Assembly: GCA_951406725.2 (NCBI GenBank)
Contig: OX597835.1
Location: 1,860,001 to 1,924,000 of the forward strand
Direction: 5' to 3'
DNA: 64,000 nucleotides
From: Octopus vulgaris
Taxonomy: Eukaryota
Part shown: piece after piece, positions 1 to 64,000 of the stretch
How positions within the stretch are numbered: the stretch's first letter is position 1
Layout of the letters: each line of letters begins with the position of its first letter
The notes under the pieces: model-generated
The model's input: only the letters and a program-made list of their open reading frames with translations
Database searches by the model: none
What the model was told of the DNA's origin: nothing
Program-made: the position numbers and the translations under genes

Positions 1-600
1 TATTGACCCTAGAGGGATGAAAAGCAAGGATGATTAGAATAGGATTTTAGCTCAGAATTGAAGAAAAAAGCAAAAGAAATGCTACACAGCATATTTTTCC
101 TCCACTCAAACAATTCTGCTAGCTTTCTGCCAACACTCATTGAAGTATGCAGATTGTGGAGAAATCGATCAGAACAACAACAACAACAGCAAAACTAACT
201 AAATTATACAATAAGTGTAGAACAGTCAAAGATGTTGTTTAAACACTTCTAAAATATTGGTTTCAAATTTTGGCAGCAGCTAGCAATTTCAAAGGAGGTG
301 TAAATTGATTATATTGACCCAGTACTCAACCAGAACTTATTTTATCGATCCCGAAAGAATGAAAGGCAAAGTTGACCCTGGCAGCATCTGAACTCAGATT
401 ATAAAGATGCATGAAATGCCACTAAGCAGCAGCAACAACAACAACAACTGTAATAAGCCTTCCTGCTCTTGGTACAAGGCCTGAAATTTTGTGGGAAGGA
501 GTTAGTTATACCAATTCTAGTGCTGGTACTTATTTCATCAATCCCGAAAGGATGAAAGACAAGTCGACCAGCAATGATTCTGCCTGCTCACCTCCTTTCA
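1..600 (-). mobile_element. Three decayed fragments of a tRNA-derived SINE with a Nin/Deu-like domain
   Basis: Repeated acttatttt.atcgatcccgaaaggatgaaaggcaaagttgacc...gaactcaga motif near 1, 330 and 525; same family as 46909-47052. Confidence 0.7.
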
Positions 601-648
601 ATAATTCTAAAATATTCTTCATAATTCTGTATTGGAAATAATCCAATC

Positions 649-1381
649 TGGATTTTTTCTGTTTGGCTGTCAACGTCAATTTCTGTTCAAATTGATTTCA
701 TACTCAGTGTAAAGATACACTTTTATAGGCTAATCCATGCCATGAAAACCATTTTCTCCATAAATCAATAAATATAGAGTTATTAGCTATTAAAGTTTGA
801 AAATGTTGGGTAATTTTAGCCAATCGTAAGCCACAGACACATTCATGCCTGTTTCCATGGTAACAAGCCGAACATGAGCACTCTTTTGTCTGCAAGAAAG
901 CATGTGTTGATAAGTATATCGAAGCCAGTTGTTGATGCTGTATTTCTACTATTTTACCAATCTGTGTGATTTTGTTTTTCAGTAAATCTTTTAAGTTTGT
1001 TTTTATAAGTTTCTTATTTTGAGAAATATTTGATTTGTAATGTGTTGTTTATGACATTAAATGCATATTGAATACTCAAAACTACAAAAGATGTGTTGTT
1101 TATTTGTTTTCCATGTGTAGAATACTAATGTTGACAACATGCTATTTTCAGGATGTTGATAAAATGTGCAGTCACGCACAAAATACAGCTTCCAAATCCT
1201 GTTTCCTGACTGGGTGAAAATGATCAAAGTTTAAACCTCTATAATTTTTTTAAAAATTTTTCTGGAAAAATTGAAATAACTCCAGCAATTCAGCTTAGAA
1301 AACTACATTAATGTACCAAATTTTAAAATCTTCAATAATCTTTAATTTTTGAAACCTTGACAGCCAAACAGAAAAAATCCA
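649..1381. mobile_element. Non-autonomous DNA transposon (MITE-like) with ~28-bp TIRs
   Basis: tggattttttctgtttggctgtcaa at 649 is the reverse complement of ttgacagccaaacagaaaaaatcca ending at 1381. Confidence 0.75.
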
Positions 1382-1510
1382 ATTTATGGCATTAGATCCA
1401 TTTAATCACAGCAAGTAGATTCTCATTGGTGTAACCTCAAAATTGGTGTTGCCATTAGTGGTGGTCGTGGAGGTGGTGCTGTTGCTGGTGTTGTTATTGT
1501 TGTTAAAGTG

Positions 1511-1612
1511 ATTGCTGCAAGAATTGTTAGCACTTCAGACAAAATGCTTTGCAATATTTTATCCGATTTTATGTTCTGAGTTCAGATTCCACCAAGGTGA
1601 CTTGCCCTTCAT
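1511..1612 (+). mobile_element. 5' part of a Nin-like tRNA SINE, abutting the Gypsy remnant
   Basis: gaattgttagcac...aaatgct...ttctgagttcagattcc...gacttgcccttcat. Confidence 0.55.
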
Positions 1613-3191
1613 GTGTGGAGTGGAAGAAGAAGACTGTAAAAGAGACGGATTACTGGCGCAGAGTTCCATGCTGAGTTTGACGGTGAGAGATGGATGGTGG
1701 AATACTTCTAGAAAGGAGAACTTCCTGTACTGAGAAACAGGGTGACCTGCTACGAAAATACCCAGAAAGGAAAAGCCGGGTTTGAGTTCAAGACAGAGGT
1801 GAACAGGTGGATAGAGGAAGGCATTCTGATGCCATGGAATGAGGAGATGACAGACAGTGTGCTGCTGTTGATGGCTGTAGGTCATAGAGATGGGGATTAC
1901 GAACTGTCAAGGTCTGAACTGATTCTACCACAGTGTGAGGGTGGGTGGAATCAGCGATCACCAACCAGAAGAGGATTCGCACGAAGCGGGCCACAGAAAT
2001 AGTGATTAAGCATCACCTGAAAATCCTGCGGGAGCTAGCTGCTGAGTTCAACCCAGAGTTGCATGTGGTGTTGATGCCCTCAGAAAAGAATAAGGCAGAC
2101 ATTCTAACCAGAGTGAAAAGGCAGTCATTGGAAACAGCAGAGGATGTTCCAAGTGGGGCAGCAGCAGTTTGTCGAGCGGAGGGCACAGAACTAAGGATGC
2201 TGCACAACATGCACCACACGGGGGTTGACAAGACATTGTTTTTAGTTAGTATGGTCGACTCCGATGTCACCAGGGGCTAGTGGGAAATTGCAGCAGGTGC
2301 CAATTGAGTGATCCTGCCCCAAACATACACTAACCAGGAAAGATTCAGGTAAAGAAAGACTGGAAGAGGCTTTCCATTGATGTGATGCACCGTCAGGGGA
2401 AAGGTATACTTTTCAATGGCCGACTATGGACCGGGGTGAATGGCTATATGGACAGGGATCAGGGCGGACACTGCTGCCAACGTCACAGAAGTGCTGGAAA
2501 GAGGGCCTGTTGGTGGGCAACAGCACAGTTTTTCACTCAGAGCAGCTGAGAAAGATGCTTGAAAGGTGGAGCACAAAACGTTCTTTCAGAGCTGCATACA
2601 GGCCACCAGGTAGAAACAGGATTGTGGAACGGCACCAGTCTATGGTTAAAGCCATGGCTGAGAGAGAACGGATCTCCACTGTGGAGACAGTCTTCTGATA
2701 GAACATGTTGCCCAGGGTAGGGCAGGCTGAAGAGCCAGTCCCATACAGATGGAGACACCAAAGCATCCAGAGGTGGAAGGAACTACATGTGTGCAGGTTG
2801 GAGACGAAGTGTGGGTGAAGCCCCCAATGTCCGGTGCAGAACGTAGTGGGAAAAAGGAAAGGTGACTGGGATCAGTGCTCTGAATAATGTAGTATCAGTG
2901 GATGGAATGCTGCGTCACATTCCGGATATTTGAAGGGTGCTTAGCTCTTCCGATGATGGAGAAGGTGGCCTCGTGACCCTATGGAAATTTCAATGGGTAT
3001 GTCGCCCCCTCCCCACCCCAGGTGGACGAATGATTAGGAGACACAGCAGGGGAGCAGTGATCTTTGGATTAGGGGTGCACGTGGTGGAAGGAGAGATGAC
3101 ATCATGTTGACGAGTGAGAACAAAAGTTTCCTCCTTTTTCATGCAATCTGCCACAGAGGCTAGACGTGGCGACAGAGAAATTGGTACAACA
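1613..3191 (+). mobile_element. Decayed Gypsy-like LTR retrotransposon pol remnant (RT start, RNase H, integrase) with possible 3' LTR at ~3058-3191
   Basis: Frameshifted peptides EVNRWIEEGILMPW, SEKNKADILTRV, LHNMHHTGVDKT (integrase HHCC), WKRLSIDV, NRIVERHQSMVK and VGDEVWVKP; purine tract before a TG...ACA segment. Confidence 0.75.
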
Positions 3192-3279
3192 TGTGTTAAG
3201 AACTGAACAATCTGCAATCGGGTAATGACTGCAAGTCAAGGTAAGAACAACTTTATTCATCTGCCTTCGAAGCACAGAA

Positions 3280-4170
3280 AATCGACAAAATTTGGCATCG
3301 TGTCATAATCAAATACCTGCAGAAAAAAGGGTTTAGTTTCCAAGGACATTCATGCTGACTTGATTGATACATTAGGGGATGACGGTCCAGCTTTATCAAC
3401 AGTGCAAAAGGGGACAGCTGAATTTAGTGGGGGAAGAGAGAGTCTTGAGAAGATCCAGGGTCTAGACATTGTGCAGCTGGCACCAGCAAGGAAAACATTG
3501 ATTGTGTTCACCTCATGGTGATGGATGACAGGCGATTGACTATAGAGCAAATAGTCAATGCTATTAGCATACCCTGTGAGAGAGTGGAGAATATTCTGCA
3601 CAATGAACTTGGCATGATGAAGGTTTCTTCTGCTCGATGGGTGCCACGTCTTCTCACACTTGATCAAAAGGGCTCCAGGCTGATCACATTCCGGGAATAT
3701 CTGACATTGAGGCAGATCCAGTTTGCTTCCTTGAATGTTTCCTAACCCAGGATGTGTGTTGGCTTCATCACTTTGAACCAGGAACAAAGAGGCAATCCAT
3801 GCAGCGGAAACACTCCTCTTTACCTGCTCCAAAGAAGGCAAGGTCGTTTCATCTGCAGGGAAGGTGATGGCCTCAGTTTTATGGAATGCAAAAAAGTACT
3901 GTGTTTATTGACTATCTTCAAAATAATCCCAGCATCAATGGAGAGTACAATGGCAACCTGCTAAGGCAGTTACAAAAGGCTATCAGGTCCAAACGCCCAG
4001 AAAAACTGATGAAGTGGGTTTTGTGGTTCATTAGGACAATGCTTCAGCACACAAGTCCTTGCTTTCAATGGTTGCTGTGCATGCCTGGCTTTGAACTGGT
4101 TGATGATCACCCTGCTTAGTTTAGTGATTTGGTTCCATCTAGTGTCTGTTTCCAAACATGAAAAAACACT
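3280..4170 (+). mobile_element. Decayed mariner transposase
   Basis: DIHADLIDTLGDDGPALSTVQK, DDRRLTIEQI...SARWVPRLLT, SAGKVMASV, FIDYLQNNPSINGEY and HQDNA/HPAYS remnants across frameshifts. Confidence 0.85.
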
Positions 4171-4599
4171 TGATTGAGCAAGTTTTATTATACCTGCATT
4201 TGTATTAATATTAACATTGAAAAAATCCATGTTTGCGTAAAAGACAAACAACCTTGTACCTCAGCTTGCACCCCCACCCCCGAGCAAAATTTGTTCCCAG
4301 TCCACTGCACATGTGGGTGAAAAGAAAGAAAGAAAGAAAGTTTAATTCTAGAACAAAATGAGTCACATTTTCTGGGCTAAGTTAACGGCAATGAATTGGT
4401 TTCCAGTTTCATGAGTCCCAGACGTTTTATAAAGATTTTAATGTATTTCCATGATCATGCACGCACACACACACACACGTATATATATACATGAGCTTGC
4501 ATGTAGGCCTATACACATGTATGCCTATGAGCTCATAAATGCATGTGCGCGCGCACACGCACATTCTTCGTTGTATTCGCTTCTGCATAGTTGTTAGGA

Positions 4600-4835
4600 A
4601 GGGAACCCGGACAAAGCAACAGGAGGAGGGAAAACATGATGGAGAGGAAAATCAAGCAAATAGAGAGAGGGGGAGAAAGAGAAGAGAGGAAAAGAATGGG
4701 GAGGAAGGGGTAAGGGAGGATAGAGATAAGGAGGTGGAAGGGGGATGAAGATAAAAATAGAGAAGAGAGACAAGAGAGAGAGAAAGAAAGAGAATGGACA
4801 GAGAGAGAGAGATGCATGAAAGAAAGAAAGAAAGA
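4600..4835. repeat. GA/purine-rich low-complexity tract
   Basis: Runs of gagag/ggaa/aaag; explains spurious Ser/Leu- and Glu/Arg-rich ORFs. Confidence 0.7.
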
Positions 4836-5397
4836 GCTAATGTGTAAAACCTATTAAAATATGGAGGATCTAAACAGAAAAGCAAGGGTTGGGGGGGGGG
4901 GGTCGAGATGCAAAGTTATAAATAGAACAAGTGAAAAGCGAGTAAATGAATTGCCAAATGTTATCTATGGAAGATCAAAGGGAAAATAAAGTAATAATTA
5001 CATCAGTGTTTAGTATGGAATGTTCTGCTGGTTGAATTGGTAATCGATATTTGATTGATCGATATCTTATAGGTTAATAAATAATATAGCTGTAGCAATT
5101 GGGTGTGGTGGTCACGGTGGAGATGGTGGACAACTAGAAATATTAGAGTGTTGGATAAAATATTCATGCTCCTTTAAATTCTGAGTTCAAATCCTACCAA
5201 ATGCAAAGGTTGTTATTCATCCCTCAAAGGGAGACAAAATAAAGCATCAGTCGAATCCTGAAGTCGATTTACATTCCTTTCAAGCATTTTAGGTATGAAC
5301 GTAATTATAATATAGATGACTTATAGGTTGCATGGTTGGATGGTTGGCTGGTCGTTTTGGATGGTTGATTGGTTGGTCAGATGGTTGTTTAGTTGAA

Positions 5398-5555
5398 TAG
5401 GCATGGCCATGTGGGGAAAAGTTTGCTTTCCAGCCACTTGATTCGGGGTTCCATCTCACAGCATGGCAAGTGTCTCCTACTATAGCCGCAGGCTGATTAA
5501 AGTCTTGTAAGTGAATATAGCAGATGGAAAATGAGAGAAGCCCATCAGATATATA
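5398..5555 (+). mobile_element. Decayed CORE-like tRNA SINE fragment
   Basis: ggcaagtgtctcctactatagcc...gaagcccatc matches the 10993 family. Confidence 0.6.
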
Positions 5556-6833
5556 TTGGACCATCCCATAAATAAGTTTTTTATGCTTCTTTTATTTTTC
5601 AAAATTAAGATAAATTTCTTTTTTAATCTAAAATATACTCTCCCTCATTTTCTTCAATGCTCTTCCATCTCTCTGGTAGACTTGCAAGACTTCCTTGCCA
5701 AAATTCACTTCTCCTTGATGAAAAATACTCCTCCAGTACTGTTCTGACCTCGTCTACAGAATTCATATTTTTTCCATCCAAATGATTTTGATGACTGCAG
5801 CATAAATGGTAATCAGATGGGGCAATGTCTGGTGAATATGGTGGGTGGGGCATTGTTTCTCATTCAAACTGCTCCAGCCTTTGGAATGTCATCTTCACTG
5901 AATGTGGCCAAGCATTATCCTGATGGAAGAACACCTTTCGTCTTGGAACCAAAGATGCTCAATTTTCTTCTGCCGCTGACTTAAGCCGCTCAAGCTGCTC
6001 ACAGTTGCTCTCCTTTGTCATTGTTTGGTTTGGGTTTAAAAGTTCAAAGTGGACCAAACCTTTCATATCCCACCAAACAGATTAACAACACCTCATGTGG
6101 GTAAAGACCTTCTTCAGCTTGGGGTGCTGGTGCTTCTCCTTTCTCTACTACCCACTGTTTTCGGTACTTGACATTTTTATAGAAAACCCATTTCTCATCC
6201 CCAGTCATTATTCAGTTCAAAAAAGGTTCATTTGTGAGACATGACAGCAAAGAAGAGCACACATTCAGTCTTTGTGCCTGATTAGACTTGGAAAGTTTGT
6301 GAGGAACCCATTAACCCAGTTTGCTGACTTTTCCAATGGCACGCAAGTGTCAATGAATGGTTGAATGACCAAATCCAAGCTTCTCTACTAGTTCCACAAC
6401 AGTTACAATGGGATTTTGTTCCACCAGGGTTTGCAGGACATCCTTGTCAAGTTCTACGGATCATCCAGGATGAGACTCAACTTTTGGCTGTAATTTTTGG
6501 CTTGGAATTTCTGGAACCACCGTTTACACTGACTTATGCTTATTGTCCAGTCCCCATATACTGCATTCATAGTCCTCGCACTGTGCTGTTGCCTTTATTG
6601 AACTCATAAAACAAAATATGCCGAATATGCTCCTTTGTCACTTCCATTATAGATTTGGAAAAAATAGTTGTTAAAATCGAACTGCACTCTTCAAAACTTG
6701 CACTAAGAATAAGGACAAGGTAAAATTACTGCCTGCTTTTATAGCAAGTTGATATGAGTAGTTTATCCCGTTCTCCTCTGACTTTTAGTTCATGCAATTG
6801 AAAAAAAACTGCATTATTTATGGGATGACACAA
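5556..6833 (-). mobile_element. Full-length (~1.28 kb) degraded mariner element with TIRs; transposase pseudogene 6647->5623
   Basis: TIR core catcccataaataa at the left end and ttatttatgggatg at the right; MEVTKEHIRHILFYEF start, WVPHKL, TGDEKWVFY, HQDNA and HPPYSPDIAPSDYHL (DD34D-type) motifs. Confidence 0.9.
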
Positions 6834-7029
6834 TGTTTGTGCGTGTGTGTGTGTGTTCATATGTATATATATGCATATGTGAGCACGCATGTGTGTATGT
6901 TATTCTCTCTCTCTCCATTTATCAATGAGTGTCATTATAATGCAAGCAGTGTTCTTCATTTTCAGTAGAAAATCTGCCTCGGCAGATCTTGTCCAACTCA
7001 TGCAAGCATGGAAAAGCAGGAATTTAAAA

Positions 7030-7140
7030 TGATGATGATGATGGTTGTTGTCATTGCTGTTGTTGTTGCTGTGGTGGTGGTGATAAATAATGACAACCAT
7101 GGCAATGATGCTGATGATGGTGGTGGTGGAGGTGATGATA
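7030..7140. repeat. (GAT/GTT/GGT)n trinucleotide microsatellite
   Basis: Direct inspection. Confidence 0.7.
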
Positions 7141-7687
7141 TATCTAACAACTCCTTTTATTTTGGATGTACAGTTTCACAGGAAACTGAGAAAGTGTGGA
7201 AGGGACCAGCATAAAGGGAGACAGACAGACAGACAGACAGGCAGAGAGGAGTTAGAAGAGGAAAGGGGACGGAGAAATAGATGGGGAGAGAGACTGGCTT
7301 AGGAAGTATGATTAACATTACTGATCCAGATCAGAGTTATTGAGTTGTTAAATGACCAAACTGCTGTTCATTGTTTGAATGGTGAGCAAAGCCTAGGCTC
7401 CAAGGAGACACTAAACATATAAATATACAAAACAAGATATTTTTAGGAACCAACCAATCACCTGCATTCTGCCATGTCTGGGAAGGAAACTTTTTATATT
7501 CTTTTTATTTTTGCAATCAGATTTTTATTGTATGCATTGTACATACATGTGTGTGCATGTATGTGTGTGTGTGTGATCTTCATGTTTGTATGTATAGATG
7601 TGTGTATGCATGCATGTAAATATTCTATAATCTGTTCATGTATGTATAGGATGTATAGGTACGGGCATATTGGTATTGTTATGCCAG

Positions 7688-7960
7688 CATCATCATCGTC
7701 ATCAATCAGACACAACCACCACCATCCCACCACCACTACCCATCACCCTCACCACCATCCCCCATTCTGCCATTTCCACTAACATCAACACCACCATCCC
7801 CCATGTCCACCATCAGCACCCTCCCACTAGTTCCACCCTTACATTACAATCATCATCATCCTTATCATCGTCATAGTCATTGTTGTCATCATTGTCATCG
7901 TCAGCGGCAGCATCATTGTCGTCATCCTCCTCCTCCTCATCCATTTTCTTCCTCATCATA
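7688..7960. repeat. (CAT/CAC/TCC)n degenerate trinucleotide tract
   Basis: Direct inspection; source of His/Ser-rich pseudo-ORFs. Confidence 0.7.
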
Positions 7961-8335
7961 CCTTTGTTTCCCCAATGCCAGCATGAGCTAAAAATACCTC
8001 ACATCTTTCTTCATCTGACACACTCAGCAACAGAGAAAACGTCTACCCTTTGTGGTTCTATTTACTGTACTATATTCTTTCTTTCTTTTGGTCAGTACTT
8101 TTATAAGTGGCTGCCCTTCCTATCATGTGCCCTTTTACAACAAGATCTCCGTACATTTTATTGTGCAACTGTCACCAAAGTGGCAGGATTAAGGAGACGC
8201 ACCCCATTCTCTGCCATAAATCAGTTTATATTTGAAATTACTTTTCTCCCCAGATGGCTCACCTGCACGAGGCTTTCAGCGTTCATAGCTCTTCTCTTCA
8301 TTCTTTCATCTACCTATCTTTCTGTCTGTCTATCT

Positions 8336-8384
<49 letters not shown>

Positions 8385-8545
8385 CATACCATCCGGAGTG
8401 TATTATACATCCATTACAGCTGATCTTACCAATTGATTTTAATGTTAGGGATTCAACAGTGTGTTAGGTAACAATCCGATTATGTAACCCTGCACTCATC
8501 AGAGGTAGCCAATATGGAATGAAATATATATATATATATGCACTA

Positions 8546-8856
8546 GGTGCAGGAGTGGCTGTGTGCTAAGTAGATTGCTTACCAACCGCATGATTCTGGG
8601 TTCAGTCCTACTGCATGGTACCTTGGGCAAGTGTCTTCTACTATAGCCTCAGGCCAACCAAAGCCTTGTGAGTGGATTTGGTAGACGGAAAGTGAAAGAA
8701 GCCCATCGTATATATGTATATATGTGTGTGTGTGTTTTTGCCACCCCCCAACATCGCTGGACAACTGATGCTTGTGTGTTTACGTCCCTGTAACTTAGCG
8801 GTTTCGCAAAAGAGACCGATAAAATAAGTACTAGGCTTACAAAGACTAAGTGCTGG
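8546..8856 (+). mobile_element. CORE-like tRNA-derived SINE (Octopus-type), 3'-truncated
   Basis: A-box tggctgtgtgctaag, B-box gggttcagtcc, accttgggcaagtg core and internal (TA)/(TG) tract. Confidence 0.85.
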
Positions 8857-9699
8857 TATGTCTGCATGTGTTTTGTATGAATGCACACATATGTGTGTGT
8901 GTGTGTGTGTGCACATGCATCCATACATCTCTGTGAGTCTTCTTTTCTTTTTCGTATGCATATATTTGCATACTTTTTCTACCTTTGGACAGAATTTTCC
9001 ACAGGCATCAACACATGCTTTCTCACTCACAGATGTTCTGAAAATGAAAGTTTCCCAAATAAAGTGCCCTTTATATCCAGGGACTCAACAAAGAGGGGTC
9101 CACCACATCTCAATGAAGAAACAACCGTCAACTGATGAAGTTCATTATAGAACTTCGTTTTTCTCTGATTTATCTCTTTCTTCCTATTAACACTCTATAT
9201 TCGTGTGTGGGAGAGAGAGTGAGTGTGTGTCTGCATGTGAGTGAGGAAGAGAAAGAGAGGGGTGTGTGTATCTATGTGTGTGTGTGTATGTGCATGTGTG
9301 GGAGAGAGAGAGAGGGTGTGTTTGTCTGCGTGTGTGTGTATCTGTATGTGTGAGAGAGAATGTATGTCTGTCTGTGTGGGAACAGTTTAATGCAAAGGAA
9401 AATGAATGGATTATTTCCCTTGGATGTTGAATGAAAATATATGGGTTTACATGTGGACCTTCTAGGGGCCCTGGCCATCCAATTATAGATTTTTATTAAA
9501 CTGCAGTGTGCCTAGTAACAAACTGGATGTTACTTTAACAGGTTTAGACGGCAACTTGGCCCTGACAGCTCGCGTTCATATACTCTTTTACTTGTTTCAA
9601 TCATTTGACTGTGGCCATGCTGGAGCACTGCCTTTAGTCAAGCAAATCGACACCAGGACTTATATATATATATAGATTAGAAAGGGATTTCTCCAAATG

Positions 9700-9901
9700 C
9701 ACCTTTTTGATGTAAATAATTTTTGGTCTTAACATGATCCAATTTGAATTTTTTCTTCTACGGAGTGAAGAGCAAGCCTTCAATCATACACTCAATTTTG
9801 GTCAACTTGCGCCCCAGGGTCTCGGAGGAGACAGTGCTAGTTGAAGGCTACCAACACCTGCCACACACACACACAGACAACTTCAGCTTTATATATATAG
9901 A
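9700..9901 (-). mobile_element. 5' part of a non-autonomous Helitron-like element
   Basis: Minus strand starts A|TCTATATATATAAAGCTGAAGTTGTCTGTGTGTG, typical of short animal Helitron 5' ends; no 3' CTAG end seen. Confidence 0.5.
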
Positions 9902-10213
9902 TTAGAAAGGGATTTCTCCAAATGTTTAGACATGCACATTTGTACATTGTTTACTATTCATGTTCCAAATGAAGTTCAAGGCAGATTTTCTTTAGCTGAA
10001 TGCCTTTCCTTACTTTCTTACAAGCAAAGTACTATTTCCCCATAGACAGACATGTATTTACAGAAGACTGAAAATAGCTTGTATGACAATGACAAATATA
10101 CATAAATGCATCCCCGGAGCATGCTCCCACAAAAATGTTCTATTCTTTGACACCTGGTAACTCATTTTCATTGTTTTTTTAGCTTTAACCCATTACAAAT
10201 AAGTGGAGGGAAC

Positions 10214-10935
10214 CATGCTAAGCTTTAAATAAAGGAAACATCCTAAAATGCTGCTGGAAATTTGAAAACACAGTCAATGTGAAAAATTTTGAGGAGTTTC
10301 AAACAGATCCATCCATGTGACTTACCATTACTTACATAAGAGATAAGTTTGAAGCAGCTAAAATTGTTCAGAATGTCCACAAGAAATGTTCTGGGAGACC
10401 ATGGGCATCATTGAGCTTCAGAAACAAGAAAGGGCACGAAAAACATATTGCTAGTTCAAGAAAATCTGTGGTGAGCCTAGAAATTTCAAATGAAAACATC
10501 CCTCACACTTTCATGTCCTGTTAATTTATGAAGAGTTACAATATGGGGGTGGCTTATCAACATAAGGATTAAGTGTAGAATTCTTTTATTGATGGTATTC
10601 TGACTGGCACCATTTACTTGAACTTACTACAACAATCTGTCACGCCAAGCATCCATGTGGACTTTGAAGATGTGGAGTTTATTTCCAGCGATATAGGGCA
10701 CCCTTACATTACCGTAGTAATGTAAGGGTTTACTTTGATGAGATTTGGCTAAACTGGTGGGTCTGACAAAAGATTTAGGTGGAATACCCTCTGCCTTCAC
10801 CAGACCTTACACTATTAGACTTTTTTTTTTATAACAGGGTTACTTAAAACAAAGTAAACAGTACAAAACCAGCAACAGTCACTGAATCGAGAGCAGAAAT
10901 GCTGCAGGTTTCTTGGTGTTTGCGATTCCATTGCT
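10214..10935 (+). mobile_element. Decayed Tc1/mariner-superfamily transposase
   Basis: [35 protein letters not shown] and PSPDLTLLDFF remnants. Confidence 0.65.
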
Positions 10936-10992
10936 TGGACAAGAAGAATCAGCAGTTTGAAACCAAGCATTCATATAAAACTTCAATGTATA

Positions 10993-11382
10993 GGCGCAGG
11001 AGTGGCTGTGTGGTAAGTAGCTTGCTTACCAACCACATGGTTGTGGGTTCTGTCCCACTGCATGGCACCTTGGGCAAGTGTCTTCTACTATAGCCTCGGG
11101 CCGACCAAAGCCCTGTGAGTGGATTTGCTAGATGGAAACTGAAAGAAGCCCGTCGTATATATGTGTGTGTGTGTGTATATATATATATGTATGTATGTGT
11201 ATCTGTGTTTGTACCTCCAACATCACTTGACAACTGATGCTGGTGTGTTTATGTCCCCGTAACTTAGCGGTTCGGCAAAAAGAGACCAATAGAATAAGTA
11301 CTAGGCTTACAAAGAATAAGTCCTGGGGGTTGATTTGCTCGACTAAAGGCAGTGCTCCAGCATGGCCACAGTCACATGACTG
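10993..11382 (+). mobile_element. Near full-length CORE-like tRNA-derived SINE
   Basis: ggcgcaggagtggctgtgtggtaag ... ggcaccttgggcaagtgtc ... ctccagcatggccacagtc; more than ten related copies in the window. Confidence 0.9.
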
Positions 11383-11599
11383 TTAAGTCAAAGAGTATGT
11401 ATGCATTTTTATGAGACACCCTGATTATATAAACACATTTTATACAAATACACCAATGATTGATCCAAATGGTTTGCAGGAATGAGGAAATTTCTAATTC
11501 ATTCAACAGTATCTGCTTGATTAAAATCAATTCGTCACGTACAAGAGCCCTCTCCAAGCAAGCAAGTCTTCACACAAACTGTACTCCAACTGCCTTCCT

Positions 11600-14500
11600 T
11601 AGCCTTTCTTCCAAGTCCACAACATTTTGGCACAAAGTTAGGACTAGTGAGATTAGTGAAACCCTTGAGCTAAGGGCAGATAAAATGTGTGTAGTGTGCT
11701 AAAGGCACAATAGAGGGCAACCTCAGCTGGATTCCACATGGGCAAAGTACACAAGTACAAATTCTTTTGGGTAGACAGTTGTGATGGTGTGGGAGGTGTA
11801 GGCGTATTTTTGTTAGAAAACTAAGTACCTGAGGTAGTCAGAGTGTGTGATAGGGTAGTTAAGGTTAGTGTTATATAATTTAACAGTTACACTTACTTCT
11901 GCCTATGCTTAGTCTGGGCTGGCAGAGGAACAGAAAGACCAATTTTAGGAGACTCTTTTACAGATTACCTTATTAAAGTTGGTAACTTCAATGGACATGA
12001 ATTCCAGGGAGTGCATCAAGGTTATAGCTTTGGCACTGGAAATGAGGGAACAAAGCTGCCAGAGTTCTGTGATGCAAATGATTTGATTGTCTACAAGACA
12101 AACTTCAGGAAACCAGCCAGCCATCTGATCCCCTATCAATTTAGGGGACATACAAGCCTGGTTTATTATACTCTTACCAGAAATCAGGACAGTCATGCTT
12201 GTAAATGCAAGTTTTTTCTCAGGTGAAAAATGTACAACTGTACATAGGTTAGTGACTTTAGATTCAGAGCGAGAAGGACACAGAGAAACAAACTAGTCTA
12301 GCAAAGAAAGATATGGAAGACCAAAGACCCAGCAATCGGTCAGAAAATTCTAGTTAAAGCATCTGCAAAAAAGGGAGGATTTATAGCAGAGAGGATAACT
12401 GAAAGTTCCTGTGGAACAATCCACTGAGAGCTAAAGGACTAAATCTGTGACTGGTGCAAAATACTGGCCAGTTCAAGGGTGATGTGGTGAGGAAACAGTG
12501 AGGTAGACAAGAGTATAAAAGTGGAAAGACCGGAAAAAAACCCAGAGGCAGCAGACTTATGTCAGACAAGCCAGAAGAGAAGCTGGGGAAAGATTTAGCA
12601 AAGAGAGAAGCAGAAAGTAAGTTTTGCCAATGTTCTTCAGAGTGAGGCTCAGAAGTTTGAGGTGTTCCAGATTGGAAGACAAATGTATCAGAGGAAAATC
12701 AAAATGTTGAAAGGAGTCCGGACGCAGATGGGAAGAGAGTAACACTTGCTCTTAGCGATTCTGGAAGTACTACTATGAAAAGTTAGTAAATATGTTGCCA
12801 ACAGAGGGAGCAGTATCCTTGTTGATAGCAGTATGATAGATAAGACAACCAGGAAAGCCTCCAGTCCACCAGGAACCACTGCTAAAATGCATAGAATATC
12901 CAGTAGAATAGGTTAAGGCCAGCTTTCACCCATGTAATTAATATGGTTAGTCATGGTTTACAGGAAGGAGTCATACACAACGATTGGTAGAGCAGCAGCA
13001 TTATGGTCAGCTGTTACAAGGATAAAGAAAATGCCTAAGGATTACAAAGGTATCAGATTATTGGAACAGGTGAAGAGAAAGAGTTGTAGCCCAATTAATT
13101 AGAAACAGAATTTGGTTAGATGAGACGTTTGGTTTTGTGCCAGAGAGAACTACTGATTCCACCTGCAGGAGAAAAGATTATCTGCCAACATAACATGGTA
13201 GTCCTGGTTTAGGACGAATGTTGCTGTAATTTAGCTCCAGGAGACATTGTCTCTAGCTGGCTGTACGATACAATCTGTGTCCTTATATTTTCAAACAAGG
13301 GAATCTAGCACTCCTACTCAGCTCAAAACAATTATTCTGGGTTATTTCCCTTCATCAGCCCAGAATAACTGTTTGGCTGATGAAGAGAAATAACCCAAAA
13401 ATCGTGATACACAGATACCGTTTTGAGCTGAGTGGGGGTGCTAGATTCCCTTGTTTGAAAATATAAAGGACACAGATCGTGTCGTATAGCCAGCTGGATG
13501 GAGATGATGTCTCCTCGGGCTAAATTCCAGCAACATCCGTCCTAAACCAAGACTGCCATGTTATGTTGGCAGATAATCTTTACTCCAAAGTTCTGTTGCT
13601 GAATATCTCCTCTTGTGAGATTTACAAATAGTAAATTTTCTAACTGCAGCAGAAGTATTTAAAAGTAAGCCATTGTACTCGGCACTCAGTGACATGGTGA
13701 AAGCCCTCAATACTCTCTTGCTCCTTTGTTCAGTAGTCTTTGAGGAAGCTAAGAGTAGACAAATAGCATGTGAGATCCATACGTGCCATGAACAGGTGCT
13801 GTTAGTAAGGTGAGTCAGCTACATGTACAGCAATGAATTTAGAGTATAGGCAAGAGTTAACCACTAATCAGTTCTCTGTCCTTTTTATATTTATTATAGT
13901 CCTTCAGGCCATAACAGAGGGATTTAAGAGGAAATGCATTTGAAACTACTTTATGCCGAAGACTTCATTATTATAGCTGAATCTGTAGTAAAATTAGAAA
14001 AGAATCCCAGGTGTGGAAGCAAAAACCCAGGTTTGAAGGAACTTCAAATTAACTTAGCAAAAACCAAAATTCTAGTAAGTAGGAAAACAGGCAAGAGACT
14101 CTTCTAGCTCAATATGTAGGAGGCTTAGGCAGGCATTCCATACAGTGTACGCAGTGCAAGCTAAGGACACACGAAGGTTAATGGAGAGAGTAGTGTTTGT
14201 ATGTGGAACATAAAGGCCAAAAACACTAAGGACACAAAGGAATATTTTCACAAATGCTCTAGACGCTACCTAGTAGTAGTAGTAGTAGTTTCTGTTATCT
14301 AGGTGACCTAATTAGCAGTGAATTACGATGTTCTGAAAGCATAATTGCCAGAATAAAAATGAGATGGAAGTTTAGAGAGTGACAACCTCTGTTTTTTTTT
14401 CTCGGAGAAAAAGGCAGATTGTATGATGCTTGTGTATGAACAATGCTAGAACATTATAGTGACATACGGGCTCCGAATGCAGAAGACATGTGAACAGTAG

Positions 14501-14700
14501 AGCGGAATGAAAGAGGCTCTGTTGGATGAGCAACATATCAGCGTGTATGCATGGCAAAATGAAAATATTTTGAGAGAAAAATCGGATGACATATAAAGTG
14601 ATGATCATTTAAAGTGGACGGAACTGATGCATGAGGGAGACTCAGGAGGACATGAGATGAAGTAGAGAAAGCTGATTTTAAGATGCTGAACCTCATGCTG
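11600..14700 (+). mobile_element. Decayed RTE-clade LINE (endonuclease and reverse transcriptase), interrupted by a palindromic insertion
   Basis: FNGH, GYSFGTGNEG, EFCDANDLIVYKTNFRKPASHL (endonuclease); DYKGI, FGFVP, LQEK/KPLY, IIVLQAITE and LYAEDF (RT) remnants. Confidence 0.8.
13168..13586. repeat. ~420-bp foldback (inverted-repeat) insertion
   Basis: aaagattatctgccaacataacatgg... mirrored by ...ccatgttatgttggcagataatcttt; arms ~160 bp plus nested inner inverted repeats. Confidence 0.9.
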
Positions 14701-15149
14701 ACCCCTGCCCTGTCAAGCATTCCACACATCTTACCCATTCCTGTCTTGGCAGCAGAATCAGCACATATCATACCCACCCACCCCTTTTTTTATGCTACCA
14801 GTTACCTCCTCTGTCCCTTGGAGCCATTATCTATTAACATCCATTCTTTCCTCCACATTTTCACAGATCACTCCCTTTCTGTATCTTCAGCCTTCCATAT
14901 CCCATTCTCATATTTACTATCCTCCCTCCACTATAGCCAGAGAGATGAAGATCAAAAGCACCTCGTCACCACCATCATCTTTTCAGCTACTCCCATAGGG
15001 TAGCCATGCATTTCGGCCATAGCAAGACAGTCAACTTTAGCCCCTCAAAACCTAGCAAAAGGATGCTTCCCCCTTCTTAAACACCCCCAACACATTAACC
15101 AAGGGGACTTTATCCTTTCCTTCTCATACAAATTACTTGACAACCTCAC

Positions 15150-15345
15150 TACTGCTGCCAGCAACACAAAACAAGCACCCAGTTGTCCACCCTGTAAAGC
15201 GGTTGGCATTAGGAAGGGCCTCGTCCAGCTGTAGAAATCATGCCAAAGCAGACACTGGAGCTCAACAGTCCCGGAGCTTGTCAGAACCTGTCAAACCTTC
15301 CAACACATGCCACTAGAGAAAACAGGTGTTAAATGATAATGATGC
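15150..15345 (+). mobile_element. RTE-tail-type short repeat (ggttggcattaggaagggc...gttaaatgatgatg family)
   Basis: Related copies at ~24680-24830(-), 26930-27200(+), 27570-27715(-), 45230-45390(-), 56225-56515(+) and 62020-62160(+). Confidence 0.65.
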
Positions 15346-15559
15346 ACATACACATGGCTATAAACATGCATAATTATGTGTTATTCTCATTTTGCCTACC
15401 TCTGAAGTATATTGTATTCCTATAAACAGGTTTTTGTCCTAGACACAAAACTGCAGTTTCTGGCTTTTCAATGATACAAATACAGGATGTTTGGGCTAAA
15501 TTTGGTGATTTTTTTAATGTCCCCTATTTTTTCTGGAACAGCTTGGTGTATTTGTGAAC

Positions 15560-15990
15560 AGTTAAGGGCGTTGGAGAGCAAAAAGATTAAAATTGTAATT
15601 GAGAAAAAGTTAGCTAACAAGGAGGACCGGAGGACATTTGAATATCAGAGAAGAGTTATCTGTATCCCGACTGCTGCTGCTGCTCAATGCTGTGACCACT
15701 GGGGACACGGCAGATGGTCTGACTGCATCCACATCGTTGAGCAGGGCCTTAGGCTCAATTCAGACAGTTGTGTGAAGCTGATGGAAGATTCTACGGGTAG
15801 TGGCAGGATTCAGTTCCTTGCCAAAAAGTGACAAGTGATTACTGGAGACTTTCTACAACTTTGCCAGCAACCAATGTCTGGCTTTCTATGGATTGCGTAT
15901 GGGGTGTGGGTGAGAAAAGACGCAAGGCCAAGGCCAAGCTGAAGGTGTTTGAATAGCTTTCAAGGAAATGCATGTGCCAGGTTCTGGAGT
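15560..15990 (+). mobile_element. Highly decayed Tc1/mariner-like transposase fragment
   Basis: HIVEQGLRLNSDSCVKLME and VWGVGEK remnants. Confidence 0.45.
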
Positions 15991-18931
15991 CATGGAGAAA
16001 ACTGAAAGTAGCTCCCCTGCCATAATCTGGTAAATATTTTTAAAATACTTTTATTTTTGGCTGGGACATTCTTTCTTTTTCCTTTTATGCAAACTCTTAA
16101 ATTTAGCCTGAACACTATATATGTTATGTAATATATGTATACACACATATATATATATATATAGCTTATATACACACATATACAATGGGCTTCCTCTATT
16201 TCCAAATCCTCTCAAAAGCCCAAGGTTATAGTAACAGACACTTGTCAAAGGTAGTACACTGTGCAATCTAATCTGAAGCTATGCTGTTGCAAAGTAAACT
16301 CCTTCACCACAAAACAATGCCTGACTGACTTCATTTATATATATATTTATATGTGTGAGTGTGAGTGGACAAATGAAAGAGGCACTCAACAGGTTTAGTA
16401 GGAGTCACATGTATTATCTAAAATTGAAGAGGCCTTGAATGGGAGGAGGGGGGATCTGTCATATATATATATATTTATACATAGTTTACTCTGATTATCA
16501 TTTAAGCTACACATAGTACTGCTGTAGCATGTGTGCTGTGTACACTCCTACAACACAGTTGTCTTTACACACGATAAAAGGCAGAATTAAATCTGCCTGC
16601 AACTCAGTCGCATGCCTGTATTTCGTTTATTTTTTGTGTTTTTTACTACATAAAGGCCACCAACTGTCTACCCTGAGTAATTACTGACAGCATGTGCCAG
16701 ATATATATGTACGCAAACACACAAAATAGAAACAGTTGGAATAATTTAATGCCCAGTCTGCCAAAGTGCAGGAGCTAGGTAGAATTATTCACTATTAGAA
16801 TTAATGATATATAGAAAATATTTCAAAGGTAAGGTTTAATCGTATAAATAGACCTGTTTTTTTTTTCAATTTTGTAAATTCATTCCCTCCTGCCCCCCTA
16901 TTTGTTAATATGTCCGGCAGCAGACCCTTGTTCAAACTGTATTACTAATTCCTCAGTCACATGTAACATTATATTTGAGTCTGAATATCTGTTATTATTC
17001 TCAAACACAACCATTGTCCCTCCTTCTGTTTTCTACTCTATAAATTGCCCATACCTCTAAAAACCAAGTAGATATTGTTGATAAATGATAAATGACAGGG
17101 TGGTATTGAGTAGCCATTACAGGGAAAGAAAGTTTTTCAACTCAAGAAAATATCTGAAAAGTGTGAAGGGACACAGCAAAATAGCAAAGTGAATTATTTG
17201 AAATAATGATGGGGGATAACGAGTGATGATAATCATTTAGGTTTGTTTGTCAGTGTATGAAGGAAGGGATTCATTAGCAATGCCCAAATGAGTTTGAATA
17301 AGTAATTGGGAAGAAAAGAAAATTCATATTGGGTGCACCAAAACACTTGTACATTCCCTAAGAAATGGAAATTTTAGCTAAGATTTAAATTTTTATTGAA
17401 CCATGAAACATCTACAATAGTGACAAATGAGTGAGAGCACCTAATGTTGAAGTTTTTATCTGAAATATAATGTAGAAAATATATTGAAGATCATCAGACC
17501 AGAGACAGACTAAGGACAGTAGCTGGTCTACAAATGTGATAGAAGAGGCAAGTTAGAAATATATAAAGTGTGAGGAACAGCTCTTCATCTACACAAACGA
17601 AGACCTAAAAACAGGGCTGCAAGTGGTAAGAGATAGGTTTTAGCTATTTGCTGATATTTAAACATTTGAGGAGAGATAAAGGAAACTTACCTCAATATAA
17701 CAACAATAATTCTCAATAAAAAAATAATAAAAAAAAAGGACGGCTGTGTCATGCTGGAGCAATAAATGTATGAGGATGATAGTCAAAGTTGGGCAGTGAG
17801 AGCTGAAGACAAGTATTTTATAGAGGCTGAACTGTAAACATTCATTCAAATCTGACCAAAAGAGAGATTGAAGTTCCTTCGAACAAAAATCAAATCAAAA
17901 CAATTTCTATTCATCAAATTAGAAATATTAGAAATATGACTTTTGTCATCAAGCATTGGAAAAAAAAAAAAAAAAAAAATTAAACAAAAAACTTACAAAT
18001 AAAAAAAATTTAATTTGAATACATGTTTTCTTAGTATTTTTTTTTTTTTTTATTTCCTTGGAAAAAATGTTTGTAGTTTGGATTTGAGTGTATCATGGCT
18101 ACTTGAACAAAAGATGAAATGTATTTTAATCTGTCCTTGGTACTGGATATTTAGAAAATGTTTCAAAGGAGAATAAGGGAGTTGAAGCCCATATACCATG
18201 GGGGAAAGTGGGAGGATTAAAGCTAGTTGAATATAAGCAACCACTACAAATATGAGAGAAGGCAAACTAAAATCTGAAACTGCAGCTTCCATTGCTCAAA
18301 TATAATCAATCATTGACTGAGTTGGTCCTTAAAGCCCTTAAGGGAAAGGAGGAGCCATTTTTAGATAAGTTTCCCAAACGTATGGCAAATTTGGATAAGA
18401 CTATAAATATTCTTTTTAAATTTTGCAGGCATACATTTTTTTGGAAAGATTTGGGAAACTTTAAACATATATATATCAATATTGAAATTTTAGACTAAAT
18501 TACCTTACAACTAAAATTTTATTTTCTATAAATAGAATAAGTAACAGGAATGAGAAATTATAAACTTTTATAACTTGAAAAACTGAAATGAACAAATTCT
18601 AAAATAGGAATTTATTTCTTGCCTTGCAGTAAGTTGTCTAGATGCGAATAAAAAAATAAGTTATGAACATGAACATTTCTCATACAAATACAACAGAGTG
18701 GTCATCTCAACACAGGGAGGAGGAGGAGGAAAGGGGGAGGGGGTACTGCACACAGCACACAATGGGGTCGGGGAGCCTGCTTAGTGAGCAAGGCAAACAG
18801 ACTTTGAAAAAGTTTAGGTGAGCAAAGCGGCAAGAGAACTTTTCAATGTTTGAAGTGTTTATTTTAAGAGGTAAAAGTTTGAGGCAGTTAAACTTTCTGT
18901 TAGTGCAGATAGATTGTTTACTGTCACCAGC

Positions 18932-18964
<33 letters not shown>

Positions 18965-19686
18965 ACCATCATTGTTGCTATAGATACTGGCCTGTACTGG
19001 AAAGTAGATTAACACACACACACACACATCTTCAACTATCAAATCTAAGCAAGCAAACTCTTTAAAACATTTTGGCCAAACAATATTTACAGATAATTAA
19101 GGCCATCTCAGATAAGTGTTTGGTTTGTCTATTCTTCTTGCACTCAACATTGTTGGAATTGAGGGTCAAAGAAAAGAGGGGGGAAAAAACATCAAACAAC
19201 AAAATAAATAACTTAAAAGATAAGTTGGAAACATTTGGGTTTTACAAAATTTCTGGAGTGTTCATTTCTGAGGTAGGGGACAAAAATAAAAAAAAAAACA
19301 AAATAAAAAATTTTTTAAAATAGTCATCAGACTTGGTCAACTTCAATTTTTACTTTGCCTTTACAAAAAGAGGAGAACGAAAATGAAAAGATGTGGGAAG
19401 GGTTTAATAAAAGACAGTTTTAGAGAGTGACAAAATGAAAAATTATACAAATGTTATACAAATATTTACACCTATGACTGATATCCACCTTTGTTGTTTT
19501 AACATTAAAAGGTTGAGGGACAGGGCCTTACAAACACAAGAGTTCATCACATCAAACATGAGACAGCAATTCTCTTATTTAGCAGTTTTAAATAAAAGTG
19601 AAAGTGAATGGGGATCATGTGTAGGTGTGTGTATGTTTTGTGTGTGTATGTGTGTGTGTGTGTGTATGACATGTACACTCAAGCGT

Positions 19687-19714
19687 TTTATTGGAAAAAA
19701 AGGTTTATTTTATT
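19687..19714 (-). promoter_or_regulatory. Cluster of three AATAAA hexamers, possible polyadenylation signals of the CK1 3' UTR
   Basis: tttatt at 19687, 19704 and 19709, ~1.4 kb past the stop codon; such hexamers are common in AT-rich DNA. Confidence 0.25.
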
Positions 19715-20869
19715 GCAATCAATGCACATCAGTATTTTCTTTTAAAACAAAATTGCTGTTTTCCTCTTTTTTTTGAAGAAGGAAACAAGTTTAAGATTCC
19801 ATGAAATGCAACAAACAATTAAAATCAGGAAAGTGATATAAAGGGGGCGTGGGGACAGATCTACAAAGCCGAAAATGACAGTGGAAGGGTGGGAGAATGG
19901 GTTAAGGGCTGGGGGTGGTAACTTGGAAATTTTTCTCTAATACATAAAACACCGAGATGGCTAACTGGCTATCTCTGGTGATACAATGCTGAAAAGACTC
20001 CAAACACAAGCAAATAACATATCTAAGTTATTAAACAATTTTTTTCTTTTTTTTTTTCTTTGGAACATGGTATTAAACAGAAGAGACAGCTTCTCTTAAG
20101 AATGGCTTTGAAGCTTGTTTTGGAATGGACCATACAGTAGAAGAAAGAAAAAAATTTGGAAAAAAAAAAGGCAAAGTATATTTAACTATAAAATATCTTG
20201 CTTGGGAAAAACAATAGCTTCTATATACAAAATGATGAACGTGTCAAATGCAAGGGAGTTAGCAATATGAGGTTTTGGTTTTATTTTGCACATTACTACT
20301 TGTCGTCTTCAATTGGTTTCTGGGGAATAAGAATTCCAAAAATGTCCAAAACATAATGTGGCACCTACTGTTTGCATTTGTTGCTCCTAGAAAACTTTAA
20401 ATCCTAGAGAACGGCAGAAGAAAGTTCAATTGCAGCAGTAATACAAGAAACAGTCAGGGCGCCAACTTGAACAGAATGAACAAGGGTACCACAATTCCTA
20501 AAGTTCTGTCTGTGGGTTTCGATGCAGAACAAGCATTTCGTAACTCTTCTTAGCACTGTAGTAGTAGTAGTAGTAGTAGTAGTAATCACCACCCACACCA
20601 ATTCATTTTCCCCTAAATCTAACTGTGCCTAAAACCTAGAACCCAATTAGCTGCTAAGATGATTAATTCAGCTAAAAGAAAAACAGAAAGACCCCTAGAA
20701 ATGAAAGAAAGGTTGCAAAGTGGTTGTGATAGGTAGGCGTACAGTGCACATCTGACATTAAGACAAGCAGTCATGTGTGCGTGTGTGGTGTGTGTGTGTG
20801 TATAAAATTGATCTGGCAGCTTCAGTGGAGCTATTATGGCTGTCTTATAACAACGACCACCGTTCAATA

Positions 20870-21015
20870 TCGTGGTGGTGGTGGTGGTGGTGGTGGTGGT
20901 AGTAGTAATAATAGTGATGTGTGACAAGTGACAAGTGGTCTGCAGAGACAAGTGGCACACAAACATACACACACACATACGTACACACAGACACACACAC
21001 ATACGTACACACACT
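20870..21015. repeat. (GGT)n/(GTA)n and (CA)n microsatellites in the CK1 3' UTR
   Basis: Direct inspection. Confidence 0.7.
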
Positions 21016-21080
21016 TCTGACCAGCAGCTTTTTTTCTCTTAATTTTATTCATTGTAATTTGTTTATTGTTTTAATTATTT

Positions 21081-21316
21081 TTATTTGCGCAAGTGTCTCG
21101 AAGAAGTTGACCGTCCAGTTGTCTCATCTTTGGAAGCACTGCCTCGTCGAAGTCCTGAATTAATTTGTGCTGATGGTGGAATCATATTTGATTGAACAGG
21201 ATTATTTGGAACTCTAATTTGATCCTTGTTAACCTCAGTGCTAGTGGGGAGACCCCGATGTAGCCTGCTGCTACTGCGTTTCTCTCGCTCTCGTGTTCCA
21301 GGTCGTGTTCCAGACA
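21081..21316 (-). CDS. CSNK1D: CK1 delta/epsilon conserved terminal exon: (M)SGTRPGTREREKRSSSRLHRGLPTSTEVNKDQIRVPNNPVQSNMIPPSAQINSGLRRGSASKDETTGRSTSSRHLRK*
   Basis: Strong acceptor (ttcctttttTcag); phase 1 matches the 52295 donor; EREKRSSSRLHRG aligns with vertebrate ERERKVSMRLHRG. Confidence 0.88.
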
Positions 21317-22143
21317 CTGAAAAAAGGAAAAGGAAAGAAGACATGAAAAAATATCTAAATATAACAATAATGAGAGGAAATTTAAAAAAATTTTTTTTTT
21401 AAATGCTTTAAGTTTCACAGGAACACACAAAACTATGAACAAGTGATATCTGTTACAGGTACTTGTTACATACAGGATATTCACTGCAGTTTCCCAAATG
21501 CTTGAAATTTTGTCATAAACCTGAAGTGACAAACAATGAATGCTCTTCAAAAACGAGAAATCTAACCAAATAATCTATTCTACTGTCAATGTATTATTTG
21601 TGTAAAATAGTTGAAATGGACCAATTTAAATTGAAACAACCAGTAAGAAATAGTGAGTGCATATCTATAAGACAGCAGCTTCTTGGTAGAGGGGGAGAAA
21701 AAAGGGAAGAGAGATTAATTTTTGCTAGGACACGGTTACAAATTGATGGTAGTGCAACAACTGCAAATAGTTTGGGGCAGATTTTGGAATATTTATTCCC
21801 CCAGCACCATCAAAGACACTGGTTGAAGAGAACATCATTGGTAGATATTTTATTGATATTGGAAAGAGATGAACAGAATCATCAACCATGCTAGGATTAT
21901 AAACGAGATTATAAGGCATTTGGTTCCATACACAACCAATTCTGCCAGTTTACTGCTCTTATTTGGTGGGTGGAATTTTAAATATCTTGGGAGAGATGAA
22001 AATGCCATAAGAATGTGTTGAACTTGTTGATGAAGACAGGCTTCTATGAACTTCTATACTGACTAAAGGGTGACAAGAAGCTCCTACACCGACCCACCCC
22101 TGCAAGCTAACCACCATCACCACCACCTCCTCTGCTCACTCAT

Positions 22144-22310
22144 TTAACCTCTTGATATTTAAATCAGCCTCTCACACCTATCTTACAATGTCATTTTAAC
22201 AATAAGCAATCACATCACTGACATCTCAAAGCTAGAAGTTAATGCATGATTAATCCAAAGCAATGGGAATAAATAAGGATTACATTTGAGAGAGTAATCT
22301 GAGTGGCAAA
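22144..22310. mobile_element. Decayed piggyBac-like MITE copy
   Basis: Shares ctctcacacc...acaatgtcatt...aatcacatca...gagtaatctga with copies at 24125-24345, 56051-56538 and 57666-57878. Confidence 0.55.
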
Positions 22311-24124
22311 GTATTTGGACACCTGACGTTTCATTAACTATACAGGTGCTACCTTCATGTCGTGTGCATCTGGAGAAAGCACTAAGAAACTACAATATCC
22401 ACCGACCCAACACACCACCATCATAAGCGAAGACACCTTTAATACTTTACTACAACAGAAGCCAATGTCATTGCCTTTTTAATAGGAAACTTTTCCATCT
22501 AAAAGTCAATTTTGGGTGATTTCAATTCTGACAGTTTTAGTGAGGCAAAAGTTGATAGTGATAGATCAAGATACAGTTAATTAGCTGAAGAATTTATTTT
22601 AAATCTATGAAATATAACCCAACCCACATATCATCAGCAAGGCTGGCACTTGGTAAAATTAAAACAGAGTAGCTTTAATCTTCAACGAGTCCTTGTTTCT
22701 TCTCAAGTCTATGCTGTAAATGTATCTGATTCTAGTGAACAATACAACATGAACATGATGATGATGATGATGATGCAGTGGTGTGGGGGAGAGGTGCAAG
22801 TTTAGCTTTCTTCTCTGTGTGTGAAATAAATAAACTAATCGAAGCTGGTGCCTTGACTTGAAGAGTTTTACCACTGAAGATTATTCTCAGTTGGTTCTTT
22901 AGTAACCAACTGAGAAAGAGTAGAGTACTACAACTACTACTACTACTACCTGCAAGGTGTATATTTCACAGTGTGGGCCTAGCCGTGTGATTTACTTCAC
23001 AATTCCAAAACACCACAGGTAAATGTCTTCTATTGTAGCCTCTGGTTAGCCAATGCCTTGCAAGTGGAATTCGGTCAACAACTATAGAGATGCTCATCGT
23101 ATGTGTGTGTGTGTATTGTGTTAATTGAGCTCTGCCAGTGAAAAGTATGAGTCAAGTTGTACTCTTTTTAAAAGGTAAAGTAATTAGGTCATTCAATAAA
23201 GGTTGGTCAAATAAGTACAAGACTAAAATGTTACTTACTGAGATTGATCTGACTAAAATACAGTTGAATGATCAAACTACTAAAAGAATCACAGAGAAAT
23301 CAATTGATAAACCAACAGAAATTACTTTGCAGCATCAAAATGTACTCCTGCTCAATAATACAATATAAAAGTTTATATCTTTCGCTCTTGAGTATATCTA
23401 AAACAATAGTAGTTGTGGTGGCCAAATACAAAATAAATGCCTGTAACTGAGTTAACCATCTGAAACATTCACACTGAAATCCCCAGCTCTATTTCCTGTG
23501 CACTAGAATATAAAAACCTGTAGAAAAATGAAAATTGCAACAACAAAGTTCCCTGCTGAAATCTACTATAAAATTGCATTTCACACATTGCGCTCAACTA
23601 AGAAAATATTCTCCAAGATGGTAGGGCTCAGTCCACAGGATGAGTGATGAGTAAAAGGAGTGAAAATTCCATGTGTAAATTATAAATTTGGGAGCCCCAA
23701 AATGTTCTTGGCTGGATGTGATCAGCAGGTTGTTGATAAATATAACATGCTTACACAAGACAAATGGTGCCTTAGATGACCAGCGTAATTTCAAGAGAAG
23801 GAGGAACTAAAAACAAAGGTTGAGGATCATTTTTTCCAGATATATAACCTCTAGAGTGTGTTACCTGCTTGCTACAAATAGTAGCCAAAATCACTCTCCA
23901 GCAGCATAAAAAAAAGAGGGACACGTTTGATATTGTTTTGTTGGGTCTGGAGGAAGGAATAGTACCCATGGTCTTCACAGACCCTCTATGACTGATGAGA
24001 AGATTGATGCCATTGTTGCTTAAACTGCTTCAAGCCAACTCCTGCAGAGATCAAGGGGCAGTCAATTTTGATAAGAGGCTTTGCTCAAGTCAAGTGTGAC
24101 AGCACTGTTTCCACTAAGTTTCTC

Positions 24125-24345
24125 TCACTTGTTAGTATTTAAACTGACCAGATCTGGCCTAAATATTCTATCAGTTGTATTTCAAAACAGCCAGATCCAG
24201 CATCTTACACTTACGCTACAATGTCATTTTAAAATTAAACAATTATGCCATCGAAATCTTGAAGCTACGAGACAGTGTACGACTAATCCAAAACAATGAA
24301 AGTAAGCATTACATTTGACAGGATAATCTGAATGGTAAAGGGTAA
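24125..24345. mobile_element. piggyBac-like MITE copy
   Basis: Same body; ends aatctgaatggtaaagggtaaa. Confidence 0.6.
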
Positions 24346-24979
24346 AGGTACCCAGAGAGTAGAGTATGTCTTTAATGGATTCGGTTTAATGAAAGATGTA
24401 CTAGTGGTTGTTGGTGAAGAGAGAGCAAGTCAAAGTAATGAAGAATGTTGTTGCTAATGGTTGTCTCCATTAGTTTCGAAATATTAGAAATGAGTAATAG
24501 GAAAATAATTGGCAAGATCAGAGCGGATTACTTTTCTTGGGGGAGATGCATGCAGAGAATGTAGGAGTGAGGATTGCAAAAAGAAATTTGGTTTCTGTAC
24601 CAGCAGCAGAAGAATGAAACGAGTGGGAGAGACACTACGTGTAATACGACTCCCAGTATGTATATATATGATCATCATCACTTAATATCCACTTTCCATG
24701 CTGGCATGAGTTGGACAGTTTGACAGAAGCAAGCCAAAGAACTGCACCAAGCTCCTCTCCGCTTTGGCATAGTCTTTACAGCTGGATGCTTTCCATGTAC
24801 GAGCACCAAAAAGGTTGCCAAGTAACTTGCAGAACAAAGGTCGTTTAGATGGCAGCTTTGTGCCAGATGAAGAGAACTGATAGAGGGACAGAAACATGTG
24901 TCTTGTAAAGAAGATACATTGTTATTCCAGTCAGAGATGAGAGAGAGAGAGAGAGAGAGTGAAAATGAAAGAAGCAAGG

Positions 24980-25017
<38 letters not shown>

Positions 25018-27535
25018 TGGTGGCGAAGTGTCAGGGCATGTCCTAAAGGTATGGGGATAAGAATATAAATGGGATGGTAAAGCATTTCTGAGGGTGAAGG
25101 AATAGAGAGTTCACATGACTGCAAAGAGGGGATGAGAATGCATGACTGGTGAAACCTGGGTATACAGAAGGGGCAGGGGCAACAGGCTAGCAGCTGTACG
25201 GGTATGTGCCCTAGAAAGAAATGTCCAAGTCACAGATACATAGTCAACTCTGAACAAAATAAATCTTGAGGCATATATCTACACACACACACACACACTC
25301 TCTCATCCTTTACATGTATCACATACCGAGATAGTTTTCTCTCTTGCACACTAAACCTGACTCCTCGTGTATCCACCTCGTCTCTCGGCTCATGTACTCT
25401 CCAACACTTGATACACTCTAAGCTTACACATCCCATGAAGAACACTTGCTTCATTTTCTTTCCAGCCTCCACAATCCTCATACAATTTCCCCATCACTAA
25501 GAGAAAAATTTATTGCTGCCAACAGAAGAAATAACTCTTTGATTTTTCCCCCACCATTCTTATTCTAGCTACTACACTTGTAGAATACTCACTACCATGA
25601 GTTAATGTCACCTGCATAACAAAACGGCCATTAACTACATTTACAGAACCTTCAAACCATTTAAATGAATCTATGCTCATGTGTGCTTTTATTGAGCAAA
25701 TTGTAAAATATCTACCTATATCTATAAATATATTATACATACATACATACATTCATTGTGTTTGTATGTGAGTATAATGTGACTTAAATATCAGTGAAAG
25801 TAGATAGATGTTCTGAAAGCATAGTAGCCAGTGTTGGAACAGACTGAAAAAGACTGAAGGACAAATTGTATGCTTCTGTATAAACTAGTGGTGCATGTTA
25901 GTAAGATGTGAGTAGTGAATGCAGAGAATTCCAGAAGATGAGAAAAATAAAGTGAGCACAAATTAAGTGAATAGAACTGGGTTAGGGTTAGAAACAAGAG
26001 GTGTTCATTCGACCCATCTAAGGGGTTAGTAACTCTTGTTTAAAACTAACCCTAACCGGATACAAACATAATCAGAAGCAGTTTTCAAGAGAAAATTATG
26101 AGTATTTGATGGATATAGAGGATGATAGCTGTACAAAGCAAGTTAAGATACTTGAAGTGAATGGAATATGTGGAAAACAGAGACCTCAGAAAATACACAG
26201 CAGAGTGGCGACTACCGAACTAAGAATATTGAGTCTCACAAAGGCAACGACAAAGAGACAATGATAGGAAAGACAGTTCTTGAGAAGAACCATTCATCTG
26301 TGCAAGAACAGCAAAAAAACCAAAAAAAAAAAACCGAAATGATGGTAGCAACGGAAGCTGGAAAGTATATGTATCCATATTTGTATGTTTGGGAAGAGGG
26401 CAGTAAGTGGAAGTAAATGGAAATTTAAAAGTGGTGATTAGGTAAGAGACACACTTGCTACTTTAAAAGTGTTTTATCAAGATGCCTATGTATGAAGGGT
26501 AGCATCAGATCTATTCCTTGCCAATACATTGTATTTTCAACGTTTCTGTGCAGCCAGCTATCACTGATGCTCCCCCCAGGCAAACTGTTATTGAAGTCCC
26601 TCAATAGGCCTCCTCAGACTGAACAGAGACTTCCCAGTTGGGAACCTCAGTTCAACCAGGAGGATCCAGGAATATACCAACAAATAGTGAATGCAGCAAC
26701 AGCAGATGGCCCCATAATTTTCTTACTGCCACCCATCAATATTACCACCCAGGACTTGATCCCTCTCCTGCACCAGCAAACAAGCAGTTGCCATTACCAT
26801 CTCTCATGCTTTTCATCCACTCATACTAGTCCATCTGTCTTTTGGTCACCTCCTCTTGGTAACACTGCCTAAAATCAAACATCAGAGAGTGTTGAAGACA
26901 TCTCAAGCTTGCTCAGTACAAGGCAGCAACAGCAGTGCTGGTGCCACAATAAAACATATCCAGTACAAACAAGCAGAGATAACAGAGGGTGTAGAAAGTT
27001 GTTTGAACTGAACAAGGACACTATTCACTCAAGCATTCGGGCATCCAGTTGTAGAAACCATGCTAAAAATGGAATGCAGATGCAAGATGTGCTCATCCAA
27101 CCCATCTAAGAGGGTAGTAACTCTCATTAAAAACTAAGTAGGCCTGTGAGGACCTGTCCAGTCCACATCAGCATGGAAAACACAAGTAAAATGATGATAT
27201 ATACAAATTATATTAATTAAAATGCTGAACATTGTCATCTCATGTCCACACTTCATGTTGGCATGGGTTAGAGGTGTTGTCATAATCAGAGTCAGTTCTT
27301 ATTTAGAGTCACTGTCCTCATAGAGAGGTCAGAAGTCCATGCCATGTCCTTCTAATTACCAGCCACTTACAGTGTACTAGAGACACACACAGACACATAC
27401 ACCAAATATACACATTCTTCTACTCTCTCTCCTTTTCCATATGTGTGTGTGTGTTTTATGTCTTTTCTTTGCTTGCACAAGTTTTTCAATCTTACTACAA
27501 GCCTCTTACAACACCGATATGCAAGGTACCGATAT

Positions 27536-27571
<36 letters not shown>

Positions 27572-27717
27572 CATCATTGCTTAACATATGCCTTCCATGC
27601 TGGCATGGGTGGGATGGTTTCACAAGAGCCAGCCAGGCAGAAGCCTGCACCAGACTTCTGTGACTGTTTTGGCAGGATTTTTACAGCTGGATGCCCTTCC
27701 TAACACCAACCACTCAG

Positions 27718-27752
<35 letters not shown>

Positions 27753-28601
27753 TAAGAGGTACACTTGGGCAAGTGTCTTCTACTATACTCAGACTGGCCA
27801 GCCATGCCGTGTCAGTGAAATTTGGTAGATGCAATTTGAATGGAAGCCTATTGTGTGGGATTCCGGGTGACATCACACTGGCAGTATTTAGGGGACAGTA
27901 ATGCTCATTTACACACATTATATCTTGCAGCCCGACAATTTTAATTTCAGTTGGTGATGACCAGTGGAATAAAAAATATCACACTAAAAAACAAAGACTG
28001 GCAATAGGATGGCCATCAAGCCATACAAAACTAACTCAAAATGTCTGGTGGAATTCCTGTCAACATACGGAATGCATATGTAAACACACAGATACACATT
28101 AATGGTTATTTGTATAGAAACAGAGATTCCAAGCAGGAAAGGAAAAAAATGTTCAATCAATGATTTGATATGAACCCATGGTCAAAATCTTGTGCAGTAC
28201 AAAACTGAAACATGTAGCTTTGTCATGCTGGAAAGCGTAAACTAAAACCAATGTTACATTCAGAATTAAAATAGGCTGGAATAACAAATTTAGAAAGACA
28301 GAAGAAGATATCACAGAAGTTTCCAAAGTGAGTGAAACGTGGGAAGCACACACATTTCTCAGTGTGTGCCAATTTTCTTTCTACATGCATGCGCACACGT
28401 GTATAAATGGCTTATGAGGAAGCAAAGAGGGATGCATGCCCACAAATTTCATTCGAAGCATAGCAACCATCCAAAGTGCCTGTTGTGGAAAAAAGAAATC
28501 ACCAGAGCAGTATAAATAAGAAAATATGTAATTATTATTTTTGAAGTTGGAGAGGAAGTTAAAAAAATAAAAATGAAAATACTGTTGTTTTGTTTTTTTA
28601 A

Positions 28602-29215
28602 CCACTGTTTTGTTGAGTCCAGAAGCCTGCTCTTAAGAGTATCTCAGACTGACTTTAAGCTGAATACAATCTAGTTTTAGTCAACATATTTCACACAGCA
28701 ATTACATACATGCATACACATGCATATATAACTACATGAAAACACGCAAATATATATATGTATACACACACAGATACATAGTAAACACACACAAATACAC
28801 GTTTATAATTTATATGTACAAACACCCAGATACATATTAATATATGCAATAAGCCCGTATTATACATATTTCTGCATATCCTTCACAAACTATACACACC
28901 TCCACTACCCACCATAATTGCTTATATCATCTAAAGAAATAATACTCGACAAAATATATTCGTGTGGCTATAACTGAGGGAAAACTTTCAGACTTTCTCT
29001 TTTCATCATAAAAGTGATTTTGGAAAGAAAAGAAAAGAAAACATTTCGTTTTTGTATTTGGTTTGCAAGATTCTTTCTGTGAATTCATGTGTTGAAACGA
29101 ATTCTGTTGTGTCTGGCGACAGCCATTACACCAATACTTATAACACACGCACCTGTCCAATTCCACTCTTTCATTATTAGTCACTTGGTTAAATATCTAT
29201 CCAACCAACTAACTG

Positions 29216-29249
<34 letters not shown>

Positions 29250-29370
29250 ATGTAATTACTGTGAACGTTGACTCAAACTAGATTGTATTTAACAGAGTAA
29301 GTCAGTCTGAGAAACTTTTAGGACCAGGCTTCTGGACTCGACCCACGACCTTTTAATAGTAAAGTAGTGG
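28602..29370. mobile_element. Non-autonomous DNA element with ~75-bp subterminal inverted repeats
   Basis: gagtccagaagcctg...ctcagactgact...aatacaatctagttttagtcaac (28612-28687) is the reverse complement of 29266-29342; ends ccact / agtgg. Confidence 0.75.
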
Positions 29371-31734
29371 AATTGAACCAGTGCATGTGTTATTAATATT
29401 GGTGTAATGGCTCTCCCTAGGCACAACAAAGGAAAATATTGTTGCAGTAGATATATGTTTATATATCATGTTCCTTTTCGTCTTGAGGGAGAGTAATGAA
29501 GATTGAAGTTTTGAAATAAATGAAGACAAAAAATGTTAAATTTCATCATCCACCACAACTTTGAAAATGTTCTTGTTCCTTTAAGGAGGAGCATGCTTGT
29601 ATAGTTTAATAATTGCTAGAATCCTATGCAATATTAAAGGCAATAAGTATGAGGTGGGTGACGCAGCACCCAAAAGCTGTTAGCAGCAGAAACGGTGGCA
29701 AGATGGTTTTTCTAAGGCTCTGAAGATCAATTTCTTCTGATAAATATGATAATTTACAAAAGCAAATGTGATAATTATCAAACTAAATAATAAGAAAAAG
29801 AGGAGGGGAAATAAAATCAAAGAACCTCATAACAGATTGGGATGTGAAAATATGCTTACAAAGTAAGGTTTCAGTCTTCTTCTTGTCTAGCAAACTCAAT
29901 ATTTTTTTTTCAACCTGAAATCTGAAGTATTGTTGGAAAAAAAAAAAAAAAAGAAAAAAAAAACAAAGCATTAAAACTAAAAATAAAAAAGTTTTAAAAA
30001 AATAAAACAAAGCACAAATATTAACATTGATTTGCTACAACATAAAATGGCTACAAATGCAACAGAGTTAATAAGAGCAACAACGATGGAAGAGTCTACT
30101 TCTAAACTGAAAAGCTCAAAATTAACAACATCAGTACTGGACAGATGAAACAATTATACTAATTATACTTATTGCTTTAATTATATGCAAGATTAAATGA
30201 AACGAAGTGTTTGCAAATATAGTCACTTAAGAATTATATAAAGGAACATGTATTGACTCTATTTAACAGAGTGAAGACAGCAGTAATCATTCACTCCTTA
30301 ACTACCAAACATCTGATGAAACATTGTTATTTATTCATAATAAAACAGACAGAAGATGACATTTTGGGGAGGGGAAAAAAACACACACAGATGTCACCAT
30401 AGATGAACATAGACCTACAGTCATTTTACTGAAGAAAATGGCTAAAACAAATTATAAAATATATTTGCAGCAAATAACTTGCTATGGATATAAAATGTGA
30501 CTTTATGCATGAAGCTCAAAAGCATAAAAACCATAATTTTCATTAACTTTTCACTGAGACAAAATGGAGAAAAAAAATTATGACAGAACTCTCAAGATAT
30601 ATTTTGCATAAATTAACAAAAAGCCGTCATTAAAAAAAATTAAAAATAAAAGCAATATATATGTTCGATCTTTACCAGAGCCATGCTGAAAGTCAGATGA
30701 GACATCTGGTGTTTTCTTGTCACATTAAAGTATGTGAATACTAAGTCTTTTTTTGAGAAAGACATATTCTAAAAGCTAGCAAGATTGTAGCAGAGAAAAA
30801 GCAAAGAAAAAAAAAGAAACTGCTCAAATAAAATAAAAGAATAACAAACAGTGTACTGCTATTTTTGCAAGGCATATCAGCATTGCATCTTAGTCTATCA
30901 CCACAATGAGTTAGTATTTAAAATATACACTTCTTAACTATTTCAATCATCTTACAAGACCATTAGAATTCCAGATGCTAAAACTGCCTTTCACAAGGCT
31001 TACACCATTCTATCAATGAAACAACCACATTTAGAAAAGACAAACATTATTTCAGTTGTATTTTGCCATAGCAAACTCCACAGAAGCAAAGATATTTCCC
31101 TGCATTTAAACAGCTTTTTAGGACTGAAAACACAAAACAAACACCGAAACTAAACTGATTTGACAGTGTTATCAAATTATGTAATGAATAAGAATTCATT
31201 TCTTCTTCTCGCTGCCATTTGAAGACTGATGGCTTCAGTTGCTATCAATTCTAAGACATCAGATAAGGAAATAACCAGCGAATCAACACACCTGCCCTAT
31301 ATTTAACAAATCAAAATATTAAAGCAACCAGTGAAAAGATTTCTAACCTTGGAACAACAACACACACTTCCTTAAAAATAAATCAATAGCTTTAGTCAGC
31401 TGATCAACCGTACAAGACTGGTACTTATTGCCAAACTGACAAGAATGGAATCGAGAATGTAAAGAAATAGCAGAAAGACACAAACGTTTCTGACACCTAT
31501 AACAATAAAGTCATGCAAAATACATATAATTTGATACTGATGATAGCCCCAAGTAAGTCTGACACAGCAGGCTTTATTATCAAGCCATTCCAGCCATGAC
31601 ATTCCTCTTTTTAACTTCTACTCAGTATCTGAAACAACATTCTCCAATGCATCTCTTTGGCAGGATGTGATAAGGGGAAACTGGTCTTCTGTTTCTTGTA
31701 GGTTGAGCAACCAAGCCGAGGTTCTTTTGCTGGA

Positions 31735-31757
31735 TCACAACGAAAATGACCAACGAA
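31735..31757 (-). CDS. Candidate short terminal exon (I)RWSFSL*
   Basis: Branch-like ttctgac plus atttcccattcaccag acceptor; followed by ~2.3 kb of repeat-poor, UTR-like sequence. Confidence 0.3.
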
Positions 31758-32394
31758 CTGGTGAATGGGAAATGTCAGAAATTAACAGAGAACAACTCAA
31801 ACGTACCAAATTACTGCCAGATATAACAATCCTCTCTTTCATGGCAACATTAGACAGTCTTAGTTTCAATAGAATAATGAAATGGAAACAAAAGCAGACT
31901 AACCTAAACTGTCGACAAAACAGATACAAAACAAAACTGAAGATTATTACAAGGTTAACATCCCTTTTAAACAACTCCCTAATCATTCATATTTTAATGA
32001 TAGCAATGGAACTAAAACCTTTGATTTCTTGCAGAGACACAAAGACCACAAATTTAAAAAAAATGCTGCAATTGAGTGAGTAAATAGATTGAAAATTCAA
32101 TATTCTTTCAGGAAGTTTACTTCTTTGTCTGTAAGTACTTGACAGCAAAAAAAAAAAAATTTTTTTTTTTTACCACTCCACATTGCAAAATGCTGTCAAA
32201 TACTAGGTCCAAACCATCCAACATTTAGGTACTGAGTTTATGTTGGAGACAGAGCCAATGGTATTTGGTAAGTGCCAGATTATCAGAATTATAACTATAA
32301 ATAAAATTCATTTGGAACAGCTACAGAATGAAAACAAGCAGAGAAGATTGAAACTCATTGTTCTTCAAGTAACAAAACATCAAAGGTAACTGCA

Positions 32395-32417
32395 CTATAC
32401 ATCACTGTCCATCTTAC
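32395..32417 (-). CDS. Candidate short terminal exon (S)KMDSDV*, or a recursive AG|GT splice site
   Basis: Long pyrimidine tract tgtttgtctttttctttatactaattcag followed by GTAAGATGGACAGTGATGTATAG. Confidence 0.4.
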
Positions 32418-33124
32418 CTGAATTAGTATAAAGAAAAAGACAAACAAAAAACAAAACCCTTGTAAGTTTTTAAAACAATATATTCACCTTATTCTGCAAG
32501 TTTGAAATTATAGAATCTTTTAATTTAGACTCATGCTCAACAATGGTTGCAATCAAAAATTAAAATGACAGATTTTTCAAGTTGAGCATTGTTGGTAATA
32601 ATCTGATAAGCTTCAGCTCTCAGCTTTTCAATCCACTGCTGGTATACAGTCACTTTAAACCAGACTTTTTAGTTACGTTTAGAAAAGACTCATTCGTTAA
32701 TTAAATCAAAAGCCCTGATATGTAAAATTCTAAAGACAGAAGGTAATGTTCTGGTGCCTAGGCCAAGTGGTTAAGTTTGCTTTCAAACACTGAAGTCCTG
32801 GGGTTCAAACCCACTAGATGGCATCTTGGACAAATGTCTTTTATCATAGCTTCTGACTGACCAATGCTTTGTGGAAGCCTGCCAGACTGATTGTACTAGA
32901 AATTCAAAAAATCCAGCCTTGTTACGTAGTATCACACTAGAAGCTTACATAAATGGCATCTGTGTCAGTGGAATGGTCCACCACTTACATTCCAATTCAG
33001 TGAGCAGATAGTTCAGCTGATTAAGCAATTGTGCACTCATGAGTGAAACTGACAGAAATATAGGGTGGTGGGGGAGGTGGAATCATTAGAGTGTCACAAA
33101 AACAATGCACGAGGGTGTTTGTTC

Positions 33125-33288
33125 AGTCTCTTTACATTCTGAGTTCAAGTCCCACTAAGGTTAACTTTGCTTTTCATCCTTTTGTTACAAGGAAATAAAA
33201 GCACCAGTCAAGAACTGGTGTCAGTAGTGTCAACTAAACCCGTCTCCTCCAAACTGCTGGCCTTGTGCCTAAATCAGAAATCATTATT
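33125..33288 (+). mobile_element. Nin-like SINE fragment
   Basis: ttctgagttcaagtcc...actttgcttttcatcctttt. Confidence 0.6.
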
Positions 33289-35459
33289 TCTAATAGTTTA
33301 GAACAGTTGGAGAGAAATATTTTCATGAAGATTGACCGGTCAGTATGTGTACTGGTAAAACAATTTGACTTCTTCTTTGAGAGAGAAAAATAGATGTGAA
33401 TTAGATAACATTAAATTCAGATGATTTCAGAGTCACTAATGATAATAATTCACACATAGAAGTGTCACACAAACGACACCGTAAATAGACAAGTTCAACT
33501 GAACTTATAAAATTAAAGTAGTTGCTGTTTAGTTCCAAATTCAAACTCATCATGAATTTCAGTTAAGACCATTCTGATTTATTTTCCATAGTGTACTTAG
33601 GATACCATCATCCACTGTGTCCATTTGAGAAGTTTTGACTATTATTTGAGGGAGACTTAGATGCTATTTTTAACATATCAAGCAATTATACAAAAGCCCC
33701 TTCACTGGTTTATTAAAAAAAGGATATTTTTAATGTGAAGTTGAAATCAGTTTTTAATATTTACAGAAAAACAATTTTAAACTAAAATAAATTTTTTTTT
33801 TTTCAAATTAGTGGCTGATATAATTTCTTTTTGCCAAATATTTAATCAGAATGAATAATTCTTAGAAAAATAAATGAAATATTAAAACCCAAATGCAATA
33901 TACTAATAATGAACTCAATGTTTAGCAATTTCATCAAATAAATATTCATGCCTAATCAAAAAAGAGTGTCTTACCAAAATGTAGAATTTTAATCTTTTTA
34001 AACTTGCAGAGAATAGCTTTAGAACATTAATTTCTTTTTATATGAACAGGAAGATGAAGGTACTCACAACAAACTGAATAATATCATTAGACTTTCAATA
34101 TATTCTAATGAAAAATAAAATTTTAAATGTACAATTCTTAAACGTTAGGTACAATAGTTGGGAAGCTTAGCTGCTGGACAAATGACCCCTTGATTCAAGT
34201 TTAAACACCACAAGAGTGAAAAACTCACTTCTAGGTAAACCACAGAGCCTGTCTGACCTTATTAAAATGGTTAACGATAATTGGAAGAATAGCAAAAAAA
34301 AAAGTACAACTGATCCCAACAGTATACAAATATTTAAATAAGGGAGGGAGAGAAACCCCCCCACCATCCCACCCACGTGTAAAAATGGATAAAACAAACA
34401 ACTGAAAATTTTTTTTAAAAATGTCAAATTATAATTTTATTGGCAGTTATCTTAATAGCAAACTGATTCCATCATGTGATACTGAAATCACCAACAAAGA
34501 CATTCAGGTAGGCTAATATCTCATGGCCACTTCATATGAGTGTGAGTGCGTGTGTGTGTGTGTGTGTGTGCATGTGTGTGTGTGTGTAACACCTGTACAA
34601 AGTCCATGTTCACACACAAATGAATAAGGTTTATTTGCAACACTGAGTGTGATGTGATGAAGAATTTCAATTTAAAAAATAAAGGCATATATAATAGCCA
34701 GAGTTTGTAATCCATTCTATACTGTTCTGTAAACAATATGACAATTTATTTTACAAATTTTCTTGGAACAGACTTCTTTCAATTTTTTTTTTTTCCAAAA
34801 AACATATTTTTCTCTCCAAAATTTATCACTTTTCACAAATAGACCCAGCCAAATCTACAATTCTATTTATTTATTTTCAGTTTGATATATTTTTTTCAAA
34901 TGTTAAACTATGTGCAGAAAATACGTTTTAGTTTGAAAACAAAACAATAGTCCCAAATTAACAGGTTCTATTGTATGTACAACATATATTGTTTGTGTGT
35001 GTGTACTCTTTTAGAGTTCAAGTTAAAAAGAATGAGTAATAATCTATTTATTTGGCTGGAATGGTAATGGTTGTTTGAGGCCATTTTATTTTTAATAATT
35101 TTGAAGTTTTACAATTAAAAATATGAAAAAATAATTTCATTTCTCTGAATTAGACCAAAAAACAATTCCTTTCACCTTTATAAACAGAGAATGTTTGTGT
35201 ATGTGGAAGTAAGTTTCACATTCTAGCAGCGTATTTAATACAACAAAATATTACGCTGTGTGTTGAGTAGAAACTGAGAAGCCAATGTACACACACTGAT
35301 CGGGTTAAATGCAGTAGGAACAATGCTTTCTTTAGCTTCACCACAGTGATAGTAGCAATAGACAAACCATTAGGCTCATACCCAAGACTTGGGGCTGATC
35401 TCTTATTTTTCCCCCTAATTGCAAAATCCCAGTGTCTTTTCCTCTTTTAATCCACCATA

Positions 35460-35719
35460 TTATGGTCTATGCTTTGGAACCATGCTTCGACGTTGTTCTG
35501 GCAGAATTCCACGTAACTTTGCGTTATCGTGTGAATTTCCAATGGGCAAAGGCAAGCCCGAGGCGCGGAGACTCGGCCGATCTCCAGTCGATGGTGTGGC
35601 CAGTCTGCTCTCACTCATTTTACTATCAGTTATGGCTTCAAAGGATTCCGAGTCCCTGGTGGCCAGGGACAGACGCGTAGGTAGTTTATCCTTACACCGA
35701 GCTTGAAGACCACGAGAAT
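35460..35719 (-). CDS. CSNK1D: Alternative terminal exon of CK1 delta/epsilon: (N)SRGLQARCKDKLPTRLSLATRDSESFEAITDSKMSESRLATPSTGDRPSLRASGLPLPIGNSHDNAKLRGILPEQRRSMVPKHRP*
   Basis: Acceptor cttcttttctgtcactcag; 86 codons to TAA in phase 1; GC- and CpG-rich island in AT-rich intron; Ser/Thr/Arg-rich like a CK1 tail. Confidence 0.75.
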
Positions 35720-36678
35720 CTGAGTGACAGAAAAGAAGTCTGAATCAGCAGACGAAAATTACTCCTGGAGTTAGAGAAGAGGTGAAAAGGAGGGAGGGAA
35801 GAGGAAACAAGAAAGCCAGAAGGAGTTCACACCCTTGTTGAAATGGGGAGGAAGAGGAGGAGGACACACCATTTCATGCTTGAATGCAACACATGCTCAT
35901 GGAGGGAGGAGGGAGTTGGACTTTTTTTAAACTGGTTTTCAGCAAAGATAAACACGTGGACCATGCTGCCCTCAGAACAGATGAACATTTATAGTTAGAC
36001 TAAACTCCAAAGCTGTTAACTGGGAATAAATAATGTTATCAAATATTAACAACAAAATCGTATTTACTGTAGCAGAATTCAGGAGACAAAAACTAATATT
36101 TTCATGCATTGACAACCATGGCTGAATGTCTGGAAATCTCATTATAATCATGCTATTGTAAGTGTGTGTATATACACATTCACACACATGTGTGTATATA
36201 AAATCAGAATTTAGGTAAAAACTTCAATGCCTGAGGCTCTTTTTATATGAAAGGAAATGGTTTTAGAAGCCCAAGGGAGAAAGAGAAACAGAATTCAGGT
36301 AAAAATGTCATGCATGGAAAGAATTAAAATAAATAAAACAAAATGAACAAAAGGCAAAACAACTAATTTGAAATTACAGTTAACGAGATTCTATGTATAC
36401 TCATGATTTGAATGAAAGATTGAGAGTTTCGACAATTTTAGAAATAAAGACAGTGAGAGAGTATGTGTGAGACTTACTCATGCATAAATGATACCTGGTG
36501 TTTGAAACAATTTTCATAATCAACATGAAATATTAATGTGTGTGTGTGTGTGTGTGGGTGAGTTTAGAAGTGATGGAAACTGGTCAACAATGCCCTAACA
36601 AAAATTCAAGCAAAATAAATTTTCTCAAAGTGTGTGTGTATATATGTATATACACACACACACATATATATATACAGT

Positions 36679-36966
36679 GGAGGCACATGGCCTAGTGGTT
36701 AGAGCAGCGTACTCGTGGTTGAGGGAATGCAGGTTCAAATCTCAGACTGGGCGATGTGTGTGCTTATGAGTGAAACACCTAAGCTCCACGCGGCTCTGGC
36801 AGAAGGTAACGGCCGAACTTCCGCTGACTTTTGCCACAATTTACTCTCACTCTTTCCTCCTGCATCTTGCAGCTCACCTGCAACAGATCGGCCTCCCGCC
36901 CAGATGGCGAACCTTTATGCCATGGAAACCGGCCCTATGAGCCAGGCGTGGCTTGAGAAGGAACAC

Positions 36967-36978
<12 letters not shown>
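36679..36978 (+). mobile_element. tRNA-derived SINE of a separate family, inserted in a (TA)n tract
   Basis: A-box tggcctagtggttaga, B-box ggttcaaatc and (CAA)n tail. Confidence 0.75.
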
Positions 36979-37001
<23 letters not shown>

Positions 37002-37310
37002 CATCAAGTGTTTTAAATCCGGATTTTGTAGCAATTAACGGGGTTGGCCAGATCTACCAGAATGCTATTAATTCAAAATAATGTGAATAAATAAGTGTTA
37101 CTTTCAACCTTATAACATGGATGTGAAAGGGTTGTGGGGCATCTTGCAGGCGTGAATCCACTGCAGCATGCTTCGGCTGTCGTCTTTGCTAACCTCAGCA
37201 ATTACCCACGGCAACAGCACCTGACACATTTCACTTCAGAAAAACCTTCAAGGCATTTCACACACTGCAACCCTGCAGGAAGATCTTTGAGAATGCACTC
37301 ACTCGCTTAC

Positions 37311-37493
37311 CTGAGCTTATTTTCCAACGAATAGTGATACATGCACCTGCACCACTGTATACGTCCTCATGCGCTCGTTTGCTGTACTGCCCAGTCACTG
37401 ACCGCACACATTTTGGCATGCAAAGCAACACCGCTATTCAAACTAATCCGAATAGCAGACTGTCCCGTATGCACTTCAACAATCCTCGCTCTC
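37311..37493 (-). other. Candidate 183-bp cassette/poison exon; phase-1 reading (R)ERGLLKCIRDSLLFGLV*
   Basis: Acceptor ttttgcttatcag and consensus donor CAG|gtaagc; CpG-rich island; stop codons in all three frames. Confidence 0.4.
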
Positions 37494-38429
37494 CTGATAA
37501 GCAAAATTTCTCCTCAACCATGCATTTCTTTTGTCTCCTTAAATCGTTTGTTCCCCCGGAATATCATTATGGAGGGGAGTGATGTAGTGCAGGTTGCAGG
37601 CATGAAGTGGATTCAATCCACCACAGCCACATTTAAATTAACAGTTCAACAGAACTTTTCTCACAGTGGAACAATGGTTTTTTCTTTTCTGTGACAGCAG
37701 TTTTACCTATGTCAGATGCCTTTAGCTAGGCCAAAATAATGCCTTCACCACTTGACCCTTATAACCTTTTCTACTTCACCAAAAGCTAGAATAGAGATAT
37801 CACAGTACCACCAACGAAGCCCATTGTTCTCAATGATATGTCTATCCTTCTGGACAGTTATAAAAGCAAGAACCCCAAGCAAAACTCAGTTAGTGATTTG
37901 GTGACAACTTAATCAGTTAGTTAATGAATGACAAACTTGAGTCAGAGACAGCTACCATCAGTTAGGGAGCAGAATGCTTGAACCATGATCCAAAGCAAGG
38001 CAAGCTACTAAAGACAATGGTCAAATGGAGAAATGAAATTTACTGCCAGCAGCTATGAGACCCAACTTCCCACACTCTCTCACTTTGTCTTCTCTGCACT
38101 ATTACCATATCTCTCTCTATGGTTTACTACTATAATATAAACACACAGGCCAAACTTTTTTTTTACTTTGCACAACTCTAAAATTTTATTCACCTGCCCG
38201 TCAAGGCAAGGTATATTCAATGTAACAGTAAATAAATATTTTTCACAACTTCAACCACTGTTCTTTCATCTTTACACACTGATTACGACTCTTGACATTC
38301 CACCATACTGTGTATCGACTATTGTCTTCCTATATTATTGTTGACTAAATAATCTTCATCCATTACAGGGTTTAAACACTGATTAGTTCAGAATAAATTT
38401 TACTTATGCTCATAAACTATTTTGAAGCA

Positions 38430-39200
38430 CAGATTCAGGTTGAGCAATTTTATTTTATGAGTTCAAAAAGAAATGCAAGGTAGTAGAAAATGCTTGCAAT
38501 ATCAACCAGCATTTGGTCAGGAGACTGTCAAAGAATGTACAGTAGCTCTGGTTCAAGAAATTCTGAAGGCCATTATTGAAGTAGACTCACATAAAACAAT
38601 TCAAGAGCTTGCAGAAGAACTAACATTGACCATTCAAGAGTCAGTGGGAAGTCAAAAGATTTCAACAAATGGACACAACAAACTAAATGACAAAATAATT
38701 GCCAGCATGAAGTCTTATCTGAGCTTCTTTTGCACAAGAGAAAAGTACCTATTCTTTTGACTGCGTTGTGAAGTGATGAAAAATGGATTTTATATTAGAT
38801 CCAAATGTATTCCATACACTGGCTGAACTAAGGTGAATCACTAAGACACTTTCCCAAACCAAAGCAGTAATTTCAGAGAATTATGGTTAATGGCTGTTGT
38901 TAAGTAGAATCTTCTGCCATTTCTCAAATGCTGAAACCATCATAACAGAAATATTACTAGAAAATCAATATAATGCATCAAAAAATTACAATATCCAGCA
39001 CCGCACAATAAAAAAGGACCAATTCTCCATAACAATATCTAACCACAAATTTGTACAGAAGACTGCAGAAACTGAACAGACTGGGTAAGGACACAACTTC
39101 AGCCAGTTTACTCCCCACACCACTTTCTACCCCTCTCTCTCTCTCTCTCTCTGACTATAACATTTTCAAACATCTCAAAACACCTTCCACAAATTCATTG
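38430..39200 (+). mobile_element. Highly decayed mariner transposase
   Basis: ILFYEFK, LKAIIEVDSHKTIQELAEEL, SDEKWILY and SDYNIFKHL remnants. Confidence 0.7.
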
Positions 39201-39325
39201 GTTCTAGGATTCCCCAAATTATGTGTTACAAGAATGGACCCATTTCTTGTGGCAAAAATATTTAAGTTCTGATGGTTATTTCATTTATATAATTTATTCA
39301 GAGACATAACTGCTTTCAAGTTGAT

Positions 39326-39720
39326 CTTGTTTCAGTCATTGGAGTGTGGCCATGTTAGGGCACCGTTTGAAGGGTTTTAGCCAAACACATCAACCCCAGG
39401 ACTTATGTTTATTTCTGAAGTCTGGCACTTATTCTGTGGGTGTCTTTTGTTGAATTACTGGGTTGTGGGAATGTTAACAAATCAACACCATTTGTCAAGT
39501 GGGGACAGGGAGGAGGTGGCAAAACATACTGACACAAGACACAAAGACGCACACAACACAGGTTTCCTCACAGTTTCTGCCAACCAAATTCACTCACAAA
39601 AGCACTGGTCAGTCAGGGTTATAGTAGAAGACACTTTCTAAAGGTGTCACACAGTAGGACTGAACCTGAAACCATGTGAATGCTAAGTGAGCTGCTTAAT
39701 CGCACAGCCATGCCTGCACC
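39326..39720 (-). mobile_element. Decayed CORE-like SINE
   Basis: Reverse-complement similarity to 10993-11382. Confidence 0.75.
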
Positions 39721-41208
39721 AATATAATTAAAAACCGCCATTTTCACAACAGTCTGACACATTGAAGAAAGGGATTGAAATAGGTCTACATTGCCTATAT
39801 TATAGATATATTCTTGCTCTGGGTTCAACCAGATCGACATTACCTGTACAGACACAAAAAATTTCACATACCCCACCAACCTGTTAAACATTGACTCTCA
39901 ACAGTTTTGAATGTAAACATGTAGAACATGTGGCTTTAATCAGCAGTGTGGTTGTTCTCAGTAGTTCAGATAGATATACCAATATAACCGTTTTCATGTG
40001 GTGAATCCACAATGCCCACCCCACCCCCACAAGTGGAGGATAAAGTTGTATGTAAAAGAAGTACCATCATTAATAAAGTTTTTCCTCTTTTAAAGCAAAA
40101 GGTATCATGTGACGCTAGATTTGACCAACTAATTCAATATTATTAGATAGCTTACTAAGACAACAATTTTGCCCTATGACCATCATAACCTACAAAGTAC
40201 TGTTGTTGTTGTTTGGTTATCATATATACTAAGCAGATTAACTCTTTTGACTGACTGGTTTTTATGGCCAAATGACCAGCAATGAAAAGACATCCAGTTA
40301 TAAAGACAATTCTAACAATATGCAAATTAGTTGACTGAAAGATAGCCAGCAACTGGGCAGAACCTTATATGAATATATTAGCTCAATTCACACACTTCTC
40401 CTTTGTATTATATTAATCATAATTTTACCCCACCCAACTTGATATGTCTAGCAAACTGAATGACACTGAAAATCAGATACAAAAGACAAAACAAAAATGC
40501 CCATGATGATTTTTAACCCTTTCATGACTAGATTTCTAATAGAATAAAATGTGCTTCCATGAATTTTGAAAATAATCCAGAATTTTGAAGGATTTAGTCA
40601 AACAGCTGACCTGTCCCATTATTAAGCTTGTATATGGAACACAACTTTATAAAAAGTTCTTCAAATTATAATTAAAATGTAAACACCTCATAACTAGTGG
40701 TCTTGTATGATATTTTAGGAAGATTATTGCTATTATTTCATTTGTTAGACTATCAGTTATATCAACAGATAGTTTAACACGAGCTCTTTGTCTTTCTAAA
40801 TTTCAGACAGAAAGCACTCCTCCAAAATATAAAGAAATGCAAACTAGCTTAACCATCAAATATCTAAGACTGCCACATAATCCATCTGGAATACAAAATT
40901 AAAAGGTTTGAGAATCTATGATTGGGAGTTGAAAACAACATACTGAAATTATGTGGAGAAACTAGAAGAGGTACAAATAAATGGTTTTATTAAGTTTTGA
41001 ACTTGTGGCATGTGATCAGCAGTCCAACACCCTAAAGTTGAAATCACTGAGCCTATCTACCTCCCAGAGACAGTCGAAGTAGTAAAAGTTTAATGAGGTC
41101 AGCAGTAGTGCAAGGAAAATATGAAACAATATAGTATTGATCTTAAGAAAGAAGAGATACTATTCTGATGAAACAGCAAGAGAAACTGAAATGTAATAAT
41201 GTATTTAT

Positions 41209-41496
41209 ATAATAATAATAATAATGGACATACGAGGGTTCGACAATTTCTTACAGAAGAACTACACAGATGATTTGTTTATAGTGATCAAATGTCCGTG
41301 TAGACATAAGCTCACTCCCTCCACCAGATTGACATTACCTGTACAGGTGCAACGGGTGTCAGATGTCGAAATGATCGCAGAGCAATATGAAATGAAGCGT
41401 TCTGCTCAAGAACACAATGCAACACTCGGTCTGGGAATTGAACCCACGATCTCGCAATCGCAAGTTCAACACCGTAACCACTAAACCATGCACCTT
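41209..41496 (-). mobile_element. tRNA-derived SINE with Meta-like domain and (ATT)n tail
   Basis: Minus strand: tggtttagtggttacg, gggttcaattccc, ttgtgttcttgagcagaacgctt; partial relative at ~58050-58180. Confidence 0.75.
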
Positions 41497-42576
41497 CACA
41501 CACACACACACACAAAAGAGAACTGGACATTTGTTTATATAATCAAATTAATATAACACTGGTAATTGAACTAATATGAGTGTGATAAAAAAAAAAACTG
41601 TACTGAAATACATATACACACATAAAAAAAACCCTGATATACAGGTATCCAAACTTGAATAATACAATGTAAAGAAACATCACCTCAAAAGATTGTTCTA
41701 CAGTGACAAACCTCAGAGAGAATTTTCAGTACTCCAGGCTTTTTTTTTAAAAAAGCTTGATTTTGATTTAGATTTTATAATCCATTTAAGAACACTACCA
41801 AATATTGTTTAGTTTTAGGTTTAGCCTGATCCAGAAAACTTCAGAAATGTTCAAGCTATGACTATCTTCACCACCCTCCCCCATTTTTCTTCCCAAAGAA
41901 TCTAGATTACATTAACCCATGGCCTTTTCCCCAGCTGAAAATGAGAAAATTGGTTTGACAGATTTGGTTGCCATTTCTAGCAAGTAAAGCAATCATATAA
42001 AGGCTCCTTCATAATGTACTCCCATAATCTTGATCTATTTAGAGGATTAGTTGGGCAGGAAGTTTGTGAGTAAGAGTCCTGGTAGTCAATCAGTGGTGAT
42101 TTGGGTGTATGCATTAAGCTTGATACCAAATATGTAATCTCAGATTAACCCTGAACAACTAACCCTTCAATAAAAGCATTCCAGTCATGGCCACCCTATC
42201 GTTTTTCCAGCATCGTATACTCTCAATTATAGTATCTACAGTGTTCATTTGTAAAGATACCAAGGCAACCAATAAGCAGCTTCCTCACTGGTTTGATACC
42301 AAATGAGCGCTAATGAAACACTGAAACAGGAGGAGACCAATAGTCAGTCTTACCCAGCATTGCATACCATTTTCCATTGACCATTTTCATGACTGTTGTT
42401 TCAAAATAGAATTTATGTAGAATTCGACTAGAAATTATGGACATAACCATGCACCAGAATTCTTTAAGAACATTTGCATTGTTGATTTTCCCACCAGATG
42501 TGGTCAAATGGGAGAACCAAAGTAGATGTTGGTAATGCCATTGCAAAAATTGTCAAAAACTACTATTTATATAATA

Positions 42577-43112
42577 CTAGCTTAAAAGCTGTACTCTGTG
42601 CAGGCTTCTAAGCTGGCTCCTGCGGAGGACTAATTGGGTCTGTGGCCCAAAACTAAAGAGAGTTGAATAGCATGATTATAATACGTCTATAATGACTATA
42701 TGCCCCAGTAGTGTTTGATCAGAGGTTAAGGACGGATGAGAATTAATTCTGTGCTGCAATCATTCCATTGTTCCAGTCCCAAGTTGAATTCCAACTGTTC
42801 ACCAATTTGTCTCAAATTATCTCAACGTAAAATTAATGAAGCAAATGTCATTTATTTCCCCTTTGATTTCTGATGTCATCTGACAAATGCCAACCATGGC
42901 ATGAATCAGCCAAGCTTTATCTGCTAGAAATAGCAACCCAAATGCTTTTAAATCAGATTCCAATGCTGGATGTTCAAGAACCAAAGGAAAGGCAGATTTT
43001 CAATCCCAGGATAATCCTGATTCCAAAAAGGTATAATGTGTCTATGTAGGACAAATGTCGACTGAGATACAAGGGTCCCAGACAGACAGAATTTCATTTT
43101 TATTATTATAGA
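42577..43112 (-). mobile_element. Non-autonomous Helitron-like element, 536 bp
   Basis: Minus strand has 5' TCTATAATAATAAAAATG..(CTGT)n, a 3' hairpin ctgcacagagtacag, and a terminal CTAG|t. Confidence 0.65.
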
Positions 43113-44639
43113 CAACTATTTCTACTGATGTGATACACATATTTACACACTTGGGCATTAAAATGTGTTTTATATACTAAATCAATATATTTACAAATCC
43201 TTAATATTATTTAGATTGAGAATTATATTATTAAACTGAGAAAAAGTAAACTGAAACTGGAAGAAATGAGCAAGATTTTGAAATAACAGTCAATGTTTAG
43301 TCAGTGAAAAAGGTCCGGGGGAAAAATGGTATGCAATGCAGGATAAGAGTGACTATTGATCTGCTGCTTGCTTCGGTGTTTCATTAGTACATATTTGAAA
43401 TGTTGGTATCAAGACAATAAGGAAGCTGCAATTGGTTGTTCAATCTGTTAAAAATAACAGCCAAATCCCATCTTAGTGTCTTTAAAAAAGAACAAACTAG
43501 ATAATGTAGTTGAGGGTATAGAATGCTAGAAAAAGAAAGTGGAGTGGCCATGGCTGGAAGAAATACCCAAGATATTGTATGTGTATGTTCTCATATAAAT
43601 TCATATTTATCTTTTTTTTTTAATTCAATCTGTTTCACTTTGAAATGCAGGGTAAAAGAACACCAGAAGTCCTTATCGTTTTAACATCTCCTGGTTCCAC
43701 ATTTGCATTACAGTATTAGGTCAGACAACCAGATGTTATCTGTCCCCCAGACTGACTGTACAAGGACGTAAGATAGATGTACATTGAAGAGTTGAAGAAA
43801 CGGAGCAGAAAGAAAGGAAATTTTTTTTTCAGTTTTGAAATATTTAAAGGAAAGAAATTTCCTTTTTTGTTTTTACATAGAAGCATTTTTAAAAATATTT
43901 ATAAGCACAATCTCCTAATTAACCATTATTTCTTATGAAATGTAAGTCATGTTGCTAGCATGGTGGTAAAAGATGAATGATGATAGAATGATACAAAAGA
44001 AAAAGATTAAAAGAATGATGTAAATAATCTTGAGTTAGTTTCTGTGATTAGATTGTTCCTCTAAGACTGTTTTGGTTCTTACTACTTGTGGTTTGACTTT
44101 TAATAACATGTTGCCAAACAGCAAGGAACGGTGGTGACCAACCTCAAGTGGATTAAGTGCTGCTGTTATTCATCATGCAAATAATAAGCTTAGAACCTAG
44201 AATCACAACCTCTGGAAACTGCCCCACATTTGCTTATCTGCTGAGATTCCAAGATAAGCCGGTTAGTTTTGTAATGGCTGTCAAATTATCTTCAGTTCTA
44301 GTTATTAATAAACAAGGTAAACAATTTCAACAACTGATAAGAGATAAACGAATAACTACTTATAAACTGTGAATTTAATAATAATAATAATAATGATGAT
44401 AATAATAATAATAATAATTGATTTGGAAAACTAAATTTTAATTTTATTCGTAAAAGAAAAACAAACTTGATATCTTCTTTGTTCTATATTAAGTCTAATG
44501 TAGATTATTTTAAATAATGATTACTAATAGAATGCCATTTTGGTAGGAGGAGTTTCATGCCTGATGACACTAATGCAATGGAAGGTAGATTAGATTAATA
44601 GAAGCAAGATTTGAAACCATGGTCATGCTGTTGCTGAAA

Positions 44640-44699
44640 TTAATTGCAGCATGCAAAAAGGTTTAAATGTACAGTGTCTGCTCCTCCTCCACCATTCCC
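44640..44699 (-). CDS. Candidate terminal exon: phase 0 GNGGGGADTVHLNLFACCN*; phase 1 (R)EWWRRSRHCTFKPFCMLQLISATA* ending at 44623
   Basis: Acceptor ctcttattctattttcag; purine-rich GGA-repeat start resembling an exonic enhancer. Confidence 0.35.
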   Translation of the reverse strand, partial: GNGGGGADTVHLNLFACCN

Positions 44700-46611
44700 C
44701 TGAAAATAGAATAAGAGAGTCTAAGCAAAGTCCCTAGAAGCTTAAAATGCCAAGCACCATGCTAGCAACAAATGGAATTACTCATTGGCACTAAATAACA
44801 AGACATGTCAAACCTTAACATCCCAAGAAAGAGAGGGAGAAAAAGAGAGAAGAGAAACAAAAGAAGGAAGAGAGAGAATTGTCACAGAAGGTACAAATAG
44901 AAAAAGTAAAATTAAAAAAAAAAAACAACAATTTTTATTGGCTTTTTAGACTGAGATTGATTTAGAATAAATAAAGCAACAGAAGAAAATGTTTACAAAT
45001 TAAAGTGAATAAAAAATTTCAATTAAAAATGTACAAATTATCTCAATATTTCTGAAGGTTTACAACTCTACCCTATAAATTATGTTAGAGTTCATTTGAA
45101 ATTTCAACTGGATTATAATAGTTAAAACTTGCCTTCTCTTTTGGCACTCGGATTGCAAATGATAAAATGAATGTATATAAAGGGAGAATGTGTTTGTGTG
45201 TACATACATACATACATCATGCAGAGTCTGTTTTCCATGGTGGCATGGGTAAGATGGTTTGACTGGGGATGATGAGCCAGAGAGCTACACCAGGCTCCAG
45301 TTTGTTTTGGACTGGTTTCCTCAACTGGATGCCCTTCCAAACACCAATCACTCCACAGAGTGTACTGGGTGTCTTTTACACATCAGTGGCACATTTACAC
45401 ACACACACATATATACATAAATACATATACACACACATATATACACATATACACCACATATGCATATACATACATGTGTACACACACACACGTATGTATA
45501 TATTATGTAACAAGATGTGATGGTCTGTCCTTCAAATGTAAACTCTTCCGTACTAATCAAGAAAGTGAGGTTTCTCACATATGCATACTCTGACCCTCAT
45601 TAATATGATAAGGAGATGAAATGAATAAATACCGAAAGTGTTGTCGTTAGATTGTAGATACAAAGATTTGAATACTAAAGCATTTGCCACTTCAATGTTT
45701 CAAATTATTAAAGAAACCTTGAGTATAAAATCAATGGGGAATCCAGAAAACTGGTTTGGAATTCATAGCACTTGGCTTTCATACTCTTAAGACATCCAAC
45801 AAAAATATATCTTTTCTGAAATTCAATTGTCCAAATTGTACTTTACAACAACACAGGTATTTTATCAGTTTTATCAATTCAGTCATTATTTGTGATACGA
45901 GATTACCTCCATATTTTCAAAGAAGTTGGTTTTGGTTTTTTGGTAACCTAATTAGTTGACTGAATAGAAATGTTCAGAGAAACCTCTTTTGCAGATATAT
46001 AAAATTTATATATTAAAGATTTAAAATTCAATGTAAATAGCATTAAATTTCCCTGAAATCCAATTATTTTGTACCACACAACATAAATCTACATGAACAC
46101 AACCATACTGCTATGCCAACAAAATGGATCATACTTTATTTCCAATTGTACTCAATATATATAGATATCAAAATGAACAACCCTAAAGTACCAACATTTT
46201 GGTCTCTAAAAAAAAAAAAAAATAAATAAAAACCCAATCAATGTAAATGATAAAAAAGACAAAAGAAGCATATTGCCAAAAATATAAAGGTTTATGAGGA
46301 AGCAGAGTAGAACAACAATTTCAATACCAAAATTAATTAAAAAAGCAAAAAATTGAAACTGAAAACAAAGCGCAAAGTTTTTTTTTGTTTTTTTAAAATT
46401 CTTCTATTCGCTTCAGCCTTGGAGTTTGGCCATATTGGAGCACTGCCTTTAAGGGTACAGTTGTTCAGATCAACCCTCGTACCTGACTGGTACATATTTT
46501 ATAGATGTTCAAAGGATAAAAGCAAAGATGACTGGAAATACTGCTAGTTCCTTTCTTTTTTTTTTTTAATTTCTAAGATTGAGGTTTTAAAGAAAAGCAA
46601 CAAAATCTTAC

Positions 46612-46616
46612 CTAAA
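46612..46616 (-). other. Candidate 5-nt micro-exon TTTAG, or a recursive splice site
   Basis: ccttttcttttttttttcttccttttcatttgttaccag|TTTAG|gtaagat: very strong pyrimidine tract and consensus donor. Confidence 0.35.
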
Positions 46617-46908
46617 CTGGTAACAAATGAAAAGGAAGAAAAAAAAAAGAAAAGGCAGGTAAATATTCTATTCTAATTGGTTACTCAAATATGAGGATTA
46701 TTATCAGAATGACTGACACTGAATGTAATAAACAATAGTCAACACATTCTCCTAGTGTGCAGTTGACTATGTCATGACTTGGTATTGTTTAGTGTTAGTA
46801 TTGTACAAGTTTTAATTAAATATTAGGATCGGCCACAAGTCAGTCCTAATCAAGCAATTGCAGCTACCTGACCATTTATCTTATATGCAGACAATACTCC
46901 TCAGTGCT

Positions 46909-47052
46909 TAGCTGGTACTTATTTTTATTGACCCTGAAAGGATGAAAGGCAAATTTGACCCCAGCGGAATTTGAACTCAGAACGTAAAGACAGATGAAAT
47001 GCTCCTAAGCATTTCACCAAGCGTGCTAACGATTCTGCCAGCTCACCACCTT
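46909..47052 (-). mobile_element. Nin-like tRNA SINE, 5' half, well preserved
   Basis: Minus strand: ggtgagctggcagaatcgttagcacg...ctgagttcaaattccg...tttgcctttcatcctttc...aagtacc. Confidence 0.8.
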
Positions 47053-48126
47053 ACAATACAATTCGTGTATAATATTTATTGTGGTTTTCTTAACATGATT
47101 CATTATTGTTCCCAATAGCAACCACTCTCTAATTTACAGATTTCATAGTGAAATCTCATTTATTCATAAAAGTGATATGACTAAAACATGTTCTTTCATT
47201 TTCAATCTTCTTAGAACTAGTTCTGACTATTTGAGTTTACACAGCAGACTAAAGACCCAATTAGTAATTTAATTGATAACAGTCTGCTTCATTACATAAC
47301 ATATAAATAACAAAGTGTTTAAAGTGAAATGGTATGTCAGCCCTTAAAGGAATACACAAAATACATACTTTTTAAACAAGAGATCTGTCTGTGGTAGAAC
47401 TGTACAAAATACAAAAATTTATAACAATATCTCAGGCAACAAAGATAAGAACAAATTGGCAATCAACCATCCTTAGATAAAAGTGAAACAAGTGCTCAAC
47501 AAGGAGGTAGTAGGGGAGATGCGGAGACGAAATTCTTTCAGCTTTATGTACCTGTGATATCATCAATATTGGTTAAAAGGTAGCATTAAACCACCAAGGA
47601 GAGCCAAAGGTTGATGTATAATATTAAAAAGAGAAATCGCAAAGATATGTAGTAATTATAACCACAAGTGACCGAGAGGTAATTTAGATCAGGAGTTAGT
47701 GTAATATTTGTAAAACTTTCAATAAGCTGCAGAAGGTAAATGACAATTCAAAATAAGTTAATCCGCAAACCTCAGAATCAAGTTCCAGATTTATACACAC
47801 ACACACACACACACACAACTCTAACCAAATGGTTAAGAAGTTTGCGTCACAATAATAATAACGATGCATTGGACTCGATTCTAGAGGATGGCATCTAGGG
47901 TGTCTTTTACTATGGCCTTGGGTTGACCCAAGCCTCATGAGTGAAACTGGGTCAACAGAAAGTGTGTGGAATCCCACCAGGTCTGTACCTGTAACTCAAA
48001 TTGCATGTATCAACCCTGCATCACACTGATTATGTCTGAAGACTATGTTAGGAGTGCACATGCTAATGGAATACTCACTGTTGAAACAAGAACAGATCGC
48101 TCTCCCTTAATATATATATATATTTA

Positions 48127-48328
48127 TTATTCTTTTACTTGTTTCAGTCATTTGACTGTGGCCATGCTGGAGTACTGCCTCAAAGGGCTGTCTACCAAAT
48201 CCATTCACAAGACTTTGGTTGGCCTGAGGCTATGATGGAAGACACTTGCCCAAGGTGCCACACAGTAGGACTGAACCCAGAACCATGTGGTTGGGAAGCA
48301 AGCTTCTTACCAGACAGCCACACCTGCA
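48127..48328 (-). mobile_element. CORE-like SINE, internally deleted, head-to-head with the next copy
   Basis: Reverse complement of the head and tail of the 10993 family. Confidence 0.85.
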
Positions 48329-48369
48329 GTGATGCAAACAGGAAAAACAGAACTCAAAATATGAATATA

Positions 48370-48750
48370 GGCACAGGAGTGGCTGTGTGGTAAGCAGCTT
48401 GCTAACCAACTACATGGTTCCAGGTTCAGTCCTACTGTGTGACACCTTGGGCGAGTGTCTTCTACTATAGTCTCAGGCCGACCAATGTCTTGTGAGTGGA
48501 TCTGGTAGATGGAAACTGAAAGAAGCCCGTCGTATATATGTGTCTGTGTGTCCGTGTTTGCCCCACCCCTCACTTGACAACTGAGGCTGGTATATTTACG
48601 TCCCCGTAACTTAGGTTTGCCAAAAGAGACCGATAGAATAAGTATTAGGCACACAAAGAATAAGTCCCGGGGTCGATTTGCTCAACTAAAGGCAGTGCTC
48701 CAGCATGGCTGCAGTCAAATGACTGAAAAAAGTAAAAGACTAAAAGAATA
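48370..48750 (+). mobile_element. Full-length CORE-like SINE
   Basis: ggcacaggagtggctgtgtggtaag ... gactgaaaaaagtaaaaga tail. Confidence 0.9.
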
Positions 48751-48905
48751 TGTTTATTTTTATAGATATTTAGTGGAAGCAACAGACTGACTCAAGGTTT
48801 GAGAGTTTTGTGCATTAGCACTCATCAAATTAGTGTCAGCAGACGAAACTGTCAGAACTCGAGTTACTCTGTTGCTTCCATTAAATATTAACATAATAAT
48901 CTATC

Positions 48906-48938
<33 letters not shown>

Positions 48939-50818
48939 TATTATGTTTTGCAAACATATTTAGTCTTATTGTGAAAATAGAACCTGTAGTCAAACAGGTT
49001 TTTCAGCAGCCAGAGAGAAACGGTTGAGTCACTGGATGAGTTTCAGCTTCCGTTAAAGCCAATTTCAATTGAGATATAGTAAGCACTGTATCACGTGTGA
49101 TGAGGTTAACCTCGACTTTACGATAAATGTATTATCAGCTTAGACCAGACACTGTGTCACTTTTCCATACGTCTGAAGTCAGAAGTGGAGCTCCTATGTA
49201 TGACACTTTGAGGGTGGGTGGCTGTGTAACTTGTGGGAAGTTATCCTCAGACTGGAGAACTGGTGCAAAGGCTTATAATACATTGGAATGTTCTAATAAC
49301 ATCCAAGGGCCATATGGTGTTGTTTAACAGCTTTAGTAACAGTGAAAAGTTGGCTGTATTTTACTACAGCACCAACAGTAAATACGAGGAGGCTATTGTT
49401 TAACCACAGGGGTTCCAGATTCCTAGTGGTGCTAAAAATATGCTTAGGAAACATGACTACTTTTTTCACAGTTTTGATCTCATACATTTAGTGTCAATGT
49501 TCCCCTTAAAATGCACAGCTAACTTTGTCCTGCTGTATAAATAAAGTCAGACCTAACTTCATTAAGATTAGATTTGTCAGTCTTTTACTAGGTCTTCTCA
49601 GTAAACTGAAGAAAGTAACTGAATACAGATGATAACTCTAATGAAAGGTAGAATTGATTCTTTGCCTTCACCTTTCTCACAGGTGGGTGAAAGACCTATT
49701 GTATAACACTGAGGCTAAATGTTCCTTACTGTTATCAATTTTATTTCAATATATGTGCTGGTTTTATGTATGTGTGTGTGTACATACACATAGATATATA
49801 CACACAAATCCATGTGCATTGGATATACAAGCTCATACGTGTGTGTATATGCACATACGTATACACAGATATAAACACAAATATGTATTTCTGTATAAAT
49901 AGACCCGATATCAATATAAAACTGTGTATGCATGCACATAGAGATAAGCAGGTTATCAATCCATACCATACTGTCACACAGCCAATATGTAAATAGGATG
50001 CATTCATATATAAGAGGATATATAAATGATCAAACAAACTGGCATGAAAGTGCCATTTAAATTTTTTTATAAATAGTACAAAAATCATAATACTTCTTGT
50101 CAGAATTTGGGTGACGACACAATCTGCCATTGTAGCACCAAGTTATGTTGAAAGAATATACTATTTGCACAAAGATGGTGTCAGTTTAATAACTGCTTAG
50201 AATTTACTGATTCACCAACACAGCATGAAAAACATGCTACAACGATACAAAGGAGCAGAGATTGTCTTACTACAAAATAAATTCCAGTTACTACAGTTTT
50301 GGATGATGGTTGGTCCTCATCAGAGTTTGTTTGACTCGCATAAGTATATCTGCAAGTGCCATGAGTTAAGTGTACTACTAAGTGTGTATAAGAGTACAAA
50401 GAAGAGAAAGAAAAGGTATCCAAAACCCAAAAGTTTATAAATGTATTTGATGCTGAGGTTTACTTGCCACTGTTGCAAGTTCCAAACATCATCATGTTTG
50501 TATTGAGGAACATGATGATGGAGATGTTTTCCTATCTTAGAGGCTCGGCTTATAATAAGTGAATGTATATATGTATGTACATACACATATATATGTATAT
50601 ATTGTTAAAGCTGAGAAACTACATTAGGCCAAGAAAGAGTTTCCTATGAACTCACTTATCAAACTTTGCTAAATATGTTCACAGTACATCAATACATACA
50701 ATCACAAGTGAGATGCCTAGTGGTGCTAGTGAAGTTTCAGCTTTAGCTAACTTTTAAACATTTAAATTTTATACATATATATATAAATAAATACACACAC
50801 ACAATATATATTATTTTA

Positions 50819-51152
50819 GGAATATCTTGAAGCACACACATGGAACTATAAATAATAGCATGTGAACATCAGGTTGAAAATCCCTTTTGGATAGAAAAAG
50901 TCAAAGGCTGCCAGTGGAACTTGAACCCACATCTCCTGTAGACAGGACAGGCATTTTACCACTGTACCAAAGCAATCCTTCAGATTTCTCTATCCAGTTT
51001 AGAAACTTACCAACAACAACTGTATGTTGTACATGTCTACAGAAGACATGGGTTCAAGTCCCACAGGCAGCCTTCAACTTTACTGAAAAGGGTTTTCTGA
51101 CCCAATATTTACATGTTATTTAAAGCTTTATGCGTATGCTTTGAGTTATTCC
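50819..51152. repeat. Inverted repeat (~120-bp arms) containing a tRNA-like sequence
   Basis: Arm 50819-50944 pairs with 51034-51152; degenerate tRNA-like fold at 50906-50977(-) with a gggttcaagt B-box. Confidence 0.75.
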
Positions 51153-52294
51153 AAAAAAGAATTAGTTCACATTCTCAAGAAAGTTTATATAATTCTTATG
51201 ACATTAACAATATATATATATATATATAAATATATATATATCCCACTTAAAATAGCTTTGGCAGTTAAGTGCTGAAAATCCGACCCTAGTCCGTGATGTC
51301 ATCAGACCAGAATAATATTGGTTAACTGAGTATTGGTTCCTCAAAACAAAATTCAGCTCAATATACACATGTACACATAAACCAAACAATATTGGGTTGT
51401 CTTTAATTATACAAGTCAAATAATGCTACTTGATTGTTGACTTCTACATAATGTAGAAATTCCTTAAGCTTCATGGTTGTTTTTGATTTGATACAAACAC
51501 AGATTGTCACAGAAAATTCACTTGTAAGTTCATTCATAATTTGCAACTTCTGATATGGCAGTGAAATGGGTACAGAACATTTGTTCCTTAATATTAGTAA
51601 GACATTGGTACAGTTTCATGCAATAAAAGGTATTGTCTAGTCTAGTTGGTAAGAGGATTAGAAAATTTGAGTTTGAAAACAAGTTTATTATTGTACTAAA
51701 AATCTATATTATTTCTATAGAATTTGGTGGCTGTGTTATTGGTAGGGATTATAATAATTCTTTCTTTTTTTTTTATCTAAATTACAAACATTACAACAAT
51801 TTCATTGGACAATTTAAATAAGAATTTGAAATCAGAAAAGATACAACTGAATTATAGAGTAACTTATTGAGCACTCTTTCCAATCATGAAACATTAAATC
51901 TTGACTTAGACTACTTTAAAAATTGGTCAGTGAAAATATATAAAGTTCATGAAAATAAGAAAATTTGCTTAATATCTAAGTAATTAGTAATTAGTTAAAA
52001 CAGTAACAACAGTTATTAGTAACTTGAAAAATTTTATCATGGTCAAACAAAATGTATTAGATTTTTTTTTTTTGTCTGAAGTAATGTAATGTAAAATAGC
52101 TTAAGCATAATTGATAGGGTAGAGTTGTAGCTAATTATTTATCATATGGCAATTTTTCAACAGGAACTACAAATAAATTAATTTAAATAATTATAAAACA
52201 TATAACTGTTCATTTACATTAACATGTCTCTAATATTGTTACACTATTTTTGAGAGTAAATATATTTTAAATTAAAAAGTCCAGATTTACTTAC

Positions 52295-52436
52295 TGCCAT
52301 AATCGCCACTGGGAGAGGCTGCCACAGCTACTTGATCAGATCGCATACGGCCAGCAGTGGTCGTACCTTGTAATCCTCTAGCTGTCGAGCTGTACATTTT
52401 GCGATCTCTATCAAAATCATCATTTGACCTACCTCC
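52295..52436 (-). CDS. CSNK1D: CK1 delta/epsilon proximal tail exon, 142 bp: GGRSNDDFDRDRKMYSSTARGLQGTTTAGRMRSDQVAVAASPSGDYG
   Basis: Acceptor tttttgtcttgcag, phase-1 donor A|gtaagt; resembles the vertebrate tail segment (TRGLPSTASGRLR-like). Confidence 0.92.
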
Positions 52437-53124
52437 CTGCAAGACAAAAAAAAAAACATTCATTAACCAAGAATCAATCTTGCTTTTTCTGTCTATCAAA
52501 AGCTTTTCAGGCAATGAGCCAAAGAGGGAACTTCTACATGGTTTCTTGACATGGAAGCAATAGCAACCAACTATCCTTTAAATTACAGACTGCTGTCTTG
52601 GACAACACACTAAATAATGTAGTCCTAGAAACACAATGCTTGGGAAAAATATAGAAAAAAAAACAGGATGGTCACATTTGGAACACTACTGACAATCAGT
52701 GTCAGCATGGGATTATATTATATGCCCTGGTGCAGTACCAGGCAGTGGCTCTCATGGCTTCTGACCTTAACTGATTGGAAGTGTTATCAGGTACATTGTT
52801 TTGTCTTGGTATAAAAGATGGTCTACAGCAAATATTCTGCTCAATACTACAGATTTGCTTGTCAGTTGTTTGACCGTAACCAGTTGACCATGTCCCTTAG
52901 TGGCTGACGATATGTGCATCTCTGATCATGAGCAGAAGTTGTGGGGGAGTGTTGCAAGGGTTGACTGTACTATTGTATAAGGGTTCTGCAACAAAATAAC
53001 CACTGCAATAAAATACAGGGCTTGGTGATCCGTTAAATCATGTTGAAAAACAGTTAAGATCGAGACAGAAATTATTTTCCTGAAAACATTTCTGCTAATA
53101 CATCATTTATAAAGATATACTTAC

Positions 53125-53273
53125 AAATTTTAGCAAGTTCCAGTCAAAGACATAGTCATAAGTAAATCCTTGACGGTGGAAGAGATTTCTAAATAGCTGC
53201 CTCAAATAGGAATAATCTGGTTTATCATCAAACCGTAAGGACCGACAGAAATTTAAGTATGTTGCAAATTCCG
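53125..53273 (-). CDS. CSNK1D: CK1 delta/epsilon exon, 149 bp, end of kinase domain: [50 protein letters not shown]
   Basis: Acceptor ttttcttttacag, phase-0 donor TTT|gtaagt; near-identical to the CK1 delta/epsilon C-lobe end. Confidence 0.98.
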
Positions 53274-54671
53274 CTGTAAAAGAAAAAAAATAATTGCAAA
53301 ATTAGATTAAAGAACAGCACCTATGATTCTTTCCAGAGGTCCCAAAAAACTGATTGGAGGTAAATGGAGGATGGGCTGTTCTCAGGCAGGATATCTGACA
53401 CATAATTGCCATAGAATGGATGTCAGGGTCAGGTGGTACTGCTAAATTGGGTAATGAATTAAGTCTACCATCAAAGATGAACTTCCACACAGTTTCCCTC
53501 TTAGGAGAATCAAACCAGAAATTTTGTAACTGTGAAACATACTTCCTTAGTCCAACAATCATACCAGCAACCAGCTATCATAATACAAAAGGAAATTACC
53601 TTTCTATTAAAGTAGTTTAAAATGTGTTCAGGGAAAGATTTTGCAACTGGAATTATTGCACACCCCCTGCTCGAGCATCCTCTCCCAAATAAAAAGAAAT
53701 TTTAGGGACATTTTTTTTACCAGTTTATATCCTTCATTGATTTATAATAATAATAATGTATACAGTGCCCAGGCGCACTACAACTGGTCAGAAGCCCCCC
53801 ATTTTTATATTTCAAAAATCACAAAAACTGAAATAGACATTGCTTCATCACTAATTGTTCTGTAAGTCAAATATTAATATAAAAGATATTATTTTTATGA
53901 TATTATTTCAGTCATTTCAAGGCTTTTAGTTGATTACATTGAATCCAATGCCTTATATTATTGATCTTTACTTAATGAAACACCAATAGTTATTGATATA
54001 TATATATATATATAAATGCAACAGGACACCAGTAGAGAAAAACTAATTTGGACAACTATACATGAATATATACATACAGTGGACTTCTGAAAAGTTTCTG
54101 CTGGTCAAATTTCACTCACAAGATTTCAGTCAACACAAAGCGATAGAAGACAATTGTCCAAAGTGATGCGCAATGGGTTGCAAAATGAACTTCTTAGCCA
54201 CACACACGACATCATTAGTAAAAAAAAAAATGTTCTTCTTTTGTTTTCCAAATGCTGTTCTTTTAGCAAATTATTTAGGTTTATATATATACTGGAGAGA
54301 ACAGAGATCAAATGGAAGACTGAGCGCCTAAAAAATTACAAATTACACAGAAAGTAAAATCAATTCTGTGAAATGAAATGCCAAAGAACTCCATTAGCAC
54401 ATTAATGTAGTTGTACTTGTTAAAGTCAGTAATCTTGAGAGAAGCGGGTACGGTAATCAATATTGTTGATCCCGTAGTTGACTGGTACTTATTTTATCAA
54501 CTCAAAGGGATAAAAGGTTTGAACTGAGATAGTAAAATGCTGGAAGAAATATTGCAACACATTTTGTCCAATGCTCCTGTTTCTGCCGATTCACCACTCT
54601 CTGGTCGCTATAGTAACAATGAAGAATGCATTTGGATCTACACTACATTGAGACAAACATGCTTGTACACC

Positions 54672-55034
54672 TTTTATCTTTTACATGTTCCAGTCATACT
54701 GGGGCACCATCTTAAAGGGTTTAGTCAAACAAATTGAACTTGGTACATATTCTTTTCAAATCTGCCACTTTTCTAAAAGTGTCTTTTGCTGATCCACGAA
54801 GTTCTTGAGATGTAAATAAACCATCACCAGTTGTCAAACTTGGGGGAGAACACACACACACACACACACACACACGACTGACACCCACACAGTTTCTGTC
54901 TACAAATTCTTTCACAAGGCATTAGTTGGCCTGGGACTACGGAAGACACTTGCCTAAGGTGCTACACAGTGGGACTGAACTCAAAACCATAAGGTTGCAA
55001 GCAAGCTTTTTAACCATACAGCCATGCCTGTACC
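54672..55034 (-). mobile_element. Decayed CORE-like SINE
   Basis: gaagacacttgcctaaggtgc...gggactgaac...cagccatgcctg. Confidence 0.75.
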
Positions 55035-56050
55035 AATGTTAACTTTTTATTTTATATAACTGGGACAAATATCTGACCAGATTATATAAAAGAATTGGGA
55101 AAATAGTTCCTATTAAACACAGCCCAACTTATAACTGATGTGAAACAACAAAATCAAGACATTTATGAAATATAACCAAAAAAAGCAAAACCCAAAAAAC
55201 TGGATAAGATAGTAAGATAATCTAAAAGGAAGTAGCAAAGTCAACAGAATTTAGAGAAAGCACCAATCATGGTTACTTCATCTAACAGTTTTTGTCCATG
55301 CTTGAAGAGAGAAATACAGGCCACACCTAGCATCTTCGCAGCATGTGTACTGAAACATATGTAACCTGAGTAAGGTTGCTAATTTAAGAAATTTTTTCAT
55401 TTATTTATTATTATTATTATTTATTTTTTATTTTTTTTGAGGGGTGGAGTCTGAATAACCAAATTTCTCTTTAAATAAGACATGTAGTGTTTGCAGAAGA
55501 GGAAAATTACTGTTGCTAGTCTTTGATGATATCAATTCTTTGCAACTATACTTTTTCTTTTTCTCTTAATTTTTTTGATGCCAATCCTAGAGACCATATC
55601 TGGTTCTGTTGTACAACGTCACCTGTTTCAAAATGTTTAATTGAAGCCAATTGATTTTGTACTTCTATTTGGAATAACTTATCCATAACGTAAATGATGT
55701 TATAAGGTTTTTTTTCTTTTTTTAGGAACATGATATTGCAAGATTTTTCTCACGCTTCCTTGCTTAGACAAATGACTCACTATCACTACACACCTTAAGA
55801 ATCATGATCAAGAGTGGAATACCTTTGATTGCAGGTTTTTCTCCATCAGGGATGACACAGGGCTTACCAAAAACTAAACTAGGACTCTTCAATGATATTT
55901 ATTAAAAAGAAAACTATTTCAAACAACAATTAATACTACAAGAGACTTCACTTAGAATTCTAGAAATCCATCTTTTTTGGCAACCTGACCAGAATGCTTC
56001 CCAGTCTAAACGTTCTAAAGCCTGATTAAGGAGAAACTTTACTTCCTCTT

Positions 56051-56538
56051 TTAACCCTTTGGCATTTAAACCAGCCACATCAAGCCCAAACATTTTACCT
56101 GTTTCATGTTCAAAACAGCCAAATTCAGTCTATCACACCCTACAAAGTCATTCTAAAAATAAACAATCACAGCATCAAAATCTCAAGGCTACAAAATCAT
56201 AATCAATAAGCATTATATTTGACAAGTGAGGTCGTTGCCAGTGCCGCTGGACTGACTCCGGTGCTGGTGGCACATAAAAAACACCACTTGAGCGTGGCCG
56301 TTGCCAGTACCACCTGACTGGCCCTCGTGCTGGTGGCACATAAAAGTACTCACTACACTCTCGGAGTGGTTGGAGTTAGGAAGGGCATCCAGCTGTAGAA
56401 ACTCTGCCAAAACAAGATTGGAGACTGGTGCAACCATCTGGTTCACCAGTCCTCAGTCAAATCGTCCAACCCATGCTAGCATGGAAAGCAGACGTTAAAC
56501 AACAACAACAACAAACAATCTGAACACGAAAGGGTTAA
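56051..56538. mobile_element. piggyBac-like MITE (TTAA-CCCTTT ... AAAGGG-TTAA) interrupted by an RTE-tail repeat at ~56225-56515
   Basis: TTAA target sites, CCC/GGG termini and a nested insertion. Confidence 0.7.
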
Positions 56539-56947
56539 AGGACCAACAATATTCCATCCGGTCATCCATCTTCTCTGCTCATTATCATTATGAAAGTTGA
56601 GGGAATAGAGTTCTCAAGCAGCTCTTCTATAGAGTCCTATCATTAAACATACAACACTATTCATGAGTCAAATGCCAGCTTGGTGCCAACAACCATTAAT
56701 AATAATACACTATCTTTAAATTAATGATTGTAAGCAGGACAAAATTACTGTGCACATCCAACACCACATTCAGATGAAATTTCAAAATTGAAAATACCAA
56801 GCTCATGAAAGGTTTAAAGTAAAAAAAGCAGGAATAAAAGTAAAGAAAAAATTTGAATTGGACAGAACTCAAGGAAACTGAAGTACATGAAATAACCGTG
56901 TTAACACAAAGCGGAGACAAATGCAAAAACTGGTTACAATTACTTAC

Positions 56948-57118
56948 AAGGAAATCCTTTACAAAGCTCTTCAATAGGTGTTGACATTTTCTTTTCACTA
57001 ATTCTTTCATATTTTTGTCGTTTGGTTGCTGCTTTCAATCCCTGCCATGGCAAGCTTCCTCTCAAAAAATACATGAAAACATATCCTAATGATTCCATGT
57101 CATCTCGTCTACTTTGCT
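56948..57118 (-). CDS. CSNK1D: CK1 delta/epsilon exon, 171 bp: [57 protein letters not shown]
   Basis: Lies in ORF 56940..57149; acceptor attttcag, donor T|gtaagt; SRRDD and LPWQGL are CK1 signatures. Confidence 0.98.
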
Positions 57119-57879
57119 CTGAAAATATTGGTAACACATTAATTAGCAAAAGAAAACAACAAAATCACAAAGATAACATCATTTCCATTTTTTTATCATT
57201 CTTTTGATACTGATGGATGGCAGCATCCATAAAGTAATGGTACACCACAAGTACGGCATTTCTAATCACATCCTCATAAATTATGAAGTCTTTTTGCAAA
57301 AAAGATGACCAAATGAACAGCTTCAGTATTTATTGTTCTTCACCATTGTAAGAGAGTATTTGTATTTCTTCGTTCTGACTTGTGTAGAAAAATAATATTT
57401 TGGGAAACTAATAAAGATTAAGGATGGTGGGTGAATGACTGAATCTATGTATGCATGCACACACGCATATATATGATGGCTGCAACCTGATTTTGAGCAA
57501 TGCCACTGCTTGGTTGTTTTTGTAATGCTGCATGGATGTGGTAACAAAGAGTAGTAATTCCTGCAGTGGGTCTTCGCAGAGCTTATCACCCATGCTGACG
57601 CAGGCCTTCATTCCACTATGGGAGTTTTCATTGTAGGTTTTGATTTTTTTTGGGCTTTGGTCAATAACACTTTATCATTTAAACAGCCTTATCAGACCCA
57701 AATATTATACCTTTTTAATGTTCATACTGGCTGGATCTAGCCTCTCACACCTATCCAATAACATCATCCTAAAAATAAACAATCACATCATTGAAGTCTC
57801 GAAGTTACGAGATAATGCATCATTGCTTCAAAATGATGTGAGTAAATAAGCCCTGCATTTGACAGAATAATCTGAATGT

Positions 57880-58043
57880 GCAGAAGTGTTTGTTCGACCA
57901 GGTGCTGCTGGCTTAATTGCGCACGACTCAAGTTAGAGAAGGGGTGCGTATTATACATAAGGTTTAGGTTTTCCAGAGGTACAGCCCCCTAAAAATCCCC
58001 TGCGTATTATACTCAAGGGCGGACTATACTTGCGGATTTACGG
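57880..58043. mobile_element. Terminal fragment of a pogo/Tc1-like DNA transposon
   Basis: Repeated tgcgtattatac motifs and an end cggactatacttgcggatttacgg|ta with a TA target. Confidence 0.5.
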
Positions 58044-59290
58044 TAATTTTTTTTACCAGCTGAGTGGAGTGCAGCATGAAATAAAGTGTCTCACTCAAGA
58101 ACACCATGTGCCACCAGATACTGGAGCCAAAATCATGAGCTGAATATTCTTCTTAACCAGTAAACCATGTGCTTCCACATGCCAGAAACAGTATTGCTGC
58201 TGTTAAACAGATAAAAAATAATTTACATGTCTTGCAAGAACTCATCCACTAAGAACAGCAAAACACTCAATCCTCATTAGTTGCATTTCCAAAAAAGTCA
58301 AAAACTACCATTCTGCCAAACATTCTTTTGTTCTTCAAAAAACCTCAACTTACTAAATAGATAAATATTACATTTCTAATTTTATCTCCAACTCTCCTCT
58401 TTTGGAACAGAGGTGTATTGGAGTTATTTGGAACCTGCTCAGGGCTGAAGACATCCAGGCTTTACCATTTTTTTTTTTTTTCCTACATGAATCTAAATTA
58501 GGGTAAAATTTGTGTCCATCAGACAAATACATTCTTGTGACAACAAGAAAAAGTCACCACCTATCAAGACAGCAACACAATGAAAGCTAGTTCGTTGTTA
58601 CCTTTTTGTTTATTACTACAATAAGCACCAATACTCTCTCTCGTCTCATCAAAATAGCACTCCCACCCACTCCTCCAATCTCCAGCTCTTGTTACCTTTA
58701 TTCCCAGACTTACCAAATGTTGTCCTATCCTTTATTGTCCCAGAACATTCTTATAAAATTTCCTTTCAAATGCACAATTTTATTCATCACTAGCTTGTAA
58801 TCATATAAAACTTTCTAAGTCCACACTAATCACAAATCTTTTCATTTAAACGACTGTTTTTGTTGTTGGGTGTTAGCGCTATGCAAACTATACTTCTTGT
58901 GCCAGTGTAAGGTGGTGGTGGGGGAACCAGATTGTACTTCAATGTATATCCTAGTACTGGATTTTACATATTGCTGTTGTTAACCACACTGCTACAAATA
59001 TGAATTGAACTTCTTATCATGCTAAATGGCTAAAGTAAGCAGAGTTATATATCTTGTTTACAATTACACAATACAAAAGCTGTAATGATTTCTTTTAAAG
59101 CATTGACTATGCCGTCCAGGCCTCTTACACCCATTGTCCACACACACAAAATTACCCATCAATAAATTATTAATCTTGCCATGAATTTTTTTTTTCAAAT
59201 CTTTCATTTCTTGTAACAAAATTCTTCACAACGAGACCAATGACAACGATTAATGATGGTGGTGATAATGAAAATGAAGTCGTTACTTAC

Positions 59291-59519
59291 CTATTCCTAA
59301 ATGTGTGTTTATACTAGCATATCTTGCTGTGCCAGTTAAGTTTTTATTTTCTCGATAAGAAATATGTTGGTGAGACCTTGGATCCCTGTACTTTTTAGCA
59401 AGTCCAAAGTCAATAATATAGACTAAATTTCCCTTTTTCCCTAATCCCATGAGAAAATTATCCGGTTTGACATCTCGATGGATGAAATTTTTTGAATGAA
59501 TATACTCAATCCGACTTAT
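59291..59519 (-). CDS. CSNK1D: CK1 delta/epsilon exon, 229 bp, catalytic loop and activation segment: [76 protein letters not shown]
   Basis: Acceptor ttctaacttcag, donor G|gtaagt; [11 protein letters not shown] and the CK1-specific SIN motif are present. Confidence 0.98.
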
Positions 59520-60481
59520 CTGAAGTTAGAAAAATAAAAAATAGTTAATATTTTAAGGTCTTTAAGTGTGCATATCAAAATATTAAGGATAGAATACATC
59601 TGATCTTTAAACTGAAATAAGATGGGTTTATGAAGCTGCAATATTTGTTGTGATGAAATGTTAAAAAAAAAAAAAAGAAAAAGAAAAAAGAAAAAAAAGA
59701 AGCATATTTGATGCTTTCCAAAATGGCCAAAATTTTCGTTTAACATTTTTCATGATACAGCATATATACAATACATACTGTGTTGTATACTTGCTACATT
59801 ATATACTATATACAAATATTCTGGCAAACCTGAAACAATAATGCTTACCATTTTCTTTGAATACTTATGAAAATTATCTTCCTTAAAATATCTAAAATAT
59901 CTTTAAATGCTCTAATTTGCTCCTCAATCTCTCTGCGAAACCAAAAATACAATTTATTTTAAAATCAAACATTCAAAACACTGAACCCGACACAGCTCAC
60001 ACAAAGGGAGAGATTCCCAAAATCTGAACTGAACCAATGTGCTGACATTTCCAAAATACCATCAACCCATGAAAATATTAGACATTAACACCTGGCTTAC
60101 CACCTATAGAAGTGGAACCACGTAGTTATCACCTGCCAGTCAACTACATAACTAATTACATGACACAGCACCAGCCATTATTACATCTTCCCAAATTTCA
60201 ATTATGAAAGATTTTACAACAGCGCAGAATGTTATTCTCAACATTTTTGACAGTAAATTCTTCCAAATTGTACACCGCAATCTTATCTTTCACACACGTA
60301 TACGTAACCATTAGAGAGATAAATAATTTGCGGTGCTCCAGCATGGATGCAGTCAAATAACTGGAACAAGTAAAAGAATCTAAGATTAAATAAAAATAAG
60401 TAGAATTATCTAATTTGACCAGATGTGCTCAGTATTTGACTTCAAATCAAATTATCAGTCATTGCTCTGTTTACTGACTAT

Positions 60482-60535
60482 GTAGTAGTAGTAGTAGTAG
60501 TAGTAGTAGCAGTAGTAGTAGTAGTACTATTACTA
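60482..60535. repeat. (GTA)n microsatellite
   Basis: Direct inspection. Confidence 0.8.
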
Positions 60536-63319
60536 CTTGATAGTAATGCCTGATACAAGAAATGTCATCCAAGCATAAAACAAGTGGTTTCCATATGTAC
60601 ACTGATAAGATCTTAGCAACTCTAGACCAATTTCCTCATTCCTTCATTAATATCTCTGATAAATTTAAAGGCTAAAGCTGAGCAGAATCAATTTTTCTCC
60701 ATTTACAATCTTATATTTAATAATATTCCATAACAAAACAAAGTTTGCTCCCCTGTACAAAATTCTTTTTTCAATATTAACCATAAATTACCCAACTTGT
60801 GCAGTGTTCTTGTAAAAGAACAATCCTTTATCTTATTTGATTCTGAAATCCAAATGGTATTTAATGTTTTGTAAAACATTTTGAATCTTGGACAAAAACA
60901 TTTTTCCAGGTAGTGAAATAAACTGTTTTACTTTGAGAATCACTTCTCAGCCAATTAATCGACTTCTCTGGGACTGAGTCAACTTAAGAGCAGATATGTG
61001 GTTACTCAACTTGCTAAAAACAAACAGTTCTATTTTTAAGGAAGGACACCAATAACAGAATTAAATTCATTAGAACTGAAAGAAATTACAGAATGATCAG
61101 CTGAAATTCCTTCGCTCATAATTCTGCTGGGACTTAACGAGAACCCGAGTTTTGTAACTGGATGCTTAATTTTAAAATCATTTGAAATTTCAGATATCTT
61201 TAAAAACTAAACTTATCCATCGTAGTCAGAATCACAGCTTAATCCTTTTATCACCCCACCCTCCACCTACCTTGCTTCTAAACAACAATTCATAGACAAC
61301 TAGTTTTATAAGATTCAGGATCTTGTACAAGTATATTCTTTGGATTCCACTTGTAACAGTAATTCATTTACATCTAACAAGACACTGACATTTATTTTAT
61401 GGTTCTCAGTCTGCCAAAAGGTCACCATTACAATCAGTGTTTCGAATCACTATATTGATGAGTATTGTAGTAATATAAACGAAATAGAAAATAAACATTG
61501 AAAACACCTAATACCATCACATAAATGCACAGATGATAACACATACACACGCACACAGAATTTTTACTGTAACTAGACAAACTAATTTGGTTGCCTCCTT
61601 CACTAGAGATAACTAGAGATAACCTACAAATACCAATCCTAATAATTTTGTAGCCATTTCACAACACACAGCTACCCTTTCTTCCTCGTCATAATGTCTG
61701 GAGTAGGATTAGTCAATATCAGATTGCAATATAACTTGGACAATTTTACAAAAGGCAATATTAAAAGAAAATCCTTCAGGCAACTGTATATATATATATA
61801 TATATATATATTTTACCCAATATATTACAATCACCACTAAGTCAAAAATACAATGAAAAGAAATAAATACAAAAAACCCTTTTCAAATTTTGAAATTGTA
61901 CTTAATTGTACCCAAGAAGATCGAACCTCCACAACAGAAGGGTTAAGGCCACATCCCCTGATGTAGAGGATTGGCCTGCCATGTAAAAAGCGTTTTATGT
62001 CGGCACCATGTAGAAGCACTTGTGCCAGTGCCACATTAAAAGCATCCAGCTGTAGAAACGAAGCCGATTCACACTGGAACCTGGTGCAGCTCTTCATCTT
62101 GCAGGCTCTGGTCAAACCATCCAACCCATGCCAGTATGGAAAATGGACATTAAAGGATGAGGGAAAGTAGTCTCTGCAGATAGAACACACCTCTGAGGTC
62201 TATGCAGTCACTTAACTAGCTTAGAACAACCAGAATTTCCATGAAACCAAACCCTACTGTCTTGAAGACAGACTGGATTTACTTTCTGAGATACAAAAGG
62301 GAACAGTCATGGACAGAATGCCTGAAAGCAGTGCTCCGACATGGCCTTGGCTTTGCTGATTCAAAAGAAATGAAAGAACTTTGATTATAGGTCTGCGTGA
62401 GAGGAATTAATATCAGGCCCAAACAAAAACAATCAACAGTTAGAAAGGGAAACAAGAAAGTGTTCCTTCTGTATGACGACAGCCCCACCCCATTCAGGGA
62501 TCTCTATTGAAACACATTCACATGTGTTGCTGCAACACAGTGTAAGCCATCACTTTGTAAGGCCAGGATGTTGCTCTATGACAAGAATTTCATCAATCAA
62601 TATACATAGTCATGTTGAAACAAAAAGTGATTGGAGTGTGTGTGTGTGTGTGTGTGTGCTTGCATACATGTTGAGAACATACAAACATTAATTTGCCTGA
62701 GATAGTCACATGCTAAACATTTTAGCATCTTGAACATTCGTAATTGAAAGTAACTTAAGCAAGTTAAAAGTTTATTTCTCAGAATTTTAGCAAAATATCA
62801 GTTTCATAGTAAAATGTAGCATTTTCTGTTGTAAGCTGTAAGCAAATAACAAAAGCCAAAACACCATTCACTATTTCCATTTCAATAATTTTATGAATAA
62901 TCTGTGGCAAAGATATTAAAAATGTGCTGAATATAATAGCTGATTATTTTACATGTGATTCTAGTTGTTATGAAAACAATATTAGCACTTTTTATTATAT
63001 CAGATATTAAATGACAATTATTAGCAAATAAATAATAAAAAAACTGTTTCTTTCCGGGTAACATATTTATGTGAGAAAAAATGTCCCCACCTTTTCTGTT
63101 GCTTTACTTAGCACGACATATTCCAAATGGTATCATAATTTACAAACCAGCAGAGAATTTACCTCTCAATACACCCAATTCGTTTTATCATTTCTCTCCA
63201 ATAAATATCTTAAAACTAACAACTACAGTAATGGTTGTATTAGACTTTAAAAAAAAATTTTAACCAGAAGTTTCACAAAGAGCTGAAACAAACGTCAGAG
63301 AATGATGAGTGTATCTTTG

Positions 63320-63680
63320 AATTACTTCAGTCATCAGAATGTGGCCATATTGGGACACGACCTTGAAGACTTTAGTTGAGTCAATCGACCACAGAACACG
63401 TTTTTTTTTGTTCTTTTTAATAAAGCCTGGTACTTATTCTGTCAGCCTTTTTTACCATTGATGGGGAAAATTACAGCAATGTCACCACTCATAGCTGAAT
63501 GATTTTCACAAATATAAAGACATAAGGGATAAACACACTTATGCATGCACACACACACACAATTGCGAGGCTTCTCTCAGTTTCTACCTACCAAATCCAC
63601 TCACAAGGCTTTGGTGAATCCAGGGTTTGCAGTCAAAGACATTTGCCCATGATGCTGTAAAGTGTTATTGAATACATTCC
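63320..63680 (-). mobile_element. Decayed CORE-like SINE
   Basis: ccaaatccactcacaaggctttgg...agacatttgccca matches the family reverse complement. Confidence 0.7.
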
Positions 63681-63884
63681 CTACACTCTAGCTGCATTAA
63701 TTAGAAATATTACCTGTGAAAAGTCTCTCTCCATCAAAAAGGATATTTTCAGAAAGCAAATAAGTTTGGTGTAAAAATTCATAACAAAAGAATAAATGAA
63801 CAACACTAGTGACGAGGTTCAAATAGACATCAAAATATACCAATACAAAATAATTAAAAAAATTAAGGAATAGCAAATATTTAC

Positions 63885-64000
63885 CAACTGATCTGCAAGC
63901 AAAAGCACAGTTTTTGGACTGAATTTTCTTGAACAGAAATTAAATAGATCTTCAAGACTGGGACCAAGAAGCTCCATTACCATGACATTGTAATCGCCTT
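63885..64000 (-). CDS. CSNK1D: CK1 delta/epsilon exon (partial): [38 protein letters not shown]
   Basis: Manual minus-strand translation; phase-0 donor TTG|gtaaat at 63885/63884; the exon continues beyond the window. Confidence 0.96.

Follow-up and report, generated by a model that had tools for sequence, protein, structure and literature searches.

Two conserved alternative last exons very probably exchange most of the regulatory tail of an octopus CK1 delta/epsilon kinase

Kinases of the CK1 delta/epsilon type set the circadian period and act in Wnt signaling and in cell division, with the C-terminal tail as their main regulator. In mammals, the delta1 and delta2 splice forms of the tail differ in autoinhibition and in PER2 phosphorylation (PMC11474029; PMC9794997), in agreement with what an earlier note on the locus described here had stated about tail autoinhibition and the two forms. 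The sequence SQIP is present in mammalian CK1 delta1 and absent from delta2; it is required for polarization of the centrosome in T cells and, in vitro, is not required for EB1 binding and does not suffice for it (PMC3257584). Splicing of the CK1 delta/epsilon tail is known from vertebrates and from many insects, and the described cases change 16 residues or skip internal exons (PMC9794997; PMC11474029). Molluscs and octopus go unmentioned in the main text of PMC9794997, and we found no description of an alternative molluscan CK1 tail in the open literature, the excerpts of PMC12049834 included and subscription papers being outside the scope of the search; nor did the open literature yield a report of recursive splicing in octopus.

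The octopus locus resembles mammalian CSNK1D in that one kinase domain is supplied with alternative C-termini and splicing toggles a motif of the SxIP type (PMC3257584), but it differs from delta1/delta2 in exchanging 77-85 residues through two separate, unrelated last exons, with the RLHRG sequence lost in one of the forms. Similarly, as in insect dbt (Pyrrhocoris apterus dbt-iso1 to 4), splicing of the tail alters predicted phosphorylation sites, whereas the insect gene skips exons 9 and/or 10 and the octopus gene swaps its last exons (PMC9794997). The third likeness is to the SxIP plus-end trackers MACF, CLASP, APC, and TTBK1/2, in which S/T-x-I/L-P lies in a basic, Ser-rich, acid-poor, and disordered stretch (PMC4834103); unlike these proteins, the octopus tail holds a single motif, with Leu, and its EB binding and tip-tracking are predictions from sequence.

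The window, a stretch of 64,000 nucleotides of Octopus vulgaris DNA, has on its minus strand a CK1 delta/epsilon gene represented by its 3' part, in which five exons are letter-identical to a database gene model (P0001). The kinase domain of this model is nearer to the delta and epsilon structures in the PDB (2.8e-196 and 8.1e-189, respectively) than to alpha (2.1e-157). All features given below are on the minus strand. The first kinase exon, truncated by the window end (63885..64000; P0001 from residue 75), has its donor after 63885, and is followed by two kinase exons with CAG/GTAAGT borders at 59291..59519 and 56948..57118 (P0001 from residues 113 and 190, respectively) and by the final exon of the kinase domain at 53125..53273 (P0001 residues 247-295), with a phase-0 donor. 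The first exon of the tail (52295..52436; 142 nt), which is 100% identical to P0001 and P0002, ends in a phase-1 GTAAGT donor that serves both tails. The landmarks given in the earlier note can be found in the sequence: GTAAGT follows the donors at 53125 and 52295, in phase 0 and phase 1, and an AG stands at 10 out of 10 acceptors. From the phase-1 donor, the reading frame behind 35719 extends over 85 codons to a stop at 35462-35460, and that behind 21316 over 77 codons, RLHRG included, to a stop at 21083-21081.

The same note took the interval for one 31-kb last intron, a view that has to be corrected, for two further exons of P0001 lie inside it. These cassettes of 31 nt (47369..47399) and 62 nt (29860..29921) had been overlooked, and one database gene model, P0001, includes both together. 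Joined as 47399-47369 and 29921-29860, they add 93 nt, leave the frame intact, and yield a tail identical to that of P0001; either one alone shifts the frame. Neither cassette has a match in the three distant animal loci described below (L001-L003). Judging from the P0001 gene model, the existence of the two cassettes is likely but unproven, and they are likely a young, minor addition to the gene.

The shared donor is joined to two different terminal exons, the upstream one at 35460..35719 and the distal one at 21081..21316, the latter encoding the RLHRG tail homologous to that of mammalian CK1 delta. A search for proteins containing the shared exon gave 5 longer proteins among 67 candidates. 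The shared exon continues into the 35719 tail in P0002 and P0005 (O. bimaculoides), directly into the RLHRG tail in P0003 and P0004, and through 31 extra codons into the RLHRG tail in P0001, whereas P0009 represents a distant homolog of the shared exon spliced to a distant 35719-type tail. P0004 is taken as spliced because the whole protein of 422 aa derives from a Logan contig of 1509 nt; P0006, which runs from the intron into the 35719 exon, was left out of the count of splice joins. The evidence for one donor with two terminal exons (P0002, P0005, and P0009 versus P0003 and P0004) consists of gene models and of proteins derived from transcripts, in part those of other species. The isoform with the 35719 tail is already contained in automated annotation (P0002 and P0005). 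Hexamers of the form A[AT]TAAA occur 8 nt and 5 nt past the two stops, but, with a background of about 2 per kb, poly(A) signals are not discriminating here.

Conservation of the upstream tail is deep. When 1.84 billion representative proteins were searched with the 35719 tail, 10 matches were obtained, 8 of them at 50-57% identity. Homologs at 42-54% identity were found, and in a tree of 12 rows they fall into about five deep groups. A scan of metagenomes uncovered 4 loci, of which 3 are genuine (P0014 duplicates L002); the remaining one, L004, was discarded as a chance match (69% GC, E 9e-5, the motif alone). In 3 of the 4 loci, the alternative exon lies behind an AG in phase 1. The contig of a distant animal (L001) contains a homolog of the shared exon (335-464) with a phase-1 GTAAGT donor as in octopus, an alternative exon of 89 codons (acceptor 2251), and an RLHRG exon of 76 codons (5837-6066; acceptor 5837), in the same order as in octopus, within a span of 5.7 kb. 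We infer that the distant homologs of the 35719 tail come from other molluscs. Across the 12 rows, 14 out of 100 alignment columns are invariant, including R-L-A-T-P and, within S-x-[I/L]-P, the Ser and the Pro, although RLATP is kept in L001-L003 by construction, because these loci were found with the RLATPS pattern. The maintenance of an invariant core across animals that are about 50% alike in the tail points to a separate, old function.

The two tails have no detectable relation to each other (hhalign score of 9.8, compared with a median of 10.1 for shuffled sequences), leaving unsupported the idea that one last exon is a duplicate of the other. Neither tail has a match in Pfam or, searched alone, a significant one in the PDB, and the ESM Atlas returned no usable match for P0009 or for the tail of P0002. 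The 21316 exon, with 26% Ser/Thr, aligns weakly to mammalian CK1 delta (residues 358-401 of 6pxn_A). Collectively, with both joins present in database proteins, the 35719 tail kept in distant animals, and exon order and phase kept in L001, the part of the earlier note that proposed two long alternative last exons is borne out: the locus is very probably an old two-way switch between last exons, by which the greater part of the tail is exchanged, and the likely products of the gene are two CK1 kinases with different final ~80 residues.

The 35719 tail is basic (19% Lys/Arg), rich in Ser/Thr (20%), and predicted to be disordered; an AlphaFold2 model built with 11 rows reached a mean pLDDT of 57.8 and a pTM of 0.13, and 5 out of 85 residues attained a pLDDT of at least 70, a low confidence that fits disorder without proving it. 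Within this tail, S-G-L-P (35550..35561) is a candidate EB1-binding site of the SxIP type. In all 14 rows, about 11 of them independent, [ST]-x-[IL]-P stands 15 residues past the R of RLATP, with Ile as the third residue in 4 rows and Leu in the 10 others, Octopus included. In the printed sequence contexts, a basic residue is found within four positions before the motif in 14/14 rows, and acidic residues are missing from the six positions before it in 14/14 rows and from the six after it in 12/14, the Octopus tail being clean on both sides. The published rules for EB binding by SxIP motifs comprise an S/T-x-I/L-P core, a basic residue before it, and acid-free surroundings (PMC4834103), and the S-x-[I/L]-P of the 35719 tail conforms to them at the level of sequence. 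As shuffled versions of the tail contain the motif 7-21% of the time, the case for EB1 rests on its conservation, which could also serve a partner other than EB1. The Octopus RLHRG tail has no SxIP consensus and places N-M-I-P in line with mammalian S-Q-I-P; the RLHRG tails of L001 and P0003 are likewise without a consensus motif there, and that of P0004 has two matches to the core whose context is not clean. A complex predicted for the kinase domain and the 35719 tail scored 0.01, which speaks neither for nor against any of these readings.

With a conserved switch and an SxIP motif in one tail only, we read the locus as a choice of two forms, one with the RLHRG tail and the other with a tail that would likely bind EB1. 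The full reading, namely, two conserved, unrelated last exons behind one donor, with the upstream tail predicted to bind EB1, has in our estimate a probability of roughly 0.55. The choice would be made by competition, with splicing to 35719 and cleavage and polyadenylation behind that exon set against a skip to 21316. Because the two tails are alike in being basic, rich in Ser/Thr, and disordered, both may become autophosphorylated, each damping the kinase in its own way, and the predicted binding of EB1 by the upstream tail would draw the kinase that carries it to the growing ends of microtubules. That S-x-[I/L]-P recruits EB1 and that phosphorylation nearby releases it is a tentative proposal, which we put at a little less than an even chance. 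More speculative, and on balance unlikely, is the wider notion that an ancient second tail of molluscs makes a clock and Wnt kinase into an EB1-bound kinase of the microtubule tip, with an on/off use of SxIP like that of mammalian delta1/delta2 having been reached independently.

The two-way switch is also compatible with a conserved 35719 block that, under control by phosphorylation, inhibits the kinase or docks substrates, or that serves as a site for another partner, the SxIP motif being incidental. This is a reasonable, if not the favored, alternative: the invariant core, with R-L-A-T-P and several Ser, is rich in potential phosphorylation sites, CK1 delta tails are known to inhibit in an isoform-specific manner after autophosphorylation (PMC11474029), and EB1 binding in vitro can do without SQIP (PMC3257584). 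Against it stands the retention of the Ser, Ile/Leu, and Pro of the motif in every row in a basic, acid-free context. Could the 35719 exon, functional elsewhere, instead have decayed or gone unexpressed in Octopus and be a relic there? The longest stem in the tail tree (0.66) does belong to Octopus, which also deviates from the consensus at G-G-R and K-G-S, but the reading frame is open, the window sharing its frame and stop with P0002 and P0006, 3 of the 85 residues differ from O. bimaculoides, and all 14 invariant columns are retained, making a relic most improbable.

The earlier note went further than a two-way switch, envisaging, with the caveat that the short units could be chance, a multi-way cassette with functional tails and 3' UTRs behind the majority of ten acceptors. 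Behind the eight short candidates at 50349, 49532, 46616, 44699, 43755, 37493, 32417, and 31757, the phase-1 reading frames comprise 18, 3, 0, 24, 5, 17, 6, and 6 codons, and in the same order the acceptors rank 186, 100, 21, 3, 75, 472, 24, and 154 among 1645 AG sites, by a crude matrix set by hand from generic frequencies. Three of them (44699, 46616, and 32417) thus look good, acceptor-like sites scoring at least 2 number 101 on the sense strand versus 50 on the antisense strand, weak-scoring extra exons can be modeled here, as in P0001, and inclusion of just the 31-nt cassette would give access to other downstream frames. Moreover, a low score does not disprove any individual site, because one constitutive exon (57118, -0.05) and both modeled cassettes (47399, 1.6; 29921, 0.7) score below 2. 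Nevertheless, the counts are close to those of composition-matched simulation, which also takes up most of the strand bias: units with a score of at least 2 and at least 6 codons number 69, not above chance given a mean of 56 in 60 Markov simulations, and acceptors scoring at least 5 number 21 compared with 16.9 +/- 4.5, so that choosing eight such units requires nothing beyond chance.

Protein and locus comparisons point the same way. None of the six database proteins with the shared exon terminates in a short unit (0/6), and among 87 comparisons of peptides with L001-L003, the four that stand far above shuffled sequences all come from the two long exons, with one short peptide marginal (46616 frame 1, 40 versus 38). 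These loci are too distant to reveal young exons confined to octopus, to which the comparison is blind, since the modeled cassettes have no match there either, and L001 alone spans the whole interval. The sole candidate among short proteins with the shared exon (P0007, 1/1) proved to be genomic read-through rather than a spliced form, and short-tail isoforms may possibly sit inside the 90% clusters of P0001 and P0002, which have 3 and 2 members, respectively. The repeat-poor sequence said to follow several of the short units was recovered for 32417 and 31757 (1.5 kb with 0% repeats, against a median background of 9%, counting repeats within the window only) and is not clear for the other 6 of the 8; as the 35719 stop precedes 32417 and 31757 by 3.0-3.7 kb, they are presumably inside or adjoining the 3' UTR of that exon. 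Use of the short acceptors is therefore unsupported, a multi-way switch with many tails is improbable, and the eight units probably belong to the background of intron or 3' UTR sequence.

The two-way switch, with a predicted EB1-binding upstream tail, bears on how CK1 is regulated. A splice difference of 16 residues alters autoinhibition and clock speed in mammals, and octopus swaps most of the tail, thereby offering a natural tail-swap pair for testing the roles of CK1 tails and, with EB1 binding via S-G-L-P, a specific prediction. If the more speculative notion of an EB1-bound tip kinase is true, the choice of last exon would switch the location of the kinase together with its autoinhibition. 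Upstream of S-G-L-P, the R-L-A-T-P motif (35589..35606) is a candidate site for proline-directed phosphorylation, and its R-x-x-T-P arrangement presumably resembles a DYRK-type site.

Among the eight short acceptors that the earlier note had proposed as extra tail units of the CK1 delta/epsilon gene, acceptor 37493 on the minus strand lies 183 nt upstream of the top-scoring donor of the interval between the shared exon (52436-52295) and the RLHRG last exon (21316-21081). All three frames of the intervening segment (37493-37311) contain stops, and this segment would therefore be a poison exon, if spliced in, rather than a last exon. Two further short acceptors on the minus strand combine a polypyrimidine tract and AG with GTAAGA, which follows directly at 32417 and after 5 nt at 46616/46611; AG|GT after a polypyrimidine tract is the pattern of recursive splice sites. 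The 2 observed sites of this type compare with 0.3 expected, and 2 of 60 simulations reached 2, a threshold picked once the two sites had been seen. No such recursive-like sites were found in the homologous metagenome loci L001-L003. Alternatively, 46616-46612 could be a 5-nt micro-exon bearing a stop.

The acceptor at 44699 (minus strand) has the third-best score in the interval. Joined to the phase-0 donor at 53125, it would yield a 19-residue end with two Cys close to the C-terminus, reminiscent of lipid-anchored CK1 forms; support for an end of this type via 44699 was not found. A minus-strand acceptor scoring 6.1 with a 135-codon phase-1 ORF (25087-24681), absent from the earlier list, extends into simple repeats and is probably due to chance.

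Left unspliced, the donor at 52295 (52294-52287, minus strand) adds two more residues, then a stop, and P0007, a database protein from another species, shows the same type of read-through at the shared-exon donor. Unlike in Octopus, read-through stays open in L001, so that the early stop at 52295 may mirror just the donor consensus.

Interspersed repeats, as judged by within-window matches, are nearly absent (one 54-nt match) from about 10 kb (approximately 29430-39320) around the alternative last exon (35719-35460), a tract which may be a sign of an extended 3' UTR together with flanking regulatory sequence.
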